Positions 1 to 64,000 of a stretch of DNA of 64,000 bases are shown here, piece by piece. The position numbers and the translations under genes were made by a program. The DNA lies in contig JAOTTD010000001.1 in NCBI GenBank assembly GCA_029864565.1, positions 66,232-130,231 on the forward strand, given 5' to 3'. Position 1 is the first letter of the stretch. Each line of letters starts with the position of its first letter. The notes beneath the pieces were generated by a model, which did not search any database, had not been told where the DNA came from, and worked only from the letters and a program-made list of their open reading frames with translations. This DNA comes from Thermoplasmata archaeon (GTDB lineage Archaea; Thermoplasmatota; Thermoplasmata; UBA10834).

Positions 1-1
1 T

Positions 2-1315
2 GCTACCCTTGGCCAGGAGGCCCAGGAAGATGGCTCCGGCCCATGGACCGTCTTCGTATATCTGGACGGAGACAACAACCTTGAAGGATATGCGATTGAC
101 GACCTTCTTGAGATGGAGCAGGTGGGGTCGAAGAACGGTGTGACAATCATCGTTCTGCTGGATACTCTGTCGCTGACGGAAGACACTCACTGGCTCGTAA
201 TCGAGGAAGACGTATCACACTATGATGTGGAGACAGGCGAGCTAGATTGTGACTGTGACTTGTTCCCTGAGCAATCCTGTCCTGAAGAAGTCGACATGGG
301 CGACGGTAACAAGCTTACGTGGGCTGTCGTGACCGCCTTCACGTACGCTCCTGCTGAGAACTACATGCTTGTCCTCTGGGACCACGGCGGTGGGTGGAGA
401 GGCGTGTGCTACGACGACAGCACCATACTTGACTGCGGCTGGGTATCCAGGCTGACCACACCTGAGACCGCTGCCTCCTTGGCGACGGCCCAGGTCGAAC
501 TCAAGAAGCTGGACGAGAATTACAAGCTCACGATCTTGGGCTACGACGCCTGCCTGAATTCGATGATCGAGGTCATCTACGAGAACAGGAACATCGCGGA
601 TTACATGTTCGCATCGATCAACCTCGTGCCCGGGCCGGGAATGGGCTACGCCGGGTTCCTGTCCGTGATGACGCAGTCACCGAGACCGACAGTCGAGGAG
701 GTCGGAAAAGCTGTCGTCGATTCGTATGTGGATTGTTATGAGAACCTGATTTCCGAGACGGGACAGGGCCTAGAGTACTTCGGGGACACGACCCTGTCTT
801 TCGTGCAGCTGGGAGAACGCGTCGGAGAGCTGGTGAATGACATCGATGCACTCGCCAGGGAACTCTTCAAAGGCGGATACTTGAATGACAGCAGGTTCAG
901 AGGAGCGATAGAGTCCGCGGAGTCACAGACCCCGAGGATACCGACGTACGAGGGTGAACACCTGCCATTCGTGGATCTCGGATTGTACGCAGACCTCCTG
1001 GGCCAAAAGATACCTGAGCTCAGCTCGCTGACCGACAAGATAGAGGAAGGTGTTGACGAGGTCGTCGTTTACGAGAGGCATGTCACATCCGCAGGCGGAG
1101 GAATACTGAGAACGACCGGCATATCGATCTACTTCACCTGTTCGTACTACTGGATCAACCCGGCGTACTGGTTCGAGGATATCGAGGATGCGGAACTCTA
1201 CGGTCTGAACACGGTGTATTACGGCATGGCGTTCACCGTTGACACCTTGTGGGACGAGATGGTCTTCACGTTCACCCAGGCCTACGACGAGAGCGTGCTG
1301 GACTTCGAGACATAA
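2..1315 (+). CDS. C11 (clostripain-like) cysteine peptidase, 5'-partial (continues upstream of window)
   Basis: The frame is open from position 2 and translates to ...WTVFVYLDGDNNLEGY..., the C11 N-terminal signature. A LVLWDHGGGW motif and a catalytic-Cys context GYDACLNS follow. It is paralogous to the ORF at 17189-18409. Confidence 0.75.
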   Translation, partial: ATLGQEAQEDGSGPWTVFVYLDGDNNLEGYAIDDLLEMEQVGSKNGVTIIVLLDTLSLTEDTHWLVIEEDVSHYDVETGELDCDCDLFPEQSCPEEVDMGDGNKLTWAVVTAFTYAPAENYMLVLWDHGGGWRGVCYDDSTILDCGWVSRLTTPETAASLATAQVELKKLDENYKLTILGYDACLNSMIEVIYENRNIADYMFASINLVPGPGMGYAGFLSVMTQSPRPTVEEVGKAVVDSYVDCYENLISETGQGLEYFGDTTLSFVQLGERVGELVNDIDALARELFKGGYLNDSRFRGAIESAESQTPRIPTYEGEHLPFVDLGLYADLLGQKIPELSSLTDKIEEGVDEVVVYERHVTSAGGGILRTTGISIYFTCSYYWINPAYWFEDIEDAELYGLNTVYYGMAFTVDTLWDEMVFTFTQAYDESVLDFET

Positions 1316-1767
1316 GCGACAGGAAACTGTGCGGCCCTCAGCCGCACAAACCATTTCCCGTCCCACAAGGCCATGGACGCGGAAAGGCGAGAGGATGCTG
1401 GATTGGTGCAGCTTCTGCTCGCAACCCGTTCAGTCAGGAATGAGATGCCGGTCCAGTTTGCATGTCGTACGACCTGAACATCAGGTTTCACCGTGAAAGG
1501 CGATGACGAGGCCTATACCCCGGTGCAGGAACCCCTTGATTGAGAAAGGGCCAGTTATCGGGTTCCAAAGCCTGCTCAAGGAGGCAAGAGGCTGTAGGAG
1601 CGAACTGAGGGGGATCGGATCCTCGTTGATATGCCCCTTCTGGGGCTGCACATCTGCTGTAGACCAGAGCTTACCCTGCCTATCGTAGATCATAGGATAT
1701 TTCTGCGCAGGCGGATTATCGTGCGCAAGGAGATCCTATTGCGGCTCCTAACGTGTCACCGACGAGG

Positions 1768-2865
1768 TCAACGCCCAGTCCATACAGGGGCTGTCCACGC
1801 AGTCACGCCCTCTTCTCCTGTAACATTCGACGCAGTGGTAACTCTGACATAGAAGTAGTGGGCGCTGTCCGATGTCAGCGTGGTTGTCCATTCGACTGTC
1901 GTGCTGTCGACGCTTTTGCTCGCCACAACCGCTCCGCCGTCAGATACTATCTCGACTAGCTTGATCGCGTCAGCTGCACCATCTGGGTCTGAAAGCTGAA
2001 CCGTAACTTCGTATGTGCTCGTGGGCGACAGAACAGATCCCATGACAGCTCCGTTGAGCGTGTAGTGGACCTGCAAATTCTTGTCCTGCGTCGCATAGCC
2101 CCTGTTGGCCCTCATGGCCTCGTACAGATTTTCGGGGCTCAAACTCGGAGCAAGTAGGACGGTTCTGACCTCTGAGCCCGAGATCCAATTAGCGCTGTGC
2201 GTGTCGGAGTTAGAGGAGGGCATTATGTGCCAGCCAGCGTCCAACGCCATGGTGTAGCTGCCCTCGTAGAATTCATCGTTGTACACCTCGATGATGTTCA
2301 TCCCTGTGTCTCTGTCCTCCGTGTGGTAACTGTAGTTCAGGAAGTCGTCGCTGACATAGAGCGGATGGTTATACTGGCCGATTGCACCCGGCTGCTGGGC
2401 GAGCCAGTCGTAGAACTCAGGGAGTCGGTCCAGTCGATTCAGTAGGGGTCCCGGAGGAAGCTCCCGCGTGTTGAACACGTTGATCTCCCCAAGGTCAGCG
2501 AGCAGCCAGGCCTCGTAGCCTGCCATCGCCACAAACTTCTTGGAGGTGTAGTAATCTGCCGCTGCCAGGAGGTCATTCCACTCTTCTTCAGTGGCTGTCC
2601 AGGCATAATAAGCGTTCCATATCGCTATGTGGTCTGTGATGGCCATGAAGTCCGCCTCTGCATCAATAGCCGCCTCGTAAGCTTCCCACGGGGTGCCTGT
2701 ACCATCAGAGTAGGATGTGTGCGCGTGTAGATCGCCGAAATACAGGTTGTAGACAGTCGTCTTCTCCGTGCCTCCTGCAGAACTTGCGTTCTGGCAGGAG
2801 AATGGCACGATCATAACTGCGACCGCCACGACGAATAGGGCGGCCTGAATTGCCCGGTTGTACAT
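1768..2865 (-). CDS. Secreted PHP-domain metal-dependent phosphoesterase
   Basis: There is an N-terminal hydrophobic signal (AALFVVAVAVMIVPFSC). YFGDLHAHTSYSDG and MAITDH motifs are typical of the PHP / histidinol-phosphatase fold. Confidence 0.65.
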   Translation of the reverse strand: MYNRAIQAALFVVAVAVMIVPFSCQNASSAGGTEKTTVYNLYFGDLHAHTSYSDGTGTPWEAYEAAIDAEADFMAITDHIAIWNAYYAWTATEEEWNDLLAAADYYTSKKFVAMAGYEAWLLADLGEINVFNTRELPPGPLLNRLDRLPEFYDWLAQQPGAIGQYNHPLYVSDDFLNYSYHTEDRDTGMNIIEVYNDEFYEGSYTMALDAGWHIMPSSNSDTHSANWISGSEVRTVLLAPSLSPENLYEAMRANRGYATQDKNLQVHYTLNGAVMGSVLSPTSTYEVTVQLSDPDGAADAIKLVEIVSDGGAVVASKSVDSTTVEWTTTLTSDSAHYFYVRVTTASNVTGEEGVTAWTAPVWTGR

Positions 2866-3216
2866 GTGGTTCCCCCCGTAGCCAAAAGACTACTGACTCC
2901 CCTCAAGGCGAAGGAGAGTAATATATGTTTATGTCCTCCAATTTGGCCGTTGCGTCCTTTTGAATGAGGTGAACGTGAGCAATTCTTCTGTTGGACAGCT
3001 GAGCAGATGCCGACATGCACCGAAGGAAGATTCAGAAAGAGCCCTTCTCGGCACTGAATTCGCCAATCTCATTTCCATCCAGTGTCTCGGACTTAGATCC
3101 CGGCATCGCTCAGGCAGGGGCCGTGGACAAATTTTCAAACTTGTACCACAAACGCCTTATTTGTTCATGCAATGGCCTCAGCAGGACGCGCAGGACGAAT
3201 CACGGAGGAGTAGAGC

Positions 3217-3654
3217 ATGAGAAGGAAGGCATCAGGAGTTATATTGTTTGCAGTTTTCGCCATGTTGGTGATGAGCGCACAGAGCGTGATGGCAGGGGCT
3301 GGATCATTCCAGACGCTAACGGCGTGCCTCAAGGAAAATCCTGGGGAGCCCTTGGGCACGGCAGTCTATTCGTCGTGGGAAAAAAACGGTAGGAGTACGC
3401 TGGAGATAACGGTCGCTGCTACAGGGGATTACGAAGGAACGTACTGCATCTACATCATCGATCTTGACGGCGAGAAGACGCTGTTGGAACCGACGCTCTT
3501 TGTCGATGACACGGGCGCAGGCTCGCTCATGCTGGACACCTGGTTGGAGGACGTAATCCCGCCTATCGCCTCGGAATGGAAAATATCCCTTAAAGAATGC
3601 GGTTACGGTCCCCCCGACGTTGACAGGATAGTGCTCTGCGGCAAGTTCATGTAG
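3217..3654 (+). CDS. Small secreted hypothetical protein (signal peptide)
   Basis: The N-terminus MRRKASGVILFAVFAMLVMSAQSVMAGAG is a signal peptide. A GGAGG sequence lies about 8 nt upstream. Acidic composition looks protein-like. Confidence 0.5.
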   Translation: MRRKASGVILFAVFAMLVMSAQSVMAGAGSFQTLTACLKENPGEPLGTAVYSSWEKNGRSTLEITVAATGDYEGTYCIYIIDLDGEKTLLEPTLFVDDTGAGSLMLDTWLEDVIPPIASEWKISLKECGYGPPDVDRIVLCGKFM

Positions 3655-3873
3655 GGCCGGCCGATAGAACGCGGACAGCGTTTGCATGACGGGGGATAGC
3701 CGCCTCGCTCAGTCTATGAAACCACTTATTCCTTTCTCATGTTTTCCTCAAGCCAGGGCTCGCGAAGGGCATAGACCTCACGTTTCAGAGAGAAGGCCTC
3801 CGCGATGAAGAAGCGCAAGGTCGCTTCATGGCAACATCCTTAGCGAGGGACAGGCATGTCGAGACTCTGAGGA

Positions 3874-4077
3874 ATGCCGATGAAGTGCAGGAGCTGCGGT
3901 TCGGAGAACCCCGAAGGGAAGAAGTTCTGTGGCGATTGTGGCAAGGATTTGGCGGAAGCTTCCGCCGGACGCGAGGAGGAGCCAGGAAGAAAATGTAGCG
4001 CCTGTGGCCGCTCTATAGACATGGAGACCAACGCCTGTCCGTACTGCGGACACTGGGTGAAACGATCCATGTTCTGA
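3874..4077 (+). CDS. Small zinc-ribbon protein (four CxxC pairs)
   Basis: The sequence is MKCRSCGSENPEGKKFCGDCG...CSACGRS...CPYCGHW, i.e. a double zinc-ribbon. A GAGG lies just upstream of the ATG. Confidence 0.5.
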   Translation: MPMKCRSCGSENPEGKKFCGDCGKDLAEASAGREEEPGRKCSACGRSIDMETNACPYCGHWVKRSMF

Positions 4078-4129
4078 CGATGACTTGACGTGAGGCAATT
4101 GGGCAGGATTGCGGCTCGCATATGCTGGC

Positions 4130-4161
4130 TGTACCAGTCTACGCATGTACCAGTCTACGCA
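4130..4161. repeat. Perfect 16-bp tandem duplication (tgtaccagtctacgca x2) spanning the tbp stop codon
   Basis: Direct reading gives ...ctgtaccagtctacgcatgtaccagtctacgcaagc.... Copy 2 contains the last Ala codon and TAG of tbp (complement cta at 4155-4157). Copy 1 lies in the 3' flank. Confidence 0.9.
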
Positions 4162-4703
4162 AGCAGACCAGCGGCCTTGAGCTCCTCTGTGATCTTGTCG
4201 ACAGCAGTCTCGGCATCTTCCGGTCTTCGGGCGCCAGTGCACACTAGCTTCCCGCTGCCGAACAGAAGCATGACCACTTTCGGCGATTCGAGGCGATAAA
4301 CGAGTCCAGGAAACTGCTCCGGTTCATACTCGACCTTCTCAAGGCCAAGGGTAATGGCTGTCGCGTTGAGATTGATCTTCGCTCCAAGGTTGCTTGTGGC
4401 GACGATGTTCTGAACCACAATCTCCGGCTCGTTCTTGACCACGACCCCGGCTGATTCTATCTGCTTGACCACCTTGCTGACGGCAATCTTGACCTGCTCG
4501 AGGCTCTTGGCACCCGTGCAGACCACTTTTCCGCTCCTGAAGAGCAGTGTCGCCGTCTTCGGTTCCTTCAGTCTGTAGACAAGACCAGGGAATTGCTCAG
4601 GTTCGTATTCCGCCCCGTCGAGCATAAGCGCTATCGCCCGAAGGTCTAGCTCCGCCCCGAGGGATGCCGAGGCTACAACGTTCTCTATCTTTATCACTGC
4701 CAT
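4155..4703 (-). CDS. tbp: TATA-box binding protein
   Basis: It has two direct TBP repeats (EPEQFPGLVYRLKEPKTATLLFRSGKVVCTGAKS and EPEQFPGLVYRLESPKVVMLLFGSGKLVCTGAR). The 182-aa length is typical for archaeal TBP. Confidence 0.95.
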   Translation of the reverse strand: MAVIKIENVVASASLGAELDLRAIALMLDGAEYEPEQFPGLVYRLKEPKTATLLFRSGKVVCTGAKSLEQVKIAVSKVVKQIESAGVVVKNEPEIVVQNIVATSNLGAKINLNATAITLGLEKVEYEPEQFPGLVYRLESPKVVMLLFGSGKLVCTGARRPEDAETAVDKITEELKAAGLLA

Positions 4704-4740
4704 CGTACCTACACCGGCCTGGGAGTACTTGAATAGGTGC

Positions 4741-4748
4741 TTTATAAA
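4741..4748 (-). promoter_or_regulatory. TATA box (tttataaa), about 38 nt upstream of the tbp start codon
   Basis: A palindromic TTTATAAA in GC-rich surroundings sits at the spacing expected for an archaeal promoter with a short leader. Confidence 0.5.
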
Positions 4749-4902
4749 CGTACCCCTAGTCAGCGATGCGGGTCATGCAAGTCGTTGAACCGAGTTCCGC
4801 TTGCTGCAATGACCCCTCTGGCTGTTAGAGAGCTATACGCCCCGGTTCAGCTACGACCCCTTTTGCCGCAAAGGAAATCTATTTCGTCAATCCTACGCCT
4901 CC

Positions 4903-5388
4903 TTGCTGAGCTGCATGGGAGAGTCTCAAGGAACTGACGACGTACCCCTGGACGGACGCCGCCTGCTGACCGAAGAGGAGAGGCAGAAGTTGATCTCCAC
5001 CATACATTCGATGGTATACTGGGTGGGCGTGCTAGTTCCGGAATACGAGATGCTCGAGGACCACAAAGTCGAGGTGAGAGAGGTGGTTTATCGGCTAGTT
5101 ACAAAGGAGCACTTGACCGACGAGGATAAGGCGAAGACAGATTCGCTCATAATCTCGTTGAAGCAGAGGGAACACGACCTCGAACACACACTCTCGCATG
5201 ACCCGATGACCGTACAGGCGGGAAAGGCGCTCATGGAGGAGATAAGTGGCCTCTTGAAGGCGATTGACGAACTGCGCATGGCAGAGTCCGAAGATGAAGC
5301 GGATATCGGCAAGACAGAGGCCATGTCGAGACTTGATGACGCCCGACGGTGGCACCGGTTCATCAAGGACATCAAACCGCCCAAGTGA
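4903..5388 (+). CDS. Hypothetical protein (acidic, coiled-coil-like)
   Basis: A 161-aa ORF with Asp/Glu/Lys-rich composition typical of real archaeal proteins. The antisense ORFs over it are Ser/Arg/Cys-rich. I did not recognise any motif. Confidence 0.45.
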   Translation: MLSCMGESQGTDDVPLDGRRLLTEEERQKLISTIHSMVYWVGVLVPEYEMLEDHKVEVREVVYRLVTKEHLTDEDKAKTDSLIISLKQREHDLEHTLSHDPMTVQAGKALMEEISGLLKAIDELRMAESEDEADIGKTEAMSRLDDARRWHRFIKDIKPPK

Positions 5389-5472
5389 ATTGATGAATAC
5401 GCCTTCGTTTCTGAGCGACAGTTCACTTCAGACCTGCGACTTGGTAGGATTCCGTGCTATCTGCGAACTTCA

Positions 5473-6468
5473 TCACGGATACAGGTATTCACCTGAAGGC
5501 AGCTGTTGAGTGATGCAGTGAACGTCCCCTCCGCCGACGCCGATGTACTCGCATCTGACACCGACGATCTCGCGCTCCGGGCACAGAGAGGCGAGGATTT
5601 CATGAGCGATATCGTCCTCCCGGATTCCATAGGTCGGGAAGACCACCGCACCGTTGGCGAAGTAGAGGTTGGCATAGGCGGGGGTCACGGAGACCTCATC
5701 AACCATGATTGGCTTCGGCTGAACCGTCCTAACCACCTCCAGAGAGCGTCCTTTCGAGTCGGTAGCGGATTCCAGTCGAGCCATATTCGCCTCGAGACGC
5801 CTGTAATTCGGGTCAGACTCGTCATTCGTATGGGCCGCCAGTACGACGTGGGGCATGACGAACCCGGCGACTCCGTCGACATGGCCATCGGTCATGTCAT
5901 CCTCAAGGCCGTTGGGAAGCCAAACCACCTTTCGAACGCCCAGGTAACTGGCGAGGGTTTGCTCGATCTCCTCCCGCGACATGCCAGGATTGCGATTTGC
6001 GTTGAGCAGGCACTGCTCGGTCGTCAGCAGAGTGCCGGCGCCGTCGACGCTTATGGCACCACCCTCAAGTATCATTGGCGCTTCGTAAAGTCGTGTCCCC
6101 ATCCGCTCAGCGATCAGAGCTGGCAGTTTCTCGTCACGTTCCCAAGGTCCCTTGTTGCCCCAGGCGTTAAACTTGAAATCGACGACTGCGAGATTGTGGT
6201 CGTCATTGCGGACGAAGATAGGCCCGTTGTCCCTCGCCCACGAATCATCGAGCGCAGCCTCGAAGATCCTCGCACCCGGGCCGAGCCTCTCACGAGCCTC
6301 ACCAGAGACAGTGGGATCCGAAATGACAGTCACTGGGTCGAAGCGGTCTATCGCACCGACGACGGCGGAATACGCCCTCTTCGCGTCCTCGAAGTGTCCC
6401 TGCCATGTCTCCTCTCTGCACGGCCATGATATGAAACATCCTGCGTGTGGTTCCCATTCCGCCGGCAT
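5473..6468 (-). CDS. aguA: Agmatine deiminase
   Basis: MPAEWEPHAGCFISWP at the N-terminus and ...GGGDVHCITQQ at the C-terminus (catalytic Cys) are hallmarks of the PF04371 agmatine deiminase family. Confidence 0.9.
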   Translation of the reverse strand: MPAEWEPHAGCFISWPCREETWQGHFEDAKRAYSAVVGAIDRFDPVTVISDPTVSGEARERLGPGARIFEAALDDSWARDNGPIFVRNDDHNLAVVDFKFNAWGNKGPWERDEKLPALIAERMGTRLYEAPMILEGGAISVDGAGTLLTTEQCLLNANRNPGMSREEIEQTLASYLGVRKVVWLPNGLEDDMTDGHVDGVAGFVMPHVVLAAHTNDESDPNYRRLEANMARLESATDSKGRSLEVVRTVQPKPIMVDEVSVTPAYANLYFANGAVVFPTYGIREDDIAHEILASLCPEREIVGVRCEYIGVGGGDVHCITQQLPSGEYLYP

Positions 6469-6532
6469 GGAGAATCCGTCCTCTGCGGGCGTCCGTTTGG
6501 TTCCCTTGTTGTCGTCTGTCGATTTCGAGCCA

Positions 6533-7414
6533 TCACCTCCTCTCGTTCGTCAGAGCTCCGTACGTTCGTGGCTGACGGGTGTCCAAGAAACCGAAGAATG
6601 AGCGGGCATCCCGAATTCGTGACAAATCCAGGTCCGCGAACACGATCTCAGGACTGGCGGTGGACGCGCGTCTGATCACCTCACCCCAAGGGTCGGCGAC
6701 GAAGCTGCCTCCGTAGAAGTCTATCCTCTCCTCTTGACCGACACGGTTAACCGCAGCGATGAAGACCCGGTTCATTATCGCCTGCGCCCTCATGACGAGC
6801 TCCCATTCGGGGCGAGAATCGAATCCCGGCTGGATCAGCTCTGAGCCTATCGCGCTGGGGTATATCAGGAGCTCAGCGCCTCCGAGGGCCAACGATCTCG
6901 ACACCTCGGGGAACCATTGGTCCCAGCATATGCCAAGGCCGACGTTGACATCGCCCAGCCTTGCGACGACGTAACCGAGATCGCCTGATTCGAAGTACAG
7001 GTCCTCCCTGTATCCCTCGGCATCAGGGATGTGTATCTTCCGATATGATGCCCTGACGGCCCCATCCTTGTCTATCAGGGCTAGTGAGTTGTAGCTTCTC
7101 TTTGCATCGACGGCCTCTGCATACGGCAGCGCGACCGCGACATCTGATGCCTTTGAGGCTTCCCTGAATTCAGCGAGGAGCATCTTATGGTCGGGCAAGC
7201 CGCCTTTTCGGTCCTCGATGTCTGCGAACTGCCCGACGTACCTGTTCGAGAACAGCTCGGGCAGCACGCAGAGGTCCACATCGTTCGCTGATGACGCGGC
7301 CAGGGCACCCTTCGCGGCGGCGATGTTCTCCTCGGAATCGGCGGAGCACCGCATCTGGACAAGGCATATTCTGAATGCCTCCTTCGCATCGCCTGACAAT
7401 AGGCTCGACCCCAT
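6533..7414 (-). CDS. aguB: N-carbamoylputrescine amidase (CN-hydrolase/nitrilase superfamily)
   Basis: It shows a CN-hydrolase fold (RICLVQM..., DLCVLPELF, GICWDQWFPE). It lies immediately downstream of aguA on the same strand. Confidence 0.8.
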   Translation of the reverse strand: MGSSLLSGDAKEAFRICLVQMRCSADSEENIAAAKGALAASSANDVDLCVLPELFSNRYVGQFADIEDRKGGLPDHKMLLAEFREASKASDVAVALPYAEAVDAKRSYNSLALIDKDGAVRASYRKIHIPDAEGYREDLYFESGDLGYVVARLGDVNVGLGICWDQWFPEVSRSLALGGAELLIYPSAIGSELIQPGFDSRPEWELVMRAQAIMNRVFIAAVNRVGQEERIDFYGGSFVADPWGEVIRRASTASPEIVFADLDLSRIRDARSFFGFLDTRQPRTYGALTNERR

Positions 7415-7502
7415 GCGTCATGTTCCAGGAGGCACAAATAAATGACTGCTAACACTGGTCGCTCTACTGCCCTCCAAAAGTGGAAACTCAAACGGGAATC
7501 TG

Positions 7503-7763
7503 GTGTCCGATTTCACTGGAGTGCTCGCATACCACAACGACTTCATAGATAACGCAGTGCACGCCTCCGACAATCGAGGGACCGAAAACTCATGGGACAA
7601 TGGATATCCTGACAGAGGGAACTACTGGTCCTCCTACGACGGCGTCGACGAGAAGAGTGGCGTCTACCAGGGCGAGCAAGGACCTGACGGCATTGGAGAC
7701 ACGCCATACACAATTGGAGTCTTTGACAGGTACTCACACATGGTGCCCATATTCGACTGGTAA
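7503..7763 (+). pseudogene. Isolated C-terminal fragment of a NosD / parallel beta-helix repeat protein
   Basis: The frame is open only from the stop at 7443 and starts with GTG. The sequence has beta-helix repeat signatures (NRGTENSWDNGYPDRGNYWSSYDG...DGIGDTPY). At 86 aa it is far shorter than any NosD-family protein. Confidence 0.4.
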
Positions 7764-8052
7764 TTCATGATATCTTGAAGCTGGGAGACGCAGAACGGCG
7801 GCCGATGTCACGCTGGGCGCCATCGCAAGAACGGGGTCTGCACCGTTAGTCAGTACCGCTCATTGCGCAAAGTTCGTATAGTGCGCAACTGTTCATTGGT
7901 TGGAGAGAGCGCTTTACATTTGTTCGATTGCAGGGGAGACAAAGAACCGCGCGGCCGAGCCCAAGATCCGTGCGTCTGCGAGGCTCGGCCGAAACACTCC
8001 CTTTGACGCAGACGACGCGCCCTCTTTCGACCAGGGGAGGAGGAAATTCGAG

Positions 8053-11000
8053 ATGAGAGCACGCACGAGATACGTTTGTGTCCTGGTGGCAGTCGCTTTC
8101 GTCGCGAGCGCGGTCTCAGTAGCTCTGCCGTCGCCCGCCTCGGGAGAGAATCCAGCGACTGGCGTCGGGAAGTTGGAGCCAGAATTGAGAACGCAAGTGC
8201 AGGAATCGATGATGTCGGCGCCGGATACGATATTCCGGACCGTCGTGTTCCTTGACGAAGGCGCGGACGTGTCCGAGTCGGGCAAGGCCATGGCAGGCGC
8301 GGGAGCGATGGTTGCGGACCGGTTCGACGCTCTCGGAGCGCTGTCCGTCGAGATGAGCGCGAAGTCCGCGATGAAGGTTGTAGGCCTCGACCAGGTCAAG
8401 AGGGTGTATCTGGATGGCATGAAGTATCTGCTGCCGGCGATGAAGGTCGAATCGGAGACGACTGTTGGTGCGGCGGCTTCTGCGGACTACGTGACCGAGG
8501 AGTCCGCCGAGACATGGTGGGCATCGACCTCGGCTGAGATGGGTGCTGAGGATGTTTGGGACATGGGGATCACCGGTGACGACGTCGTCGTGGCAGTCCT
8601 CGACACAGGCTGCGACCTTGACCAGTTGGACCTGGCCGGAGCGATAGTCGCGTCCAAGTCGTTCACGAGCGAGGAGTTCCATGATGTGGACGGCCACGGG
8701 ACCGCCACGGCGGGCTTGGTGGCCTCGAGAGGTGTCAACGACTACGAGATACCGCAGTTCGATGGCGTCGTGAAGATGAAGGGCATGGCTCCGGAATCGC
8801 TCATCATGGCCGGCAAGGTCCTGACCGATGAGGGATGGGGCTACGACTCTTGGATTATCGGCGGCATCAACTGGGCGGTGTCCGGAGACGATGGTGTTCC
8901 CGAGACCAGCGACGAAGCGGACATCATAAGCATGAGCCTGGGCGGTATGGAGGTCCCCAACGACGGGAACGACCCCACATCATACGCCCTTGACGTAGCG
9001 GCCGATACTTACGGCATAGCGTCCTTCCTGTCAGCAGGCAACGAGGGGCTCGGACAGAGCACCGTCGGATCAGCTGGCGTGTCGAAGACCACGATAACCG
9101 TCGGGGCGTCCACGCTCAATCCCGAGTGCCAGCTGTTGAAGTACTGGCCGCTGTCTGACTACTACGAGCAATATCTCATCGTCAAGGAAGGCGAGGACGG
9201 CTACGAGAACAACCACATGATTTGGTTCAGCAGCCGCGGACCTGCCGCTGACGGCCGGATAGATCCAGACATATGCGCTGCGGGCGCGTGGGGGCCGTCG
9301 TTGGCTCCGGACAACGCGATCGAAATGCAGTTCGGCGGGACAAGCATGGCCGCCCCAGTCGCTGCGGGGATAGGCGCGCTCGTTTACCAGACGTTCGTCG
9401 AGAAGAACGGCGTCGCACCGACGCCCGACGAGCTGAAGGAGATAATCATGGGTACAGCCATGGACATGGGCTATGGCCCGAACGAGCAGGGGCCGGGCAG
9501 AGTGGATGCTTTGGCCGCCTACGAAGCCGTCATGAGCGGCTGGGAAGCGCCTGGCCCGATGTCCGTCGCGCTGACCCTTGGCGTGGGCGACTCGGCATCA
9601 GTCGAATATGCGGGGGGGGCGACGCTCTCAACCAAGGCGATAGTGCCGAGCGGCGACGACCCAGTCATGTTCTCCGATGTCTGTGCCAAAGCGACCGATA
9701 TCTTCGTACCATTCGACGTGCCTGACGGCGTCGACTACCTGACCATTGACCTGGCGTTCGCACAGAAGCCGGTGTTCTCAAGGGACGTCCACAACCTGAG
9801 AAGCGCGGGTGGATACACGGATACGCACCTGAACATCATCCTCTACCGTCTAGACGGGGACGGAGAGAGGACGATGATCAACTACGCGTACGCGCACACG
9901 AACACTCAGGAAATGAACGCGCGCGTGACGCCTGGAGACTACGAGCTGCGCATATCGCCGGTCATGTACACAGTGCCCAAGATACCGTTCGATGTGGGCA
10001 TCGAGTTCTTCACGTCGGAGACGTGGAGCTGGGTCTCGACCGACGGTTCCAAGGCGACGGTAGCCGTGCCATCCGACGCGACGCCTGGCGTGCATGCTGG
10101 GTTCATAGAGGTCGATTGCGGAGGCGTCAGCTCGCTCGTGCCAGTGGCAGTGTCAGTGCCGATAACAATCGGCGAGGCATTCGAGGATTCAATAGACGTC
10201 GGCCACGAGGTCTGGGGATTCAACGAGGGCGACTGGAAGTACTACTTCGTCGAGGTCCCGGAGGACGGCACTCCACCAGCCATGACGGCCGTGCTCGATT
10301 GGGGGAGCTGGAACACGGATATAGACACCTACTGGATAACGCCCGACAGGAGCGTGCAGGAGGCATCGATCACGCCGTACATAAGGGACGGCATATTCGG
10401 CCCGTGGACGACCTCGACCGGGGATTCGGCTGATGTGCTGACCGTGTTGAGCCCCGAGCCTGGCATGTGGATGCTGGCGCTGCACATCGTGCTGATGGAG
10501 AAAGTGCTGCAGGAGCCGTACAGCCTCGTCGTGTTGCCTTATAGCGCGGCCGAGTTCGGAGTCGAAAGCATATCCATGAAGCCCAACACTGAGACCACGG
10601 TCAACCTGAACAACAATCTTGACTACACTGTCGGTGTGGGCCTGAGGACCGTAGGCAACACCCTGAACACGGCGACCGAATCGTATACTGGCACGATATC
10701 GTCGTTCGACCAGGGCGGCGACGGTTGTGTCGATGTGCTGTTCGATGTCGATCCGCTGACGATCTCCACGACGGTCACGATAGAGTGGGGCGATTCTGAC
10801 GCGGACATAGATGTCACGGTCTACGGAGGCGACTGGAGCAACTGGGGCATTCTCTGGGAGAGCGGCGACTCGCTCGTCTTCGATAGCCCGGTACCTGGCG
10901 AGTGGGATGCTGGCGTGGCTCTGGCGAACAGCGCGTCCGAAGTGACCTATTGGCTGAACGTGACGACGGTCATCAATGCCGCGTGGACCTCCCTCGCGCT

Positions 11001-11166
11001 GAGCGTGTACGAGGTGTGGCTCGACCCGGTGGGATCCGTGGAGCTGACCGTGTCCCTGTCTGCGCCGATGGGCACCACCGCTGGAATGATTGTGGCATAC
11101 GACCTCGTCACTGGCTGTGAGTACGACACACTGGTTGTATCAGGGAGCGGAAAGCCCTCGATGTAG
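8053..11166 (+). CDS. Secreted subtilisin-like serine peptidase (S8) with ~550-aa C-terminal extension
   Basis: The catalytic triad contexts are VAVLDTGCDLDQ (Asp), DGHGTATAGLVAS (His) and GGTSMAAPVAAGIGALV (Ser). The internal Met at 8053 starts a signal peptide (MRARTRYVCVLVAVAFVASAVSVA) with GGAGGAGG upstream, so I prefer it to the ORF-track start at 7900. Confidence 0.9.
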   Translation: MRARTRYVCVLVAVAFVASAVSVALPSPASGENPATGVGKLEPELRTQVQESMMSAPDTIFRTVVFLDEGADVSESGKAMAGAGAMVADRFDALGALSVEMSAKSAMKVVGLDQVKRVYLDGMKYLLPAMKVESETTVGAAASADYVTEESAETWWASTSAEMGAEDVWDMGITGDDVVVAVLDTGCDLDQLDLAGAIVASKSFTSEEFHDVDGHGTATAGLVASRGVNDYEIPQFDGVVKMKGMAPESLIMAGKVLTDEGWGYDSWIIGGINWAVSGDDGVPETSDEADIISMSLGGMEVPNDGNDPTSYALDVAADTYGIASFLSAGNEGLGQSTVGSAGVSKTTITVGASTLNPECQLLKYWPLSDYYEQYLIVKEGEDGYENNHMIWFSSRGPAADGRIDPDICAAGAWGPSLAPDNAIEMQFGGTSMAAPVAAGIGALVYQTFVEKNGVAPTPDELKEIIMGTAMDMGYGPNEQGPGRVDALAAYEAVMSGWEAPGPMSVALTLGVGDSASVEYAGGATLSTKAIVPSGDDPVMFSDVCAKATDIFVPFDVPDGVDYLTIDLAFAQKPVFSRDVHNLRSAGGYTDTHLNIILYRLDGDGERTMINYAYAHTNTQEMNARVTPGDYELRISPVMYTVPKIPFDVGIEFFTSETWSWVSTDGSKATVAVPSDATPGVHAGFIEVDCGGVSSLVPVAVSVPITIGEAFEDSIDVGHEVWGFNEGDWKYYFVEVPEDGTPPAMTAVLDWGSWNTDIDTYWITPDRSVQEASITPYIRDGIFGPWTTSTGDSADVLTVLSPEPGMWMLALHIVLMEKVLQEPYSLVVLPYSAAEFGVESISMKPNTETTVNLNNNLDYTVGVGLRTVGNTLNTATESYTGTISSFDQGGDGCVDVLFDVDPLTISTTVTIEWGDSDADIDVTVYGGDWSNWGILWESGDSLVFDSPVPGEWDAGVALANSASEVTYWLNVTTVINAAWTSLALSVYEVWLDPVGSVELTVSLSAPMGTTAGMIVAYDLVTGCEYDTLVVSGSGKPSM

Positions 11167-11224
11167 GCGCCTGCCCGAATCGAAACCCCTTTGTCAAACC
11201 CCTTCATCTTTCTCGCTCAGACGG

Positions 11225-12241
11225 TCACCTGCGGCCGACCTTGTGACAGGCGACGAAGTGCCCGTTCCCGATGTCTATCAGCTCGGGCTCGGTCTCCCTG
11301 CACACACCCATGGCAAGCGCGCATCTGGGATTGAACCTGCACCCCTTGGGCGGGTTCGTAGGGCTCGGAATCTCGCCCTCGATGCCCTTCTTCTCCGACC
11401 TCAGCTTCGGGTCGGGTATGGGGATGGAAGCTATGAGCGCCTGCGTGTACGGGTGCATCGCGTGCTTCAGGAAGACATCGGCGGGCGCGAGTTCCACGAT
11501 CTTGCCCAGATACATGACCGCGATCCTGTCGCTCATGTGCCCGACGACCGAAAGGTCGTGAGATATGAACAAGTAGCTCAGGCCGAGCTTCGCCTGCAGC
11601 CCCTTGAGCAGGTTAAGTGCCTGCGCCTGGACCGATACGTCCAAGGCTGAGGTCGGTTCATCAAGTACTATGAAATCGGGATCGAGCGCGAGCGCCCTGG
11701 CAAGGGCAATTCTCTGTCTCTGGCCTCCGCTGAACTCGTGAGGCAGCCTCGACAGATGATCGTGCGACAGGCCGACCTGTTCTATCAGCACGTGGATGCG
11801 CTCCCTCCTTGCGACGTTCGGATCCTTGGCACCCTCGGGAGGGCCGTGGATCGCAAACCCCTCGCCCACGATGCGCTCGACCGTTATCCTCGGATCGAGA
11901 CTTGAGTACGGGTTCTGAAAGACTATCTGCATCCTCTTCCTCATTGCCCTTAGCTCTCTTCCGGTAAGCTTCATGACGTCCTTCTGGTCGAAGACCACCT
12001 TGCCACTTGTCGGCTCCACCAGCCTGAGAATCGCCCTGCCAACGGTCGTCTTGCCGCATCCGCTCTCCCCCACGAGTCCGAGGGTCTCGCCTCTCATGAC
12101 GGACAGGCTGACGCCGTCCACCGCGTGCACGTGCCCGACCACCTTCCCGAATACACCCTTCTTGACCGGGAAGAACTTCACCAGATCCTCGACCTGAATG
12201 AGAGGTTCACTGAGGCTTGCAGGCATGGCATCATTATCCAT
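11225..12241 (-). CDS. Peptide ABC transporter ATP-binding protein (OppF/DppF-like)
   Basis: It has Walker A (GESGCGKTT), the signature LSGGQRQR and Walker B (LDEPTSALD). The C-terminal oligopeptide-ABC tail is Cys-rich ([11 protein letters not shown]). The start is set at MDNDAM, overlapping the upstream ATPase. Confidence 0.85.
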
Positions 12242-13229
12242 CGGAAGGCTCACCCCCTGACCACAGATGACAGGAGACATAGTGTCCTCGGGAGATCTCT
12301 ACACGGCTGGGTCTATGTTTCGAGCAGACGTCCATCGCCTTGCCGCATCTGTCGACGAACGGGCAGCCCTTGAACGGGTTCATCAGATCGGGAACCGTGC
12401 CCTTTATCACTGACAGCTCGTCCTTCTTCTCGCCGAGCTTGGGAAAAGCTGTCAGAAGGCCCGCAGTGTACGGATGCCTCGGGTGTTCGAAGAGCTCGAA
12501 GGTCTCTGCGTCCTCCACGATCCTACCAGCGTACATGACACATATCCTGTCGCAAGTCTCGGCGACGATACCCAGATTGTGGGTGATGAGCATCATGGAA
12601 CTCCCAGTCTTCGCGACGAGGGCCTTGAGAAGCTTCAGTATCTGCCCTTGGATGGTCACGTCGAGAGCAGTGGTGGGCTCGTCCGCGATTAGCATGGACG
12701 GCGAACAGGACAGCGCGAGGGCGATCATGACCCTCTGCTTCATACCCCCGCTCAGCTCGTGAGGGTACATCTCCATCACTTCCTTTGGAGCCGCTATCCG
12801 CACGAGCTCAAGAGCCTCGACGACCTTCTTCTCAAGTGCCACCTTCTCGTAGATGCCTTGATGAAGCGATATGACCTCGTCCAGCTGGCTCCCGACAGTG
12901 AATACCGGATCGAGAGCGGTAGACGCGTCCTGGAATATCATGGATATCTCGGTTCCACGAACCGAGCGCATCCTGTCCAAGTCCAAGGTCGTGAGTTCGA
13001 TGCCCTTGTACTTGATCGAGCCCGCGGTGATCCTCCCCGGATGCGGTACCAGACGTAGGATGGAATACGCAGTCATGCTCTTCCCGCAGCCGGTCTCCCC
13101 AACGATGCCCACGGACTCGTTCTCGTAGATGGTGAGGTCGATCCCATCGAGAGCCGTCACAATGCCTTCGCGGAGGAAGAACTGGGTCCTCAGGCCCCGT
13201 ATCTCGAGGACTGGTTTCCTCGCACTCAT
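12234..13229 (-). CDS. Peptide ABC transporter ATP-binding protein (OppD/DppD-like)
   Basis: It has Walker A ([10 protein letters not shown]), LSGGMKQR and Walker B ([10 protein letters not shown]). I placed the start at [13 protein letters not shown], which gives the usual 4-nt overlap with the upstream permease. The ORF-track N-extension is Arg/His-rich. Confidence 0.85.
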
Positions 13230-14140
13230 CTCCTCAACCCCTTCATGCGCGGGTCCAGCACGTCCCGCAGACCGTCTCCCAACAGGTTGAAGCCAAGGAT
13301 TGTGGCGACCATCGTGACTCCCGGGAAAGTAGATATCCAGGGGGCGTTGCCAAGGTAAAGTATGCCGCTCGACAGCATCCAGCCCCAGCTGGGCGTGGGT
13401 GGCTTCGTGCCGACACCGAGGAAGCTCAGGCTGCTCTCGATCGTGATTGCATCGGCTACGCCTATAGACGCCCAGACAATCAGGGGGGCGATGCAATTCG
13501 GGAGCACATGGGTGAACATGAGCCTCCAGTGCCTGGCACCGAGCGCCCTGCTCGCCTCAACGAACTGCCTCTCCCTCATCGAGAGCGCCTGCCCGCGCAT
13601 CAGCCTCGCGAAACCCGCCCAGTACGATATCGATATGGCGAGTATCACATTCATCAGACCTGCACCGAGGGCCGCGGCGAAAGCGAGCGCCAGTAGAAAC
13701 GGCGGGAAGGTCCAGAACAGGTCGATTGTGCCGGATATTATGTAATCGACCTTGCCGCCGAAATATCCAGCGGTCAAGCCGAGGACGATACCAATCATCA
13801 TTGAGACGACAACCGCGACCATGGCGACCGTGAGAGAGACTCTCGCGCCCCAGATGACCCTGCTGAAGACATCTCGCCCGTTCTCATCCGTGCCAAACCA
13901 GTTCTCAGACGACGGGGAAAGGAGCTGCTGGCCAGGCTCAAGATTCTGTTGGGTAGGGTCCGCAATCGGGAGCACAGGTGCGAGGAGGGCGATTGATATG
14001 ATGATCACGATCATCGTGAAACCAATCACGACCATCGGGTTCCTGCCACCTCTTTCGAGTATGCCCGCGAGGGTCTGCCTGACTCCGCCGGCCATCTTCC
14101 AGGCCAGCAGCTTGTCGTTCAAAGCCTTCCTCAACCTCAT
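13226..14140 (-). CDS. Peptide ABC transporter permease (OppC/DppC-like)
   Basis: It is polytopic. An N-terminal region is followed by ...ENGRDVFSRVIWGARVSL... and the EAA-like loop EASRALGARHWRLMFTHVLPN. Confidence 0.85.
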   Translation of the reverse strand: MRLRKALNDKLLAWKMAGGVRQTLAGILERGGRNPMVVIGFTMIVIIISIALLAPVLPIADPTQQNLEPGQQLLSPSSENWFGTDENGRDVFSRVIWGARVSLTVAMVAVVVSMMIGIVLGLTAGYFGGKVDYIISGTIDLFWTFPPFLLALAFAAALGAGLMNVILAISISYWAGFARLMRGQALSMRERQFVEASRALGARHWRLMFTHVLPNCIAPLIVWASIGVADAITIESSLSFLGVGTKPPTPSWGWMLSSGILYLGNAPWISTFPGVTMVATILGFNLLGDGLRDVLDPRMKGLRR

Positions 14141-15078
14141 CCGAGCCTCACCCGCGGATCCACGTATGCGTACAGTATGTCAGCGAACAGATTTCCTGCA
14201 ATCACGAAGAAGGCCAGTACCAGAATGCATCCCTGCACCACGGGGAAATCGCTGTTAGATATGGACGTGGTTATGAGCATCCCTATACCTGGCCATTGGA
14301 AGACGGTCTCGACAACGACTGACCCGCCGATGAACCATCCAATGTCCAGGCCAATGACGGTTATGACTGGGAGGATGGCGTTCTTCAGCGCGTGCCTGTA
14401 TATGATCTCCTTCTCGGGTAGGCCTCGGGAGCGTAGCTGAGTGATGTAGTCCTGGCGTATCACCTCCAACATGCTTGACCGCATCATCCTAGTTGTCAGC
14501 GCTGCGTTTCCTAAGCCGAGAGTCATAGCAGGGAGTATGATACTGCCGAACCCTCCAGTAGTCCCCTCTATTGGCAGCCACCCGAGCTCCACTGCGAACA
14601 GCAGCATGAGCAGTATGCCGAGCCAGAACGAAGGCATGGCGTAGGCGAGCAGTGTGAAAACCATGACGCTCCTGTCCCCGAGTGTGTTGTGCCTCAAGGC
14701 TGAGAATACCCCAAGGGGAATGCCGAGTGAGTAAGACATCCCCAGGCCTATGCCCATCAGCTCCAATGTCCTGGGCAGCCTCTGGACTATCAAGCCGGAG
14801 ACATCGAGATTCCTGGTCGCCGCGCCAATGGAGATCCCGAGGTCGCCGTGCACCAGCCGCCACAGGAATAACCCGTACTGGACATAGGGGGGGTCGTTCA
14901 AGCCATACTTGTCCCTGATGGCGTCCAGTTCCTCAACGGACGCGTGAGGCGGCGCCAGGGCGGTTATGGGGTCCCCTGGGGTCAGGTACAACATCAGGAA
15001 CACTATCAGAGTAGCCAGTAAGATGATCGGTATAGCCAGCAGCATCTTCCTGATGACGTATGAGGCGAGGTCGGCCAA
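14137..15078 (-). CDS. Peptide ABC transporter permease (OppB/DppB-like)
   Basis: It is polytopic. The EAA loop IRQDYITQLRSRGLPEKEIIYRHALKNAILPV is present. It overlaps the downstream gene by 4 nt. Confidence 0.85.
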   Translation of the reverse strand: MADLASYVIRKMLLAIPIILLATLIVFLMLYLTPGDPITALAPPHASVEELDAIRDKYGLNDPPYVQYGLFLWRLVHGDLGISIGAATRNLDVSGLIVQRLPRTLELMGIGLGMSYSLGIPLGVFSALRHNTLGDRSVMVFTLLAYAMPSFWLGILLMLLFAVELGWLPIEGTTGGFGSIILPAMTLGLGNAALTTRMMRSSMLEVIRQDYITQLRSRGLPEKEIIYRHALKNAILPVITVIGLDIGWFIGGSVVVETVFQWPGIGMLITTSISNSDFPVVQGCILVLAFFVIAGNLFADILYAYVDPRVRLG

Positions 15079-15205
15079 CTCACCCGCCCCCTTCGAACCT
15101 CAAGTTAGTCCTTGACATCGCCTGATTCGCTCCGAGTTCCTGTCCCTTTGAGACCCGCGCCGTGTTAAATCAGGAAAGGGTTTGAGGGTTTGGAGTGCGC
15201 CGGAC

Positions 15206-16933
15206 CTACTTCTCTATGTCGACGTCCACTATGTTGATGACTTGCTCCTGTCCGAGCGGGTTGACAGCCCATCCGGGGTCGCCCTTGAACGTCACATAGT
15301 TGTGGACCGCGAATATCTGGTGCCAGAATACTAGCGGAGTCCACGCGGCCTGTTCCAGCAACCGTATGTGCGCCGCAGTCGCGTTGTCTGAGAATTCCTG
15401 CTCGGTCTCCGCATATGTCCAGTTGGTCACGTAGTCGTCGAACACGTCGTCAATATACCATCCGGTGTTGGACCCTCCAGCAGCCCACGTGCCGAAGTGC
15501 CAGTCCAGTATCTCGGCCCTCGGCCAAGAGTACCAGAACAGGATGGCTTCCTGGCTGCCTTCCGAGGCCATGTCTCTGAGCTGCGTCTCGGCGTACGGGG
15601 TGAGCGTGACGTGGACTCCGACATCCTCGAACTGCTCCTGGACTATCTCGCCCATCTGGATGTCCTCGCCCTTGTTCGTCGTCCAGAGGTCCAAGGACAG
15701 CTCTCCCGAGGCGTTCTCTAGCCATCCGTCGTCGTCTGTGTCCGTGAATCCGGCAGCTTCGAAGAGATCCATCGCCTTGTCGACATCATACGTGTAGTTG
15801 TACTCCGCCGCGACGTTGTACGATTCGGGCTCGATTGGCGAGAGCAGGTTCACACCCTCCTCGGCGAGGCCATGCCAGACCGTGCTTACAATCTGAGCCC
15901 TGTTCACGGCGTAGCAGAATGCTTTACGGAGCGTCGGGTTGTCCCACGGGTCCTTCTGGCAGTTGAATTCGACATGGTATGTGCCCTGGCCCGGTCCCGT
16001 GATCACGGTGAGGGCGGAATCGTCCTCATACGCCTGCACCTTGCTTGGAGGCACCTGCTGCAAGACGTCTATCGCACCACTCTCGAACCCGGCGAACCTC
16101 GTGGCCTGGTCCGTGATGATCCTGTAGATTATCTTGTCTATATTCGCGGGGCCCTTGTTCTCATACCATGAGAAACCCCAGTCGTAGTCCGGGTTCTTGA
16201 CGAGGGTGATGTGATCTCCGGGGATCCACTCATCGAGCATGTACGGTCCTGTCCCGACGACCTTTCCATTGGCGGTGCCGTACAGGTCCAGACCATCCTC
16301 TTCGAGCGCGTCCGGGCCCATCATCGAACCGTACAGGTGCGAGAGGTTGAACTGCAGGGCCACATCTGCCCACGTCAGGTTCAGGACCATGTTGTAATCG
16401 TCCTTGCACCATATGCCAGCGTCTGGCCAACCGGTCTTGTTCTCGCAGCCGTAGATGGCCCAGAACTCGTACTGGACCCAGCTGTCGTCCTGGGCGTAGT
16501 AGTTGATTATCCTCTTCACCGCGTCCGTGTCGAATGGCAGCCCGTCATGGAACTTTACACCCTGTTTCAGCCGGATCTCGAAAGTCGGGTGGTCCGGGTC
16601 CGTCCGGTTCATGTTCCACCACTCGGCAAGCCCATCGGCGTAGTCGCCGTTCAGGTCCCTCGTGATGAGAGTTTCGTAGATCAAGCCGGGCGGGCCATAC
16701 ATCGCGCTGGTCTTGGCAGGATCCATGGCCTGTACGTCGGAGCTCATAGCTACGACCAGGACTTTCTCGTCGCTCTCCCCTCCCAACAGTCCGAAGGCCC
16801 ACGCACCCGCGAGACCTGCGACTAAGAGGACCACGACGATTACGGCCGCGATTAGAGCCCTGCTCTGCGGGCGGCCGGGTCGTGCCTTCGGTTGTGCAAC
16901 TCCACTCCCAGATTCACTCTCTGAACTCCCCAC
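15206..16933 (-). CDS. ABC transporter substrate-binding protein, family 5 (peptide/nickel), N-terminally membrane-anchored
   Basis: At 575 aa it is the size of a peptide SBP. A TM anchor (LIAAVIVVVLLVAGLAGAWAF) follows a Ser/Glu-rich tail. It heads the opp-like operon. Confidence 0.8.
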   Translation of the reverse strand: MGSSESESGSGVAQPKARPGRPQSRALIAAVIVVVLLVAGLAGAWAFGLLGGESDEKVLVVAMSSDVQAMDPAKTSAMYGPPGLIYETLITRDLNGDYADGLAEWWNMNRTDPDHPTFEIRLKQGVKFHDGLPFDTDAVKRIINYYAQDDSWVQYEFWAIYGCENKTGWPDAGIWCKDDYNMVLNLTWADVALQFNLSHLYGSMMGPDALEEDGLDLYGTANGKVVGTGPYMLDEWIPGDHITLVKNPDYDWGFSWYENKGPANIDKIIYRIITDQATRFAGFESGAIDVLQQVPPSKVQAYEDDSALTVITGPGQGTYHVEFNCQKDPWDNPTLRKAFCYAVNRAQIVSTVWHGLAEEGVNLLSPIEPESYNVAAEYNYTYDVDKAMDLFEAAGFTDTDDDGWLENASGELSLDLWTTNKGEDIQMGEIVQEQFEDVGVHVTLTPYAETQLRDMASEGSQEAILFWYSWPRAEILDWHFGTWAAGGSNTGWYIDDVFDDYVTNWTYAETEQEFSDNATAAHIRLLEQAAWTPLVFWHQIFAVHNYVTFKGDPGWAVNPLGQEQVINIVDVDIEK

Positions 16934-17188
16934 CTTATCTCCTCCAGATAGATCAAGTGAGAATCAGTCACAAAGGCGCCAACACGAGGCCAACGAATAC
17001 CCGTGACCTATCTCCTTCGATTGACGGCATTCGAATCAGCCTATGCCCTATTTATAACCCTGTGATGGCCGCCTTTGAACGTGCCGATAATCGCGCTCAA
17101 ATGTACAACTTGTGTGGTGCTGAACCAGGGGGCATTTCAGATATGAAGATGAAAATCAAGTAAGTGGTTTGGATGCCAGACTCGCTGG

Positions 17189-18409
17189 CTATTCGAAGCC
17201 CCAGTAGGTCTGCAGGAACTCCCACCAGCCCATATTCGGGAACTCGAATGTCATGTAGGTTTCGTACCCACCCCACTCCGAATCGGCATATGCGATCGTG
17301 TATGAGCTGTGGCTCGCAGGGAAGGTTATGCCCATGCCATTGTACCCGTACAGCTCGCTGTTCTTGGCGGTTCCCATGCCCAGCATAGCCTCTCCGTACG
17401 CGTCCAAGACGGCCTCGCACGCCGCGTACGCGGGGTCACCCTTCTTCACGTTCTCCATGATCTGCTCAACGAAGGAGGGCATGTCGATCCAGCTCTCGCC
17501 GCGAGCGCCCCACGGAATGATGGAGCTCCGCTGGGCGGCGCCAATAATCTGCCGGTAGGAGTCGATATCGCCCGCCAGTGTGCCCGCCATCGCCGTGACC
17601 GCCTCTCCGAGCGCCGCGATCTTCGACATGTTGAATATCGACTGCGTCGTCAGCATCTCGCTCATGTACGGCGGCTGGTTGAACAGGTTCGTGAACTCCT
17701 CGACGATGATCGTGCAGAGCTCGAGCGCCTCCATCTCCGGGTTCAATATGAGCCTCTGGACGATCTTGTCGTACGAGAATCCGCGCCATCCGATGTAGCT
17801 CTCGCTCGCGACCATATAGTCGACACTCAACCCGTTCGACACGTACTCGTACAGGGTCTCCATCTGGCCTATCGAGCACTCGTCGCAGGCGATGATGTCC
17901 ATGTGATAGCCTTCCAGAGCGGCCATCATCTCGTGGTGCGACAGCCAGTCCCAGCTGGTTCCCGGCTCGTCGCCTTCCATCGTCGTGTCCACGCCAACGC
18001 CGCCCGTGGGCGTGCCATGGTCCCAGAAGAACAGCAGCATGTGCTCCGCCGGGAAGTACGTGTCGCTGTACTCGACGAAGTCCGTCAGCGTCGCAGGGTC
18101 GCCCATGTTGACCTCGCCCAGACTCTTGAGTTCGACCATCTCATGGTCTTCGATGCAGTACAGGTATGCGGGCTCGTACAATCTGTCGACCAGGACCAAG
18201 ACGTTCACTGAGGCGCTGGAGTCGCCGTCCTTTAGTTCCTGGAAGTCCTCCTCGGTGTACGGGTCAAGGTCGTTGTCCGCGACAAGATACACGAGCACCG
18301 ACCACTCGGCGACATCCCTCGCTTCCTCATCCGCCGCCTCGCTCGGCAAGTCCTCCGTCCCCACGGCACTCAAGCCTGCGAGCAGAGAAGCGACGAACAA
18401 AGCCGTCAC
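17189..18409 (-). CDS. Secreted C11 (clostripain-like) cysteine peptidase
   Basis: It has a signal peptide (MTALFVASLLAGLSAVG). The motifs WSVLVYLVADNDL, LLFFWDHG and IIACDECSIGQMETLYE match the paralog at 2-1315. Confidence 0.8.
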   Translation of the reverse strand: MTALFVASLLAGLSAVGTEDLPSEAADEEARDVAEWSVLVYLVADNDLDPYTEEDFQELKDGDSSASVNVLVLVDRLYEPAYLYCIEDHEMVELKSLGEVNMGDPATLTDFVEYSDTYFPAEHMLLFFWDHGTPTGGVGVDTTMEGDEPGTSWDWLSHHEMMAALEGYHMDIIACDECSIGQMETLYEYVSNGLSVDYMVASESYIGWRGFSYDKIVQRLILNPEMEALELCTIIVEEFTNLFNQPPYMSEMLTTQSIFNMSKIAALGEAVTAMAGTLAGDIDSYRQIIGAAQRSSIIPWGARGESWIDMPSFVEQIMENVKKGDPAYAACEAVLDAYGEAMLGMGTAKNSELYGYNGMGITFPASHSSYTIAYADSEWGGYETYMTFEFPNMGWWEFLQTYWGFE

Positions 18410-18597
18410 TGATACACTGATGATTGCCTTTGATCTCTCGTAGGGAATAATCCCCTCACCCCCAAAGTTCAGAGCTGGAAGTGTGCCCGCAACTTATTAC
18501 CCTTTCCATACTGACTATATAAGCTGTGAAGAGTGAGTCGGCCCGCAATCCTTTGGGGATAGCACAGCCCAGTCATCAGAATCAGATTCCTTGAGCG

Positions 18598-20622
18598 TCA
18601 GTATGTGACCAGCTCGATGGATTTCAGGTCTTGAACGAACCGAAGGACATTCTTGTGGTCGGTCGGGCCGTACTCGGCAGAGACGAATTCCGTGATATCG
18701 GCGAGAGAGCGTCTTCCGTCCATGAGATTGACGACCTCATACATCTTCCTCGTGAATTGGGGATCCTTCGTCTCGACTTTTCCATACCATCCGTACCTCT
18801 CCTCGCCAAGCTTCTCAGACATGAGGTCGGCGTCGAGCGTGCCCTTGAACCTTCTTCGGGGGACAATCGCCTTCGCCTCCTTCTCAGCTTTCGACAATCT
18901 CATCGCCCCGCGTTTGACGGATGCACGGCCATCGGACACAGCAACGATGATACTGTCGAGTCTGAGCTGCTCCCTCGAGCCGTGCTCTTCGACCGCCTCC
19001 GCCTGCGATTTGACAAAATCGTCTGACCCCGCCGCCTTATCGAGCCTTCTGACAGATAGCACCGCACGCACCTCTCTTCGGACGGAGTGTCTGACTCTCA
19101 ACCCATGGTATTGCGCGACCCTGTTAAACTCGACTCCATTGTCGGAGGGATCAAATGCCTCGTAGAGTTCCATCGCGGCAGCTTCGACTGCTTCGGAAAT
19201 CCTTCTGATGCCCTCAGAGCAGACCAGGATGGCCAGTTTGCGAACCATTCTCGAATCGGCACTGGCGAGAGTCAACGCAGAGGTGGCGGCCGCCCATCCT
19301 ACTCGTCGCAGGCTGTCCTCGCTCACGTTGTCGATCGTGTCCATGCTCGTGTGATAGAACAGGTCTGGCCACTGCGTCAGGCTCACACATGGGACTCCAA
19401 CCGTGGACTCGTTGAACTCCGCGTGGTCGCTCCCACCAGTGAATTGCGTCCTCGTGTATCTGAAGTTGCCCGGGATGCCGAGCTTGACCATGCTGTCGTA
19501 TTCGGAGTTCGAGCGCCCCATCATGGAGTACACGAGGTCGTTCAGGTACGACGGCATCGTATCCGGCGTGCAATCCATGCACAGGGTGGACTTGCACCGA
19601 GCCTGATCCTCACCCACCATGTCCATGTTGATTCCGGCAACGAGCCTCTTGTGCAGCTCAGGATGCTTCGACAGGTACGCCACGCTTCCGACCGTCTCAG
19701 GGACCCAGAGGAGCCGGATTGTACGCCTCGGCCTCTTGATCTTGCCTGAGGCGACCAGAGAAGTGATCGTCCTAGCGAGCTCGAGTAACAGGCCGCTGCC
19801 CGACGCGTTGTCGTTGGCGCTCGGCTTGGGGTGACAGAGGTGGGCGACGAGGACTATCTCCTCGTCGGGCATGTCCGAACCGCGGAACGTGCAGGTCACG
19901 ACGCTGTATCTCCCGGGCGATAGGTCGGCATCCACCTTGGCGTGTAATCGGACAGGTTTGGCGCTGCGCAGAAGGTCCCTGAGCTCGTTCCCCTGACGCT
20001 TGCTGAGAGAGAAGCCAAACTTGATCTTGCCCGCGCTCTTAGCGTTCGGCCATATACCCTGATACGAGTGGGCGTCCGGTATGTCGATGCTCTCACGAAC
20101 TCCTGGGAACTCGTACGTCAGGCTGTCAGTAATGACGCCGGCGGCGCCACGCTTGACGACTGCCTCGTGCTGAACCGTCTTACCCTTGCCTGTGGTCAAC
20201 ACGAACTTGCCCTTGACGCTTTTCCCCGCATAGTCCTCATCAGACAAGCCCTTTCCGACGTCCACCAGCTCGGCGGTCACGCCCTGCTTCGGCGTGCTTC
20301 GGCTGAACGTGTGGAGGGATTGTGGCACTTCCTCGTGCCTCGCTAGCACGCGGACGTCGGGCTCCACGAGTGACAGTTCTGCGCTTCTCACGTCCCATCC
20401 CATCACGGACGTGTAGGTCCAGTACTTCCGACGGCCATCAGCGGGGTAGTGCTCGATGGTGGCATCTTCCATGCCCATCTTGACCAGCTCCTCCTTCACG
20501 TAGACTGCCGCATCGCGCATCATCGGCGATCCCTGTATCCGGTGGAATTCCGTCAAGCCGGCTACGTAGCTCTTGGCAGAAGACCCCGACAGTTCGTCTT
20601 TCACAACCTTCCCGAGTTCCAT
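18598..20622 (-). CDS. M28-family zinc peptidase with PA domain and C-terminal winged-helix-like region (no signal peptide)
   Basis: Zn-ligand contexts (VLVAHLCHPKPSANDNASG, GINMDMVGED, FTGGSDHAEF) show the aminopeptidase fold. A PA-like insert and a roughly 200-aa C-terminal extension are present. Confidence 0.65.
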   Translation of the reverse strand: MELGKVVKDELSGSSAKSYVAGLTEFHRIQGSPMMRDAAVYVKEELVKMGMEDATIEHYPADGRRKYWTYTSVMGWDVRSAELSLVEPDVRVLARHEEVPQSLHTFSRSTPKQGVTAELVDVGKGLSDEDYAGKSVKGKFVLTTGKGKTVQHEAVVKRGAAGVITDSLTYEFPGVRESIDIPDAHSYQGIWPNAKSAGKIKFGFSLSKRQGNELRDLLRSAKPVRLHAKVDADLSPGRYSVVTCTFRGSDMPDEEIVLVAHLCHPKPSANDNASGSGLLLELARTITSLVASGKIKRPRRTIRLLWVPETVGSVAYLSKHPELHKRLVAGINMDMVGEDQARCKSTLCMDCTPDTMPSYLNDLVYSMMGRSNSEYDSMVKLGIPGNFRYTRTQFTGGSDHAEFNESTVGVPCVSLTQWPDLFYHTSMDTIDNVSEDSLRRVGWAAATSALTLASADSRMVRKLAILVCSEGIRRISEAVEAAAMELYEAFDPSDNGVEFNRVAQYHGLRVRHSVRREVRAVLSVRRLDKAAGSDDFVKSQAEAVEEHGSREQLRLDSIIVAVSDGRASVKRGAMRLSKAEKEAKAIVPRRRFKGTLDADLMSEKLGEERYGWYGKVETKDPQFTRKMYEVVNLMDGRRSLADITEFVSAEYGPTDHKNVLRFVQDLKSIELVTY

Positions 20623-20764
20623 GGTCAGACCGAACGAGGCTACTACGTTCCTTAGATAAAAGAACGTTCCCGTGGACTCGAACAGTAGCGCTCTTCGCTT
20701 GAGGAAAAATCAGAAGGCCCTCCGGCGTCGCGCTTCAGCCAGAGGGAGCTTCATGCAACTGTTT

Positions 20765-22948
20765 TCACTGCAGGACGGCTTCTAGAGGTGCAGTGGCGTT
20801 CCCCCACTCCACTTCGAGTTTCAGTACATCCTCCATGAACCAATCCTCGAGCGTCTGGCGGTCGTATTCGAGGTCGTCCAACGCCTCCTCCGCCGTCATC
20901 GATCCGTCCTTGAGGCCCAGATAGACGTCCTGGATATCGATGTAGCTCTGTGCCTGGTCGAAATCGTCGCCCCAGTACATGAAGCAGTCCATCATCTGGC
21001 CGTAGACGTCCAAGTACGCTTCCCTGCCGCAGTAGATGCCCCACTCCATGCTTCGCACGCTCTTCAATGCGGTCGCAGCCGCGCCGGTCGCGCCGCTTTC
21101 GAGCGCAAGCATGGCCGACATGACGGCTTTGTGGTCAGTCGCGTGCTGGTGAGGTCTCATGAGTGGCTCCCACGAGGCCATCATGCCTCCCTCGCCCATC
21201 GTCCACGGGATGAATATCCTCCTCGCGTCGATGACGGCGCGGTTCAGCTCGTCCGCCATCTCCACCACTTTCGCTTTCTTCTGCGGGGACATCGCGGAGG
21301 CGTACATCGCCTCAATCTCCGCGGCCCTCGCATTGATGGAGACATATAGGCTCTCGAGGTCTGTGAGAACTGCCAAGGCAGCGTCAATGGTAGAGCGCTG
21401 AGACGGCACCATGGGTCTCTCCTTCGCGAGGTTCTGAGCGGCCCAGCCACACACAGGCACGAAATCCAGCGGCAGCAGGAGCGCGTTCACCGACCTGAAG
21501 GCCATCAAAGCGGTGAGCTCCATCACCATGGCCAACATGTCCTCTGACTGCAGTTCGATGTCGTCGATCTGGGTATGATAGTACGGATCGAATCCCGCTC
21601 CCCACACCATCTCTATCGCAGTCCCTCCGCCCTTGCCCGCGAACGACCACGCGTCGGTCCAGGTCCAAACAGGCGTGTAGCAGTTCAAGACGTTCCGATA
21701 TCCCAGGTCGGAGATGGCGCTCCACACGAACGCGGAGGCCTCGATGGAGATCTCCAGCCACACCTTCCCTCCCGTCTTCGGGAAGCTGCCGCCATCGATG
21801 TTGAGCTCCAATACGAGGCCGTCCATGATATCGGGATGGGCGCATACGAATTCGTACGAGCCGATTAGCCAGTTGAACCACGTCCCGTCAGCACCGCCGC
21901 TCTCCTCCGAGCCGACCGAGCAGAACACCAAAGTCCTCTCGTTCACGTACTCGCGTGATTCTCTGGCTTCGGAGAACATCCTAGCCATCTCAAGCATGAT
22001 GGCGATGGATGAGCAGTCGTCGAACGAGCCCGCCCACCATGTGTCGATGTGGCCGGAGATGACAACGTATTCGTCAGCTCGAGTCGTGCCCAACAGAACG
22101 CCGGCGACATTCACGGATTTGGCATTTGGATAGAAGTCCACCTGGCCGGACATCTCCAGTTCGATATCGCCGTCGTACTCCTCCAGCAACGCCTGTATCC
22201 TGGCTGCGGAGTTGGGCGATATCGATATCGCCGGGATTGGCGAGAACACTGAGTCCTGCTTGATGCCCTCGGGGTGGTCGGCACCCGTGAAGTAGCCGTA
22301 GAACACGACAGCCGAGGCGCCGTGATACGCCGCCTCCGACGCTGGCACGTTGGGCCATCCCTGAGTGTTGTCCTCTCTGTGGACAAGGGCGATCGCCCCG
22401 TCAAGAGGGCCGGCCTGATCGAAATCATCGGCAGTCCCATAGCCCACATCGACGACCTTGGCAGTGAGTGTCTTCCTGTCGTCGCTATTTCCGTAAGCAT
22501 AGAGCGTGCCGTTGTCGTAGCCCCAAACCGACGGTGAATCGCCGTATGTGGTCGCATCGATGCTCTCAAGCTCGCCATCGGGCAGTACTATGTCCACCGT
22601 CGTCCCGTTATGGTCCCAGTTGGCCACTCGGAATGTCTCCCACCACACTTCGACCAGAGGCATCTCGGACAGCTGATCATACACGTATTGCTGGGCAGCG
22701 AGCTCCTCCTCCGACCCTGCAGTCTTCTCACCGAGGCCGGATAGATACTCAAGCTGAGCCCACGCATGTTCGTAGTCGAGTCTCTCGAGCAATGCAATCT
22801 CGCCATCGGTCAGGTTCTTCGGCTTCTGAGTGCCGATAGTCGGCATGCCGTAAGTCACTGGCATCGCTATGACGATTGCGAAAGTCAACGCTAATCCTAT
22901 TCCAACTAGTTTGCGAATCGGTTTCCCCCCTTGGCATAACCCCGACAT
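20765..22948 (-). CDS. Membrane-anchored M28/PA-domain peptidase (transferrin-receptor/PSMA-like architecture)
   Basis: There is an N-terminal TM segment (LVGIGLALTFAIVIAMPV). A PA-like region and M28 metal-binding motifs follow (VVISGHIDTWWAGSFDDCSS, FCSVGSEESGGADG, YYHTQID). A helical domain lies at the C-terminus. Confidence 0.65.
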   Translation of the reverse strand: MSGLCQGGKPIRKLVGIGLALTFAIVIAMPVTYGMPTIGTQKPKNLTDGEIALLERLDYEHAWAQLEYLSGLGEKTAGSEEELAAQQYVYDQLSEMPLVEVWWETFRVANWDHNGTTVDIVLPDGELESIDATTYGDSPSVWGYDNGTLYAYGNSDDRKTLTAKVVDVGYGTADDFDQAGPLDGAIALVHREDNTQGWPNVPASEAAYHGASAVVFYGYFTGADHPEGIKQDSVFSPIPAISISPNSAARIQALLEEYDGDIELEMSGQVDFYPNAKSVNVAGVLLGTTRADEYVVISGHIDTWWAGSFDDCSSIAIMLEMARMFSEARESREYVNERTLVFCSVGSEESGGADGTWFNWLIGSYEFVCAHPDIMDGLVLELNIDGGSFPKTGGKVWLEISIEASAFVWSAISDLGYRNVLNCYTPVWTWTDAWSFAGKGGGTAIEMVWGAGFDPYYHTQIDDIELQSEDMLAMVMELTALMAFRSVNALLLPLDFVPVCGWAAQNLAKERPMVPSQRSTIDAALAVLTDLESLYVSINARAAEIEAMYASAMSPQKKAKVVEMADELNRAVIDARRIFIPWTMGEGGMMASWEPLMRPHQHATDHKAVMSAMLALESGATGAAATALKSVRSMEWGIYCGREAYLDVYGQMMDCFMYWGDDFDQAQSYIDIQDVYLGLKDGSMTAEEALDDLEYDRQTLEDWFMEDVLKLEVEWGNATAPLEAVLQ

Positions 22949-23076
22949 ACCATATCGAGGCAGGCCGAAATCGAGTACTGACTACATAAGAATTGTCTAT
23001 TCGGGAAGCCACAAGGGCAATAGAGAGGAAAAGACATCATGTAAACCGTCGGTCCGACCGCTTCCGACTGAGAAGA

Positions 23077-23487
23077 ATGACCATGGACCCTGAAGAGACG
23101 AGGACTAGTGAGGACCCACAATCGGGCATTGACACGACCGACGAGAGCGGACTCGAGGAAAGGTTGAAGGGCGAGAGAGGGGTCTCGGTCGGAGACATCG
23201 GGCTCCCGGCGACCGTTGTCTTCAAGAGCGACGTCGAATCGACTTCCATCTACGTCGACGAAGTGGGAAACGTCTCCGTGAGCAGAGGAGCGCTTCCGAA
23301 TCCGAACCTTGTGATCGAAGGAGACCATCATGCCCTCTGCAGCATCCTGCAGACGAGGGAACCGACCTTCAAAGCTCCAGGCGCTTTTAAAATCACAGTC
23401 ACCAAGGGGACCATCCGAGGGTTCGTCGTGGAGATAGCGGAGGGACAGGACATAGACCATCCGCTCCTGGAGATCTACTTGTGTTAG
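23077..23487 (+). CDS. SCP2 (sterol-carrier-like) domain protein
   Basis: The pattern ...NPNLVIEGDHHALCSILQTREPTFKAPGAFKITVTKG... matches the SCP2 signature. The start is set at the internal ATG (MTMDPEE). The antisense 282-aa ORF is Arg/Ser/His-rich and was rejected. Confidence 0.4.
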   Translation: MTMDPEETRTSEDPQSGIDTTDESGLEERLKGERGVSVGDIGLPATVVFKSDVESTSIYVDEVGNVSVSRGALPNPNLVIEGDHHALCSILQTREPTFKAPGAFKITVTKGTIRGFVVEIAEGQDIDHPLLEIYLC

Positions 23488-23583
23488 GCGGCGCAGCCTG
23501 AGCGACAGCAGCGAAAAGACAACGATTTGTCCTGCCAACGGATTTATCGCAGGAATGGCATTACGCGAGTGAGTGTGTGAAAC

Positions 23584-23763
23584 ATGCCTGTCATTGTAGT
23601 GAACATGTGGCCAGGAAGAGACGTCGATGCGAAGCGACGCATCGCAGAAGGCATCACGAAGGTGTTCGAGACCGAGGGAGTCCCGCGGGACGTCATCGAA
23701 GTCATCATGAATGAGGTGCCGAAGACGAACTGGTCGATTGGTGGCAAATTGCACTCTGATTGA
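23584..23763 (+). CDS. 4-oxalocrotonate tautomerase-family protein (59 aa)
   Basis: Direct translation gives MPVIVVNMWPGRDVDAKRRIAEGITKVFETEGVPRDVIEVIMNEVPKTNWSIGGKLHSD*. The N-terminal Pro1, the length and ...NWSIGG match the PF01361 tautomerase fold. It is absent from the ORF track because it is under 60 aa. Confidence 0.65.
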   Translation: MPVIVVNMWPGRDVDAKRRIAEGITKVFETEGVPRDVIEVIMNEVPKTNWSIGGKLHSD

Positions 23764-23835
23764 GCCGGCGGGCTATTGCTGCGTCTTTTGAGCTCCACGC
23801 AGGACGGCAAAGGCGGGCGAATCGGGGCCCGTGAT

Positions 23836-24027
23836 TCAGTCCTTCTTCTTCTCCAAGGCGCCAGATAATATGACCGCCGCTGTCACCAACGCGGCTGACA
23901 AGGCACCCCAGCCAGCGGTCAAAGAATCATCGAATAGCACGTCGGACGCGACCTTCACTATCAGGAGCGTCAGGAAGAAGTATATCAGGCCCAGGACGAC
24001 CATCATTATAGTGGCCACCAGCGTCAC
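23836..24027 (-). CDS. Small two-TM membrane protein
   Basis: Two hydrophobic helices are followed by a KKKD tail. The ORF is 63 aa. Confidence 0.35.
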   Translation of the reverse strand: MTLVATIMMVVLGLIYFFLTLLIVKVASDVLFDDSLTAGWGALSAALVTAAVILSGALEKKKD

Positions 24028-24260
24028 CGCTAGGACGTCGAGCTTGCTCTTTATCCCCAGTCTCTCACCTCCTCCTCGAACGAACGTCGAGACAGCTTAT
24101 GAAATCGACATACAGGTACTATGGGTTTTCGGTCTCTGGGGAGGACTAAACACAATCTCGAATGGTTCCCAGATGTGCCGGGCTGATATCGAACACGCAA
24201 CCCCCAGCCGGCTTGGGCTGCGTGGAATCCACCATGAGGAAACGCTTTTGGTATACCTGC

Positions 24261-24268
24261 GTATATGG
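24261..24268 (+). promoter_or_regulatory. TATA-like element (gtatatgg) upstream of the MttB-family gene, followed by the RBS GGGGAGG at 24295-24301
   Basis: The TATA-like element is about 48 nt before the ATG at 24309. A strong Shine-Dalgarno sits 7 nt before the ATG. Confidence 0.4.
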
Positions 24269-24308
24269 GCGCGGGGATCAGAGAATTTCGATGAGGGGAG
24301 GTATCTGA

Positions 24309-25748
24309 ATGGCAGTCGCACGAATCAGATTCTTAGACCAGGACGAAGAGGAGCTCATACACCAGCAAAGCATAGAGTGCCTCGAGACAATTGGAGTGAA
24401 GGTCAAGAGCGAACGAGTCCTCGGCATGCTGAAAGAGGCCGGGGCGGCCGTAGAACCGAAGACTCAAGTGGCCAGGCTGCCAGAGAGCATGATTGAGGCC
24501 GCATTATCCAATGTTCCGAAAAGGATGATTCTGCACGGAAGGGATCCCAAGAACGACATGAGGATACCTGTCACTTCATGGCCGTACGTTGGCACATCGG
24601 GACTTGCCACATACATAATCGACGTCAAGACGGGAAAGAAGCGCGATTCGACAGTCAAGGACATCGCCGACTGCGTCAAGCTTGCCGACGGCCTGTCCGG
24701 CGTCGACTACACACAGACCTCCTTGACCGCGACGGAGGTTCCTCAGCAGACCCACGGCCTGCACGAGCTCTGGACCGCCCTGCAAAACACCACCAAGCAC
24801 GTCCAGGGCATCGAAATATTCGACGCAGAGGACGCTCGGAAGCAGGTCGAACTCGGAGCGCTGGTTGCGGGCGGCGAGGAAGAGCTGGACAAGAGGCCGC
24901 ACTTTACGGTCATTCACTGCTCGATTGCTCCGCTCATGTTCGAGCATGACGCTGTCGAGGCGATGGTCGAGTTCGCAATGGCTGGTGTGCCCATCACGAC
25001 GATGTCGATGTCACTCTCTGGTGGAACAGCACCTGTCACTCTTGCAGGAACGCTGGTGAACGCCAACTCGGAGAATCTGGCCAGCTTCGTGATTGGCCAG
25101 GCTGCGAGGAAGGGTGCGCGAACCGTATACTGCTCGTCCTCCACGCCGGTCAACATGAGCACCGGCATGATACACTACCAGAGCGCCAACCAGCCGCTGA
25201 TAGCGGCTGGGCTAGCCCAGATGGCTCGACGGTACGGCCTCCCTTGCATGGTCGGCGATTGGGGCCTCAATGACACGGATGTCCCAGGATTTCCGCACAC
25301 ATTCAGCGAGACCATGGGGATTGCACTCAGCACTATGTCTGGAACGGACATGATGGGAGGCGTTGGGTCGCTGGACAACGCCAAGGGCATGGCGCTCGAG
25401 CAGGAAGTCATCGACTCCTACGTCTGGGAGAATGTGCGGATGCAGATGACTCCTTTTGAGATCAGCAAGGCGACCGCTGCACTCGATGTGATTAGGGAGG
25501 TCGGGCACGGCAACACATTCCTCACCAACATCCACACCGCACGCAACTTCCGAAGGGAGGCTATCCAAAGAGACTCTGACAAGGGCAGGTTCGAATCCAC
25601 CATGTCTAAGGCGATGGTCGCGGAGGCAAAGGAAATCGCGGTGAGGCTCCTCAGGGAGCACGAGGTTACGCCGTTGGAGGAATCCGTCGTCCGGCAGGGC
25701 AACGAGCTGATAAAGAACTTCGAAAAGGAACGGATCAGACGCGCGTAA
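24309..25748 (+). CDS. MttB-superfamily (trimethylamine methyltransferase-like, COG5598) methyltransferase, non-pyrrolysine
   Basis: The 479-aa ORF is continuous with no in-frame amber. It shows MttB-family similarity along its whole length. The sizes and gene order match MtgB/MtpB-type quaternary-amine:corrinoid methyltransferases. Confidence 0.8.
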   Translation: MAVARIRFLDQDEEELIHQQSIECLETIGVKVKSERVLGMLKEAGAAVEPKTQVARLPESMIEAALSNVPKRMILHGRDPKNDMRIPVTSWPYVGTSGLATYIIDVKTGKKRDSTVKDIADCVKLADGLSGVDYTQTSLTATEVPQQTHGLHELWTALQNTTKHVQGIEIFDAEDARKQVELGALVAGGEEELDKRPHFTVIHCSIAPLMFEHDAVEAMVEFAMAGVPITTMSMSLSGGTAPVTLAGTLVNANSENLASFVIGQAARKGARTVYCSSSTPVNMSTGMIHYQSANQPLIAAGLAQMARRYGLPCMVGDWGLNDTDVPGFPHTFSETMGIALSTMSGTDMMGGVGSLDNAKGMALEQEVIDSYVWENVRMQMTPFEISKATAALDVIREVGHGNTFLTNIHTARNFRREAIQRDSDKGRFESTMSKAMVAEAKEIAVRLLREHEVTPLEESVVRQGNELIKNFEKERIRRA

Positions 25749-25769
25749 TCGCGGACGACAACAACCGTC

Positions 25770-26390
25770 TCAATCATCGGGGTCGATCTGATTGGGCATA
25801 TCGAGGCCGGTTGATTTCTCCGGCGAGTCCTGGAATGGCTTTCGGACAAGTCTGTACGCCACGAAGCCGAGCACAATCGCGGCCGAGGCGAATGCGGCGA
25901 GAGGTACGATCCATGACAACTGTCCTCCCAGAGAATCATCGTCGCTGAATTCCTGCATCAAGTCGTCGTACTCCCCGCTCGACCTAGGCGTGAGCAACGA
26001 GTCGTCGCCTGTCTGAACCATCACGCCCACAGCCAGGAAGAACACGGCCGCAAGAAGGACGATCCACGTCGCAGAGAGCACGATGACTATCCGCGTGTTC
26101 TCGTTGGGCGCCATCAGATCTCGCGCCTTCCATGTGAGGCCGTAGTACACGAAACCGTGGTCCTCGTGACGCTTAACAAGCCCGCCCTCCTCCATCTTCT
26201 TGAGGTGGCGATGTATAGCTCCCTTGTCTATCCCCAGCTCCTCGGAGAGCTGCGAGACGGTCCTGCGCATGGGATGAAGGGACTTGAGCATCTCGAGGCG
26301 GGTGTCCGAGGCTAGGGCGAATAAGGACTTCTTGTCAAGCTCCACGCGCATTTCCCTGGCACCTAACCAGGGTATGGAATCCCTGACCAT
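25770..26390 (-). CDS. Membrane-anchored winged-helix (ArsR-like) transcriptional regulator
   Basis: An HTH is present (VSQLSEELGIDKGAIHRHLKKMEEGGLV), followed by two TM helices. The start is uncertain; the ORF track extends to 26450. Confidence 0.55.
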   Translation of the reverse strand: MVRDSIPWLGAREMRVELDKKSLFALASDTRLEMLKSLHPMRRTVSQLSEELGIDKGAIHRHLKKMEEGGLVKRHEDHGFVYYGLTWKARDLMAPNENTRIVIVLSATWIVLLAAVFFLAVGVMVQTGDDSLLTPRSSGEYDDLMQEFSDDDSLGGQLSWIVPLAAFASAAIVLGFVAYRLVRKPFQDSPEKSTGLDMPNQIDPDD

Positions 26391-26456
26391 AAACTTCGCC
26401 TCCCTTGGCGGCCGCCAGCCAGCGTCAGCAGAAGCCAATTCTGAACACACCTCTCC

Positions 26457-28283
26457 CTATCCGTACCATTCGCGGTATTCCGGCGTGTAGAACGTCAACG
26501 ACCCCAGCTCGGACAGGTCGGCGAGAGAGCTGGCCACGACGGCCGTGCGGGAAACCGTGTAGAGCGCGTCGTCTATGTACAGCGACCGTGTAATCCTGCC
26601 GTATTGGTCGAGGGAATCATGTGATATCTTCCCCCAGAGGAATATGCCCTCCTCGGCAGACACATTGAAGGCCCAGGCTGCCGACTGGTAAGAGTAGTCA
26701 ACCGTGTAGTCGTATGTTGTGATTGGAATCACCAGCAGGGACCTTGCAGGATCGTACAGCATCGCCTTATGGTCGCTGCTGACAGGCGTCCATGACATAT
26801 CATCCGCCACGTAGCTGTCCTTCTCAATCGGCATTGCAGGGTCGGAGACATCGAATAGGGACAGCTTGACGTGACCGTCCTGGCTGCCTATGCCTATCAC
26901 CAAACCGTCGCCGATTGGATGCAGGTAAGATGAGAAACCAGGGATCTTGAGCTCGCCCACCACGACAGGTGCGATGGGGTCGCTCAAGTCGATGACGAAC
27001 AGCGGATCGACCTGTCTGAACGTAACGAGATAGAGTGTGTCGCCGAGGAACCGCGAAGCATAGATGCGTTCCGTTGGAGCTAATCCTTCCAGCGACCCAA
27101 TGATCGACAGGTCTGATCCGAGGACGTACACATTGTTCTCTGACTCCATCCAAGATGTCGTTGTAGCCACCCTGAGCATTCCGTCCATCTCGTCCATTGA
27201 GAACTGGTTCAGCAGCCAGCCCTTCACATTGCCCGTGGCAACGGCCTCCATCGTCAGCCTGTCGACGGCAATCTTGTGTATCGTGGTTCTTGTGGTACTT
27301 TCGTCCTCTGCAGCGGCCTCTCCATCGACCCACAACAGTTCGCCGACCCACTTACGATAGGTAAGGTACATGGCATCTTGGGACATGTAGACAGTTGACG
27401 CAAAGCCCGTGATCACAGACATCTCCCTGTGCTTGCCATCCGACGCGTCAACGGCCATCAGGTTCACGAAGGCGTCCGTGCACTGAGTCTCGCCATCGTA
27501 ATGCACTTTGTCGATGTCGAACTCCTTGCGGGAATCCCGGTTCCATGCATTCGGAACCGATATCCTGTCGTCCACCTCATATATCCCCCATTGGGCCACG
27601 AGGTAGACGACGCCGTCAATCATTCTAGAAGTCAGATGCCACCCCGATACCCCGATCGAGAAGTCCAACTGCGGGGCAGAAGGCTCGGTCAGGTCGAAGA
27701 CCGAGACAATGGCCCTATGGTGGTTCACTATGCGCGTGGTGGGTTGCACAAAGTACCAAAACTCCTCAGTCTCTTCGTACTCGTACACGTTAGACACGAC
27801 GACTAGCTTGCTGCTCCAAACGTACACCCCGGAGACGGAGAGACTCACATCGTTCGGCTCGAATCCGAGTATCTCGCCTGCCCCGATCACCGCGATGGCC
27901 TCCATGCTGTCCTCTGGTTGCGCATCGATGATCGTCACATCCCCGTTCGAGACGACAAAGATATGTTCTCCATCGGTCTTCACCAAATCGGCCTCGTCGA
28001 CGCCGTATACTTGGACGTTCGTCGTTGAGTAGGAGCTGGAGCCGTCCATTGCAGCCGGGGTCAGGAGCTCCCTTGTTTCCGGAGAATACGTCGCGTACTC
28101 CCCATCGTTCCTAGTGGCGTCGATGAAGCTCTGCAACTCTCCGTAGGATGAGAACTGGGCGAGGCTGCCATCGGACGAAATCGAATACTCATCGCTTTCT
28201 CTGAGCGCATAGGCAATCGTCCCTCCGGTGACGACGACCGAGGCGACGCACAGGACCAGCGCGGCTTTGAGGTAATTGTCCAT
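26457..28283 (-). CDS. Secreted/anchored beta-propeller-domain protein
   Basis: An N-terminal TM/signal (MDNYLKAALVLCVASVVV) is followed by about 580 aa that look like a repeat-rich beta-propeller protein. The start is set at the internal Met preceding the TM. Confidence 0.5.
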   Translation of the reverse strand: MDNYLKAALVLCVASVVVTGGTIAYALRESDEYSISSDGSLAQFSSYGELQSFIDATRNDGEYATYSPETRELLTPAAMDGSSSYSTTNVQVYGVDEADLVKTDGEHIFVVSNGDVTIIDAQPEDSMEAIAVIGAGEILGFEPNDVSLSVSGVYVWSSKLVVVSNVYEYEETEEFWYFVQPTTRIVNHHRAIVSVFDLTEPSAPQLDFSIGVSGWHLTSRMIDGVVYLVAQWGIYEVDDRISVPNAWNRDSRKEFDIDKVHYDGETQCTDAFVNLMAVDASDGKHREMSVITGFASTVYMSQDAMYLTYRKWVGELLWVDGEAAAEDESTTRTTIHKIAVDRLTMEAVATGNVKGWLLNQFSMDEMDGMLRVATTTSWMESENNVYVLGSDLSIIGSLEGLAPTERIYASRFLGDTLYLVTFRQVDPLFVIDLSDPIAPVVVGELKIPGFSSYLHPIGDGLVIGIGSQDGHVKLSLFDVSDPAMPIEKDSYVADDMSWTPVSSDHKAMLYDPARSLLVIPITTYDYTVDYSYQSAAWAFNVSAEEGIFLWGKISHDSLDQYGRITRSLYIDDALYTVSRTAVVASSLADLSELGSLTFYTPEYREWYG

Positions 28284-28476
28284 GGTAATCGAAACACCAT
28301 TCGGCGCCGGCGTATTTATATGCCATTTTCTCGTTGACTTCGAAGTCAACGTCTCTGGCTAGGCATCGCTTCCGCAGTTCTCACGCGTCGTCAGAAGCCG
28401 ACGTTCAGAAGCCGTTGGCTGAGCAGACAAGAATCTAATACCGCCACGTGGTTTCCTCATGACGGGTACCTGCGAG

Positions 28477-29523
28477 ATGTCGGAACGTCCTTCGAGAAAC
28501 ACGATTCATCGCATATTGGTGGGCAATTCACAGGAGATGAAGGAGGTCGAGTCGGCGTCCGTCGACCTCGTGGTGACCTCTCCGCCATACCCGATGATTG
28601 AGATGTGGGACGAGACCTTTTACCTGCTCAACAGAGACATAAGAGGGAGGATGCGGCAGGACGACGGGAGGGGTGCCCACGAACTGATGCATGATGAGCT
28701 CGACGCGGTGTGGAGAGAGGCCGATCGCGTGCTAAAGGACGGGGCCGTTGCATGCATCAACATCGGAGACGCCACCAGGACCATCGGAAGCCAGTTCCAG
28801 CTCTTCCCGAACCACACACGTGTGACTGAGCGATTCCGAGAGCTTGGATTCTTCAGCCTGCCATCCATCATCTGGAGGAAGCCCACAAACGCGCCGAATA
28901 AGTTCATGGGGTCTGGCATGCTTCCGCCAGGAGCGTACGTTACTTTGGAGCATGAGCACATCCTCGTATTCAGGAAGGGAGAGAGGCGGCGATTCGCTTC
29001 GGAGGCCGAGAAGGCCAACAGGAACGAGAGCGCCTTTTTTTGGGAGGAGAGAAACCTGTGGTTCTCGGATGTATGGACGAATCTCCGAGGAGTCAGTCAG
29101 AAGCTCGACCGCGACAATATCAGGAGGAGGAGTGGTGCGTTTCCGTTCGAGCTGCCGTACAGGCTAATCAATATGTACTCGGCGAAGCTCGACGTCGTAC
29201 TAGACCCGTTCCTCGGAACAGGGACAACGACGCTTGCGGCCATCGCATCCGCGAGGAACAGCATCGGGTATGAGATGGAGGGAGCCCTGCTTGGAGTTGT
29301 GAAAGAGAGGCTCGCCGGATTCGAGGACATCGCCAACGATTACATCGGCTGTAGGATCGCCGCACATAACGAGTTCGTCGCAGGACGGGATTGCGGGTTC
29401 GCCAACGAGCCTCACGGCTTCCGATGCACGAGCGCTCAGGAGACGGGCATGAGGTTCGATCACTTGGACTCCGTGGACGCGGCCGACCTCACAAACATCA
29501 GGGCCGTCTACAGTGAACTCTGA
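28477..29523 (+). CDS. DNA methyltransferase, N6-adenine/N4-cytosine (beta class), apparently orphan
   Basis: Motif IV (SPPYP) is N-terminal and motif I (DPFLGTGTT) is C-terminal, which is the beta-class order of PF01555. A C-terminal extension of about 100 aa is present. No restriction-endonuclease-like ORF is adjacent. Confidence 0.8.
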   Translation: MSERPSRNTIHRILVGNSQEMKEVESASVDLVVTSPPYPMIEMWDETFYLLNRDIRGRMRQDDGRGAHELMHDELDAVWREADRVLKDGAVACINIGDATRTIGSQFQLFPNHTRVTERFRELGFFSLPSIIWRKPTNAPNKFMGSGMLPPGAYVTLEHEHILVFRKGERRRFASEAEKANRNESAFFWEERNLWFSDVWTNLRGVSQKLDRDNIRRRSGAFPFELPYRLINMYSAKLDVVLDPFLGTGTTTLAAIASARNSIGYEMEGALLGVVKERLAGFEDIANDYIGCRIAAHNEFVAGRDCGFANEPHGFRCTSAQETGMRFDHLDSVDAADLTNIRAVYSEL

Positions 29524-29531
29524 CGATGGAT

Positions 29532-31433
29532 TCAGTTGTCGCTCGAACTCACGACAGGCGGACTCGCCGTGATCGGAGCCGAGTGCGCATGACCCCCAGA
29601 TTCTGGCCAGCGTTCGAACACGTGTTCGAGCTTGTCGAGGATCATGTACGAGAGACCTCCGAGTAGCCCGATCATGACTGCTTGTGGTATAAACATCCAC
29701 CACCAGCCGCTAATGAGCCCGCCTTCGTTGTACGCATCGGTTATCACGCTAGCCCAACCCACGTCGATCAAGTCGCGGATGGAGAACATGAAGTTGCCGT
29801 GAGGAAGTAGCATCTCAACCATAACTGCGGACAAGAACCCGAACAAGACGACGAACTTGGTGATGTGCAGCGACCTGGCAATCACTCCAGGAAGGGGCAT
29901 CGTCGCGGCTCCCTCACGAATCTCCGATGCTATCTCGGCCAGAAGCGTCCTTGTAGCTTCGGCCTTGGCAAATGGCGCGGAAATCCAAGCAATGAACATA
30001 ACGATAAAAAGGGCGATAGAACTGCCCGTCAGGACCCCGGCGATTGACGACAATAAGAATATCAGCGCGATGAACACATCCGCGAGAATCCATACTACCC
30101 AGCTTATGGACCGCACCATCGTGATGTCGAGTCTCCTCGCGTAGCCACCGACAAAAGTGCTCGACATTCCTACCACCAGCGCTAGCGCGGCCACAATTAT
30201 CACGATGGAGATAGAATCCGCGGAATCGTACAGCAACATGCTATAGATGTCGCGACCCAAAGAATTGGTACCGAGTGGGTGAATTACCCCAGAGTCCGGC
30301 GATGGGCTAAGAGATGGCTCTGCAAGGATATCTCCCATTAATGAACTCGGGTCATATGGGTCCTTCACTGTTGCCAGCAAAGGCGCAAGAAGTGAGATCA
30401 CTATCAATAGAATGAAAGCCGCCATAGCGCACATGCCGGTCCGGCTCTTCCTGTATGCAGCCCACACACGCCTGATGGTCAGAAGGTTGATGTGCGTTCT
30501 AAATCCGGCGCGACGCCTACTAGTCTCAGCCTTCTCAGGCAAATGTCGCACGGAATGCGGTCCGGAAGCGAGAATGATTGTGATATCGAGAACGAGAAAC
30601 ATAATCAGCATAATCGAGCTTACAATGAATGCGCATGCCATGAAGACCGGGGGATCATACATTATTGAGCGGAACATCACGGCTCCAATCCCATCATATC
30701 TGGCGAGCGATTCAATCGCGAGAACGGAGGTCATCACAAGCGCGAGGAAGAATGACATTACTGCGGCGGTTCGCGACGTCGCCATAGCTCTCAAGGTGCG
30801 CCTCATGAAATTCACGCTCCGATCGGAGGACATAGGACGTACCACCCTCTCGAACACGAGGACAGCCGCGGCTGCGATGGATATCATGCAGGAGAGGAAA
30901 AGCGCTAATTCAAGGACACTTTCGACAGCGAGATCAGACCATTCATTAACCGCTAAGGTGAAGGCGAAGTATAACACGACGACCGGGAAGACGGCTAGAA
31001 CCAAGGCCACTACCCGCATGATCCTTCCGGGCGCACCTCCCAGGCGTCTTTCGGCCAGCCACGCGTAGCCGAATCCGGCGACGATAACAAAGGCGGTGAC
31101 GACAATCAACCGCACGGCAGTCGCGAAGACATCGTGGTAGATGAAATCGGAAGTTGATTCAAGAGGCCGCACGCCAGCAGATAGGAAGAATTCGCCCGAG
31201 ATCATCTTAACCATGAAATTGATGTATTGATCCCCTCTCGGTTCGCCAATCTTGAGGTCATCGAGTATGGCTTCGGTTCGGACGTCGGGGTCCAAAGGCC
31301 GCAGCCTTGCTTCATCGCCGACGACAAAGAACATCAGGTAGGTCAGCGTCAGAACCAGGAACACCGCTACGAGGAAGACCACTATCCTGCCAGCTATCAA
31401 GAGAAGGGTATTCCTATCCAAGGTCGCCACCAC
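29532..31433 (-). CDS. Fused polytopic ABC-type permease (DppB-like + DppC-like halves), no cognate ATPase or binding protein adjacent
   Basis: The protein is 633 aa with roughly 12 TM segments. The second half begins with the OppC-type N-terminal signature (DPYDPSSLMGDILAEPS...LGTNSLGRDIYSML). The first half resembles DppB. It is divergent from the canonical permeases at 13-15 kb. Confidence 0.55.
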   Translation of the reverse strand: MVATLDRNTLLLIAGRIVVFLVAVFLVLTLTYLMFFVVGDEARLRPLDPDVRTEAILDDLKIGEPRGDQYINFMVKMISGEFFLSAGVRPLESTSDFIYHDVFATAVRLIVVTAFVIVAGFGYAWLAERRLGGAPGRIMRVVALVLAVFPVVVLYFAFTLAVNEWSDLAVESVLELALFLSCMISIAAAAVLVFERVVRPMSSDRSVNFMRRTLRAMATSRTAAVMSFFLALVMTSVLAIESLARYDGIGAVMFRSIMYDPPVFMACAFIVSSIMLIMFLVLDITIILASGPHSVRHLPEKAETSRRRAGFRTHINLLTIRRVWAAYRKSRTGMCAMAAFILLIVISLLAPLLATVKDPYDPSSLMGDILAEPSLSPSPDSGVIHPLGTNSLGRDIYSMLLYDSADSISIVIIVAALALVVGMSSTFVGGYARRLDITMVRSISWVVWILADVFIALIFLLSSIAGVLTGSSIALFIVMFIAWISAPFAKAEATRTLLAEIASEIREGAATMPLPGVIARSLHITKFVVLFGFLSAVMVEMLLPHGNFMFSIRDLIDVGWASVITDAYNEGGLISGWWWMFIPQAVMIGLLGGLSYMILDKLEHVFERWPESGGHAHSAPITASPPVVSSSDN

Positions 31434-31539
31434 CCACCAGGTTCTCGGCTAGTCGCACCTTCACTAATCAGGGCTAGGGCTAATAAGAATTCCCATGGAT
31501 TACCTGTCAAGGATGACATCGCTGCATAGCGGTGAGATG

Positions 31540-32934
31540 CTAAGGTTTGTCAAGTTCCGATGGCTCCAGCTTCAAGCCGATGGCAGCCATGTCCCGCTTG
31601 TACCTCTTGATGAGCGCGGCGTATTCCTTGCTCGGCCTCCTCTTCGTGGCGTTCCAGCACTCCTGGAGCGGCTTGCCGAGAGGCGGCGATGTGAGCTTGC
31701 GCTCGTACTTCTTCAGCAGCTTCTTGGCCATCTCGTTCGCGTCGGACCGCTTCATCCCAGCGACGGCGTGTCCTACCTCGGCCGATATCCTCGGCTCGAC
31801 CGGCGTTACACGATCCTCGTACTTGTTCGTCGCGACCCCGACAGATTCCATCGACAATCCGGAGACGACGGCGGCCATGACAGAGGCGGATGTCTCGTAC
31901 AGGCACATTGGCGTGCACGGACCCGCTGCAGTGTAGTTGAGGCTTATGCTGAGCAGATCGGTGTTTCTGCTTATCGCCTGCCCCATTGTGCTGATGGTCC
32001 ACAGCATCTCCCTGCTGCTGTTGGATACGTAGCGGAGATGCAGAGGGAACGGTATGAGATAGCTCGTCTGCAGCGTGAGCACGCCCATCAGGTGCGTCGC
32101 CACCGTCCCGACCGCAGTGCCCTCGGGTCCGCCCGAGTAACCCCCCAGCAACGGCGAGAAGTCCATACCGATCGGAGCGCCAATAGAATGCGCGATGACA
32201 GCCTTGTTCAGCCTGGCGAAGTCTACCTTCATAGGGTCCATGCTGGCAATCATGAATCCGTCGGACGGTCTGAGGCCGAACCTCGGATGAACAGCCGCGG
32301 CGAGCGATACGTCGGACTCCGCCGTTGCGAGCGTGTTCATGAAGGGCTTGCCCTCCCGGCCCACTCGATTGCACGCCTCCCTGCCCAATGTGGCGTTCCT
32401 CATCGTCGCATAGAGCTCCAGAGGCGAAGCGGGTCTCACACGCATTCCGCTGACCCTAGTTAGCGCGGGCGTGGTAATCGAGTTGGTCTGCGGTATCTCC
32501 GCGAAGCCTTCCATCAGCGTCAGGAACGACTCGTCACTGGAGACTGGCCCTCCGGCAGCCCCCAACAGGCACCATGGCGGTGTCTTGTCCCCGATCTTCC
32601 TGGGGACCATCGCTTTCCTGTCACGGCCTTCACCGAAGAACACCTTGGATGGCGCGTTCCGCAATGCCTCGCGCACTTCGGATTCGGTAAAGGATATCAC
32701 CCTGCTGCTGTCCATACAGTACGCGCCCACATCGACCAAGAGTTCGAGGCCTGCCTCGAAAAGGTCGTCTGCGATGGAGTTTTCGTTCGGGATCGGATTC
32801 TCCGAATCGAACTCTATCTTGTACTCCCTGACCTTCTCCGCCACCTTGGGGGCGTATCTCCTCAGCTGATAGTCGTTCTCACTCAACGGAACGCCGTTGA
32901 GAGCCTTCTCCATGACATCGAGTACTTGCACCAT
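31540..32934 (-). CDS. Monomethylamine methyltransferase MtmB homolog, full-length, without pyrrolysine
   Basis: Blocks match MtmB along the full length: DDLFEAGLELLVDVGAYCMDSSRV, GEGRDRKAMVPRKIGDKTPPW, LGGYSGGPEGTAVGTVATHLMGVL, AGPCTPMCLYETSAS and GKPLQECWNATKRRPSKEY. The frame is uninterrupted over 464 codons. ATG at 32934 follows a GGGGGA RBS. Confidence 0.8.
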   Translation of the reverse strand: MVQVLDVMEKALNGVPLSENDYQLRRYAPKVAEKVREYKIEFDSENPIPNENSIADDLFEAGLELLVDVGAYCMDSSRVISFTESEVREALRNAPSKVFFGEGRDRKAMVPRKIGDKTPPWCLLGAAGGPVSSDESFLTLMEGFAEIPQTNSITTPALTRVSGMRVRPASPLELYATMRNATLGREACNRVGREGKPFMNTLATAESDVSLAAAVHPRFGLRPSDGFMIASMDPMKVDFARLNKAVIAHSIGAPIGMDFSPLLGGYSGGPEGTAVGTVATHLMGVLTLQTSYLIPFPLHLRYVSNSSREMLWTISTMGQAISRNTDLLSISLNYTAAGPCTPMCLYETSASVMAAVVSGLSMESVGVATNKYEDRVTPVEPRISAEVGHAVAGMKRSDANEMAKKLLKKYERKLTSPPLGKPLQECWNATKRRPSKEYAALIKRYKRDMAAIGLKLEPSELDKP

Positions 32935-33006
32935 CACATATCCCCCTGGCTCCTAAGGCCGAACACGACAGAGCTTGTACGAGATAAAACCTTTGTCATC
33001 CAGGGT

Positions 33007-33774
33007 TCAAAACAGGATCGAAAGACATGTGAGCGCGCCGTCGCACTTCTCAAATTCGCTGACATCCACGGGTATCACTTTGAACCCGGCGCTCTCCACC
33101 AGGCGCTGCGATTCCCTGCGGCCCGCTGGCATGAGGACGGTGTCGTCGATTGCGAGGGTGTCGGCGGCGTACTCCTCCCCCTTTGGGACGACGATGACGT
33201 CCATGCCACGCAAAGCGGGATGGTTTGAGTACTTCTCCGTGGCTATGAGGGTCCCCTCTCCGAGGTAGGTCACGTGACTCTTCAGATGCATCATCTCCTC
33301 ATCCTCGATCGCATCGACCTTCACAGCGAGCCACTCACCCATCAGACGGATCCCTTCGGCGTTCGTACGCTGGCTCAGACCGCTGATCAGGCGATCGGGA
33401 AGATGCACGACGTCGCCTCCTTCCACAGTCGCAGGAGCCTCAGCCCGCCTGGTGGAGAGGTAGTCCTCCAGCTTAGCCTCCACCGCGTCTTCCTCTCCCC
33501 TCCGACTGGGCGCGCCCATCCGGGTGATGAGCGCCTTTGGCCCATGCACAACTGCGCAGTCCTCGACGAAACACGAATCCGGGTGAAAGTCATCCTGCGG
33601 AAGCACGATGACTTCCAGGCCGAGGTCTGCGAGGATCGCTTTGTAGACCGCATGCTGCTCGCGAGCTTTCTTCAGGTCTACCGTGCCGCGCATCGGATGG
33701 CATGACAGACATTTGACATAGTTCGCACCCGGAGGGCGGATGAGCGCCTTTCTGTACTTCATGATTATCACCAA
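33007..33774 (-). CDS. Dimethylarginine dimethylaminohydrolase (DDAH)-like amidinohydrolase (guanidino-group modifying superfamily)
   Basis: At 255 aa, the C-terminal ...KCDGALTCLSILF matches the DDAH catalytic-Cys motif (G-x-L-T-C-C/L-S). The N-terminal half resembles DDAH/amidinotransferase. It lies 72 nt upstream of the MtmB-like gene. Confidence 0.65.
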   Translation of the reverse strand: MVIIMKYRKALIRPPGANYVKCLSCHPMRGTVDLKKAREQHAVYKAILADLGLEVIVLPQDDFHPDSCFVEDCAVVHGPKALITRMGAPSRRGEEDAVEAKLEDYLSTRRAEAPATVEGGDVVHLPDRLISGLSQRTNAEGIRLMGEWLAVKVDAIEDEEMMHLKSHVTYLGEGTLIATEKYSNHPALRGMDVIVVPKGEEYAADTLAIDDTVLMPAGRRESQRLVESAGFKVIPVDVSEFEKCDGALTCLSILF

Positions 33775-33802
33775 TCGCTCGAGTTAGCAGGGAGTCAGAC
33801 GC

Positions 33803-34231
33803 TCAATCCCGGCCCTTCTGCTCGGCCTTCGCCTCCTTCTTCAGCCTCTTCTCCTCGGCCTTCGCCTTCTTCTTTACAGCCTTGCTGTCGGGTTCCTTCA
33901 CTCGTGGCAGCTCCGAGGGCGGTGCCTGGGGCGCCGGCCGTTTCTCGGCGGAATCCACGGGCTTTTCGTATGCGACGGAAAGCTGGCTGTCGCGGGCCGA
34001 TGGCTCGGACGCCTCCTCATCGGTAACCCTCGCAGCAATCAGCCGCCAGGCCAGAAGCAACACTAGGACGAACAGCCCAACCCCGAGGAAGGTCAGAAGG
34101 TACCACGGCTTCGGCTCCATGACCGCATAGATTATGGCGATAACCGCTGCGGCTATGAGCCCTCCCAACACCTTCTTGAACACGTCCTTTGTGTCCTCTC
34201 CTGTCCAGGGCATCGCGATGGCGAATGCCAT
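33803..34231 (-). CDS. Small membrane protein with Lys/Glu-rich C-terminal tail
   Basis: Two TM helices are followed by ...KKKAKAEEKRLKKEAKAEQKGRD. It lies 28 nt upstream of the DDAH-like gene. Confidence 0.45.
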   Translation of the reverse strand: MAFAIAMPWTGEDTKDVFKKVLGGLIAAAVIAIIYAVMEPKPWYLLTFLGVGLFVLVLLLAWRLIAARVTDEEASEPSARDSQLSVAYEKPVDSAEKRPAPQAPPSELPRVKEPDSKAVKKKAKAEEKRLKKEAKAEQKGRD

Positions 34232-34301
34232 TTGTCTGTATTAATTATGAGCCCAGGAGAGACCCAAAAAACCATTTCAGATGAGGTTGGTATCGTAGCG
34301 G

Positions 34302-35414
34302 ATGCTTAAGAGAGATATCAACCGCGCCGTGGAACAGTCAACCAGGAGACTCTTCAAGGTTGCGGTCCCGCCCGTGAAGTTCTGGCTCCTGACCTATGTG
34401 ATGGGGAAAGGCATTGAGGATCACGAGGTGCAGAAGGCTCTGGAAGAAACCAAGAAGTACGGTCCTAGGGTGAAGTTGCTCGACAAGCTCAGGGAGGACG
34501 GAACCTGGCCAATCTCGAGTCAGAGGAAGGCGGAGGAGAATGCCGGTCCTGGACCGCCGTACGGCTGGACATACATCACCATGCTCAGAAATCTGTTCTG
34601 GCTCATCGAGTACTGCGCGGACCCCGATGAGGGATACATCGAGGAATCCCTGGACAAGATACTATCATGGCAGGATGACGAGGGGTTCATCAAGGGGCCA
34701 ATGGATGACATGATACCCCGGCCCCACTACAACGGGTTCGCGTTGGCGGTCCTGAGAGGATTCGGCAGGAAACGAACGGAGCCCGGAATAAGCCGGATAG
34801 CGGACTGGCTCTTCCGAAGCCAACGTGCCGACGGCGGCTGGAACATCCCGTACCTCCAAGATATGCGGTACCTTCCCGAGTACAAGTCCATGAAGCTTGG
34901 GAAATTCAAGGAGATGGTCAGCCAGGGCAAGACAGTCGAGTACGCAGCCGAGGATTATGATCATATCCCGAGCTGCTATTGGACCACGGTCGGCGTTCTC
35001 AGGGGCTTGGGGTGGATTCCGAGTCACGAGCGCATCAACGACTCGAGGCGCGGCGGGAGCTTCGTTCTCAACGGCTTCTTCAAGAGGAACTATCATCCGG
35101 GATTCTACAAATCTGAGATCAACTGGAGGGTCCTCAAGTTCCCTACATACTACGGGAGTGGATTGACTGCCCTCGACTCCCTTGTCTACTTGGGTTTCGG
35201 GCCGGAGGAACATAGAATGGAAATGCCCATTAGATGGCTCCTCAGCGCCCGAGCGAAAGACGGTTTCTGGTACCAGACCGAACGCCCACACGCTCTGAAT
35301 GACCAGTGGCTCACAGTCGTAACATTGTGTGTTCTTTCGTTCTACTCGAGAGACCGAGGACAGTGGGCAATGAGTGAGACGGAGGGCCCATTATACCAGC
35401 TCAGAGTGCAGTGA
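34302..35414 (+). CDS. Alpha/alpha-toroid repeat protein (prenyltransferase / squalene-cyclase-like DGxW repeats)
   Basis: Repeated xDGxW motifs are present (REDGTWPIS, DDEGFIKG, RADGGWNIPY, AKDGFWYQTE). The function is not assignable. Confidence 0.45.
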   Translation: MLKRDINRAVEQSTRRLFKVAVPPVKFWLLTYVMGKGIEDHEVQKALEETKKYGPRVKLLDKLREDGTWPISSQRKAEENAGPGPPYGWTYITMLRNLFWLIEYCADPDEGYIEESLDKILSWQDDEGFIKGPMDDMIPRPHYNGFALAVLRGFGRKRTEPGISRIADWLFRSQRADGGWNIPYLQDMRYLPEYKSMKLGKFKEMVSQGKTVEYAAEDYDHIPSCYWTTVGVLRGLGWIPSHERINDSRRGGSFVLNGFFKRNYHPGFYKSEINWRVLKFPTYYGSGLTALDSLVYLGFGPEEHRMEMPIRWLLSARAKDGFWYQTERPHALNDQWLTVVTLCVLSFYSRDRGQWAMSETEGPLYQLRVQ

Positions 35415-36558
35415 TTTCCTCCCTGACATCGAGATGCTTCGCCGGCAGCCTCGAGACATATTTCTCGACTGGCAATTGCTCGGGCACCAGCACGCCCTTG
35501 TCTGATATCTCACCCGACAGCATCATCTCGGCCGCGACCGCGCCTCCGGTCCCGACGAAATAGCCGGTGGCGTTGCTCTTCGCAAGCTCGTAGGCCTTCT
35601 CGTGCGACATCGTGGACCACACCTTGGCCTGAACCCTCTTACCGTCCTTCTGCCCTATAACCTCCACGACAATTCCCGCGAACCCTTTCACCTTGCCAAT
35701 CATGTCCACGGGTCGCGGCATCAGGGATACGACAACATCCAATGGGCGCACCTTCACCCCCTTGACATCGATTGGCTTCAGACTGTGCAACCCCAGCTTG
35801 CGGAGGGTGTTGACTACATGGACGAAATTGTCGTCGACAGCGATTCTGAAGTCTGCGTACTTCAGCCCGTCGATGAACTGAGACATCAGGAACGTCTCCT
35901 CATGGACGGTGTTGTACACCGGTAGCGGTCCCACTGGTTCCGGGAAGTCATACATCTGCCTCTCGCTCAGCGGAGGGACATAAGTCATCTTCCCATCCTT
36001 GTACACGGCCGCGGGCACGGTCACCTCCTCGATCATCTCTGCGGGCGACCAAAGACTGAAGAAATCGTAGCCTTCGGCCACCGCGCTGTCACCGTCCATG
36101 ACCCGGGCGCTCTCGGCGCTGTCGAGCTTGTTCGCGGCGTAGCGGGCGAATATGTCCGATATGCCGGGGTCCGCGCCCATGGATGTCAGTATTGTGACGC
36201 CGCGGTCCTTGCTCTTACGGTCCATCTCCTCGAACTCCTCCATTGAATTGACCGACATAGAGTAGTCGATGTAGTCGATTCCAAGCTCAATCGACATCTC
36301 GATGACCTTCTTGTTCAGCTCGGCAGGGATGGAACTTATCAGCAACTCGCTGCCTGTCAGAAGCTTGCGGAGTGCCCGCGCATCGGTCGCGTCGACCTTC
36401 TCAACAGATATCTTGCTGCTATCCAACCGCTTCGCCATGGCATCCGCGGCGTCTGTCCGCGCATCGGCCAAAACAATATTGTCTACTTGTCGGTTCTTCG
36501 CGAGGTGTTCAGCGCACACAAGCCCAGTTATTCCGCATCCTAGTTGCACCAATTTCAT
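35401..36558 (-). CDS. Saccharopine dehydrogenase-family NAD(P)-binding oxidoreductase
   Basis: An N-terminal Rossmann motif (MKLVQLGCGITG) is present. The 385-aa length and overall pattern match the Sacchrp_dh family, which includes carboxy(nor)spermidine and lysine dehydrogenases. Confidence 0.6.
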   Translation of the reverse strand: MKLVQLGCGITGLVCAEHLAKNRQVDNIVLADARTDAADAMAKRLDSSKISVEKVDATDARALRKLLTGSELLISSIPAELNKKVIEMSIELGIDYIDYSMSVNSMEEFEEMDRKSKDRGVTILTSMGADPGISDIFARYAANKLDSAESARVMDGDSAVAEGYDFFSLWSPAEMIEEVTVPAAVYKDGKMTYVPPLSERQMYDFPEPVGPLPVYNTVHEETFLMSQFIDGLKYADFRIAVDDNFVHVVNTLRKLGLHSLKPIDVKGVKVRPLDVVVSLMPRPVDMIGKVKGFAGIVVEVIGQKDGKRVQAKVWSTMSHEKAYELAKSNATGYFVGTGGAVAAEMMLSGEISDKGVLVPEQLPVEKYVSRLPAKHLDVREEITAL

Positions 36559-36747
36559 TATGTCGAACCATCTGGACCCCCATGATTGTATGAGCCTAAT
36601 AGATGTTTGCCAAATGCTGTGCGAGAGGCGCTCGTTGCACCAGCCTTACCATATATTTGATGCAATGCATTCCATTGCGAGAATGCATTCTTGCGTTAGA
36701 CGAGAGGGTGCACCACAGTTTTTACCCCCGAACAGGCATTCTCGAAC

Positions 36748-38358
36748 ATGAGCGGCCTCACACTCACGCCCTTGGACGGCGCCGACACCATCGGCGGCTC
36801 CAAACTGTTGTTGGAATACGACGGGTTAGGAGTACTCCTGGATTTCGGCATGAATTTCGCAAGGGCCAATAGGTATTTCGAGGAATACCTCAGACCGAGG
36901 ACCACGACGGGTCTCCTCGATCACGTGATCATGGGCACGATGCCGGATGTGAAGGGACTATACCGAGAGGATCTGATGCATCCAGATCTCGAGCTGAAGG
37001 GCCAGAAAGTGGACAGGGTCGACGCAGTGCTCTTGTCCCACGGCCATCTGGACCATTCCGGGGACATCGGATTCCTCAGGCGCGACATACCTGTCGCGAC
37101 GAGCGCTATGACTGCGGCAATCGTCAAGGCGTCCCAAGACAGCTCAAGGAGCGAGCCGGGTAGAGAACCGGCCTACTTCTGTGAGAGGTGCACCCTCGAA
37201 TCACGAGGTGCAAAGCTGCTGCGCAGTACGAAAGGTGACTTGCTCGGGAGGGACTACGCATTGCTCGACCAAGCGCCGACAGACGATCTGCTCCGGTTCT
37301 GGAACTTCCTGCCATCCTCCGAGCTTAGCAAGAGGGCCAACGCCCCGAGGCTCGTCCCAGGAGGCCTAGAGCACGGCCTCGACAGCTTCGGATGCCAGAT
37401 GATGCCTGTCGACCACTCCTTGAAGGGTGCGAGCGCGTTCATGATTGAGACATCGCAGGGGAACGTCGTGTATACTGGTGACGTCAGAATGCACGGGCTG
37501 AGAAACGCGATGACCCGCGATTTCGTGGCCAAGGCCAGATCTGCGAAGCCATACCTGCTTGTGGTAGAAGGGACCAGGATAAGAAAGGAAGGAGACATCG
37601 ACAAGGAGCCCACTCGTCCAAATGCGACTGAGGAGGAAGTCCGAGAGAGCGCAGACACGATCCTTTCTGGAGTGGCAGGCGAACTCGCCATCGCGGACTT
37701 CGGTCCGAGGAATGTCGAACGCCTTGAGATCTTCTTGGACGTGTCGCTCAAGGCACACAGGAAGCTCGTCGTGACCCCGAAGGACGCCTACCTGTTGCTT
37801 GCCATGCACACGGTTGATGCCTCAATCCCCGTCCCAGGAGACGATATGTTGGTGTACAACTCTCCCAAGGGATCTACCGATAAATACGAGGAATGGATAG
37901 TGGAGCACGTGTGTGTCGACTCGCTGGTGAAGCCAACTGACGTGGGCAAATCTCCTGGAGACTACCTTCTCTCATTCAGCTTCTGGGACATGAAACATCT
38001 AATAGACATCAAACCTGAGAGAGGGCACTACGTGTACTCCTCGAGCGAGGCGCACAACGAGGAGCAGGCCATCGACTTCGTGCGCCTTGGAGAATGGCTC
38101 AAGAGATTCAACATCGAGCCACACGGTTTCCGCATCGTCGGGAAGAACAACAAGAGGGAGCCTGTCTTCGAGTTGGAGGATGGCCCGTTGCACGCTTCGG
38201 GGCATGCGAGCCCTGCTGACCTGCAGAACATCGTCCGGGAGATAGACCCCGATGTGCTCATCCCTGTTCACACGGAGAATCCCGATTGGTTCGAGACGAC
38301 TTTCGGGGGCGAGCGCAAGGTGATCCTTCCAAAGAGATACAAGGCCATAGCGCTGTGA
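36748..38358 (+). CDS. Metallo-beta-lactamase-fold ribonuclease, RNase J-like (beta-CASP)
   Basis: The N-terminal ...LDGADTIGGSKLLLEYDGLGVLLDFGMNF... and LLSHGHLDHSGDIGFL (HxHxDH) are arranged as in RNase J. Confidence 0.5.
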   Translation: MSGLTLTPLDGADTIGGSKLLLEYDGLGVLLDFGMNFARANRYFEEYLRPRTTTGLLDHVIMGTMPDVKGLYREDLMHPDLELKGQKVDRVDAVLLSHGHLDHSGDIGFLRRDIPVATSAMTAAIVKASQDSSRSEPGREPAYFCERCTLESRGAKLLRSTKGDLLGRDYALLDQAPTDDLLRFWNFLPSSELSKRANAPRLVPGGLEHGLDSFGCQMMPVDHSLKGASAFMIETSQGNVVYTGDVRMHGLRNAMTRDFVAKARSAKPYLLVVEGTRIRKEGDIDKEPTRPNATEEEVRESADTILSGVAGELAIADFGPRNVERLEIFLDVSLKAHRKLVVTPKDAYLLLAMHTVDASIPVPGDDMLVYNSPKGSTDKYEEWIVEHVCVDSLVKPTDVGKSPGDYLLSFSFWDMKHLIDIKPERGHYVYSSSEAHNEEQAIDFVRLGEWLKRFNIEPHGFRIVGKNNKREPVFELEDGPLHASGHASPADLQNIVREIDPDVLIPVHTENPDWFETTFGGERKVILPKRYKAIAL

Positions 38359-38368
38359 CCGCATCGGC

Positions 38369-39172
38369 TTACTGCGTCAACAGGCTGTAGACCATCTCCA
38401 TCGCGGCGAGGTACACGCCCCCTGTGAATATCGTCCTGACGGCCCGCGTCTTGAGCTTCTTAAGGCCCCAGGTCGACCCAATCAACGCCATCACGAAGAT
38501 AATCGGTGTAAGCGCGATCGCGAGGTCGTAGTGGATGGTAACGCCCTCCCTGAGGGCGTAAGCGATGAACGCAGCCGGCGTCAGGATTGCCCCCACCAGC
38601 GCCGAAGTGCCTATCGCCTTCCTGGTATCAAACCTGAACACGTAGATTATGAGAGGCACGCTGACGACTCCTCCTCCGATGCCGAAGCTGCCCACGAGGA
38701 ATCCGGTCAGGACGCTGACACCGACGCCAGCCAACCTCCTTTTCGCGCCGACGTCGTCGAGCGCCGACCCTTCTTCGCGCTCAGCGCGATACATGTCATG
38801 CATCATCTTCGTGGCGACTATCAGAAGCAGGGAGGCGAAGCCGATCTTGACCAGGACCTCATCGACAGTGGTGGTGAACAGTACACCGACGGCCACTCCC
38901 ACGAGCCCTCCGAGGGCGAGCAAAGAACCAAGCTGGAAGTCGACGAGGCCTTTGCGGCTGTGACTGTATGTGGCACTAGCCATCGTCACGAACGCGAAGC
39001 AGAGGGACAGTGGTACTATCTCCTTCATCGCGAGGCTGACGAAGAACAGGTCCATTATCGGAACGTATAGCTGCCCCCCGCCGAGGCCCAGATTCGAGTA
39101 GAAGAACCCGACCACTCCTACCAGGACGGCGACGATAAAGAACGAATCCGTCCACATCAATTCCAATGCCAC
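38369..39172 (-). CDS. TauE/SafE-family (DUF81) anion exporter
   Basis: It has about 8 TM helices and glycine-rich motifs (LGLGGGQLYVP, GSFGIGGGVVSVPL) typical of PF01925. Confidence 0.7.
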   Translation of the reverse strand: MALELMWTDSFFIVAVLVGVVGFFYSNLGLGGGQLYVPIMDLFFVSLAMKEIVPLSLCFAFVTMASATYSHSRKGLVDFQLGSLLALGGLVGVAVGVLFTTTVDEVLVKIGFASLLLIVATKMMHDMYRAEREEGSALDDVGAKRRLAGVGVSVLTGFLVGSFGIGGGVVSVPLIIYVFRFDTRKAIGTSALVGAILTPAAFIAYALREGVTIHYDLAIALTPIIFVMALIGSTWGLKKLKTRAVRTIFTGGVYLAAMEMVYSLLTQ

Positions 39173-39346
39173 GGAGCGTCAGAAACATGACGGAGATATT
39201 AAACAGATATGATTCTACAGCCGTTCGAACCGCGCAGCCCTTTGACGCAAATATTACGAACAATCGACCCATTCGTCCCACGTACCCCAAACGCTTTTAT
39301 ATCCTGTGGCAATTCGTTCGATTCGGTTTTGGGGAGGCAGGCTGAC

Positions 39347-41143
39347 ATGAAGGTACTGAGAGTCGATTTGACGACGAGCAAGTTCGTCGATCAGGAGATT
39401 TCTGAGGAGCATCAGAAGGCATATCTAGGCGGCAGAGGACTCGGGGCGAAGATCCTGTACGACGAGAACAAGCAGGGCATAGACGCGTTCGACCCGGAGA
39501 ACAGACTGATATTCATTTCAGGACCGTACACCGGAACCTTCGGCTCATTCACGGCGTTCTACAACGTCACCACGAAATCCCCTCTTACAGGGACGATTCT
39601 GTCGGCACACTCGGGAGGCCACTGGGGGCCGATGCTGAGAAAGACTGGGTATGACGGCATCGTGTTAGTCGGTCGCGCGCCGAGGCCAATGTATCTCCTT
39701 CTGACCGACGACGGGCCCGAGCTGAGAGATGCTGAGGACCTATGGGGAAAGGATGTCTTCGTAACAATCGACATGCTCGAGGAGCGGCACCAGCGAGCGA
39801 AGGCGGCTGTGATAGGACCTGCCGGGGAGAAGCGATCGCGCATCGCGGCGATAATGAACGACCACCACCGAGCTGCTGGTCGTGGCGGCGCCGGAGCGGT
39901 TATGGGTTCGAAGAATCTCAAGGCGGTCGTAGTTCACGGCACCAAGGATGTTCCTCAGGCCGACCCCGAGAAGCTAAAGGAGTCGTTCAAGGCGGCCACG
40001 AAGACCGTGAAGGAGAAATCGGCAGCCTTCGCGAAGTACGGGACCTCGATGGTCGTAGGCATAACAGGAAAGGCTGGCGCGATACCTACCAGGAACCTCC
40101 AGACGGGCTACTTTCCCGATTTCGAGAAGATCGGTGGTGACGCGCTGATAGACGGCCACTTCGTGAAGAACATGGCATGCGCCAGATGCCCGCTCCACTG
40201 TGGAAACGCGACGAAAGCTGAGAAGGATTACCAAGTCGAGACCGAGGGACCTGAGTACGAGACGCTGGCCATGTTCGGCGCCAACCTGGAGAACTCCAAC
40301 CTCGAATCGATCATCATGTCGAATAACATATGCAACCAGTACGGTATAGACACGATATCTTGCGCTGACACCATCGCATGCGCCGTGGAGCTGTTCGATA
40401 GAGGGATCATATCTGAGAAGGACACAGGCGGGCTCGCACTCTCGTGGGGCGACCACAGATCGATCGTGAAGCTCGTCGAGATGACCGGCAGGTCCGAGGG
40501 GTTCGGGGTGTTGATCGGAGAAGGTTCCAGGCGCCTGGCCGCTCGGTTTGGCGAGGAGGCGGAGAAGTGCGCCATGAATGTAAAGGGCATGGAGTTCCCT
40601 GGATACGACCCACGTGGGATCCAGGGCATGTCGCTCGCGTTCGCCACATCCACCAGAGGCGCGTGCCACCTAAGGGCCACGATGTACGTCCCCGAGCTGT
40701 TCCAGGGCGTCCTCGACAGGTTCACAGTCAAGGGGAAGGCGTCGACGCTGAAGGAACTGCAGGAGCTCTTCACGGTCCTCGACTGCATGGTGTTGTGCAA
40801 GTTCGGCGCCAGGAACGCTTTCGGCAACTCATGGGACGACATGGTGATGCTTGTCAACGCGGCGACGGGCCGAGGCTACACAGTCGACGGGCTCAAACAA
40901 GTGGGCGAGAGGGTCTGGACCATCGAACGGCTGTTCAACTTGAGAGAAGGGTTCTCAAAGCGTGACGATACCCTGCCCGAGCGGCTCTTCGACACGCCGA
41001 TACACGATGGTCCCTCGAAGGGCGCCGTGGTCAATCGTGACGATTTCATCAACGAACTTGAGGCATACTACGCCCTCTGGGGCTGGTCGGCGGAGGGCGT
41101 ACCGAGCAAGGAGACTCTGCAGCGGCTAGGGCTGGCGTTATGA
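39347..41143 (+). CDS. aor: Aldehyde:ferredoxin oxidoreductase (tungsten-containing AOR family)
   Basis: It starts MKVLRVDLTT...YLGGRGLGAKILYDE, as AORs do. The [4Fe-4S]/pterin-binding region (CARCPLHCG..., ...STRGACHLRATMY...) is present. GGGGAGG lies upstream of the ATG at 39347. Confidence 0.85.
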   Translation: MKVLRVDLTTSKFVDQEISEEHQKAYLGGRGLGAKILYDENKQGIDAFDPENRLIFISGPYTGTFGSFTAFYNVTTKSPLTGTILSAHSGGHWGPMLRKTGYDGIVLVGRAPRPMYLLLTDDGPELRDAEDLWGKDVFVTIDMLEERHQRAKAAVIGPAGEKRSRIAAIMNDHHRAAGRGGAGAVMGSKNLKAVVVHGTKDVPQADPEKLKESFKAATKTVKEKSAAFAKYGTSMVVGITGKAGAIPTRNLQTGYFPDFEKIGGDALIDGHFVKNMACARCPLHCGNATKAEKDYQVETEGPEYETLAMFGANLENSNLESIIMSNNICNQYGIDTISCADTIACAVELFDRGIISEKDTGGLALSWGDHRSIVKLVEMTGRSEGFGVLIGEGSRRLAARFGEEAEKCAMNVKGMEFPGYDPRGIQGMSLAFATSTRGACHLRATMYVPELFQGVLDRFTVKGKASTLKELQELFTVLDCMVLCKFGARNAFGNSWDDMVMLVNAATGRGYTVDGLKQVGERVWTIERLFNLREGFSKRDDTLPERLFDTPIHDGPSKGAVVNRDDFINELEAYYALWGWSAEGVPSKETLQRLGLAL

Positions 41144-41420
41144 TCGCCCAGTAGCCCTTCCACTATTCCCCAACAAAGGAGGGGCTGAGGAGTACAAGCC
41201 TACCTACGATCCTCTGGCGAAGTGGGCTTCCGAGAAGGGATTCGAATGGGTCGGCCCGCCGGTCTAGACATACCCCAAGAAACCAGAGGTCGTCGATGCC
41301 GGGATTATCCTACGTGCCAAGGCCATGGCTCCCGTCAGGAAGAGGTGACCGCATCTGAGCTGATAGGCTTGAAGCCCGACGATTCAGTGTCCGTTATCAG
41401 AATTGATACCCTCCCCACCG

Positions 41421-41431
41421 CGATATATAAA
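41421..41431 (+). promoter_or_regulatory. TATA box (cgatatataaa) about 30-40 nt upstream of the ABC ATPase start
   Basis: An AT-rich octamer in GC-rich DNA is preceded by the BRE-like ccaccgcg. Confidence 0.5.
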
Positions 41432-41456
41432 CCATCGCTGCGCTAAGACGGGACAG

Positions 41457-42380
41457 GTGTCTCCTTTGATAGAAGCCAACGGCCTCTGCAAGGATTACAG
41501 GCAGGTTAGAGCGCTCGACAACGTCAGCCTCCGTGTGGGAAGGGGAGAGATCTTCGGATTCTTCGGACCGAACGGAGCCGGCAAGACCACGTGCATCAAG
41601 GTGCTGTGCGGTCTCACGGCCGCAACTGGTGGCGACGCGTCGGTGATGGGCATCGACGTCGGCAGGGCGCCTGTGCACGTGAGGGACAACATCGCAATAC
41701 TGTCCGAGGAGAGCAGGTTCTACGAGGAGATGACCCCGAGACGCTACCTGAACATGTTCGGCAAGTTCATGCTAATGAACCGGCCTGAGAGGCTCTCCGC
41801 CCTCAACAAGGCGGCCGACCTGGCGGACATAAGGCCTTTCATTGACAGAAGGATCGCCAACCTGTCGATGGGACAGCGTCAGAGGGTGTCACTCGCCAGG
41901 GTGCTCATGTCGGATGTGCCGCTCGTGTTCCTCGACGAGCCATTCGAGGGCGTGGACATCATCCACAGGAAGAGGCTGAGAGAGCATTTCAGGGAGTACG
42001 TCTCCAGGGGCAACACGGTATTCTTCACCTCCCACAATCTGATCGAGGCGGAGCATATCGTCGACAGATTTGCGTTCATACATCACGGAAAGCTCATCGC
42101 AATCGGCACGGCGGAGGAGCTTAAGGAGAAGTACCTCGCGCCGTCGTACATGCTGCATGTGTCTAACCCCCAGAAGGCCAGAAAGGTCCTGGACGACAAC
42201 CTCCGACTCCAGTCCATCAGCATCGTCGAGGGCAACGTCTCCGTCGTGCTCGCCCGTAGGGGCCACGCCTCGGAGATCGCGAAGCTGCTGATACGCGAGA
42301 ACATCGACCTCTACGAGATGAAGTCGGTGGGGACCATGGAGGAGGTATTCGAGAGGACGACCAGGGGTGATATCCAATGA
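41457..42380 (+). CDS. ABC transporter ATP-binding protein (ABC-2 / exporter type)
   Basis: It has Walker A (GPNGAGKTT), LSMGQRQR and Walker B (LDEPFEGVD). It overlaps the downstream permease by 4 nt. The start codon is ambiguous (GTG 41457 or TTG 41466). Confidence 0.85.
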   Translation: MSPLIEANGLCKDYRQVRALDNVSLRVGRGEIFGFFGPNGAGKTTCIKVLCGLTAATGGDASVMGIDVGRAPVHVRDNIAILSEESRFYEEMTPRRYLNMFGKFMLMNRPERLSALNKAADLADIRPFIDRRIANLSMGQRQRVSLARVLMSDVPLVFLDEPFEGVDIIHRKRLREHFREYVSRGNTVFFTSHNLIEAEHIVDRFAFIHHGKLIAIGTAEELKEKYLAPSYMLHVSNPQKARKVLDDNLRLQSISIVEGNVSVVLARRGHASEIAKLLIRENIDLYEMKSVGTMEEVFERTTRGDIQ

Positions 42381-44251
42381 ACATGGATATTCCACCGCCG
42401 CCCGAGGACGACTCCGAGCTTCCGCCGCCGCCGGCCGAGATCGCAGAGCAGACCCACCACTACCCGAAGATCGAGGTGCAAAAGTCAGGGCCGCTCGACA
42501 CGATCAAGAGGGCCGTCGTGATATTCGAGAAGGACATCAGAACGATGGCCAAGCACGGTCTGGCTAGCTCGGTGATACTGTTCGTATTCCTTCTGATTAT
42601 ATTCTCGATCATGAGCTTCGCAATGAAGCAGGCGATGAGCTTCGACATCGGGGCTATGATGGACGGCGACGAAATCGATGTGCCATGGGCTACGGAGAGC
42701 AATCCGCCTGTCGCAGACGCTGGATACGACAGGTCGATACCTGCTGGCACGACCATAACCCTAGACGCATCTGGCTCGTACGACGACGATCGGATCGTTC
42801 ACTACCAGTGGTCGTTCTGGGAGGTGGACTACAACGTGGACTTGTTCGGCGAGAGAGTAGACTACACATTCAACTACGTTGGGACCTACGAGATTCGCCT
42901 AACAGTCGCAGACTTCTCGATCAACCAGGCGGAGGACAACTTGACCATCACGGTCATGCACGCCACCTCGGACACTGAGGCGCCTTGGGTGGACTATCTT
43001 CAGAACGTTGAGGCCGAAGTCGACGATACCGTAGACTTGGCCGCTGTCAACTCAACGGACAACGTAGGTGTCATCAACTGGACCTGGGTCGTCCACGATG
43101 TTGTGCAGACGAAGCTCTACGGAGAGCAAGTGAGCCACACCTTCCCGTACGCCAGCCACGGGAGCCTCGGCGTCACGCTGATACTGAGAGACGCCTCGGG
43201 GAACTACAACAACTACTGGTTCGGAGTCACCGTGTACCCGCGGTATGAGGACGACGACTGGCCATGGGCTGAGGTCAACGAGCCTGGAATCGTGGCCCTC
43301 GGCGATGCGGTGACGCTCGACGGCACGGGCTCGGGCGATGATTCCGGCTCAATCGATACCTACACATGGTACATACTCCACAACGGCACCTACACGATGC
43401 TCACTGGGCAGACGGTTGAGCTCACGCCGGCCGAATGGGGTTGGTACGAAGTCATGCTAATAGTCCGCGACGAGGCGGGAAACTACAATGACGAATGGGC
43501 AGCCAGGACTGGGTTCATCGTCGCGCCGTCAGGTGTCGACGAGGTCAACGCGATAACCTGGAAGAGCACACCCTTTGGAATCGATGTGTCGTTCCACCTC
43601 CTCACGTACGCGTACGGTGTTGCTCTGCTTACGTCCGTGATTTTCGTCGGTGGACTATTCGCGAAGGGCTTCTCGCACGAGATACAGAAAGGCACGATCA
43701 AGGTCCTCTTCTTCGGACCCATATCCGTGACGACCACGATCTTCTCCAAAATACTCTACCCGATTGTTGTCGGACCGTTCCTCATCTTCCCGCTGACCAT
43801 GGCGGTTCTCGCGACCTTTGAGCAGGACCCTGGAGAGGTATTCGTGATAACCCTCGTGGCGTACCTGCTCGCGGTCACGACCATGGTCGCTGCGGCGTAC
43901 GGTTCTAGTCTCATATACGTGGCGACGAAGAGGATGGTGCTCAAGCCGACCGTGATATCCAGGATGTTCCTGTACTTCTCGCTCCTCGGCACCATGACGG
44001 TGTTCGAATGGCTATCGCTCGTGATGGACCTTTGGTTGAAGGTCGACACCTATGGCGACCTGTACTATGCTCACGGCGGTACCGTCGCGCTGCTGTCCCC
44101 GTTCCACCAGGGAGGGGTGTACCTGTCGAGCCTAATCATGGAGACATCGCAGAGCCCCGATTGGTGGGTGTTCGCTATACCGTTCGTGCTCATTGGGCTT
44201 GGCATAGTCGCATCCAGGAAGCTGTATCCCGACCTGTTCTCCAGGGAATAG
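42377..44251 (+). CDS. ABC-2-type permease with ~300-aa extracellular insert containing three PKD-like repeats
   Basis: An N-terminal Pro/Glu-rich tail and TM1 are followed by three repeats of the PKD-type pattern (VADAGYDRSIPAGTTITLDASGSYDDDRIVHYQWSF, VNSTDNVGVINWTWVV...TLILRDASGNYNNYWFGVTV, LDGTGSGDDSGSIDTYTWYI...VRDEAGNYNDEW). Five or six C-terminal TM helices of ABC-2 type follow. Confidence 0.7.
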   Translation: MNMDIPPPPEDDSELPPPPAEIAEQTHHYPKIEVQKSGPLDTIKRAVVIFEKDIRTMAKHGLASSVILFVFLLIIFSIMSFAMKQAMSFDIGAMMDGDEIDVPWATESNPPVADAGYDRSIPAGTTITLDASGSYDDDRIVHYQWSFWEVDYNVDLFGERVDYTFNYVGTYEIRLTVADFSINQAEDNLTITVMHATSDTEAPWVDYLQNVEAEVDDTVDLAAVNSTDNVGVINWTWVVHDVVQTKLYGEQVSHTFPYASHGSLGVTLILRDASGNYNNYWFGVTVYPRYEDDDWPWAEVNEPGIVALGDAVTLDGTGSGDDSGSIDTYTWYILHNGTYTMLTGQTVELTPAEWGWYEVMLIVRDEAGNYNDEWAARTGFIVAPSGVDEVNAITWKSTPFGIDVSFHLLTYAYGVALLTSVIFVGGLFAKGFSHEIQKGTIKVLFFGPISVTTTIFSKILYPIVVGPFLIFPLTMAVLATFEQDPGEVFVITLVAYLLAVTTMVAAAYGSSLIYVATKRMVLKPTVISRMFLYFSLLGTMTVFEWLSLVMDLWLKVDTYGDLYYAHGGTVALLSPFHQGGVYLSSLIMETSQSPDWWVFAIPFVLIGLGIVASRKLYPDLFSRE

Positions 44252-44309
44252 GCGAGAGGGGCAAGAGAAGGAAAAGGTTTGGCGCGAGATAGGCTGCGAT
44301 GAGCTGCTC

Positions 44310-44759
44310 CTACAGGGCATCGAGCCTGGCCTTGTTAGCCTCGTTCTCCTTGCCCATCCTCTCCAGTATCCTCGCGGCCTCGGCGAGCAGTGACTTCGCG
44401 GTCTTGGACGAATCCAAGTAGAATCTGGACGAAGTCAGCTCGACCTTCCCAGCAAACTCCTTCGCGCCGGCCACGTCGACGCCGGCGGGCACCTCTGTCT
44501 CTATCACGTAGTTGCTGCTGTCGATATCCTGGATGGGTTCGAGTATCATCTCGTTGAGCTTCTCCCTCCGGGTGTGTTCGAGGATGTCGCTGCGTTTCCT
44601 ATGGGAGTCCGCCAACGCCTTCAGCGGTTCCTTGGTCGACGCGAGTTCGGGCCTGGCAGCAAGGTCGTCGTATATCGCCGACGTCGCTTTCTCGAGTTCC
44701 AGGGCGAACCTGATCACGGAGCCGAAGGATGTGCACTCCGGGAACTCGTACTCGGCCAT
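44310..44759 (-). CDS. Hypothetical protein (helical, acidic)
   Basis: The start is set at MAEYEFPECTSFG. The upstream part of the ORF-track frame is Arg/His-rich and abuts the mmsA stop. Confidence 0.4.
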   Translation of the reverse strand: MAEYEFPECTSFGSVIRFALELEKATSAIYDDLAARPELASTKEPLKALADSHRKRSDILEHTRREKLNEMILEPIQDIDSSNYVIETEVPAGVDVAGAKEFAGKVELTSSRFYLDSSKTAKSLLAEAARILERMGKENEANKARLDAL

Positions 44760-46240
44760 CAGAACCACCTGGTGATCACTACCTTCCTGTCCGTGAAGAA
44801 CGATATGGCGTCGCGGCCCTGTCCGTGCATGTCGCCGAAGAACGAGTCCTTGTAGCCGGCGAACGGAAAGTAAGCCATCGCGGCTACGACTCCGATGTTG
44901 ATGCCAATGTTGCCGCACTGCACCTTGTGCCGGAAGTACCTGGCATCCTTGCCACTCTGCGTGTAAATCGACGCGGCGTTCCCGAACGGGCTCTTGTGTA
45001 TGAAGTCAATCGCATCATCCAGCGTGTCCATTCTCAGGTAGGATACGACAGGGCCGAATATCTCCTCCTTGGCGATCTTCATGTCTGGCGTGACCCCATC
45101 GATGACCGTCGGCCCTACGAAGTGCCCCTTCTCGTAGCCAGGGATCTTCGCGCCCCTGCCGTCGATAAGTATCTTGGCACCAGCCGCCTCAGCGCCGTCG
45201 ATGTAGTCTATGACTTTCGTCTTAGCCTTCGCGGACACGACCGGCCCCATGTTGACGCTCTCGTCAAGTCCGTAACCCATCTTGATCCTCTTCGACGCGT
45301 CTACGAACTTCTCGAGGAGCGACCCCGCCACGTCGCCCACGGCCACGAGATTCGAGCCCGCAAGGCATCGCTGGCCCGCACATCCATAGAACGACGCTAG
45401 CATGTTGGAGACGGTCCTGTTGAGAACGGAATCAGGCATGACGACGAGCGAGTTCTTCGCTCCGCCTTGGGCCTGTACGCGCTTGCCGTTCTCGCCGCAC
45501 TTCTTGTAGATGTATTTGGCGACAGGAGTCGATCCGACAAACGAAATGCCCTTCATGTACGGATGATCCATCATCGTGTCTGAGACCTCACGGCTGCCGT
45601 TGACCAGGTTGACCACGCCCGGTGGGAAGCCAGCCTTGTCTATGAGCGAGAAGAGGTTCCATTGCGTCAGCGGGACCTGGCTGGACGATTTCATGACGTA
45701 GCAATTACCGGTCGCAACTGCGTAAGGCCAGAACCAGTACGGGATCATCGCTGGGAAATTGAACGGGGCGATGCAGCCAAAGACTCCGAGAGGAGATATC
45801 ACTGCGTCCTCGTCTATGCCCTCCGCAGCGCCGTCCTCCAGATTGTAGCCCATCATGAGAGAGGGGATGCCCGCGGCGACCTCGACGTTCTCTATGGTCC
45901 TCCTCGTTTCTCCTCTGGCCTCGTCTATTGTCTTGCCCTGTTCCTGGACCATAATCCTGGCTATGTCCTCGAAATTTTGCTCCATCAGCTCCTTAAGCTT
46001 GAAGAAGATCCTCGCCCTAGTGATCGGCGGAGTCTCCCTCCAAGCCTCCCACGCCTCCTGGGCAGCCTCAATAGCGGCTTTGGTCTCGTCGGCGGTCGAC
46101 ATCGGCACCTTGCCGATTGTCGCGCCAGTAGTGGGATTCTCGACGTCCAGGTCTTTAGATGAGGTCGAGTCGACCCATTCGCCATTCACGTAGTTCTTGA
46201 GCCTTCCGTAATCCTTCTTTACCTCGGGTAGTAGAGCCAT
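44759..46240 (-). CDS. mmsA: Methylmalonate/malonate-semialdehyde dehydrogenase (CoA-acylating), ALDH superfamily
   Basis: The start is at MALLPEVKKDYGRLKNYVNGEWVDS..., the MMSDH-type N-terminus. The catalytic Cys is in GQRCLA. AQGGAKNS occupies the place of the usual ELGGKSP, which is a MmsA/IolA trait. GGAGG lies upstream of the ATG at 46240. Confidence 0.8.
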   Translation of the reverse strand: MALLPEVKKDYGRLKNYVNGEWVDSTSSKDLDVENPTTGATIGKVPMSTADETKAAIEAAQEAWEAWRETPPITRARIFFKLKELMEQNFEDIARIMVQEQGKTIDEARGETRRTIENVEVAAGIPSLMMGYNLEDGAAEGIDEDAVISPLGVFGCIAPFNFPAMIPYWFWPYAVATGNCYVMKSSSQVPLTQWNLFSLIDKAGFPPGVVNLVNGSREVSDTMMDHPYMKGISFVGSTPVAKYIYKKCGENGKRVQAQGGAKNSLVVMPDSVLNRTVSNMLASFYGCAGQRCLAGSNLVAVGDVAGSLLEKFVDASKRIKMGYGLDESVNMGPVVSAKAKTKVIDYIDGAEAAGAKILIDGRGAKIPGYEKGHFVGPTVIDGVTPDMKIAKEEIFGPVVSYLRMDTLDDAIDFIHKSPFGNAASIYTQSGKDARYFRHKVQCGNIGINIGVVAAMAYFPFAGYKDSFFGDMHGQGRDAISFFTDRKVVITRWF

Positions 46241-46718
46241 ACTCTCTATTCTCCTTCCGATTGCGCTATCCGTCAGCCACCGCTTGCATTGCAGCAAGCG
46301 AATCCACGCATCTCGAGACATCAAATCGCATTTTGAGAAGGTAGCCGCGATTGAAACTTGGCTTTGACTCTCCCCCACGATGCCGTCGATTGCGGCGCAT
46401 CAGCCGAGCCGTCCAATTTTATTAGGATGTTTTACAGCTTTTCGGCTCGAAATTCGCCAATGTGCCAGTGATTGTGGCCCTATTTGCGGTGTATGTTCTT
46501 CATCGCTATATAGGTTTTCATTCTGGCTTCGCCTGCAAAGAATTTGTTAACACTATGTGAATATTAATCTGGACAAACGCGTTGACGGACGGTGTTCGAA
46601 CGGCCGCATCCGATAATCGGAGTGCATGCCCTTTGAGGGTGTGAAAGAGGGTGCGACTCCCTATTGGAGATAGAGAAATCGTAATGGGTTTCACAAATGG
46701 TTTGACCGAACGCGAGGC

Positions 46719-48083
46719 TCACTCGAGGCCTGCCTTCTTGGTCTCCTGTGCGACCGCTTCCTCGAGTATATCCAACCCCTTCTCGAGCAGCCCCTGCTTG
46801 ATAATCAGGGGCGGGTGGAGCCGCACGACGTTGTTGAACTGTCCGGCGGTCAGGATATAGAGCCCATTCTTGAAACATGCCAGCTGTATGTTCCTTGCGA
46901 GTTCGGGAGCCGGCTCCTTCGAACTCTTCTTCTTCACGAGTTCCATGCCCATCATAGCGCCTAGGCCGCGCACATCGCCAACCACCTCGAACCTCTTCTT
47001 CCACTCATCGAGCCGCTTCTTCTCGACGCGGTTGATCATCTTCGTGTTCGGAAGGGCTTTCTTGGTGAGCTTGATCGAAGCCAATGCTCCCGCGCAGCAG
47101 ACTGGATTGCCACCGAAAGTGCCACCGAGGCTAGCAGGTCCTGGTGCGGACATGATCTCGTCCCTGCCGGTGACGCCTCCGAGTGGCATGCCCAACGAAA
47201 GCCCCTTGCCTGAAACGAGCATGTCGGGGTCGGCTTTCCAGTGCTGGATGCCAAACATCTTGCCAGTGCGGCCGAAACCCGTCTGCACCTCATCGTCTAT
47301 GAAGACTATGCCATTGTCCTTGCATATCTTTGTGACTTTCTCCCAATATCCAGGCGGAGGGTTGATGAACCCGCCCTCTCCCTGGATCGGCTCCGCGACC
47401 AGGCAGGCTACACTGCCCTCCAACGGAGGTGTCTGGACGATCGTCCGTATTGTGTCCGTGCAGGCAAGGTCACACGACGGGTACTCGAGCTTCAGCGGGC
47501 ATCTGTAGCAATAGGCGAAATCCAGGTGCTGGATGTGTGACAGCAGCGGCCCGAAGCCCTCCCTGTACGGCTTCTCCTTCGCGGTGAGCGATATATCTAG
47601 CATCGTCCTGCCGTGGAACGCCGTCCTGTACGACAGCAACCATGGCTTCTTCGTGTACGACCGCGCTATCTTCACCGCGTTCTCGACAGCCTCTGACCCG
47701 CTGTTCAGGAATATGCTCTTCTTGAGCTTCCCGGGGCAGATCTTCGACATCTCCTCCGCCAGCTGTATGTAGGACTCGTACATCGACACCATAAAACAGA
47801 TGTGTATGAACTCGTCCAGCTGGTCCTTGCACGCGCTGACCATCTCCGGAGCCCTGTGCCCGCAGTTGTGGACGCCTATCCCGACAGTGAAATCGAGATA
47901 GACATTGCCATCGACGTCCCTCATGAATGGTCCCTCGGCAACGTCCAGCTCTGCCGGAAGACCGATCTTGATACCGTCAGTGATGTACTTCTCCTTCCTC
48001 TTCATCGCGGCCTTCGATTTCGGGCCTGGGGGCTCGATCACAATCTTCGGGCCCTTCAGATTGTATGATTTCGTTTTCGTCAT
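46719..48083 (-). CDS. Class-III (omega) aminotransferase, GABA / beta-alanine aminotransferase-like
   Basis: It shows the PLP fold-type I class-III pattern (...GSEAVENAVKIAR..., DEVQTGFGRTGKMFG, ...SGKGLSLGMPLG...). The start is at MTKTKSYNLKGPKIV with AAGGAG upstream. Confidence 0.85.
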   Translation of the reverse strand: MTKTKSYNLKGPKIVIEPPGPKSKAAMKRKEKYITDGIKIGLPAELDVAEGPFMRDVDGNVYLDFTVGIGVHNCGHRAPEMVSACKDQLDEFIHICFMVSMYESYIQLAEEMSKICPGKLKKSIFLNSGSEAVENAVKIARSYTKKPWLLSYRTAFHGRTMLDISLTAKEKPYREGFGPLLSHIQHLDFAYCYRCPLKLEYPSCDLACTDTIRTIVQTPPLEGSVACLVAEPIQGEGGFINPPPGYWEKVTKICKDNGIVFIDDEVQTGFGRTGKMFGIQHWKADPDMLVSGKGLSLGMPLGGVTGRDEIMSAPGPASLGGTFGGNPVCCAGALASIKLTKKALPNTKMINRVEKKRLDEWKKRFEVVGDVRGLGAMMGMELVKKKSSKEPAPELARNIQLACFKNGLYILTAGQFNNVVRLHPPLIIKQGLLEKGLDILEEAVAQETKKAGLE

Positions 48084-48167
48084 CTTCGTCGCACTCCTTA
48101 TTGTCATACTTGCTGGAATGAAATCAGGCAAAGGGTTTGACTGCGACCACGCCGCGAATGCGGCGGG

Positions 48168-49565
48168 TCACTTCAGCTTCTTCTCGACCTCCTTTATGGA
48201 CTCCTCCAGGAAATTCAGCCCAGTATCCATCTCGTCCTCGGATATGCACAACGGCGGCGCGATCCTGAAGGAGCAGGAACCCGCACCTATCGCGACGACG
48301 CCCTTCTTCCACGCGCGCTCGATTATCTCGGACGCCATATCTCCACCGGGCGCCTTCGTCTTCTTGTCCTTGACGACCTCGACTCCAATCATCAGGCCGA
48401 TGCCGCGGACGTCGCCGATGATCTTGGAGCGCTTCTGTATCTCGCGCATCCTCTTCATGGCGCGGTCGCCCATCCTGACGGCGTTCTGCCGCAGTCTCTC
48501 CTTCTCAATGATCCTGATCGTTGCCAGCGCTGATTGGCATGCGACCGGAGTCCCGCCGAGAGTCGTACAATGCGAGCCCGCTTCCCAATCGAAGATTTCC
48601 TCGCGGCCGATTGTGGCTCCGAGCGACATGCCACCTCCGAGCGCTTTGGACGAGCACAGGATGTCAGGAGTCACCCCGAAGTTCTCGATGGCCCACCACT
48701 TGCCCGTGCGACCCATCCCAGACTGCACCTCGTCCACCGCGTAGATTATGCCGTACTTGTCATAGAGCTTCTTGAGGCGCTTATGGTAGTCTTTGGGAGG
48801 GACGACATATCCTCCCTCGCCCTGTATCGGCTCTATGAGCGACGCGGCGACTTCGTCCGGAGGGACGAATTTCTTCAGCACGTAGTCCTCAATGAAGTCC
48901 ACGCACCAGTAGTCGCAGTCGGGGAAGCTCATCTTGTACGGACATCTGTAGCAGTACGCGTATGGCACATGCGTCACGCCAGGCATCGTCGGGAAGTACC
49001 TCGCCTTCTGCACGGTTGAGCTCGCCGTGAAGCTCAGCGCTCCCATGCTTCTCCCGTGGAATCCTCCAGTGTACGCAATGAACAGCGGGCGCTTGCTATG
49101 CCATCTGGACACCTTCGCGAACGCCTCTATGCTCTCCGCGCCGCTGCCACTGAAGAACGCTTTCTTGCGAAACTTACCAGGTGTGATCTCATTAAGCTTC
49201 TCGGCCAGCTCGACCGCGTACCGGTAGTAGAAATCAGTGTAAGAGTAGTGCTGGAGACGCTTTGCCTGGTCTGTTATCGCCTTGACGACTTCCGGATGGC
49301 AGTGGCCGACGTTCATCGCCCCGAGGCCGCTGTTGAAGTCGATGTACTCGTTCCCGTCGATATCTTCGATTATGCACCCCTTGCCTTTCTCCACCACGAA
49401 CGGGTAGTAGTACGGCCGATTGTACGGGGACAACACGAGCTTGTCCCGCTTGACGACCGCTTTCGCCTTGGGCCCCGGAGGATCCACAGTTCTTTTCAAA
49501 GAAGCATTCTGTTTTCGTCCAGTCTTCAATATATCCCTCTTTGTCTCCAATTCTTCCGAATGCAA
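48168..49565 (-). CDS. Class-III (omega) aminotransferase, paralog of the preceding gene
   Basis: The motifs are the same as in its neighbour (DEVQSGMGRTGKWWA, SSKALGGGMSLG). It is tandem to 46719-48083. Confidence 0.85.
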   Translation of the reverse strand: MHSEELETKRDILKTGRKQNASLKRTVDPPGPKAKAVVKRDKLVLSPYNRPYYYPFVVEKGKGCIIEDIDGNEYIDFNSGLGAMNVGHCHPEVVKAITDQAKRLQHYSYTDFYYRYAVELAEKLNEITPGKFRKKAFFSGSGAESIEAFAKVSRWHSKRPLFIAYTGGFHGRSMGALSFTASSTVQKARYFPTMPGVTHVPYAYCYRCPYKMSFPDCDYWCVDFIEDYVLKKFVPPDEVAASLIEPIQGEGGYVVPPKDYHKRLKKLYDKYGIIYAVDEVQSGMGRTGKWWAIENFGVTPDILCSSKALGGGMSLGATIGREEIFDWEAGSHCTTLGGTPVACQSALATIRIIEKERLRQNAVRMGDRAMKRMREIQKRSKIIGDVRGIGLMIGVEVVKDKKTKAPGGDMASEIIERAWKKGVVAIGAGSCSFRIAPPLCISEDEMDTGLNFLEESIKEVEKKLK

Positions 49566-49645
49566 TACCTGTAGTTTAGCCTTTTCATCGAATCAACGCC
49601 CCCATATGAAAGGTTTATCCCAGGCAAGGGGCATCGCACGGCACG

Positions 49646-50506
49646 ATGCCCACGCTGCTCGTCCGATACGGTGAAATAGGCCTCAAGAGCGAGCGCGTAC
49701 GCCGCAGGTTCGAGATGGCGCTCGAGGGAGACATCAAACACAAGCACGCCATGGCGGGCATATCGTGCATAGTATCATCTGGCAGAGGGAGAATATTCGT
49801 CGATTCGAACGATTGGCGCCACACATGTGAGATACTGTCCCGCACCTTCGGCGTGGTGTCGTTCAGCCCGACGGTTCAGGTGAGCAGCGACCTTGACAAG
49901 CTATTGGAGGATGTTGTGAGGTTTGCGGAGCCACTCATGTTCAACGGAGCCTTGTTCGCGATAAGGGCGAGGCGATCAGGGACCCACCCCTACACCAGCC
50001 AGACCGTTTGCGAGAAGGCTGGTTACGCGGTTCTGTCCGCCAACAGAGCGCGAGGTGTCAAGGTCAATCTGGATGAGCCAGACATCGAGATATTCATAGA
50101 GGTCCGAGGACGCGACGCTTACTTGTTCAGCACCATCTTGCCAGGCCCAGGTGGCATGCCGAAGAGCACCCAGGGCCGAGTGCTGGTAATGCTATCGTCC
50201 GAACGCGGCATCGCTGCGGCCTGGCTTCTCATGAAGAGGGGGTGTACGGTCGTTGCGGCGTGCAGCGACCACGCGCTATCCGATTTACTCGCTGCATGGG
50301 ACGCGGATCTGAAAACCGTCGAGCCCGAAAGCGATATGTTTTCTAAAGCCGCTGGCGAGAGATGCCTGGCAGTGGTTATGGACTGGGGTGTCAAAGAGCT
50401 CGGGTCGAACCGAGCACTCAAGGGACCGGTTCCGGTGTTCTACCCACTGGTAGGGTTCGACGACGACCAGGTCGGTTCCCTGCTGGACAGAGTCACAAGG
50501 ACCTAG
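49646..50506 (+). CDS. ThiI-like THUMP-domain protein with truncated, degenerate PP-loop domain
   Basis: The N-terminus MPTLLVRYGEIGLKSERVRRRFE is the ThiI signature. In place of the PP-loop SGGxDS the sequence reads VLVMLSSERGIAAAWLLMKRG. The protein ends at 286 aa, whereas ThiI is about 380-480 aa. Confidence 0.6.
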   Translation: MPTLLVRYGEIGLKSERVRRRFEMALEGDIKHKHAMAGISCIVSSGRGRIFVDSNDWRHTCEILSRTFGVVSFSPTVQVSSDLDKLLEDVVRFAEPLMFNGALFAIRARRSGTHPYTSQTVCEKAGYAVLSANRARGVKVNLDEPDIEIFIEVRGRDAYLFSTILPGPGGMPKSTQGRVLVMLSSERGIAAAWLLMKRGCTVVAACSDHALSDLLAAWDADLKTVEPESDMFSKAAGERCLAVVMDWGVKELGSNRALKGPVPVFYPLVGFDDDQVGSLLDRVTRT

Positions 50507-51195
50507 GTGCCCTTCCTGTTGTGAGCTCGCAGGGACGGTCTGACCTTCTCTGCGCCCCTGCCGCGCGTCCTGACGAGGCCTCTGCCGCGCTTGCCGGCTG
50601 CGGTCAGGCCTCTCGACGCGCGGTGGAAGTGCTTCCCATTGCACATCCAGTTCAGCTTCGGATCGGCCTTTATGACTGGGTGGTTCGGGTCCACGAGTAT
50701 GACCTCGTACCACTTGTGCTTCCCGTCTTCACCGACCCAGTATGAAGCAAGGACCTCGAGGTTCGGATACCTCTTCGAGGTCCTCTCCTCGGCAATCCTC
50801 TGGATGTTCTTCTTCATCGTGATTTTGGATATACCCTTCCTCTTCGGCCTCCGGCCTTTCCTTATCCGGTGCTTTCTGAGGCCACCCTTCCTCACGCGGG
50901 CCCTGACGACCACAATGCCCTGCTTGGCCCTGTAGCCCAGTGACCTCGCCCGGTCGAGCCTCGTAGGCCTGTCGACCCTCACGAAGCTGCCTTCCTTGCG
51001 CCAGTCGACGAGGCGCTGCCACATGATGGCTTTCATGTCGCCGTTCGAAGGGTCCTTCCAGGCCTCACCCATGAAATGATACATGCTCCGCGAGCCGCTC
51101 TTGGTCTTCTTGCCCTCGGTGCCAGCCTCGGGCGCCTTAGCCTCTTCCTTCCGCTCCTCTTCGACAGGAGCCTTCTCTGCCTTCTTTGTCATCAA
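50503..51195 (-). CDS. rpl15e: 50S ribosomal protein L15e (with possible 38-aa Lys/Glu-rich N-terminal extension)
   Basis: The L15e core runs from ...SRSMYHFMGEAWKDP... to the C-terminus. The longest ORF adds MMTKKAEKAPVEEERKEEAKAPEAGTEGKKTKSG. The alternative start is at 51081. Confidence 0.85.
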   Translation of the reverse strand: MMTKKAEKAPVEEERKEEAKAPEAGTEGKKTKSGSRSMYHFMGEAWKDPSNGDMKAIMWQRLVDWRKEGSFVRVDRPTRLDRARSLGYRAKQGIVVVRARVRKGGLRKHRIRKGRRPKRKGISKITMKKNIQRIAEERTSKRYPNLEVLASYWVGEDGKHKWYEVILVDPNHPVIKADPKLNWMCNGKHFHRASRGLTAAGKRGRGLVRTRGRGAEKVRPSLRAHNRKGT

Positions 51196-51408
51196 ATCAC
51201 ATCCAGCTGTTCATGGGTTCACGCCTCAGGCGCACATCCCCTTGCGAGACCAGGCAAGTCTCGCCGCTGTGGCTCAGAGCAAAAGGATTGCCGTATTTAA
51301 ACGTGTTGTATCAGCCCCGACCTTCAGCCAAGTACGTATCCTCCTTCCATGCCACCCCCTCTGATTCCGTGCATTAATGTCTAAAGACTGCACAACAGAC
51401 AGGATTTC

Positions 51409-53811
51409 TCACATGAAATCATCCAAGCTGAGTTTGTTCTCCGTTCGCTTCGGCTTGGCGACCACCTTGGCAGATTCACGCGCACTCCCGAAGCTGCGGT
51501 TCGTGAGTGTCTGTTGTTGCGCTCCAGTGAGAAGGGAACGCGAATCCCAGCCGAAGGCGTCAGTGACGCGTGATATCGTCGCAGCTATCCTCGTGGCATA
51601 GTAGTTCGAGTCCGGCTTAGCCGTGAACTCCCTGCCCTCAATCCACGGTTCCACCTCGTTTGGCGAAGCCTTGCCGTTTGTCACAATCCACGAGACCTTC
51701 ATCCCTGGCATGACCTCGTAACCCATCTCCTTGAGCATGCGCGCGACGCGGACGTTGATCATCCTGTCGCTAGCCTTGTACTGGCTCTCCTCCTTGACAG
51801 ACCGGCTTATCACGAGCCGAGATGTGTCGACATTGCCGGCCAGGAGGTCGTCGATGACCGCCCTTGTGTGCGCCACGGCGCCTTCCATGTCGTCCGCCAA
51901 TATGCGCTCGAAGACCTCCTGCAGCGTCTCGCTCTGGAGGTCGAACGAGTCCGTCCGCCGCATCTCGTATCCTCGGACGATGAGCTCTTCCCTGGGCCAT
52001 ATCATCTTGCCGACGTACCGCTTCTTCTTGCCATGGGAGAAGAACGGCTCCATGACCTTTTCGAACTCAAGGACCATGCCGTCCTTCGAGAACCGCTCCG
52101 CGGTATCCTTGCCGAGTCTGATTGTCGTCTCGAGATCCTCGTGTGGCGAGAGGAAGAAGACGGAGTCCGTGTCTGAGTAAATGACCTTCAGACCCTCTCC
52201 CTCCAGATTCCGGATCAGATCCTTCGTGGCCTCCCTGGAGAACGCCGTTATGCTCGCACCTATCTTGGGGTCGGTAAACCTGTAGAAAGACGATGCCAGA
52301 ACGCCGTAGAATGAGTTCATCAGTATCTTGATCGCCTCCTGGAGACCGTCGTAGTAATCCTTCTCCTCCGGCGTCCCAGCGTCCTTCATGGCCCGCTTCG
52401 TCTGCGCACGCTCCTCCATGAGCGTCACGAGTATCTTCGGGAGGAGTCCCTCCCGCACTTCCTTGGCCAGAAACTTTGCTCCCGTCGGCGACACGATCGT
52501 GCCATCGGGGGACAGCGTCGTGAAGCAGATGTTGTTCGCGATAATCATGCTCGGGTACATGCTTCTGAAGTCGAGGGTCAGCACCCAATGGTACAGCCCC
52601 GGCTCCATCTCATGGACATAGCCCCCTTCTATCGGCTTGGCGTCGCTCCCCGAGCGCGACGTCATGGGCACGGCCACCTTTCGCTTGTCTGCATCCCTGA
52701 TGAGTATCGAATCGACTAGCTGCGAGGTCGTGCCGTTGACGACGTCGTCTAGCGGGAGCTTCGAGACGGCCGCCAGGTCCATGCTCCTGTTTATCAGCGC
52801 CACTTTCTCGAGCACGCGCAGCGCGAGCATAGCGTCCTGGATGCAGTATTCCATAACGCGCTCGCTGTCGGCTGCCCATTCCTCGTCCATCTTCTTGGGG
52901 TCGACATCATGCTTCTCCTCGTTGAGAAGCTGTTTTGCGACCGCGTTCAGCGTCTCCTGCTTGGGCTTCAGCACGCGCTTCACAGCCCACCAGGCGTCGA
53001 TTATTACCCTGCCCTGGGCCCTCCAGAACCGGTTATACTGGTCTATCTCGGTCGGGAACCTTCCCCATCTCAGCGGTCCGAGGCCGAGGTCCTTCGCCCG
53101 CTGCTCTATCTGAGGGATGTCGAAGCCGTCTATGTTGTAACCGGTTATGACGTCAGGGTCGCTCTCGATAATGAACGCTGAGAAGTCCGATATCATCTTC
53201 TTCTCGTCTCCGAAGAATCTCCTAGAGGTGACTTCGTCGCCCTCCTTGACGACGCAGCAGATGGTGAATATCTTCGGCTCCTTGAGGCTCGTCTCGATGT
53301 CGAAGCTGAGCGTCCTGAGATCCGGTCTGAACGGCTGCACTTCCTCAAAGCTCTCCGCTTCGACGACCAGGTCGGTGGCGAAGGCGTCGTCCTCGATTTC
53401 CCTGCCGAAGACACGTACGCACGCTCCTATGCCCATGTCGTAGACGAACCTGAAATGGAACGGTATGTCGGCGGCCAGTATGGCCGGGACTGAATCCATG
53501 AGGTCTCTGCGAATGCTCGGCACCAATCCCGGGTGGGTGGCGACAATCCTACGGCACTTGCGCATCTCCCCGCCGTACAGCAGCTCGCACTCCTCCGTCC
53601 TCCGGATGCGCCTAGCATCGGTCTCCAGTATTCTGACGACTTCCTCCGACGGCTCGACGATGTAAAAGTACGGCTCGAACCCCTTGTACTTGACAGCCAC
53701 GGACCGCCCGTCCTTCATCTTGCCGAATAGACGCATCTCCAGGTTGTCCTCGAACTCCTCGAACTTGGGGTGCGAGGTGACGCCTATCAGCCTAACGTCC
53801 CAGTAATCCAT
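51409..53811 (-). CDS. polB: DNA polymerase family B (intein-free)
   Basis: The protein is 800 aa. An exonuclease region (FDIETS...) is followed by YxDTDS (VIYSDTDSVFF) and the polymerase motifs. There is no intein insertion. Confidence 0.95.
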   Translation of the reverse strand: MDYWDVRLIGVTSHPKFEEFEDNLEMRLFGKMKDGRSVAVKYKGFEPYFYIVEPSEEVVRILETDARRIRRTEECELLYGGEMRKCRRIVATHPGLVPSIRRDLMDSVPAILAADIPFHFRFVYDMGIGACVRVFGREIEDDAFATDLVVEAESFEEVQPFRPDLRTLSFDIETSLKEPKIFTICCVVKEGDEVTSRRFFGDEKKMISDFSAFIIESDPDVITGYNIDGFDIPQIEQRAKDLGLGPLRWGRFPTEIDQYNRFWRAQGRVIIDAWWAVKRVLKPKQETLNAVAKQLLNEEKHDVDPKKMDEEWAADSERVMEYCIQDAMLALRVLEKVALINRSMDLAAVSKLPLDDVVNGTTSQLVDSILIRDADKRKVAVPMTSRSGSDAKPIEGGYVHEMEPGLYHWVLTLDFRSMYPSMIIANNICFTTLSPDGTIVSPTGAKFLAKEVREGLLPKILVTLMEERAQTKRAMKDAGTPEEKDYYDGLQEAIKILMNSFYGVLASSFYRFTDPKIGASITAFSREATKDLIRNLEGEGLKVIYSDTDSVFFLSPHEDLETTIRLGKDTAERFSKDGMVLEFEKVMEPFFSHGKKKRYVGKMIWPREELIVRGYEMRRTDSFDLQSETLQEVFERILADDMEGAVAHTRAVIDDLLAGNVDTSRLVISRSVKEESQYKASDRMINVRVARMLKEMGYEVMPGMKVSWIVTNGKASPNEVEPWIEGREFTAKPDSNYYATRIAATISRVTDAFGWDSRSLLTGAQQQTLTNRSFGSARESAKVVAKPKRTENKLSLDDFM

Positions 53812-53816
53812 CGGTA

Positions 53817-55004
53817 TCAGACTCTTGCGACTATCTTGACCACGTCGTTCTCCTTCATGACATGGTCGTGGCCCACTGCCATGTGGGTCCTTCCGTCTAT
53901 CGCCCTAATAAAGTTATCACCAAGGTCAGTATGTACCTTGAATGCGACGTCACGGGCGTTGCTGCCTCTGGCCATGAGATAAGCGTCCGGCAGGATGCGC
54001 CCCTGCTTGTCAGTCCACTTCGTTTCGTCCTCTACAGGATACACGATGATGAGGTCCAGCACTTCGAACACGACCTTTTCCAGGACCGTCTGCACGCCCG
54101 TACTGCCAGCGCTCTTGAGCCATTCGCCCATCTTATCCAGTGCCTGCTGCTGAGAAGTGTTCAGTTTGGATTTGTCGGCGATGTCGAACGAATCGGTGCC
54201 AGGCCTGTAGGACACGAGCCCCGCCTTTGCGGCGCGTCTGAGCGCGAGTTCGTACTCCGCGCTCGTCGGCACGATCATATATCCCGTCGCCCTCAGCCGC
54301 TCCATATTCTCGGGCGGGGCGATGTCAGCCTTGTTCGCCGCCACAATCATCGGCTTGCTGATCTTCTGGAGCGACTTGCAGAATCGTAGAAGCTCATCGT
54401 CCTTCCAGATTGACGGATCAGCATCGTTGCCGGACTGCCGGATGGCTGAGAGTATCTGCGCCTCGGTGATCGAAAGGCCTGTGAGCTTCTCCTGAAGCAG
54501 TCTTTCGAACTTCTTCCCTGCGAGCTTCGACTGCCGGGCTATCTTGATGAAATCCTTCTCAAGTATCCCAAAAATCCAGTACGATATCTCCCTCTCTAGG
54601 AAGCTCACATCAGTCGACGGGTCGTGGGAGCCAACGCCGACCGGGTTGCCCTCGAAATCGGTACCGCCGCTTGCATCGACGACGTGGATGAACGCATGTG
54701 CCTGTCGCAGGTCGTCCAGGAACTTGTTACCGAGGCCTTTCCCTGAGTGGGCGTCAGGGACCAGACCAGCGACGTCCAACAGTTCGATTGGGACGTATCT
54801 CGTGCCGCCCTCGCAAAGCGAGTTGTTCGGGTTGCACGGGCTCCCGAGCTCAGTGTGGGGGCATGGGCCTCTTACGTGACTCACACCCCTGTTGGCGTCG
54901 ATTGTCGTGAAAGGGTAGGAAGCAATCTGGGCTGTTGCCATCGTCAGCGCCGAGAAGAACGTGGACTTTCCCACGTTGGGCTTGCCGACTATGCCTACCA
55001 GCAT
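53817..55004 (-). CDS. Obg-like GTPase of the DRG/YchF group with C-terminal TGS domain
   Basis: It has a G1 motif (GIVGKPNVGKSTFF) and G4 (AANKAD). A C-terminal TGS-like beta-grasp ends ...VVKIVARV. Confidence 0.75.
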   Translation of the reverse strand: MLVGIVGKPNVGKSTFFSALTMATAQIASYPFTTIDANRGVSHVRGPCPHTELGSPCNPNNSLCEGGTRYVPIELLDVAGLVPDAHSGKGLGNKFLDDLRQAHAFIHVVDASGGTDFEGNPVGVGSHDPSTDVSFLEREISYWIFGILEKDFIKIARQSKLAGKKFERLLQEKLTGLSITEAQILSAIRQSGNDADPSIWKDDELLRFCKSLQKISKPMIVAANKADIAPPENMERLRATGYMIVPTSAEYELALRRAAKAGLVSYRPGTDSFDIADKSKLNTSQQQALDKMGEWLKSAGSTGVQTVLEKVVFEVLDLIIVYPVEDETKWTDKQGRILPDAYLMARGSNARDVAFKVHTDLGDNFIRAIDGRTHMAVGHDHVMKENDVVKIVARV

Positions 55005-55147
55005 CTTGCTCCCCCGTCGAGCTCAATGCCGGTATACGTAGAAAAACTGCTCGGTGCACCCAGGTCGAACAAGGCGGTGTGGCAACCCACAATGACGACT
55101 CATGAGAAGTCAAGGGATTTATACAGGAACCGCGGTTGCCCGCAAAC

Positions 55148-56218
55148 ATGGAGACCGCCATCATACTGTGCGAGGGTGGATTCGGCATGACGGCTGGCAA
55201 GACCGCGGCGGGACTTGTCAGGCACTCCCTCAGATTCAAAGTAGTAGGCATCATCGATAGCTTACAGGCTGGCAAGGACGCCGGTGAGGTGCTCGACGGA
55301 AAGAAGAACGGCATACCGATCTTCTCCTCTGTGAACGATGCGCTCGGGAAACTGCTGGAGAAGCCGGAGTTCATGATCATAGGCATCGCCACCATAGGCG
55401 GGATGCTTCCGGATGAGTTCAGACAGCCGGTGAGGGACTCGTTAGAGGGCGGCGTCAGCGTAATGTCTGGACTACATGAGTGGCTCGGCGACGACGAGGA
55501 ACTCAAGGCGCTCGCGGCCAAGAACGGCGTCAGGCTGATCGATGTCAGAAAGGAGCCGCCGTTGAGAAAGCTCCATAAGTACAAAGATCTCGCGCGAAAG
55601 CTGGATTGCATAAGGATACCCGTGCTGGGAACCGACGCCGCGATAGGCAAGCGGACCACGGCGATCGCCCTGGTCAAGGCGATGAACGAGCGCGGCGTCA
55701 AGACCTCATTCGTCGCGACAGGACAAACAGGCCTGATGCAAGGCTCGAAGTATGGCATACCACTCGATGCAATAAGGGGCGACTACGTCGTTGGCGAGCT
55801 CGAGAACGCGATTGTAACCGCTTACAACGAAGAGAAGCCCCAGCTCATTATCATCGAAGGACAGGGGGCCCTGAGTCATCCCGCGTATGTGACGGGGTCG
55901 AGGGCGATCGTCAGCGCCTCGCGGCCCCAGACGGTCGTGCTCCAGCACGCCCCCGGTAAGAAGTACAGGAGCTACACCGATGATGCGCCTCACCTGCCCG
56001 CGGGCACAGTTGAGCGCGAATCGGAGCTCATCAAGGTGTTCGGCGGCTGCGACGTCATAGGCATAACGATCAACCCTGAAAACATGACGAGGGAAGAGGC
56101 CGTCAGGACGATTGCGGAGTACGAGGAGAAGTACAAGCTCCCAGTATGCGATGTGCTGGTGGACGGCCCTGACAAGATCGCAGACGCGATCATCAAGCGT
56201 TTCTTTTCGAAGAATTGA
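55148..56218 (+). CDS. DUF1611-family protein
   Basis: The N-terminus METAIILCEGGFGMTAGKTAAGLVRH and the overall pattern (...LGTDAAIGKRTTA...) resemble DUF1611/PF07755. The ORF track start is TTG at 55136. Confidence 0.45.
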   Translation: METAIILCEGGFGMTAGKTAAGLVRHSLRFKVVGIIDSLQAGKDAGEVLDGKKNGIPIFSSVNDALGKLLEKPEFMIIGIATIGGMLPDEFRQPVRDSLEGGVSVMSGLHEWLGDDEELKALAAKNGVRLIDVRKEPPLRKLHKYKDLARKLDCIRIPVLGTDAAIGKRTTAIALVKAMNERGVKTSFVATGQTGLMQGSKYGIPLDAIRGDYVVGELENAIVTAYNEEKPQLIIIEGQGALSHPAYVTGSRAIVSASRPQTVVLQHAPGKKYRSYTDDAPHLPAGTVERESELIKVFGGCDVIGITINPENMTREEAVRTIAEYEEKYKLPVCDVLVDGPDKIADAIIKRFFSKN

Positions 56219-57026
56219 TGAGCTCGAGGAAGGCGTCCGAAAGCTCGCCTATCTCTGCGGGCGTGAGCTGCTCTGCGCGGCTTGACGCGTAGGGAAGGCC
56301 TGCGAACGAGGGAGTCTCGACGCCCGACAGATAGGCCAGCGACGCGGAGTCGTTCGCGAGGGCGTTCATCACTTTCTTTCTTCGATGCGAGAAGATGGCC
56401 TTGGTCACGTCGTGAAACACCCTCTCGTCAGCAACGGTGAATGCCGGCTTGCGCGGAGTAAGCATCACGACGCTCGAATTCACCCCTGGCTGAGGCCAGA
56501 ACGACGCCTTCGACACATTGAACGCAATCTCGCAACGGGCACGGTAGTGAACGCCAACCGTCAATCGGCCGTAGTCTCGCGTTCCTGGGCCCGCGACCAT
56601 GCGCTCGGCAAACTCTCGTTGCACCATCAGCACGGCCATGTCGAATCCCAGCTCAAGAAGTTTGAACGTCATCGGAGAGGATATCTGATAAGGCAGGTTG
56701 GCGACGACCTTGTCGAACTCGGGCAGGAAGGCTTTGACAGCGTCCGCATGCAGGAGCGATATGCGCTGGCCGAATCTGCGCTCGAGAAACCTACAGAAGG
56801 CGGAGTCTGCCTCAACCGCCACGACCTCGGCGCCAGCGGACAAGATCGCCTCGGTCAGATTGCCAATACCAGGACCTACCTCGAGGACTCTCTCTCCTGG
56901 CTTTATGTGCGCTAGCGCGACCTGGCGTGTGATGACCCTGTCGTCGATCAGAAAATGCTGCCCAAGCCTCCTGGACGGGCGCTTGCCCATCGATTCCAGT
57001 ATCGTCTTGACTTCTTGAACCCTCAT
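56193..57026 (-). CDS. ksgA: 16S rRNA (adenine1518/1519-N6)-dimethyltransferase KsgA/Dim1
   Basis: The motifs GQHFLIDDRVI, a SAM-binding segment (VLEVGPGIGNLTEAI) and VANLPYQISSPM are present. Confidence 0.9.
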   Translation of the reverse strand: MRVQEVKTILESMGKRPSRRLGQHFLIDDRVITRQVALAHIKPGERVLEVGPGIGNLTEAILSAGAEVVAVEADSAFCRFLERRFGQRISLLHADAVKAFLPEFDKVVANLPYQISSPMTFKLLELGFDMAVLMVQREFAERMVAGPGTRDYGRLTVGVHYRARCEIAFNVSKASFWPQPGVNSSVVMLTPRKPAFTVADERVFHDVTKAIFSHRRKKVMNALANDSASLAYLSGVETPSFAGLPYASSRAEQLTPAEIGELSDAFLELINSSKRNA

Positions 57027-57051
57027 GTCGAAGCGCACTCCTTAGGGCGCA

Positions 57052-57600
57052 TCATCTCGACACGAACAGCCTGTATTTCTCGTTCGGATTCGCGAGCTCT
57101 TCCTCAATCCTCTTAGCGATGAGCTTGTCGACCTGATGGGCCATGGGCACGCGCTTGCCGATGTCCTCGAAATCCTTGAAGGCGCCCTTCTTGCGCTCCT
57201 CGATTATGCTCCACATCGTCTTCTTCCCCAGGCCAGGAAGCAGCTCGAGCATGTGGAATCTCGTCGTTATCGATTGGGCCTCGTTGAAGAACTTCACGAA
57301 CCTTGGCTCGTTCGTCTTGATGACGTCCATGACGATGTAAGGCGTCTCGCTTTGGGCAGCGTTCGTCAGTTCGTCATAGCCTATCCTGCGCTTCACATGC
57401 AGTATCTCCTGCCTGAGGTCGAGGTCCTTGCCTATGTAAACCCTGTCGCCTATCATCAGCTTCGAATCTGGCCTCGGCACAAGTTCGAACAGCTTGAACT
57501 GAGACTCGCCAAGGGCGTACGCCACGGGCTCCCGCTTGAACTTGCGTTCATCAGGCAGCCCCTGGGGCAAGTAGTCTAGAATGCGTGCGTAGTCCTCCAA
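57052..57600 (-). CDS. DUF655-family protein (predicted nucleic-acid-binding, HhH)
   Basis: The N-terminus MEDYARILDYLPQGLPDERKFKREPVAYALGESQFKLFELVPR is typical. It sits in the conserved archaeal neighbourhood between rpoF and ksgA. Confidence 0.6.
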   Translation of the reverse strand: MEDYARILDYLPQGLPDERKFKREPVAYALGESQFKLFELVPRPDSKLMIGDRVYIGKDLDLRQEILHVKRRIGYDELTNAAQSETPYIVMDVIKTNEPRFVKFFNEAQSITTRFHMLELLPGLGKKTMWSIIEERKKGAFKDFEDIGKRVPMAHQVDKLIAKRIEEELANPNEKYRLFVSR

Positions 57601-57620
57601 AGAAAATCCCCCCGGGCTTG

Positions 57621-57950
57621 TCAGAGATACTTCTCTACTACACTAAGTATCTTTTCGATGTCCTTCTTCTCCAAGTTCACGCGTTCCTTGGCGAATATGA
57701 CCCTCACGTCGTCGGCATGCGCGGGCATGATGTCAGCTATCTTGACGGCGTTAGGTTCAGTAACGAAGCCCAGCTCACCAAGCTCCTTCACGAGCTTCTT
57801 GACCTTCTTCAATTCCAACCTGGAGAACTTCTGGCAGTGCTCAAGAGCGAGCTTCTGCTCGGGCGTGAGTTCCTGCTCCTCCTGTCTCCGCGTCAGAATC
57901 TCCTTGACATCGGCCAATGCGGCCATCTTCTTGTCTTCCATGAAAAACAC
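57621..57950 (-). CDS. rpoF: DNA-directed RNA polymerase subunit Rpo4/F
   Basis: The length is about 106 aa. The C-terminal ...KIADIMPAHADDVRVIFAKER... matches the conserved RpoF block (IMPEDVFDIRVIFAKE). It lies between L21e and DUF655, as in other archaea. The start is ambiguous (MFFMEDKKM...). Confidence 0.7.
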   Translation of the reverse strand: MFFMEDKKMAALADVKEILTRRQEEQELTPEQKLALEHCQKFSRLELKKVKKLVKELGELGFVTEPNAVKIADIMPAHADDVRVIFAKERVNLEKKDIEKILSVVEKYL

Positions 57951-57959
57951 CAGCTCTGC

Positions 57960-58253
57960 TCAGGCCGCCTTGCTAAGGTGTTCAGGCTTGACGATTATGC
58001 GCTTGGTTTTCCCACCATCGCGCACATCGAGTACATATGCGTTCCCCTGCTTTCCCACTACGACGCCAGTCCTGCCGTGGAATTTCACGTGCGGCAGGCC
58101 CTTGTGAATGCTTGGATCGAGACGGACGTTCGCCTTCTCTCCGACTTCGAACTTCTGGAACGTCCTGGTGATTGTGGAGAGTCCTCTATCCCTAGCGCGC
58201 TTCTGCATGACATTCCGCGTCCTGCGCCGTCCTCCCTTCGAAGCCTTGGCCAT
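57960..58253 (-). CDS. rpl21e: 50S ribosomal protein L21e
   Basis: The 97-aa protein contains MAKASKGGRRRTRNVM...FEVGEKANVRLDPSIHKGLPHVKFHGRTGVVVG. Confidence 0.9.
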   Translation of the reverse strand: MAKASKGGRRRTRNVMQKRARDRGLSTITRTFQKFEVGEKANVRLDPSIHKGLPHVKFHGRTGVVVGKQGNAYVLDVRDGGKTKRIIVKPEHLSKAA

Positions 58254-58257
58254 GTAT

Positions 58258-59475
58258 TCAAACTCCCTTGTCTCCGACCCATATCACATCGAGCTCTGTG
58301 ACCTCACAGGGCACACCTACGATCTCCGCCACGCTTGGCTTCGTGCGGCCATCGTCCCCGTGCATCAGCTCCTTTATGTAGGTGCCGCTGTCCGCCTCGA
58401 CAACGATCACGGCGTCGCGGCCGTTGACCGTTTCGATCTCCACGCTGCGGACGGTCCTCGTCCGTTCAAGGTTCGCCCGTCGATGGGCCACCCTGTTTGG
58501 GGTGAGCTGACATATAGGTTTTTCGGCCAATACACGAACTATATCATTAAGCTTTCTGTGGTCGATATCGGTCTGGAAGCGCACTCGTACCCTGTAGGTT
58601 TTCGGACTGGAGGCCTCCTTGATGCCCCTGACCTCGTCCCTGGAGGACCGCCTCAGCCCTGTTACATCAACGGCCCCTTCGGCAGAGTCGTTTATCTCCT
58701 GCTCCACGGCCTCAAGGTCGATTGACCGCTTCCTCGGGCGCCTGACCTCGACCACAAAAGGCCTGCCGTTTCCAAGCATCAAGGCGTCTATGTCCTCTCT
58801 GCCCATACCGTGGAAGAACTCCCCCTCACCTTCGGCGTGTCGCACGACGATCGGGCCAATGAGCTCCTGGACGCTCGAGTCATACATCTTGCCCTTGCCG
58901 TCGCACCTCGGACATCCCTTTCCCCTGCAATCCCGGCAGAGCCATCGCGTCTGAGGGATCTTTCTGGAGTACTTCCTGTACCGTCCGTAGACAAACAGAG
59001 GCGCGACGTCCGTCGTTACCCTGTCGAACATCGTATCGATGAGAAACACCAGGTCTGGGCTGCCGAATTCCACAGGGATGCCGAGTGACGATTCGAGCGA
59101 CTTACCGATCTCTCGATTCATCTCGCTCTTGATGGACTCCGTCTCATGAGCGCCGGTGTCCACCCACGCCTGCTCTTCCGCCTCGATGATGTCCACATCT
59201 ATCTTCGATCCCACGAGGAAGTTCGAGTGTTCGAATGGCTGTGACGCACGTGAAGCCAGGATGGCAAACTTGTCGACCTCCGAGAACAGCCCTCGACATA
59301 TTGCGCACTCATCGTCTATAGGGGGTCGGCCGCCATGTGCGGATATGAATCTGACAATCGCACCTCTCTGCGCATTGGACAACCCAGTGGAAACCGTCGC
59401 GAACAGCCTTCCAAGGCAGTGGTTGCACAAGGGGCGCTCAAGCGCTCGCCCTGCGATCTCAAGCCTTTCTGACAT
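58258..59475 (-). CDS. pus10: tRNA pseudouridine(54/55) synthase Pus10
   Basis: It has an N-terminal zinc ribbon (CNHCLGR...CAICRG), a THUMP-like region and a catalytic block (...GMGREDIDALMLGNGRPFVVEV...). The archaeal Pus10 size of about 405 aa fits. Confidence 0.75.
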   Translation of the reverse strand: MSERLEIAGRALERPLCNHCLGRLFATVSTGLSNAQRGAIVRFISAHGGRPPIDDECAICRGLFSEVDKFAILASRASQPFEHSNFLVGSKIDVDIIEAEEQAWVDTGAHETESIKSEMNREIGKSLESSLGIPVEFGSPDLVFLIDTMFDRVTTDVAPLFVYGRYRKYSRKIPQTRWLCRDCRGKGCPRCDGKGKMYDSSVQELIGPIVVRHAEGEGEFFHGMGREDIDALMLGNGRPFVVEVRRPRKRSIDLEAVEQEINDSAEGAVDVTGLRRSSRDEVRGIKEASSPKTYRVRVRFQTDIDHRKLNDIVRVLAEKPICQLTPNRVAHRRANLERTRTVRSVEIETVNGRDAVIVVEADSGTYIKELMHGDDGRTKPSVAEIVGVPCEVTELDVIWVGDKGV

Positions 59476-59502
59476 AATGCGGGCAGATGGACGCTTAGCG
59501 GG

Positions 59503-59512
59503 TATTTATCGT
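59503..59512 (-). promoter_or_regulatory. TATA-like element (complement: cgataaatac) about 27 nt upstream of the pus10 ATG (leaderless-type arrangement)
   Basis: An AT-rich element sits at the canonical -26/-30 distance from the start codon. Confidence 0.35.
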
Positions 59513-59543
59513 TATCTAACCGGCTGTCCGACATGGGAGTGCA

Positions 59544-60086
59544 TCACATGCCGACGCACTCGAAGTGCTCCTTCGAATAAGTCCACAGAGGCTCCTCGTC
59601 CTCGAAAGCGACTGTGTCTACCCACTTAGACAACGCGGGACCAAGCGCGTTGGCCAATTCGACCAAGTCGAAATCCCTAGCGCTCTGGTCGTATACGAGA
59701 TAGCTGACGAACACCGGCTTCCCCTTGACCTCGTCCTCCTGAAACGAGAACAGAATCCTCGCCCTGGCGATCCCTTCTAGCTCGTAGACCTCTCCGACGA
59801 AGGAGAGGTCCTTCCCATGGCCCCCCGATATCTCAAGCCTGTTGACTTCGTCGAGTCCGCCTTCGTTGAGTATCCAGTTCATCTTGCCCTTGTATGTGCC
59901 AATGTCGAACTGGGATGGCGACATTTCCAGCTTCTTGCCGGTAGCGAGCGCCATGCGGGTCCACACGCGCAGGAACGCGTGCGCGACGAGCGATCTGACG
60001 AGGTCGAGGCCCTCGAGACCGGCGACAGCTACCGGCTGGATGGCACCCATGTCCGCTTTGATTTGCTGTCGAATATCCTGAGACAT
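59544..60086 (-). CDS. Hypothetical protein
   Basis: A 180-aa ORF with acidic, protein-like composition. I did not recognise any motif. Confidence 0.4.
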   Translation of the reverse strand: MSQDIRQQIKADMGAIQPVAVAGLEGLDLVRSLVAHAFLRVWTRMALATGKKLEMSPSQFDIGTYKGKMNWILNEGGLDEVNRLEISGGHGKDLSFVGEVYELEGIARARILFSFQEDEVKGKPVFVSYLVYDQSARDFDLVELANALGPALSKWVDTVAFEDEEPLWTYSKEHFECVGM

Positions 60087-60148
60087 CCGGCCTGAAATAT
60101 GCCCATGTCATATAAGAATCGTGCTGGCGGCGGGCACGAAGCTGCAGG

Positions 60149-60694
60149 TCAGAAGCCCATTCCGTCAATCTTGATCTCCACTCTCTTGCTCTCGAGGAAA
60201 CGGTACACGGCCGAGTGCTCGCTGCCAGACAGCAGCATGTCCAGCGCCCTCCTCGCAATGTCAAGTTTGAGTGTGTCGCCGATCAGAGCGACCGTATTGC
60301 CGTAGACGCTCATGTAGACCCCTGTCAACTCCTCGAACAGCCTGCGGGTCTTGCCCTTCGTGCCTATCACACGCGCACGCATCCGAGCGACATGGGCGGG
60401 CTTCTTGCCCACATAATCCCTTATGTCGATGACCTCGAGATACCAATCGTCATCCAGGACCAGCATGGCTTTCTCGGGCGAGAAGCCACGGCCGATGGCC
60501 GTTATGAAATCCATGACTGATAGCACCGCTGACGGATCCTCAGCCTTGGAGTAATCGACGGTCACGTCACCCTCCTCCGAGTCCACGAGCATCTTTACAC
60601 CCGTCTGATTCTCCACCTTGGCCTTGACCCCACCGTCCTTGCCGATGAGGACTCCGATGCGCTCCCTGGGCACCTTGACCGATTGCCGAGTCAT
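60149..60694 (-). CDS. KH-domain RNA-binding protein (archaeal Dim2/Pno1-like)
   Basis: A GxxG KH motif is present twice (VLIGKDGGVKAKVENQTGVKM, VIGTKGKTRRLFEELTGV). It overlaps rio1 by 4 nt, as in the conserved archaeal rio1-dim2 pair. Confidence 0.7.
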   Translation of the reverse strand: MTRQSVKVPRERIGVLIGKDGGVKAKVENQTGVKMLVDSEEGDVTVDYSKAEDPSAVLSVMDFITAIGRGFSPEKAMLVLDDDWYLEVIDIRDYVGKKPAHVARMRARVIGTKGKTRRLFEELTGVYMSVYGNTVALIGDTLKLDIARRALDMLLSGSEHSAVYRFLESKRVEIKIDGMGF

Positions 60695-61470
60695 CGCTTC
60701 CTTATCTCCCGGAGCTCGCGTTCCACATCGATGCTCAAACCGTACCTTCTGAAAAACCTTGCGATGTTCGACATGTCTCTGACAAGTAGTTCGTCCGCCA
60801 GCGGATGCTCCAGGAGCACGGATTGGCCAACATCGATTATCACGGGCTCGTCGCCGTTCATGAGCACGTTATATTCACTCAGGTCTCCATGTACGATCTC
60901 GGCCTTCTGGTACGCCCGCCTGGCGTGACCTAGAATGATCTCCGCAACCCCGACGGGGCTATCGAGCTTCACATCCTTCATCATGGGGGCGGGGCCGGAA
61001 TCCGAGCCGATGAATTCCATGACAATCATGTTACAGTGACATGCAACGGGCACGGGAACCCTCACGCCGGCGTCATGGAGCCTCTGGAGGTTCCTGTACT
61101 CTTTCGACGACCAGGTCATTATCAGCTTTCGCCTGTTGCGTGAGACGCCCTTGAATCGCGGGTCGCCCGCGATGTATTTGGCCATGTCCTTGAAAGTGGC
61201 CGTCGAAGTCCTGTATATCTTCAGTGCCAGGGGCGTTCCATCCGAGGTGGTGGCCCTGAACACGTTGCCCTCCTTTCCAGTCGATATCGGGTAATCAATC
61301 TGGTCGATGACCCCATCGGAGAACAGCTTGTATATTCGCATGAGGTTCTGCCTGTCGAAGACCTCGTCGTAAGTCTTCCGATCGTCTGAATCCTTTCTCC
61401 GCATCCTCCAGGAATCGCGCTCCTGCTCTAGCTTCCTCTCAAACTCCCGGAAACCAACACCACGATCCAA
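60691..61470 (-). CDS. rio1: RIO-type serine/threonine protein kinase Rio1
   Basis: It has a RIO domain (STGKEGNVF..., ...IVHGDLSEYNVLM..., IIDVGQSV). Confidence 0.85.
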   Translation of the reverse strand: MDRGVGFREFERKLEQERDSWRMRRKDSDDRKTYDEVFDRQNLMRIYKLFSDGVIDQIDYPISTGKEGNVFRATTSDGTPLALKIYRTSTATFKDMAKYIAGDPRFKGVSRNRRKLIMTWSSKEYRNLQRLHDAGVRVPVPVACHCNMIVMEFIGSDSGPAPMMKDVKLDSPVGVAEIILGHARRAYQKAEIVHGDLSEYNVLMNGDEPVIIDVGQSVLLEHPLADELLVRDMSNIARFFRRYGLSIDVERELREIRKR

Positions 61471-61491
61471 GGCGAAGCACCCTCGCGGCCC

Positions 61492-61863
61492 TCAGAATAT
61501 GTCTATCGACTTGGGAATCATCTTCTTCCTGCTGAGGTACATAGCCTGGGTCTTGGTGTACCTGTATAGGATGTTCGCCTTCTCATCCTGGAACTCCCAC
61601 GGTTGGACTATGACCAGGTCGCCCTCCCTGATCCACATGCGCTTCTTAATCTTGCCAGGTATGCGCCCCATCCTGTGCTTTCCGTCTGCGCACATCACTC
61701 TGATCCTCGAAGCGCCGAGCAGCTGGTCAGCTATGCCGAACATCTCGCCGTCCTTCCGTCGCGGCAGACGCACCCTGACGTAGCCCGTGTCGTCCTCGCC
61801 GCCTATGACGACTCCGTCGCCTTCCCTTGATAACCTATCCTCGATACGTGGCAAGTGATTCAA
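61492..61863 (-). CDS. eif1a: Translation initiation factor aIF-1A
   Basis: The block [65 protein letters not shown] is a near-canonical S1-like aIF1A core. Confidence 0.85.
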
Positions 61864-62067
61864 CCGACAGTCGAAGTAATATTGTGCGTGTACTTAAGGC
61901 TAATGGGATTCGGAGGACGTGTCCAGACACTTCGATTGCCCTAATTCTGCGCGGTCCCGGCCGAGGCATAATGTCCGAAATCGGACAAGGCGCTCGCCGC
62001 GCTGTTTGTAGCGTGTCACCACCCCCTTATACACGCACGAGCCTCAGACGGATTCAAGGCGAGATAC

Positions 62068-63348
62068 ATGAAAAGCCCTTCGAAAGGAAAGGAGCAGAAG
62101 AAGATTCTGCTCGCGTACTCCGGCGGCCTGGACACGTCAGTGGCAATCCACTGGCTGAAGCAGAAGTACGGCTGCGAGGTTGTCGCCGTGACCGTGGATG
62201 TCGGTCAATCGGACGACCTCAAGGAGGCCATGAGGAGGGCTAAGGCGATCGGCGCTTCGCGGGCGTGGGTGATTGACGCCAAGAAGGAGTTCGCGGAGGA
62301 CTACATAATCCCCGCGCTGAAGGCGAACGCCCTCTACGAGGGCAACTACCCGCTCGGCACTGCTCTGGCGCGGCCGTTGATGGTTGAGCGACTGGTCACG
62401 ATGGCTCGCAGGCTGGGAGCGGACACGATAGCCCACGGTTGCACTGGTAAAGGAAACGACCAAGTCAGGTTCGAGGTCTCGATCATGGCGCTCGCTCCCG
62501 ACATCACGATATTGGCGCCTACCAGAGACTGGAACATGTCGAGAGACGAGGAGATAGAGTACGCAAAGGAGCACGACATCCCCATCCCTGTCACTTGCGA
62601 GGCGCCATATAGCATCGACGAGAGCGTCTGGAGCCGGGCAATAGAGTGCGGCGTCCTGGAGGATCCGTGGCAAGAGCCGCCAGAGGCCATCTTCGAGTGG
62701 ACGAAGGGAATCGAGTCCTCACCGAACGCACCTGAGTACGTGGAGCTCGGGTTCTGCGAAGGGGTGCCTGTGAGCCTCAACGGCGTCACGATGGAGCCTC
62801 TTGAGTTGGTCACCGCTCTGAACGAGATCGCGGGCAACCATGGAGTCGGCAGAATAGACCACATCGAGAACCGGCTCGTCGGCATCAAATCGAGAGAGGT
62901 ATACGAGGCGCCAGCAGCGATAGTCCTGACAAAAGCACATCAGGACATAGAAAGCCTCGTCATGCCCAAGGACCTCATGCATTACAAGAGGGCGATGGAG
63001 CAGCACTACGCCAACCTCGTATATGATGGGCTGTGGTTCTCTCCGCTACGTCGCGCGATGGACGCATTCATTGAAGAGACTCAGGAGAACGTGACGGGCA
63101 TTGTCAAGATCAAGCTGTTCAAGGGCAGTGCGGTGGTCGTGGGAAGAGAATCGGCGCACTCGCTGTACAGCACAGACTTGTCGACCTACGAGAAGTCGGA
63201 CGAATTCGACCACTCAGCTGCGAAGGGGTTCATCTACGTGTGGGGACTGCCCCTGAAGGTCGCAGGCGTGGTCAACTCGACCAAGAACGGGAATGGTGTC
63301 TTGAATGAAATCGCGGTCAAAGAGGAATACTCGAGCGTCTGCAAGTGA
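62068..63348 (+). CDS. argG: Argininosuccinate synthase
   Basis: KILLAYSGGLDTSVAIHWLK forms the PP-loop. The 426-aa ArgG is full length. Confidence 0.95.
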   Translation: MKSPSKGKEQKKILLAYSGGLDTSVAIHWLKQKYGCEVVAVTVDVGQSDDLKEAMRRAKAIGASRAWVIDAKKEFAEDYIIPALKANALYEGNYPLGTALARPLMVERLVTMARRLGADTIAHGCTGKGNDQVRFEVSIMALAPDITILAPTRDWNMSRDEEIEYAKEHDIPIPVTCEAPYSIDESVWSRAIECGVLEDPWQEPPEAIFEWTKGIESSPNAPEYVELGFCEGVPVSLNGVTMEPLELVTALNEIAGNHGVGRIDHIENRLVGIKSREVYEAPAAIVLTKAHQDIESLVMPKDLMHYKRAMEQHYANLVYDGLWFSPLRRAMDAFIEETQENVTGIVKIKLFKGSAVVVGRESAHSLYSTDLSTYEKSDEFDHSAAKGFIYVWGLPLKVAGVVNSTKNGNGVLNEIAVKEEYSSVCK

Positions 63349-64000
63349 CGAGTTCCTCGGATTCACCTCCTCTGTCGCAATCGACAGCAGGCTGTGGCGC
63401 CACGATATAGCGGGCAGCCTGGCGCATGCCCAGTCACTAGCTGAGGCGGACATCATATCGAAAGGCGACATGGAGAAGATCGCAGAAGGGCTCAGGAGGA
63501 TCGCTGCGGACATAAGGTCTGGCAGATTCGAATTCGATCCGACCTTCGAGGATCTGCACATGAACCTCGAGCATTCGCTGACGGCGCTGATAGGCGACGC
63601 CGGCGCGAGGTTGCATACTGGCAGGAGCAGGAACGACCAGGTCGCTCTCGACATGAGACTTTACGTCCGGGAGGGCATAGCTGAACTGATCGGGGAGACG
63701 TTACAGCTCCAGGAGACGCTAATACGAAGATCGGGCGATGGCATGGACGCCATACTCCCGGGCTATACGCACCTCCAACACGGCCAGCCAGTGCTGCTGT
63801 CTCATCACCTCCTATCCCATTTCTGGAAGCTTCAGCGCGACATACAGAGATTCTCGGACTGCTATAAACGTACGAACCTGTCGCCTCTTGGATCCGGCGC
63901 ACTCGCCGGAACCGCGTTTCCGATAGAGAGGGCGACCGCGGCGAACTTGCTGCGCATGCGCGGGGTCACGGAGAATTCTTTGGACGCAGTCTCAGACAGG
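63305..64000 (+). CDS. argH: Argininosuccinate lyase, 3'-partial (runs off the window)
   Basis: The frame from ATG 63305 reads ...FTSSVAIDSRLWRHDIAGSLAHAQ...GRSRNDQVALDMRLY...GYTHLQHGQPV..., the fumarate-lyase signature. It overlaps argG by 44 nt. It is not in the ORF track because there is no stop inside the window. Confidence 0.85.
   Translation, partial: MKSRSKRNTRASASDEFLGFTSSVAIDSRLWRHDIAGSLAHAQSLAEADIISKGDMEKIAEGLRRIAADIRSGRFEFDPTFEDLHMNLEHSLTALIGDAGARLHTGRSRNDQVALDMRLYVREGIAELIGETLQLQETLIRRSGDGMDAILPGYTHLQHGQPVLLSHHLLSHFWKLQRDIQRFSDCYKRTNLSPLGSGALAGTAFPIERATAANLLRMRGVTENSLDAVSDR

What the first reader, a model, noticed from the sequence alone, without database searches (positions are those of the whole stretch)
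1..22948. 23-kb extracellular proteolysis island: two C11, one S8, two M28/PA peptidases and a PHP phosphoesterase flanking a complete peptide ABC importer
Within 23 kb the window encodes six predicted secreted or membrane-anchored hydrolases, each with an N-terminal signal or anchor, flanking one five-gene Opp/Dpp-type importer:
- a PHP phosphoesterase at 1768-2865;
- a subtilase at 8053-11166;
- two clostripain-like C11 peptidases at 2-1315 and 17189-18409;
- two PA-domain M28 aminopeptidases at 18598-20622 and 20765-22948;
- the importer (SBP-B-C-D-F) at 11225-16933.

The arrangement resembles a protein utilisation locus, analogous to polysaccharide utilisation loci but aimed at external protein. 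The aguA-aguB pair in the middle may extend substrate use to arginine-derived amines.

The two C11 paralogs (WDHG motif conserved, catalytic-Cys contexts GYDACL vs IIACDEC) look duplicated and diverged.
Basis: partly seen in the sequence, partly recalled or inferred. Interest (0 to 1): 0.55.

Follow-up and report, generated by a model that had tools for sequence, protein, structure and literature searches.

The report
Archaeal secreted-protease and peptide-importer cluster
An uncultured sediment archaeon (Thermoplasmata, Ca. Gimiplasmatales) keeps genes for several secreted protein-cutting enzymes next to a peptide-type importer; this gene set is already known for the group, but the secreted enzymes share a conserved upstream DNA element that suggests joint regulation.

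Summary
All genes are at the stated coordinates and the family calls hold: two C11, one S8, two M28-type proteins, a PHP-fold hydrolase and a five-gene Opp/Dpp-type ABC importer.

Corrections:
- The window is archaeal. Its closest relatives are order UBA10834 (Ca. Gimiplasmatales).
- M28a (18598-20622) has no signal peptide and is a DUF4910-type, probably cytoplasmic, protein.
- C11a's N-terminus lies outside the window.
- The PHP protein is a CehA/McbA-family metallohydrolase.
- The C11 and M28 paralogs are ancient (20-28% identity).
- aguA/aguB look like polyamine biosynthesis genes.

The cluster extends at least 4.5 kb past the left edge (M42 peptidase, third C11). It is enriched in peptidase genes: 7 of 24 genes, against 0 of 36 in the rest of the window.

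It is not a conserved unit, an operon or a horizontally acquired island. Relatives carry shuffled sub-blocks: C11b+Opp, S8+M28a+M28b, C11+M28.

An 8-base element, AGTCAGTA, often fused to a TATA box, lies upstream of C11a, PHP, S8, C11b and M28b and of their orthologs. It is absent before Opp, M28a and the housekeeping genes. This points to a secreted-hydrolase regulon.

The biology is already published for this clade, so interest is modest.

The parts
2..1315 (+). C11a: clostripain-family cysteine peptidase, 5'-truncated by the window edge. Full length is 464 aa on the source contig, with a signal peptide.
   Evidence: Pfam PF03415 E 5.6e-44. His (WDHGGG) and Cys (YDACL) align to 6N9J and 9CIP. 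Full gene at L020 11551-12945 with N-terminus MRRTPTCVLITGLLLSASMALTG. AGTCAGTA lies 55 nt upstream, at L020 13000-13007.
1768..2865 (-). Secreted or anchored PHP-fold metallohydrolase of the CehA/McbA family. Not a peptidase; substrate unknown.
   Evidence: NCBIfam NF038032, 110.5 bits against cut-off 80, covering residues 42-363. Pfam PHP 28.7 bits. PDB sequence hits cover only the N-terminal HxH motif. Hydrophobic N-terminus, H = 2.83.
2891..2898 (-). AGTCAGTA element 26 nt upstream of the PHP start codon
   Evidence: Also present before PHP orthologs in L007 and L019.
7848..7855 (+). AGTCAGTA element about 198 nt upstream of the S8 start. An invariant TATA-like GTATAG follows at 7876-7885.
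   Evidence: Present at -188 to -209 before S8 orthologs in L025, L027, L029 and L030.
8053..11166 (+). S8 subtilase, 1037 aa: signal peptide, propeptide region, catalytic domain, and a C-terminal extension of about 540 aa with no domain match
   Evidence: Pfam PF00082 E 2.2e-41. Best solved relative is Tk-SP of Thermococcus kodakarensis (3AFG, E 3.3e-25), with DTG, HGT and GTSMAAP aligned. The ortholog in L025 starts at the equivalent ATG. N-terminal H = 2.66.
11225..12241 (-). OppF-type ATPase
   Evidence: ABC_tran + oligo_HPY. The 338-aa gene call is from the source contig.
12234..13229 (-). OppD-type ATPase. Overlaps OppF by 8 nt and OppC by 4 nt.
   Evidence: ABC_tran + oligo_HPY. Gene call.
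13226..14140 (-). OppC-type permease
   Evidence: BPD_transp_1 + OppC_N. Four TM-like segments detected by the hydropathy scan.
14137..15078 (-). OppB-type permease
   Evidence: BPD_transp_1 + BPD_transp_1_N.
15206..16933 (-). OppA-type substrate-binding protein (cluster C, family 5) with an N-terminal membrane anchor. It has its own TATA-like box at 17049-17057. Substrate cannot be assigned from sequence.
   Evidence: SBP_bac_5 E 7.2e-70. PDB relatives bind peptides, glutathione, nickel, heme or agrocinopine. Anchor H = 3.35. TATA box.
17189..18409 (-). C11b: clostripain-family cysteine peptidase. It possibly starts at ATT 18451, which would give a classic signal peptide.
   Evidence: PF03415 E 5.5e-36. 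Dyad FWDHGT / ACDEC aligned to 9CIP and 6MZO. NCBI already names the identical protein 'clostripain-related cysteine peptidase'. A conserved Ile codon lies 4 nt after a GGTGAG box in 7 orthologs.
18509..18522 (-). TTATATAGTCAGTA promoter element about 100 nt upstream of C11b
   Evidence: TAGTCAGT is the only invariant block across 13 orthologous upstream regions (A1). At most one mismatch to the 11-mer TATAGTCAGTA in 15 of 17 orthologs, at -84 to -124.
18598..20622 (-). M28a: cytoplasmic DUF4910-type M28-like protein with a PA-like insert and a C-terminal winged-helix/PqqD-like domain. It lacks the canonical HxD and EE motifs.
   Evidence: DUF4910 7.3e-22, M28 1.1e-21, HTH_47 and PqqD weak. 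Best PDB hits are 3K9T and 2EK8, with CHP...NDNASG...PETVGS. No hydrophobic N-terminus, also not in L025. No AGTCAGTA upstream.
20765..22948 (-). M28b: secreted or anchored PA-domain M28 metallopeptidase of the glutamate carboxypeptidase II / transferrin-receptor type
   Evidence: M28 E 2.4e-16, PA 23.3 bits. Best PDB hits are GCPIII, NAALADase-L, TfR and 2EK8. Motifs GHIDT, DDCSS, SEESG, NIDG and YYHT are present. N-terminal H = 2.67.
22976..22989 (-). TTATGTAGTCAGTA promoter element 28 nt upstream of M28b
   Evidence: The same position carries the element in L011 (exact) and in L025, L019 and L006 (2-3 mismatches to the 11-mer TATAGTCAGTA).

Best explanation
The region is a lineage-specific, mosaic cluster of separately transcribed genes in an uncultured Thermoplasmata archaeon. 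Its closest relatives belong to order UBA10834, Ca. Gimiplasmatales. Together the genes encode the parts of an extracellular protein-scavenging pathway.

Proposed pathway:
1. Secreted endopeptidases cut external protein. These are an S8 subtilase and C11 clostripain-like enzymes. The C11s keep Asp two residues before the catalytic Cys, which predicts cleavage after Arg/Lys.
2. A secreted PA-M28 exopeptidase trims the fragments.
3. An Opp/Dpp-type ABC system imports the peptides.
4. Cytoplasmic aminopeptidases finish hydrolysis. These are the M42 TET-type enzyme just outside the window and perhaps the DUF4910-type M28a.

The unit of coordination is probably a regulon, not an operon or a conserved locus. 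C11a, C11b, S8, M28b and the secreted CehA/McbA-type PHP hydrolase each carry AGTCAGTA in the sense orientation upstream, often fused to a TATA box as TTATATAGTCAGTA. Their orthologs in diverged genomes keep it at the same positions. The most likely reading is a transcription-factor site or specialised promoter element.

Shown: gene content, catalytic residues, hydrophobic N-termini, clustering, partial synteny and motif conservation.
Inferred: secretion, substrates, nutritional role and regulation.
For: Families and active-site residues.

Signal-like N-termini for PHP, S8, OppA, C11b, M28b, C11a and C11c, but not for M28a or M42.

Archaeal origin and taxon:
- TBP and PolB are present.
- Relatives include MAGs UBA10834, UBA9653 and SG225.bin4.
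- Those MAGs are classified as o__UBA10834.

Published RNA-SIP evidence that Ca. Gimiplasmatales incorporate 13C from protein, with C11 and S8 listed for these MAGs: PMC9123169.

Cluster extension (M42, third C11) and enrichment (7/24 against 0/36 genes, p = 9e-4).

Recurrent sub-blocks:
- C11b+Opp at about 90% identity in L005.
- A paralogous long-SBP Opp next to C11b in L006, L012, L015 and L022.
- S8|M28a|M28b|MttB in L025.
- C11+M28(+S51) in L031 and L032.

Motif:
- 4 exact copies in the window (shuffle mean 1.33) and 4 in L020 (shuffle mean 0.52; 0 of 100 shuffles reach 4). Together these are 6 distinct copies over the 72-kb stretch, all sense-upstream of signal-bearing genes.
- 27 of 31 exact copies in 461 kb lie no more than 260 nt upstream of ORFs; for 24 of these a hydrophobic N-terminus was scored (H >= 1.9), and the other three are S8 or C11b orthologs whose called ORF start or sequence (run of N) prevented scoring.
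- TAGTCAGT is the only invariant block in 13 C11b upstream regions.
- Position is conserved before S8 and M28b orthologs.
- It is also present before C11, M28 and S51 genes in L032.
Against: - Nothing here shows expression, secretion or activity.
- Signal peptides were judged by a hydropathy heuristic, not by SignalP.
- OppA's solved relatives bind peptides, glutathione, nickel, heme and opines, so a peptide substrate is only the most common case.
- The importer and M28a lack the shared element.
- The cluster is interrupted by unrelated genes (TBP, DUF5788, aguAB).
- Three relatives show no clustering around C11b, and more distant orthologs sit in another context.
- Much of the neighbourhood conservation includes unrelated genes (MttB, ArsR, beta-propeller). 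It therefore partly reflects plain synteny among relatives.
- Yin et al. 2022 caution that extracellular peptidase genes alone do not predict catabolic protein use.
- The loci used for the motif census were chosen around C11b and S8 orthologs, so the counts are not a genome-wide sample.
- The motif's position relative to TATA-like boxes varies.
Confidence: 0.6

Rival explanations
1. Neutral juxtaposition. These archaea carry many peptidase and Opp genes, and rearrangements have by chance placed several side by side in this lineage. The genes act and are regulated independently, and the cluster has no functional meaning.
For: - Gene order is shuffled in relatives and absent in L008 and L013/14.
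- The C11b position differs in distant orthologs.
- Each gene has its own promoter-like box.
- Unrelated genes are interspersed.
- Neighbouring non-proteolytic genes (MttB, ArsR, beta-propeller) are conserved alongside.
Against: - Enrichment of 7/24 against 0/36 genes.
- C11b lies next to two different Opp paralogs in six loci.
- C11-M28 pairing recurs for other paralogs.
- The secreted members share a conserved upstream element.
Confidence: 0.22
2. The secreted hydrolases serve non-nutritional roles, such as maturation or turnover of cell-surface proteins, anabolic amino-acid scavenging or defence. The ABC system then imports something other than peptides (nickel, opine-like compounds or oligosaccharides).
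For: - AGTCAGTA also precedes non-peptidase surface proteins: orf249 with thrombospondin-type repeats and a 1742-aa secreted protein in L004. It therefore marks a secretome subset rather than peptidases only.
- OppA's relatives have mixed ligands.
- Yin 2022 notes abundant extracellular peptidases in archaea that do not catabolise protein.
Against: - RNA-SIP labelled Ca. Gimiplasmatales from 13C-protein.
- No glycoside hydrolase or nickel enzyme is nearby.
- Cytoplasmic aminopeptidases (M42), two class-III aminotransferases, an aldehyde dehydrogenase and an aldehyde:ferredoxin oxidoreductase lie on the same contig.
Confidence: 0.15
3. A horizontally acquired genomic island that carries a proteolysis cassette.
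For: GC is slightly higher at 8-22 kb (0.58-0.61 against 0.55-0.58 elsewhere). The C11b+Opp block is present here but absent from the same site in L025.
Against: - No tRNA gene in the window, and no integrase among the ORFs scanned.
- Repeats were not searched.
- All members have 60-90% identical orthologs in the same archaeal order.
- The composition shift is within the window's normal range.
Confidence: 0.03

Closest known systems
Predicted extracellular proteolysis of sedimentary archaea (Thermoprofundales/MBG-D, Ca. Gimiplasmatales, Ca. Proteinoplasmatales; Zhou 2019 PMC6461988, Yin 2022 PMC9123169; also Lloyd et al. 2013, from memory, paper not held)
   Same: Same gene inventory: signal-bearing C11, S8 and M28 peptidases plus Opp/Dpp ABC transporters, aminotransferases and AOR. 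Same clade: SG225.bin4 (L005) is one of the published MAGs, and C11 and S8 are listed for it or for its sister MAG.
   Different: Those papers count families per genome. In the passages and papers I searched they describe neither physical clustering nor a shared promoter element.
Lactococcus lactis proteolytic system and CodY regulon (own knowledge)
   Same: A cell-envelope S8 subtilase with a long C-terminal extension, an Opp importer and intracellular peptidases. Dispersed or partly clustered genes are coordinated through a short shared operator, not through one operon.
   Different: That system is bacterial. It has no C11 or PA-M28 enzymes, and the regulator and operator (CodY box) are known. 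Here the element AGTCAGTA has no known binding protein, and the importer does not carry it.
Bacteroidota polysaccharide utilisation loci (PULs)
   Same: Secreted hydrolases are co-located with an uptake system for the products.
   Different: There is no SusC/SusD pair, no dedicated sensor or regulator in the locus, no co-transcription and no conserved locus structure. The target is protein, not glycan.
Thermococcales peptide fermentation (Tk-SP/pyrolysin S8 proteases, Opp-type transporters, TET/M42 aminopeptidases; own knowledge, plus PMC12516491 for TET diversity)
   Same: The best solved relative of the S8 is Tk-SP (3AFG). An M42 TET-type aminopeptidase is adjacent. AOR and aminotransferases lie on the same contig.
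   Different: This organism is a presumably mesophilic sediment Thermoplasmata. C11 enzymes dominate here, and no clustering has been reported for Thermococcales.
Clostripain / PmC11 family (MEROPS C11; PDB 9CIP, 6MZO, 6N9J, 3UWS/4YEC)
   Same: The His-Cys dyad and the Asp two residues before Cys are conserved in C11a, C11b and C11c.
   Different: Far below the clostripain equivalog score (about 52 against 550 bits). The C-terminal domains are different and archaeal. The activation cleavage site was not examined.

Membership tests
Peptidase family C11 (clostripain family) | Pfam PF03415 above the gathering score, and catalytic His and Cys in the conserved H-G and D-x-C contexts | tested here: met
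   C11a 151.6 bits, C11b 125.3 bits (cut-off 25.8). WDHG and DAC/DEC align to clostripain 9CIP, 6MZO and 6N9J. C11c has IWDHG and FDAC.
Peptidase family C11 (clostripain family) | Arg/Lys specificity and autocatalytic activation cleavage | not testable with these tools
   Only the Asp at Cys-2 is seen. It is the S1 determinant in PmC11 and clostripain (own knowledge). No activity data are available.
Peptidase family S8 (subtilases) | Asp-His-Ser triad in the order D, H, S within PF00082 | tested here: met
   142.5 bits. VLDTGCD, DGHGTATAG and GGTSMAAP align to Tk-SP 3AFG.
Peptidase family M28 | Co-catalytic zinc ligand set: HxD, bridging D, EE, D/E, H | tested here: met
   M28b has GHIDT, FDDCSS, GSEESGG, LNIDGG and PYYHTQ, aligned to GCPIII and NAALADase-L.
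Peptidase family M28 | The same ligand set in M28a | tested here: not met
   M28a has AHLCHP (no HxD) and PETVGS (ET in place of EE), as in the DUF4910 structure 3K9T. It belongs to the M28 fold, but a canonical active site is not shown.
Secreted or anchored protein (Sec signal or N-terminal anchor) | N-terminal basic n-region followed by a hydrophobic h-region | tested here: inconclusive
   Hydropathy heuristic only. Clear for PHP, S8, M28b, OppA, C11a (off-window) and C11c. C11b is hydrophobic without a basic n-region unless it starts at ATT 18451. Absent in M28a and M42. No SignalP was available.
Opp/Dpp (PepT, TC 3.A.1.5) ABC importer | Family-5 SBP, two permeases (one with OppC_N) and two ATPases with the oligo_HPY C-terminal domain, all adjacent | tested here: met
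   The B/C/D/F genes overlap by 4-8 nt.
Opp/Dpp (PepT, TC 3.A.1.5) ABC importer | Peptide as the transported substrate | not testable with these tools
   Solved relatives of OppA bind peptides, glutathione, nickel, heme or agrocinopine. NCBIfam best hits (NikA, Opp4A) are all far below their cut-offs.
CehA/McbA family metallohydrolase (PHP fold) | NCBIfam NF038032 above its cut-off over the full domain, with the N-terminal HxH metal motif | tested here: met
   110.5 bits against 80, residues 42-363. DLHAHT aligns to PHP phosphoesterases. Phosphoesterase activity is not established.
Polysaccharide-utilisation-locus-like 'protein utilisation locus' | Outer-membrane SusC/SusD-type pair, or an equivalent dedicated binding and uptake pair, co-transcribed with the hydrolases | tested here: not met
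   No such genes are present. Each hydrolase has its own promoter-like box, and M28b has a terminator-like T-run.
Polysaccharide-utilisation-locus-like 'protein utilisation locus' | Locus structure conserved in relatives, with a dedicated regulator in the locus | tested here: not met
   Only sub-blocks recur. There is no regulator inside; the nearest is an ArsR-type gene at 25770-26450.
Regulon with a shared cis-element | The same short element upstream of several functionally related genes, conserved in orthologous promoters and rare elsewhere | tested here: met
   AGTCAGTA precedes PHP, S8, C11b, M28b, C11a and orthologs. Whole genomes could not be scanned.
Regulon with a shared cis-element | A binding factor and co-expression | not testable with these tools
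   No expression or binding data are available.
Horizontally acquired genomic island | Composition anomaly, integrase or tRNA at the border, foreign phylogeny | tested here: not met

The most novel reading that the evidence does not exclude
AGTCAGTA, typically TTATATAGTCAGTA, is the operator or specialised promoter element of a dedicated regulator. That regulator switches on or off a secretome regulon of extracellular hydrolases (C11, S8, PA-M28, S51, a CehA/McbA-type PHP enzyme and a few large surface proteins) across Ca. Gimiplasmatales and neighbouring Thermoplasmata. Physical clusters such as this one would be assembled secondarily by rearrangement. That would be the first cis-regulatory signature for extracellular proteolysis in uncultured sediment archaea. 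It would allow the regulon, and thus the real protein-degrading machinery, to be predicted from genomes.
Probability: 0.4. Interest if true: 0.55.

Novelty: new member of a known kind. Interest (0 to 1): 0.33.

Why it matters
Burial or remineralisation of detrital protein in sediments depends on who secretes peptidases and when. Gene counts alone have proved poor predictors (Yin 2022). The cluster itself adds little: the same families are already listed for this archaeal order, and the order has been shown by isotope probing to use protein.

Two points could matter. First, C11 genes lie repeatedly next to Opp-type importers and M28 genes. Second, one upstream element is conserved before unrelated secreted hydrolase genes. 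If that element is regulatory, it gives a sequence handle to define the co-regulated extracellular proteolytic set in uncultured archaea. It would also help to find its regulator and to design expression and binding experiments.

Tried and rejected
- Rfam and tRNA scans of the window found nothing.
- Bacterial origin was rejected after finding TBP and PolB.
- 'Recent duplication' of the C11 and M28 pairs was rejected at 20-28% identity.
- A single operon M28b-M28a-C11b-Opp was considered because all eight genes are on the minus strand. It was judged unlikely: the gaps are 127-255 nt with AT-rich promoter-like boxes, and a hairpin plus T5 run follows M28b. This is inference only.
- The phrases 'protein utilization locus/loci' and 'peptide utilization locus/loci' do not occur in the paper library.
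- Lloyd et al. 2013 could not be read.
- A genome-wide peptidase density could not be taken from Yin 2022's tables beyond example rows. An illustrative Poisson figure was computed under an assumed peptidase density and is not relied on.
- The PDB sequence search gave no informative relative for the PHP protein beyond the HxH motif.
- Structure prediction, fold search and the large representative-protein search were not used. Family assignments were already clear, and they would not have addressed the locus question.
- The sigma-70 promoter scanner was not used because the organism is archaeal.
- A first k-mer count double-counted reverse complements. It was replaced by direct searches.

Full report
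**1. What is encoded**

Pfam confirms the families:

| Gene | Coordinates | Pfam result |
|---|---|---|
| C11a | 2-1315 (+) | Peptidase_C11, E 5.6e-44; truncated by the window edge |
| PHP | 1768-2865 (-) | PHP, 28.7 bits |
| aguA-like | 5473-6468 | PAD_porph |
| aguB-like | 6533-7414 | CN_hydrolase |
| S8 | 8053-11166 (+) | Peptidase_S8, 2.2e-41 |
| OppF, D, C, B, A | 11225-16933 (-) | two ABC_tran+oligo_HPY, two BPD_transp_1, one SBP_bac_5 |
| C11b | 17189-18409 (-) | Peptidase_C11, 5.5e-36 |
| M28a | 18598-20622 (-) | Peptidase_M28 and DUF4910 |
| M28b | 20765-22948 (-) | Peptidase_M28, plus PA at 23.3 bits, just under the 23.9 cut-off |

Interspersed genes are a TATA-binding protein (4155-4703), a DUF5788 protein (4903-5388) and a small signal-bearing ORF (3217-3654).

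NCBIfam refines the PHP protein to a CehA/McbA-family metallohydrolase (110.5 bits, cut-off 80). The aguA/aguB-like pair best match agmatine deiminase and N-carbamoylputrescine amidase, both below the equivalog cut-offs.

**2. Active sites**

- C11a and C11b align to clostripain-family structures (9CIP, 6MZO, 6N9J). The catalytic His lies in WDHG and the Cys in DAC/DEC. The Asp two residues before the Cys is kept. In PmC11 and clostripain this Asp sets Arg/Lys specificity (own knowledge).
- The S8 protein aligns best to Tk-SP of Thermococcus kodakarensis (3AFG, E 3.3e-25), including the propeptide region and the DTG, HGT and GTSMAAP motifs. It carries about 540 extra C-terminal residues with no domain match.
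- M28b has the full M28 ligand set. Its nearest solved relatives are glutamate carboxypeptidase II/III, NAALADase-L, transferrin receptor and the PA-M28 aminopeptidase 2EK8.
- M28a is different. Its best match is the DUF4910 'putative peptidase' 3K9T. It shares that protein's CHP...NDNASG...PETVGS motifs in place of HxD and EE. It has a PA-like insert aligned to 2EK8 and a weak C-terminal winged-helix/PqqD-like match.

**3. Signals**

SignalP was not available, so I used a hydropathy and charge heuristic with cytoplasmic proteins as controls.

- Clear N-terminal signal or anchor segments: PHP, S8 (from ATG 8053; the L025 ortholog starts at the same ATG), OppA and M28b. Off-window, C11a and C11c also have them.
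- None: M28a (also not in L025) and the M42 peptidase.
- C11b: it starts at the first canonical codon (GTG 18409) with a hydrophobic stretch but no basic n-region. Some orthologs (e.g. L004, L006, L009, L012) have classic signal peptides.

In the window and in L003, L004, L005, L008, L010 and L015, an Ile codon (ATT/ATA) is conserved 4 nt after a GGTGAG Shine-Dalgarno-like box, 42 nt upstream of the GTG. Starting there would give M/IIPYERSKAIISVSV..., a normal signal peptide. This is an inference.

Overall, five of the six hydrolases are probably exported, and one of those can be verified only outside the window.

**4. Organism and prior knowledge**

- TBP and a family-B polymerase show an archaeon.
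- The window is part of ENA contig ERZ27296442:k141_865516 (131,937 bp).
- C11b orthologs at 61-77% identity come from Thermoplasmata MAGs, including UBA10834, UBA9653 and SG225.bin4. These are classified as order UBA10834, Ca. Gimiplasmatales, with GC 57.6% as here.
- NCBI already annotates the identical C11b as 'clostripain-related cysteine peptidase'.
- Zhou et al. 2019 list C11, M28 and Opp systems in Thermoprofundales.
- Yin et al. 2022 show by RNA-SIP that Ca. Gimiplasmatales incorporate carbon from 13C-protein. They list C11 and S8 genes for these very MAGs, and they warn that peptidase gene counts alone do not predict catabolic protein use.
- The gene inventory and its ecological reading are therefore already known.
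- In what I searched, the physical clustering and its regulation are not described. The phrase 'protein utilization locus' is absent from the library.

**5. Extent and significance of the cluster**

On the source contig the cluster continues left of the window. It holds an M42 (TET-type) aminopeptidase, a ferredoxin-domain protein and a third signal-bearing C11 (C11c). Two further signal or anchor proteins and a MarR-like gene follow.

None of the 30 large ORFs scanned in 23-64 kb is a peptidase. With post hoc boundaries, 7 of about 24 genes against 0 of about 36 gives Fisher p = 9e-4.

GC content is unremarkable, and there is no tRNA or integrase. It is not a horizontally acquired island.

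**6. Comparative genomics**

The cluster is not conserved as a unit.

- Of nine loci with full 10-kb flanks around C11b orthologs, six have M28a, M28b, C11c or an Opp-type system within 10 kb, in varying order. Three (L008, L013, L014) have only unrelated neighbours: P-type ATPase, restriction-modification methylase, MFS and Na/H exchanger.
- Orthologs at 50-58% identity (L022-L024), and also L015, sit between a squalene-cyclase-like ORF and a DDAH/arginine-deiminase-fold gene, next to TauE-AFOR-ABC-PKD. In the window these genes lie at 33-44 kb without a C11. C11b has therefore been relocated in this lineage.
- The closest S8 relative (L025, 88% identity) has S8 | PD40 protein | M28a | M28b | MttB. 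This is the window's order without the 7.2-kb Opp+C11b block.
- L005 has C11b+OppABCDF (Opp about 90% identical) in another context.
- A second, paralogous Opp system has a long SBP (SBP_bac_5+PKD+CarboxypepD_reg). It lies 0.2-5.5 kb from C11b in L012 (directly downstream, same strand), L006, L015 and L022.
- Other C11 paralogs are again beside M28 genes. L031 has two C11 and two M28 in 15 kb. L032 has C11, M28 and S51 adjacent.

C11-Opp and C11-M28 proximity therefore recurs with different paralogs. This argues for a weak selective pull rather than a fixed locus. Unrelated neighbours (MttB, ArsR, beta-propeller) are conserved too, so part of the pattern is ordinary synteny.

The paralogs are old: C11a/b 28%, C11c/b 25% and M28a/b 20% identity.

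**7. Transcription units and a shared element**

OppB, C, D and F overlap by 4-8 nt and are probably co-translated. OppA, C11b, M28a and M28b are separated by 127-255 nt containing AT-rich TATA-like boxes. M28b is followed by a hairpin plus a T5 run. Separate transcription units are likely, though this is an inference.

A k-mer comparison of upstream regions turned up AGTCAGTA.

Copies in this genome:
- In the window there are four exact copies (shuffle mean 1.33). All are sense-oriented and upstream of signal-bearing hydrolase genes: PHP (26 nt before the ATG), S8 (about 198 nt), C11b (about 100 nt, as TTATATAGTCAGTA) and M28b (28 nt, as TTATGTAGTCAGTA).
- The contig extension adds copies before C11a and before a thrombospondin-repeat surface protein. 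L020 has 4 copies, with 0.52 expected and 0 of 100 shuffles reaching 4.

Copies across all sequence:
- Over 461 kb of window plus loci, 27 of 31 exact copies lie no more than 260 nt upstream, in sense orientation, of ORFs. For 24 of them a hydrophobic N-terminus was scored (H >= 1.9). The other three are S8 (window, L029) and C11b (L017) orthologs whose called ORF start or a run of N prevented scoring.
- In an alignment of 13 C11b upstream regions, with proteins down to 52% identity, TAGTCAGT is the only invariant block.
- The element keeps its position before S8 orthologs (-188 to -209; L025, L027, L029, L030).
- It keeps its position before M28b orthologs (-38 to -49; L011, L025, L019, L006).
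- It also occurs before PHP orthologs (L007, L019) and before C11, M28 and S51 genes in the distant L032.

It is absent, with at least 4 mismatches to the 11-mer, before OppA, M28a, M42, C11c, aguA/B, TBP, MttB and ArsR. The flanks differ between genes, so it is not a dispersed repeat.

Caveat: the loci were selected around C11b and S8, so this is not an unbiased genome census. The position relative to TATA-like boxes also varies: adjacent in C11b and M28b, about 25 nt upstream in the window's S8, and near the predicted start site in PHP. A transcription-factor site is the best reading. A specialised core-promoter element or a 5'-leader signal are alternatives.

**8. Most likely mechanism**

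1. Secreted S8 and C11 endopeptidases cut external protein. The C11s are predicted to be Arg/Lys-specific.
2. The PA-M28 exopeptidase trims the fragments.
3. The Opp-type system imports the peptides.
4. M42, and perhaps M28a, hydrolyse them in the cytoplasm.

Downstream amino-acid catabolism is plausible from the class-III aminotransferases, the aldehyde dehydrogenase and the aldehyde:ferredoxin oxidoreductase on the same contig.

Coordination is probably through a regulon marked by AGTCAGTA and limited to the secreted members. The role of the secreted CehA/McbA-type PHP enzyme is unknown. It shares the element and recurs near C11b in L004, L005, L007, L009 and L019. The aguA/aguB pair is best read as putrescine biosynthesis, not as an extension of the island.

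**9. Verdict**

- The 'protein utilisation locus' reading holds only loosely.
- The biology is already published for this clade.
- The clustering tendencies and the shared promoter element are new details of moderate interest, and they need genome-wide and experimental tests.

Noticed in passing
window 18449-18465 (-), and the equivalent positions in L003, L004, L005, L008, L010, L015: C11b orthologs keep an Ile codon (ATT/ATA) 4 nt after a GGTGAG Shine-Dalgarno-like box, 42 nt upstream of the annotated GTG. Several of them have no ATG in between. A non-canonical start there would restore a normal signal peptide (IIPYERSK...).
   Followed up: partly
window 31540-32937 (-) and 24309-25748 (+): An MtmB-family ORF (monomethylamine methyltransferase family) of 465 aa is read through with no in-frame stop, so it has no pyrrolysine codon. 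It has no NCBIfam match. An MttB-superfamily gene lies nearby, and MttB paralogs recur next to the cluster in relatives. This fits the non-methanogenic MttB genes reported for order UBA10834.
   Followed up: partly
window 33007-33774 (-); L015 11291-12091; L023 11226-11981; L024 11339-12094: In L015, L023 and L024 a DDAH/arginine-deiminase-fold gene (best NCBIfam match for the window's copy: dimethylargininase, below cut-off) lies directly downstream of the C11b ortholog. In the window it stands alone, 14 kb from C11b. This is a possible link between an Arg-specific peptidase and a guanidino-group enzyme.
   Followed up: partly
window 44759-49565 (-), 35401-36558 (-), 62068-63348 (+): Several amino-acid and polyamine-type genes share the contig with aguA/aguB: two class-III aminotransferases (GABA- or acetylornithine-transaminase-like), a methylmalonate-semialdehyde-dehydrogenase-type aldehyde dehydrogenase, a carboxynorspermidine-synthase-like gene and argininosuccinate synthase. 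Whether agmatine or putrescine is made or consumed is open.
   Followed up: no
window 25770-28349 (-): An ArsR-type winged-helix protein with two predicted membrane segments lies next to a signal-bearing PF09826 beta-propeller protein. The pair is conserved beside M28 or C11b genes in L011 and L012; in L003 only the ArsR gene (cut by the contig end) is seen, beside M28a. It is a candidate sensor-regulator for the neighbouring secreted genes. This is untested.
   Followed up: no
window 29532-31433 (-): A 633-aa protein has 12 predicted membrane segments, and only its central part resembles OppC/DppC permeases. Homologs at 23-27% identity lie near C11b orthologs in L017, L023 and L024.
   Followed up: no
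window 3217-3654 (+): A 145-aa signal-bearing protein with no family match lies between the PHP gene and TBP. It is called as a gene on both source contigs.
   Followed up: no
L004 4591-9819 and L005 4527-9809: A secreted protein of about 1750 aa, with only a weak NIDO-like hit, lies directly upstream of C11b in two relatives. In L004 it is preceded by AGTCAGTA.
   Followed up: partly
L025 4612-5601; L009 8650-9627; L011 8818-9807: A membrane-anchored PD40 (TolB-like beta-propeller repeat) protein of about 329 aa sits next to S8, M28 or C11b in relatives. In L025 it occupies the site where the window has the Opp+C11b block.
   Followed up: no
window 7900-8052 (+): The public gene call for the S8 protein (1088 aa, TTG 7900) is probably 51 codons too long. 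The signal peptide and the L025 ortholog begin at ATG 8053.
   Followed up: yes

Follow-up and report, generated by a model that had tools for sequence, protein, structure and literature searches.

All characterised members of the MttB superfamily are substrate:corrinoid methyltransferases (PMC13080624, PMC12155760, PMC9842639). Among them are the pyrrolysine (Pyl)-containing trimethylamine (TMA) methyltransferase MttB of Methanosarcina barkeri (PDB 7xcl and 7xcn) and the non-Pyl MtgB of Desulfitobacterium hafniense (2qne and 9yce), which carries a Leu at the Pyl position, within a G-L-N-D motif, and whose gene adjoins those for a corrinoid protein, MtgA and RamA. The glycine betaine ligands of MtgB have been validated experimentally, with Y97 and F356 providing cation-pi contacts and R312 and H348 binding the carboxylate (PMC13080624). 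R312, which forms a salt bridge with the acidic group of the substrate, is reported to be conserved in all characterised members, including MtpB, MtcB, MtyB and MthB, a statement that we take from that study (PMC13080624), and Tyr364 is reported to be conserved in all Pyl-MttBs (PMC9842639). Several paralogs can share one corrinoid protein: MtpB, MtcB and MtyB of Eubacterium limosum all methylate a common protein, MtqC (PMC12155760), and in Ruegeria pomeroyi, the separate ORFs for the PF06253 proteins, MtgC and MtgD show no linkage, and one MtgC serves up to seven MttB paralogs (PMC12478193).

Non-Pyl mttB genes have also been described in UBA10834/Gimiplasmatales and RBG-16-68-12 MAGs (Zinke et al.; mSystems 2024 Slate River study), and in the former lineage they, like non-Pyl mtmB genes, are reported with only part of their partners. 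The situation noted in a sequence-only reading of the DNA analysed here, an mttB-like gene without a partner, is thus already known from this lineage. Furthermore, some MAGs of the order Gimiplasmatales reportedly contain mttC or mtbC genes, and the second methyltransferase (MT2) has been reported missing from the MAGs of this order. The gene examined in this work is of the same kind, from the same lineage and with the same incomplete set of partners; one member of its clade comes from isolate UBA10834 (L011), and another (L010) from a MAG with an isolate name (OBJ_...) similar to the label of a Slate River site. The published descriptions are at the annotation level, whereas the subfamily signature, the pocket comparison and the neighbourhood census come from the present analysis. 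What is specific here is a strongly constrained subfamily with its own pocket signature; the protein entry, the superfamily and the occurrence in the lineage were known.

The MttB-like gene (24309..25748, + strand) lies in a 64,000-nt stretch of a Thermoplasmata archaeon contig (hereafter, the window) and is an ORF with an ATG start, a TAA end and no internal stops. The encoded 479-aa protein matches the PF06253 MTTB profile with 216 bits, against a cut-off of 25, over residues 4-463 (profile positions 29-487 of 500), and aligns over its full length with MttB (7xcl, 213 bits) and MtgB (159 bits), so that the previous assignment to the MttB/COG5598 family as a non-Pyl member holds. The dN/dS values for seven orthologue pairs are 0.045-0.13, and the gene is an intact, functional, Pyl-free member of the superfamily under strong constraint. 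The AlphaFold2 (AF2) model of the protein (pLDDT 79.8, pTM 0.83) predicts an MttB-type TIM-barrel fold, with Foldseek TM scores of 0.77-0.79 to 7xcl (0.78 for MttB), 9yce, 2qne and 4yyc, and 0.53 to MtmB; the low-confidence segments of the model, 235-242 and 381-427, correspond to the mobile loop and the dimerisation loop.

An NCBI entry from a Thermoplasmata MAG is 100% identical to this protein, and more than 120 clusters match it at 68-100% identity. Two closed genomes, CP070736.1 and CP070748.1, carry orthologues with 85-87% identity. The clade was monophyletic in 50/50 bootstraps of a neighbour-joining (NJ) tree, with neither MttB nor MtgB as its sister and with MtgB ranking 174th of 178 sequences by distance, in a tree that is rough, with a biased taxon sample and without the MtpB, MtcB and MtyB sequences. 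We conclude that the gene belongs to a monophyletic, Thermoplasmata-specific subfamily with a pocket signature of its own.

The signature loop, D317-W318-G319-L320-N321-D322 (25257..25274, + strand), is defined by the clade alignment. Leu320 (CTC, 25266-25268) aligns with Pyl334 of 7xcl; all 118 clade sequences have D317, G319 and N321, and 109 of them carry W at position 318, the other 9 Y. Trp318, which precedes the Pyl position and has no counterpart in MttB, is a one-residue insertion (130 of the 142 superfamily representatives have a gap there); conserved and close to Leu320, the Pyl equivalent, it may serve as a cation-pi ligand. Met314 (25248..25250, + strand), retained in 117/118 clade sequences, aligns with Arg312, the carboxylate ligand in MtgB, and with Tyr329 of MttB, with pairwise and multiple alignments in agreement, and Gly350 (25356..25358, + strand; G 101, C 9, S 8 in the clade) aligns with Tyr364 of MttB and His348 of MtgB. 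F356 of MtgB is replaced by Ala358, and the equivalent of Y97 is Ser97 or Gly98, non-aromatic either way, in a loop that aligns ambiguously. None of the known substrate-binding residues is retained. Met249 of MttB is kept as Met234, invariant in the clade, and Gly95-Thr96 aligns in the pairwise alignment with the Gly110-Thr111 corrinoid contact of MttB, which is probably kept, although the loop aligns ambiguously between the pairwise and multiple alignments. The S-L-S-G-G-T-A-P loop is also invariant in the clade, and together with Met234 it corresponds to the region of MttB that moves upon MttC binding. A recent point mutation from TAG to Leu as the origin of the Pyl-free state was considered and rejected, given the CTC codon and the non-sister position of the clade relative to Pyl-MttB.

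No B12-binding Pfam match was found in the 50 ORFs scanned in the window, no DxHxxG..SxL..GG motif in its six frames, and nothing better than E=0.07 in a tblastn search of the window with five corrinoid domains, which were real domains recovered from PDB alignments and cross-detect at E<=6e-11 as a positive control. The lack of a corrinoid gene in the window, noted previously, is therefore confirmed, and it extends to the flanks: the contig ends only ~2.5 kb past the right end of the window, the leftward extension of ~8 kb contains no corrinoid gene, and no carrier, MT2 (pterin-binding or URO-D type) or RamA was seen in the window or the ~11 kb beyond. Across the clade, 0 of 61 loci (637 kb) have a corrinoid carrier within 10 kb, and none accompanies the paralog arrays of up to five MttB-like genes. 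Two 213-aa genes that follow the MttB array in L018 were considered as divergent corrinoid proteins and rejected, as they lack the DxHxxG motif, have no Pfam, NCBIfam or PDB match and show no similarity to B12 domains. The sole B12-like tblastn match, in L064, is a B12-binding radical-SAM enzyme and not a carrier; this gene shows that B12 is used by at least one organism carrying the clade. The absence of a neighbouring corrinoid gene is normal for the MttB family and not anomalous, because paralogs share one corrinoid protein, which is unlinked in Ruegeria; the premise of the sequence-only reading, that these enzymes always work with a dedicated corrinoid protein, does not hold for the E. limosum and R. 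pomeroyi paralogs. These systems match the missing local partner found here but are bacterial, with known acidic quaternary-amine substrates and Arg312 retained, unlike the archaeal clade with its Met314.

By analogy with the characterised enzymes, we consider that the protein probably acts on a methylated amine, as the substrate-specific first methyltransferase (MT1) in a modular methyl-transfer system that depends on a corrinoid. This reading is favoured because the superfamily members characterised to date all belong to that enzyme class, because Met234 and, in the pairwise alignment, the Gly95-Thr96 corrinoid-docking residues are kept, because common and sometimes unlinked corrinoid partners are documented and the L064 organism uses B12, and because some MAGs of the order reportedly carry mttC or mtbC; the paralog arrays, with divergent pocket residues, would fit a battery of substrate-specific MT1s. 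Counting against it are the absence of a carrier, MT2 and RamA from the window and its flanks, the lack of a carrier near all 61 clade loci, the reported lack of MT2 in the order, the replacement of the known substrate-binding residues, and the ambiguous alignment of the loop that contains the equivalent of Tyr97 of MtgB and Gly110 of MttB. The TIM-barrel pocket would bind the methylated amine and present one N-methyl group to a Co(I) corrinoid, which would sit on a carrier protein that is probably common to the paralogs and whose gene would lie at another place in the genome; a second methyltransferase would then move the methyl group to a carrier of the folate or pterin type. Of the three explanations offered previously, a distant corrinoid partner has the best support, the others being direct transfer to another acceptor and a non-methyltransferase function.

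These two other explanations, together with the use of free cobamide, amount to an enzyme that works without a corrinoid carrier, which we regard as improbable. The absence of a carrier near the 61 loci, in the arrays and on ~75 kb of the gene's own contig would fit such an enzyme, as would a pocket remodelled relative to every characterised member and the MT2 reported missing in the order. However, our literature search found no corrinoid-independent PF06253 member, lack of linkage is normal for the family, the region that moves on MttC binding is conserved, and corrinoid proteins have been reported elsewhere in genomes of the order. Similarly small is the chance that this Thermoplasmata subfamily either has dispensed with a dedicated corrinoid protein, using free cobamide or a non-canonical acceptor, or demethylates a new class of substrates. 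The latter might involve a non-carboxylated amine that loses its N-methyl groups step by step, with the product passed to a class-III aminotransferase; such an aminotransferase is divergently encoded beside the clade gene in 10 loci.

It is likewise improbable that the protein is a methyltransferase for glycine betaine, like MtgB, or for another acidic quaternary amine, as are MtpB, MtcB and MtyB. Annotation transfer gives non-Pyl MttB homologs such a function by default, sediments are rich in betaines, and the G-L-N-D motif at the Pyl position is common to the clade and MtgB. Nevertheless, three of the four MtgB ligands are clearly replaced and the fourth, Y97, falls in the ambiguous loop, the Arg reportedly kept by all characterised members is a Met in nearly the entire clade, and MtgB is distant from the clade and not its sister. 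With the Arg, His and Phe of MtgB replaced by Met314, Gly350 and Ala358, the substrate is probably not glycine betaine or another carboxylate-bearing quaternary amine.

Downstream of the MttB-like gene, and convergent with it after a 21-nt spacer, lies a gene for a membrane-anchored ArsR-type winged-helix (wHTH) protein (25770..26390, - strand), for which the mechanical ORF extends to 26450 but the likely true start is the ATG at 26390, preceded by AAGGGAGG. As the sequence-only reading had described, the protein combines an ArsR-like domain (HTH_5, 44.8 bits, aa 46-98, E=1e-11; HTH_20, 42.8 bits; both above cut-offs) with two hydrophobic, predicted transmembrane segments (aa 121-147 and 178-202); NCBIfam metalloregulator models score below their cut-offs, so that metal sensing is not implied. 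A dedicated role for this protein in regulating the MttB-like gene, as implied previously, is very unlikely. The two genes are adjacent in 4 of the 32 loci of at least 8 kb, but these four (L001, L005, L015 and L024) are the closest relatives and have a ~30 kb syntenic block in common, and the regulator is absent from every clade locus at 67-83% identity. The wHTH gene shares its strand with the upstream gene for a Beta_propel protein (PF09826, 465 bits, with an N-terminal hydrophobic anchor; 26457..28349, - strand), which ends 66 nt before the wHTH ATG, and wHTH homologs at 52-56% identity immediately follow a Beta_propel gene in neighbourhoods without MttB, as in L021 (4-nt overlap) and L022. 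The conserved pairing, with or without MttB, is that with Beta_propel; the wHTH gene belongs with the Beta_propel gene in a separate module and not with the MttB system, so that it would stand outside the methyl-transfer system proposed above.

The least probable reading, a true TMA methyltransferase, has in its favour that the best solved-structure and NCBIfam matches are to MttB and that JGI names clade members "trimethylamine--corrinoid protein Co-methyltransferase", but can hardly be upheld for a protein that has neither Pyl nor Tyr364, with no in-frame UAG and a Leu codon three changes away from TAG, that scores 368.8 bits with the TIGR02369 equivalog model (cut-off 525), and whose clade is not sister to MttB, in a window where TAG serves as a normal stop codon for 9 of 44 genes and which contains no tRNA genes.

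Additionally, the window contains the MtmB-like gene recognised in the sequence-only reading (31540..32937, - strand), an uninterrupted non-Pyl homolog that matches PF05369 with 324 bits and MtmB (1l2q) with 233 bits; Pyl202 of MtmB aligns to Met200, and the gene itself ends in TAG.

Among the "methylotrophy" genes annotated in metagenomes from sediment and soil, non-Pyl MttB homologs are some of the commonest; one study detected them in 17% of its MAGs, and they are routinely mislabelled as TMA methyltransferases. An abundant clade lacking Pyl and at least three of the four glycine betaine ligands warns against predicting the use of TMA or glycine betaine from annotation. The hosts of this clade are protein-degrading, non-methanogenic relatives of Methanomassiliicoccales, and identification of the substrate and partners would clarify whether they have a part in methylated-amine cycling; the D-W-G-L-N-D signature, with Met314 and Gly350, could guide the search for the substrate. 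The missing adjacent corrinoid gene and the adjacent regulator are not surprising in themselves.

The MttB-like gene carries its own strong Shine-Dalgarno sequence, as noted previously: GGGGAGGT (24295..24302, + strand), read from the sequence 6 nt before the ATG, is the longest match among the 44 ORF-called starts in the window, where the core reaches 5 nt or more in 8 further genes, and a GGAGG-like core is conserved upstream of the orthologues as well. The TATA-like element previously placed upstream of the gene exists, as GTATATGG at 24262-24269, but the element conserved in the relatives is another one, AAACGCTTTTggTATAC at 24240-24256, just left of position 24261, at which the sequence-only reading began. 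This putative BRE/TATA-like promoter motif, AAACGCTTTTGGTATAC (24240..24256, + strand), aligns as AAAcGCTTTTnnTATAC in L001, L005, L006, L002, L003 and L007, with divergent intergenic DNA on either side. The conservation suggests a promoter role, such that the MttB-like gene would be transcribed alone from this motif and its mRNA translated from the strong Shine-Dalgarno sequence. No promoter was found in a scan for bacterial-type promoters and terminators, and the sole terminator-like site in that scan lies after the upstream tautomerase gene.

The MttB-like gene (24309-25748, + strand) runs from ATG to TAA over 479 aa with zero internal stops, and a Shine-Dalgarno (SD) sequence, GGGGAGGT (24295-24302, +), ends 6 nt upstream of its ATG, as the sequence-only reading had described. 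Alignment with the upstream regions of relatives showed that the SD core is kept; SDs as such are not rare in the window (core of at least 5 nt at 9/44 ORF-called starts), and the match of the MttB-like gene is the longest. The TATA-like element proposed earlier, GTATATGG, is present at 24262-24269 (+), but the element conserved in that alignment is instead the BRE/TATA-like AAACGCTTTTggTATAC at 24240-24256 (+). Membership of the MttB family was confirmed by Pfam (PF06253, MTTB, residues 4-463, 216 bits vs cut-off 25), and the NCBIfam MttB equivalog model scored 369 bits, under its 525-bit cut-off. The closest solved structure is the pyrrolysine (Pyl)-containing Methanosarcina barkeri MttB (7xcl, 213 bits), followed by MtgB (159 bits) and the Sinorhizobium meliloti homolog 4yyc (108 bits); the AlphaFold model (pLDDT 79.8, pTM 0.83) resembles all three alike (TM 0.77-0.79). 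In an exhaustive representative search, the superfamily comprised 5,239 clusters, about 70 of which outscore MttB against the query protein. In a rough NJ tree, the Thermoplasmata-specific clade holding the query was monophyletic in 50/50 bootstraps and closest to tandem paralogs from the same lineage; MttB (distance rank 68) was not its sister, nor was MtgB (rank 174). Because dN/dS against seven orthologues is 0.045-0.13, we consider it a working gene.

As noted previously, the window contains no corrinoid protein: Pfam searches of 50 ORFs, a six-frame motif scan and tblastn using five genuine corrinoid domains as queries were all empty, and the ~11 kb of the same contig that adjoins the window likewise holds no carrier. 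Across 61 non-redundant clade loci (637 kb in total), the same probes, which find one another at E<=6e-11, gave only one match, in locus L064, which was rejected as a carrier. It is a B12-binding radical-SAM protein (PF02310 + PF04055; L064 1422-2789), encoded on the same strand as the clade MttB gene and two genes upstream of it, and the only B12-related gene found in these loci. The earlier premise that such enzymes always have a dedicated corrinoid protein does not hold: in Eubacterium limosum, MtpB, MtcB and MtyB have one corrinoid protein, MtqC, in common (PMC12155760), and in Ruegeria pomeroyi, the PF06253 genes are unlinked to MtgC and MtgD, each a separate ORF, and a single MtgC serves up to seven paralogs (PMC12478193). 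Thus, the missing local carrier is not anomalous. Met249 of MttB, which moves upon MttC docking (PMC9842639), is retained as the invariant Met234, and the MttB corrinoid contact Gly110-Thr111 aligns pairwise with Gly95-Thr96, from which we infer that the corrinoid-facing architecture is retained. With moderate confidence, we favor a reading in which the protein would be the substrate-specific first methyltransferase of a modular corrinoid system, acting on a methylated amine; its carrier would be unlinked and probably shared. A carrier-independent enzyme, or one with different chemistry, would fit the empty neighborhoods but not the retained corrinoid-facing residues, and appears unlikely.

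Equally improbable is an enzyme for glycine betaine or another acidic quaternary amine. The position of MttB Pyl334 is Leu320 (codon CTC) in the alignment, and MtgB likewise has Leu there; however, of the validated glycine-betaine ligands of MtgB, Y97, F356, R312 and H348 (PMC13080624), the last three correspond to Ala358, Met314 and Gly350, and Y97 falls at Ser97/Gly98 in an ambiguously aligned loop. R312 is reported to be conserved in all characterized quaternary-amine members (PMC13080624), whereas 117/118 clade sequences have Met. The clade carries its own signature, D317-W318-G319-L320-N321-D322, in which Trp318 is an insertion absent from 130/142 representatives. Judging from these residues, the substrate of the enzyme would be neither TMA nor glycine betaine nor any other carboxylate-anchored betaine.

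The convergent gene (25770-26450, −) encodes, as first described, an ArsR-type winged helix (HTH_5, aa 46-98) with two hydrophobic segments (aa 121-147 and 178-202); its true start is probably the ATG at 26390, preceded by AAGGGAGG. The proposal that it regulates the MttB-like gene is very doubtful. The two genes adjoin, and the 21 nt between them contain no terminator-like feature, but the pairing is confined to the closest relatives (4/32 loci of at least 8 kb), which have a syntenic block of ~30 kb in common. In loci L021 (52% identity) and L022 (56%), where no MttB gene lies nearby, a homolog of the regulator directly follows a Beta_propel (PF09826) gene encoded on the same strand, and this pairing recurs in the window (Beta_propel at 26457-28349, −, the wHTH ATG 66 nt further on). 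Hence the regulator is part of a Beta_propel-wHTH module, and its position beside the MttB-like gene is incidental. This conserved two-gene module (window 26457-28349 and 25770-26390, both −; L021 4079-6666; L022 4109-6621), consisting of an N-terminally anchored Beta_propel protein followed by the wHTH protein with two TM helices, looks like a membrane-tethered signaling pair. For the regulator, 514 homologs were found at E<=1e-5, and all that are named come from Thermoplasmata-type MAGs. Between the Beta_propel and transporter genes lies an N6/N4 DNA methyltransferase (28459-29523, +; 73-76% identity in syntenic relatives) without an obvious restriction partner.

Other neighbors recur more widely. 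A class-III aminotransferase matching the NCBIfam PRK07046 transaminase (L002 8505-9716, 585 bits; also L009, L031, L032, L034, L036, L038, L039, L059 and L067) is encoded divergently and directly adjacent to the clade gene in 10 loci, ~150-220 bp upstream of it. As a partner it is much better conserved than the wHTH regulator; the window yielded no orthologue of it. In 14/61 loci the clade gene is accompanied by additional MttB paralogs, in runs of as many as five; these include tandem arrays of three to five genes in divergent relatives (L019 854-8581, L018 1786-6166, L017 8563-14620), none with a corrinoid gene beside it. These paralogs differ at pocket positions (e.g. 320-322 = VDG, VNG, VND, SGA or IDP), which suggests substrate diversification. 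An unannotated soluble family of ~213 aa, with zero Pfam, NCBIfam or PDB matches, accompanies clade genes in 10/61 loci (e.g. L018 6239-7518, L012 3060-4861, L007 13588-14193, L046, L060 and L064), in places as paralogs, and is missing from the window. An M28/PA (TFR-dimer type) peptidase is found in 9/32 loci of at least 8 kb (window 20765-22948, −; also L008, L016, L017 and L019 3-803, the last directly upstream of the five-gene array), well outside the close synteny group, and could reflect residual synteny or a functional link.

A true TMA methyltransferase, despite MttB being the nearest solved structure, is scarcely credible: besides Pyl, the query lacks Tyr364, which is conserved in all Pyl-MttBs and whose Y364F mutation abolishes most of Vmax (PMC9842639), Gly350 occupying this column, which is also that of MtgB His348. 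The MtmB-like gene reported in the window (31540-32937, −) is indeed present, uninterrupted and likewise non-Pyl, with Met200 at the Pyl202 position and TAG as its stop. It directly adjoins a dimethylarginine dimethylaminohydrolase (DDAH)-like gene (33007-33774, −), and both genes are kept in L001, L005 and L015 (88-92% and 73-76% identity, respectively). Since DDAH frees mono- or dimethylamine from methylarginines, there may be a functional link between the two genes. No non-Pyl MtmB had a published function until 2026 (MtqB, tetramethylammonium/choline; PMC13044021).

The window is archaeal, as it encodes TBP, family-B polymerase, Pus10, L15e, RIO1 and DUF655. The exact query protein is already in NCBI on a ~132-kb contig, with the window lying at one end, and orthologues at 67-91% identity are numerous, clustering at 90% identity giving more than 120 groups. 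Among them are those from the two closed chromosomes CP070736.1 and CP070748.1, from isolate UBA10834, and from a MAG with an isolate name (OBJ_...) similar to a Slate River site label. Non-Pyl mttB genes have been described in UBA10834 (Ca. Gimiplasmatales) and RBG-16, whose MAGs contain mttC or mtbC in some cases and a recognized second methyltransferase in none (bioRxiv 10.1101/2020.03.09.984617; PMC11264602). The gene represents an uncharacterized subfamily of a well-known superfamily, and genes of this kind have already been reported in the lineage. Many peptidase and amino-acid catabolic genes are present in the window, densely packed at 1-22948 and 39209-49565: two C11 clostripain-like and two M28 peptidases, an S8 subtilase, an Opp-type ABC transporter, agmatine deiminase with CN-hydrolase, aldehyde:ferredoxin oxidoreductase, aldehyde dehydrogenase and two class-III aminotransferases, a predicted set consistent with a peptide-fermenting lifestyle.

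Follow-up and report, generated by a model that had tools for sequence, protein, structure and literature searches.

Within the window, by which we mean the whole 64-kb stretch of DNA analysed, inspection of open reading frames showed three minus-strand ORFs lying head to tail: a DDAH-type hydrolase (33007..33774), a full-length MtmB homolog (31540..32934, the best-conserved gene of the neighbourhood) and a fused permease with DppB-like and DppC-like halves (29532..31433, 633 aa). The coordinates and the two gaps described in an earlier sequence-only reading of this DNA were reproduced, exactly 72 nt between the DDAH and MtmB genes and 106 nt between the MtmB and permease genes, and the peptides that it quoted (GALTCLSILF, DDLFEAGLELLVDVGAYCMDSSRV and GKPLQECW...KEY) are all found in the translations. 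The DDAH-like ORF encodes 255 aa from a TTG at 33774, with an ATG at 33762 being the likelier start. The MtmB homolog has 464 aa from a conserved ATG at 32934; its ORF extends to 32937, and residues are numbered here on the 465-aa ORF from that position. A gene for a small membrane protein of 142 aa with a Lys-rich tail (33803..34231, minus strand; cluster C21) lies 28-40 nt upstream of DDAH, and this gene also precedes DDAH, in conserved synteny, across the subclade to which the locus belongs. Elsewhere in the window are a canonical five-gene Opp system (11.2-16.9 kb) and a plus-strand gene for an MttB-superfamily homolog of 479 aa without pyrrolysine (24309..25748), which scores 216 bits against PF06253 and 369 bits against TIGR02369, below the cut-off of 525. 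The MttB homolog is part of the same conserved neighbourhood, being syntenic and 85-91% identical in three related loci (L001, L003 and L051).

The assignment of the first enzyme to the DDAH family was borne out by Pfam DDAH_eukar (38.7 bits, cut-off 23), by the ADI model, whose cut-off is also passed, and by a full-length alignment with DDAH of Pseudomonas aeruginosa (3RHY/1H70; E=5e-44, 35% identity), a protein of matching size (~254 aa). Unlike that enzyme, the window protein has an archaeal host, carries Cys in place of Ile243, and scores 182 bits against the NCBIfam dimethylargininase model, below its equivalog cut-off of 340. The protein is a pentein-fold amidinohydrolase with the catalytic triad Glu118/His163/Cys250, and all of the catalytic and contact residues checked in the P. 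aeruginosa enzyme (L18, D60, F63, E65, D66, R85, E114, R132, H162 and C249) are kept. The Cys-His-Glu triad and the arginine-backbone contacts are intact, and by homology the enzyme would most likely hydrolyse free N-omega-substituted arginines to citrulline and an amine. Such arginines would come from the extensive proteolysis of this organism, whose repertoire includes C11, S8 and M28 peptidases, Opp, AOR and aminotransferases. The suggestion that the citrulline is recycled by argG/argH found no linkage evidence, these genes sitting 28 kb from the cluster.

The second protein, by family a TIM-barrel methyltransferase homolog, matches PF05369 with 324 bits over the entire model (positions 1-450 of 450, cut-off 25) and aligns with Methanosarcina barkeri MtmB (1L2Q/1NTH) at E=5e-68, collinear over 449 residues, with Tyr335 and the surrounding G-P motifs kept; its description as a full-length MtmB homolog is thus upheld. 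Unlike that of M. barkeri MtmB1, the reading frame is uninterrupted by UAG, a codon that acts as a normal stop in this organism and terminates 9 of the 44 window genes, this one among them. The position of Pyl202 (UAG) is taken by Met200 (ATG codon, 32338..32340, minus strand), and the 57 Thermoplasmata homologs aligned share the Met-Asn pair at this site without exception, which excludes an amber codon hidden by sequencing error and confirms that the protein has no pyrrolysine. Identity to the subclade orthologs is 83-92%, and the gene is under very strong purifying selection. Around it lies a conserved clade of more than 120 clusters (72-91% identity), and the 59 related genome loci are nearly all from Thermoplasmata; the closest relatives found outside this class are only ~41% identical. 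The window protein is therefore a member of a tightly conserved, Thermoplasmata-specific clade in a known Pyl-free branch of MtmB. A Pyl-less MtmB homolog is not in itself new. The family holds more than 1,000 sequences, many of them non-Pyl, of which one has been characterised, the tetramethylammonium/choline methyltransferase MtqB (Kashyap et al. 2026, PMC13044021), and papers on metagenome-assembled genomes already record mtmB in these Thermoplasmata, reporting mtmB/mttB/mttC with MT2 missing (PMC11264602; bioRxiv 10.1101/2020.03.09.984617).

The third gene was described as a single-polypeptide fusion of two peptide-type permease halves, and this holds: with E=1e-21 for the C-half against DppC and E=4e-5 for the N-half against DppB, the two parts are collinear with DppB/DppC (OppB/OppC) of peptide/nickel ABC importers, and the GTD..GRD(I/V)(Y/F)S motif is present. 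Unlike those proteins, the halves are fused, neither an ATPase nor a binding protein is encoded next to them, and the EAA coupling loops are lost, through an 11-residue deletion in the DppB-type loop and entirely in the DppC-type loop. In Pfam only OppC_N is above cut-off, the BPD_transp_1 core not being detected. These features suggest that the permease is probably no longer coupled to an ATPase. Of 13 subclade loci only 3 have it. Its orthologs share 32-34% identity, whereas MtmB reaches 83-89% between the same genomes, and about 8 clusters of it occur among 5.8 billion proteins, where the entry of 100% identity carries the name 'hypothetical protein OEM29_00455'. We conclude that it is a rare, lineage-restricted and fast-evolving insertion, an accessory rather than a core partner.

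The spacer between DDAH and MtmB contains a BRE/TATA-like box, AAAGGTTTTATCTC (32981..32994, minus strand), ~54 nt ahead of the ATG of MtmB and followed by a Shine-Dalgarno-like GGAG...GGGGG run at ~32942-32953. Spacers throughout the subclade share the box amid diverging flanks, and other genes of the window that open an operon are preceded by comparable TTTATC boxes at a distance of 28-54 nt; from this pattern the box may be read as a promoter, and the MtmB homolog appears to have its own. No TATA-like box was found between the 142-aa membrane protein gene and DDAH, whose transcript probably begins with the membrane protein gene. With a degenerate permease in so few loci and a promoter-like box inside the first gap, the three genes do not form a conserved unit. 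Our preferred explanation, to which as a whole we give a probability of roughly 55%, is that the locus comprises two genuine, independently conserved enzymes side by side plus an accessory gene, with no dedicated three-gene operon.

Comparison with M. barkeri MtmB shows that the methylamine site has been rebuilt. In addition to Pyl202, E205 is replaced by Ala, E229 by Met, Q333 by Leu and E259 by Asp in the window protein; among the Thermoplasmata homologs the E205 position is Ala or Ser, and Met229, Leu333 and Tyr335 recur. The loss of E205, E229 and Q333 argues against MtmB-like handling of free methylamine. Glu259, whose identity was checked in 1L2Q, reportedly touches the Pyl-methylammonium adduct. 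Its counterpart (codon 32161..32163, minus strand) divides the homologs in two, being an invariant Asp in the DDAH-linked clade A, to which the window protein belongs, and an invariant Cys in the corrinoid-linked clade B. The A-type pocket has Ala231/Ser232/Asp259, Phe228, Ser261 and Ser332, and its gene follows DDAH, whereas the B-type pocket has Cys231/Cys232/Cys259, Tyr228, Gly261 and Asn332, and its gene directly follows that of a corrinoid protein. Around the site once occupied by Pyl, 29 of the 465 columns contain 5 of the 20 fixed differences between the clades, an enrichment with an odds ratio of 5.8 (p=0.005); the clade A pocket is remodelled relative to that of clade B.

Since the acidic cradle for Pyl-methylamine has given way to a Met/aromatic pocket (Met200, Met229, Met258, Phe228, Phe260, Leu333 and Tyr335, with Asp259 as single carboxylate), the donor would most likely be an amine that is already positively charged and methylated, from which the MtmB homolog would methylate a Co(I) corrinoid protein. 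This reading leans on analogy with MtqB of Methanococcoides methylutens Q3c, likened here by description, which is also a full-length MtmB-family protein without pyrrolysine and, as described, has a pocket with many sulfur-containing and aromatic residues (PMC13044021). It also leans on the non-Pyl MttB enzymes MtgB, MtcB, MtpB and MtyB, which reuse a Pyl-type scaffold without Pyl for charged methyl donors and a corrinoid protein; these belong to another fold family, PF06253 instead of PF05369, and the MttB homolog of the window is a PF06253 member too. In a rival explanation resting on mimicry, a concept proposed for non-Pyl MttB and MtmB enzymes (PMC13044021), the A-type enzyme would directly demethylate a methylated guanidino or amino-acid compound, such as N-methylarginine or another protein-derived methylated residue, whose charged methyl-N group fills the place of the Pyl-methylamine adduct, with DDAH working on the same pool in parallel or downstream. 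The small Met200 in place of the bulky Pyl, the lone carboxylate in an otherwise hydrophobic pocket, the specific divergence of the two clades at pocket positions and the strongly proteolytic organism all fit. The argument is, however, purely inferential, neutral guanidine is a poor leaving group, and B-type enzymes without Asp259 also occur near DDAH, so that linkage to DDAH extends beyond enzymes with the Asp pocket; we regard this rival as very unlikely.

As the sequence-only reading had stated, a corrinoid protein is absent from the window (best tblastn match at E=0.18), and so, by Pfam scans of its ORFs, are RamA and a URO-D-type MT2. Those scans showed no pyl gene, and no tRNA or Rfam match was found in the window either. 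The question of the methyl acceptor, which it had left open, has largely been resolved; further downstream, candidate acceptors in this lineage are MT2, H4F or H4MPT. Of the 59 MtmB-homolog loci, ~43 have a co-oriented PF02607+PF02310 corrinoid gene directly upstream. The window's subclade has DDAH in that slot, a difference that also applies to MtqB, which works with the adjacently encoded corrinoid protein MtqC. The host of MtqB is a methanogen with MT2 and Mcr, unlike the window lineage, which is without Mcr, Pyl genes or a recognised MT2 (PMC11264602; bioRxiv 10.1101/2020.03.09.984617). The complete chromosome CP070736, from a close relative, carries a window-like DDAH-MtmB locus (L141) together with a separate EamA-MttB-MttB-corrinoid-MtmB operon (L140), and CP070748 likewise holds both (L051 and L039). 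Sequence from the window's own genome covers the 64-kb window and ~8 kb more of its 132-kb contig; by analogy with these relatives, the carrier is most likely supplied in trans from the paralogous operon. The window MttB homolog likewise stands without a neighbouring corrinoid gene, as would be expected if the enzymes shared one carrier encoded in trans.

The absence of an adjacent corrinoid gene from every clade A locus, and the remodelled pocket, could alternatively mean that the A-type protein has abandoned corrinoid chemistry for a corrinoid-independent role, for example as a binding protein or another TIM-barrel enzyme. This is very unlikely, given the strong purifying selection on the gene, the retention of a corrinoid operon in the same genomes, the similar situation of the nearby MttB homolog and the resemblance to B-type homologs (such as L140, L039 and L020), which are annotated mtmB in Ca. 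Gimiplasmatales and related genomes (PMC11264602). Both types are 65-75% identical and share Met-Asn, Met229, Met258, Leu333 and Tyr335.

The gene directly upstream of the A-type gene is DDAH in each of the 11 genome and window loci of the subclade, and likewise in L060/L061 and L026; in L026 every other flank differs from that of the window subclade. This adjacency is ancestral to clade A. DDAH is also found beside B-type MtmB/corrinoid operons (L045/46/53/55 and L068) and MttB homologs (L065-L076 and L136). Among neighbours of the MtmB homologs it ranks second in breadth of recurrence (4 clade groups), after the corrinoid protein. No paper in the literature searched ties DDAH to corrinoid methyltransferases. 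The sequence-only reading had proposed that DDAH frees mono- or dimethylamine from methylarginines and that the Pyl-free MtmB homolog moves the methyl group to a corrinoid, a Pyl-independent harvesting of methylamine. Besides the recurrent linkage, this could draw on Asp259, a potential ligand for N-H-bearing cations (methylammonium or a guanidinium, for example), and on the trace monomethylamine activity of MtqB (PMC13044021). Against it, the replacements of Pyl, E205, E229 and Q333 are all non-polar, leaving the known chemistry for activating free methylamine absent, and the box in the spacer separates the two genes. Moreover, a methyltransferase within ~6 kb is lacking from 67 of 80 DDAH-anchored loci, the most constant partner of DDAH being a class-III aminotransferase, and unrelated families (M28 peptidase, nitroreductase-like and C9) also return in the vicinity of the MtmB homolog, in 3 clade groups, so that residual synteny accounts for much of the linkage signal. 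We consider this methylamine route unlikely.

The earlier interpretation thus holds in part, its underlying observation being confirmed. The DDAH-MtmB linkage recurs, though not clearly above background synteny, and its recurrence beside A-type, B-type and MttB genes hints at more than coincidence; a genuine DDAH-methyltransferase pathway of some kind is conceivable but doubtful. Under the preferred explanation of two independently conserved enzymes, the A-type (Asp259) and B-type (Cys231/Cys232/Cys259) proteins would probably serve different methyl donors with one shared carrier, and the adjacency of DDAH and MtmB may reflect a common theme, the salvage of methylated amino-acid derivatives.

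The sequence-only reading had described three minus-strand genes with gaps of 72 and 106 nt, and these were confirmed: a DDAH-like protein of 255 aa (33007-33774, with the ATG at 33762 as its more probable start), an MtmB homolog of 464 or 465 aa (31540-32934 or 31540-32937) and a membrane protein of 633 aa, a DppB-DppC fusion (29532-31433), with the shorter spacer between DDAH and MtmB and the longer between MtmB and the permease. The window is a piece of a 132-kb contig from a Thermoplasmata metagenome-assembled genome (MAG), carries archaeal markers (TBP, L15e, PolB, Pus10) and is rich in peptide-catabolic genes (two C11 peptidases, an S8 peptidase, two M28 peptidases, a complete Opp system, AOR and aminotransferases). 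A dense proteolysis island covers 113-22948 of the window and the upstream contig (locus L144), beside the complete Opp ABC system; within ~45 kb it encodes an S8 subtilase of 1088 aa, one M42 and two M28 peptidases, and three or four C11 peptidases of the clostripain-like type. The window also encodes, in tandem on the minus strand (5473-7414), an agmatine deiminase (PAD_porph) and its partner, an N-carbamoylputrescine-amidase-like CN hydrolase, and a gene of the saccharopine/carboxyspermidine-dehydrogenase family (35401-36558) shares synteny with the DDAH locus. Taken together, the three genes suggest that arginine-to-polyamine metabolism is encoded near the DDAH locus.

Assignment of the central gene to the MtmB family held up well, since it matches PF05369 with 324.3 bits (cut-off 25) over the whole model (1-450 of 450). 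Homology to Methanosarcina barkeri MtmB (1L2Q; E=5e-68 across residues 7-455) is decisive for its predicted fold. The position of M. barkeri Pyl202 is taken by Met200 (ATG, 32338-32340) with no in-frame UAG, and a Met-Asn pair at this site is invariant in 57 of 57 aligned Thermoplasmata homologs, so that sequencing error does not explain the missing amber codon. UAG serves as an ordinary stop in the window, where it ends 9 of 44 genes including the MtmB homolog itself. Searches within the window recovered no tRNA, tRNA-Pyl included, and no Rfam match to any other structured RNA, and tblastn recovered neither paralogs nor amber-split MtmB copies. The earlier claim that the protein contains no pyrrolysine is thus solid, and the homolog is, like MtqB, an MtmB-family protein without pyrrolysine.

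Such a protein is not in itself new. Non-Pyl homologs already appear in a tree of 1,061 MtmB-family sequences (Kashyap et al. 2026, PMC13044021), where a function is assigned to MtqB alone, a tetramethylammonium/choline:corrinoid methyltransferase that works with an adjacent corrinoid protein. Studies of non-methanogenic Thermoplasmata MAGs have listed mtmB, mttB and corrinoid genes and proposed methylotrophy, while noting that Mcr, the Pyl genes and a second methyltransferase are missing (PMC11264602; bioRxiv 10.1101/2020.03.09.984617). Our exhaustive homolog search returned 222 clusters (50% identity, E<1e-30), most of them full-length, and the Thermoplasmata clade of the window is distinct, given that the best representative outside it is only 41% identical. 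MtqB (ACT9XH_RS04775) was not identified among the matches; the cluster names of ten representatives include Bathyarchaeota, Thermoleophilia and Spirochaetes.

To place the homolog among its closest relatives, 59 genome loci, nearly all from Thermoplasmata MAGs and with two copies in several genomes, were compared by neighbour clustering, tblastn mapping and a neighbour-joining tree of the MtmB homologs. Directly upstream of the MtmB homolog, and on the same strand, ~43 of the 59 loci encode a ~220-aa protein with a DxHxxG motif, a corrinoid protein (PF02607 and PF02310). The tree divides into two clades, of which clade B is always corrinoid-adjacent and clade A, comprising the subclade of the window and loci L026 and L010/11/14/17, never is; in the window's subclade the upstream slot is held by DDAH. 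The adjoining cognate corrinoid gene typical of MtqB does not occur here, and no corrinoid protein was found in the 64-kb window or in the further portion of the contig examined. On this absence the sequence-only reading was right, but the methyl acceptor need not be left as blank as it had proposed. Two loci on the complete 1.42-Mb chromosome CP070736 bear on this: one is syntenic with the window (small membrane protein, DDAH, MtmB, DNA methylase, beta-propeller, ArsR, MttB), and the other, ~0.5 Mb from it, is an EamA-MttB-MttB-corrinoid-MtmB operon. The simplest reading is therefore that the methyl acceptor of the window homolog is a trans-encoded corrinoid protein; for the window's own genome, which was viewed in part, we infer this from the related chromosome. 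The A- and B-type paralogs probably share a single corrinoid carrier. The window also encodes an MttB-superfamily homolog without pyrrolysine (479 aa, 24309-25748, plus strand), which is 85-91% identical in related genomes, is syntenic with the DDAH-MtmB pair and, like the MtmB homolog, has no adjacent corrinoid gene. At two other loci (L043 and L052) the corrinoid-protein and MtmB-homolog frames seem to run together as one long ORF (705 and 664 aa, with ends at ~11386-11392); this could be either a natural fusion of corrinoid protein and methyltransferase or a mere upstream extension of the ORF.

Hao et al., in 2002/2004, reportedly found that E205, E229, E259, Q333 and Y335 surround the Pyl adduct in M. 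barkeri MtmB, and the identities of these residues were verified in the 1L2Q sequence. The window homolog has Ala, Met, Asp, Leu and Tyr at these positions, keeping only Tyr335 and an acid at 259, and across the Thermoplasmata family the residues are Ala/Ser, Met, Asp (clade A) or Cys (clade B), Leu and Tyr. The acidic and polar surround of a Pyl-dependent enzyme is thus not retained; with the substitutions at E205, E229, E259 and Q333, the anionic cradle is replaced by a Met/aromatic pocket, which resembles the pocket of MtqB as described by Kashyap et al. (PMC13044021). On residue identities, this pocket argues against MtmB-style handling of free methylamine. The two clades also differ from each other around the site, with A231/S232/D259/S261/S332 in clade A and C/C/C/G/N in clade B; 5 of the 20 fixed differences fall within 29 pre-chosen columns round the site (odds ratio 5.8, p=0.005). 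This clustering at the pocket suggests that each genome apparently holds two paralogs of different specificity, one with Asp259 and the other with a Cys triad. The three Cys of the B-type homologs are invariant (aligned positions 231, 232 and 259; for example in L140:8656-10035, L039 and L020) and are reminiscent of the Zn-binding Glu/Cys/Cys site of the methanol methyltransferase MtaB, so that a metal ion could stand in place of Pyl as the activating group in the B-type.

The proposed DDAH family assignment was borne out for the upstream gene, whose product exceeds the DDAH and ADI cut-offs (PF19420, 38.7 bits against 23; PF02274, 33.7 bits against 22.8) and matches Pseudomonas aeruginosa DDAH (PaDDAH; 3RHY) over its full length (E=5e-44). 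PaDDAH residues C249, H162, E114, D60, F63, E65, D66, R85 and R132 are all conserved, and the catalytic triad is Glu118, His163 and Cys250. NCBIfam equivalog scores fall below threshold (182.2 against 340 for NF045660; 168.7 against 450 for NF045658), and the protein is, as far as its sequence goes, a clear homolog and not a certified dimethylargininase equivalog. In other Thermoplasmata, a divergently oriented class-III aminotransferase gene (PF00202; loci L064, L068, L077, L079, L080, L083, L085, L088, L089 and L059) accompanies DDAH in almost every case, which suggests a catabolic module for arginine or ornithine derivatives that is independent of methyltransferases. Freshwater-sediment contigs (L067, L069 and L075; e.g., L069:3062-6756) carry a recurring co-oriented trio of a non-Pyl MttB homolog, a polytopic membrane protein (387 aa) without a Pfam match, and DDAH.

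A true shared pathway of DDAH and the MtmB homolog, in which methylamine released from methylarginine would feed methyl transfer, is a possibility that we consider unlikely, with evidence of gene order pointing in both directions. DDAH lies directly upstream of the MtmB homolog throughout the subclade (11 of 11 loci: the window itself, L001-L009 and L051). The same placement is seen in L060/L061 and also in L026, where the remaining flanks are wholly different. It is also found 2.2 kb upstream of a B-type corrinoid-MtmB pair (L045/46/53/55), divergent from a corrinoid-MtmB-MtmB operon (L068), and just downstream of non-Pyl MttB homologs (L065-L076 and L136). All checked catalytic and arginine-binding residues are kept in the DDAH copies, and their divergence is in step with that of the methyltransferase. 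However, of 80 metagenome loci anchored on DDAH, 67 lack any methyltransferase within ~6 kb, and the most constant neighbour of DDAH is the divergent class-III aminotransferase. As a control, unrelated families were compared: an M28 peptidase, a nitroreductase-like protein and neighbour cluster C9 each recur in the vicinity of the MtmB homolog across three clade groups, compared with four for DDAH. The arrangements of DDAH with methyltransferases also have other neighbour clusters in common (C156, C39, C82, C9, C8 and C11) and are therefore not independent events, which weakens a fully independent origin of several of them. A conserved AAAGGTTTTATCTC box and a Shine-Dalgarno-like run lie in the 72-nt spacer, whereas corrinoid-MtmB junctions in clade B are only 0-5 nt; TTTATC boxes like that of the spacer precede other window genes (a strict promoter pattern, RAARNTTTAW, gave one match and was too narrow, and the upstream regions of all genes were inspected instead). 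The literature searched contained nothing tying DDAH to corrinoid methyltransferases or to archaea. A linkage peculiar to the Asp259 pocket was rejected, because B-type (Cys259) operons also lie near DDAH. In L005 (CP070732) and L046, DDAH beside the MtmB homolog is seemingly disrupted or truncated and the MtmB homolog is intact, so that the methyltransferase does not appear to depend strictly on DDAH. A more specific reading, likewise unlikely, is that DDAH and the Asp259 A-type enzyme form an undescribed route by which Pyl-less, non-methanogenic Thermoplasmata would harvest methyl groups from protein-derived methylarginines. Such a route would run either through methylamine set free by DDAH or by direct demethylation of the methyl-guanidinium, and would end with the methyl group on the shared, trans-encoded corrinoid protein.

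The third gene has less bearing on this system. It is indeed a fusion of two peptide-type permease halves, collinear with DppB and DppC, and, as had been noted, no ATPase or binding-protein gene adjoins it, its neighbours being the MtmB homolog and an N6/N4 DNA methylase gene (28459-29523, plus strand) with no obvious restriction partner. In most subclade loci this methylase gene is directly downstream of the MtmB homolog; here an inserted permease gene separates the two. Among Pfam models, OppC_N alone passes (27.4 bits against 23.9), BPD_transp_1_N is under its cut-off and BPD_transp_1 has no match; precomputed Pfam results for the orthologs give PF12911 alone or nothing. Both EAA coupling loops, by which such permeases dock their ATPase, are degraded, with an 11-residue deletion in the DppB-type loop and loss of the DppC-type AxGAS...LPN motif. 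Permease orthologs are 32-34% identical, compared with 83-89% for the MtmB homolog, and occur in just 3 of 13 subclade loci; the protein evolves ~3x faster than its neighbours. Its family, restricted to a handful of Thermoplasmata contigs, amounts to ~8 clusters in 5.8 billion proteins, and a 100%-identical entry is named 'hypothetical protein'. The permease is a fast-evolving accessory insertion, not a transporter that is conserved with the DDAH-MtmB system; this degenerate fusion, of doubtful function, could be a transporter in decay or one put to a new use. Neighbour cluster C38 (L020/L022), considered as the same fused permease, proved to be PKD domains and DppC in a normal SBP5-DppB-DppC operon.

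Taken as a whole, the observation behind the sequence-only reading stands and its interpretation is partly supported. The MtmB homolog most likely belongs to a known Pyl-free superfamily, as a Thermoplasmata paralog of the A-type whose pocket has been remodelled. It would probably methylate a trans-encoded corrinoid protein from a charged methylamine donor, and the neighbouring DDAH-type hydrolase may or may not share its pathway. The family itself being known, what merits testing is the association with DDAH and the switch of pocket between A- and B-type. Non-Pyl MtmB homologs comprise hundreds of clusters of which just one has a known substrate. For the Thermoplasmata clade, which is abundant in anoxic sediment and soil, a part in anaerobic methylotrophy by archaea has been proposed with no substrate assigned. 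Two pocket types, a probable common carrier and the DDAH tie of one type make the clade experimentally approachable, and the persistence of that tie narrows the candidate methyl donors. Should the DDAH link prove non-functional, the locus would be one more orphan member of a known family. If it is functional, it would join the turnover of protein methylation to C1 metabolism and show methylamine-type chemistry without pyrrolysine; and were the methylarginine route true, it would represent Pyl-independent methylamine-type methyl transfer together with a first physiological role for an archaeal DDAH.
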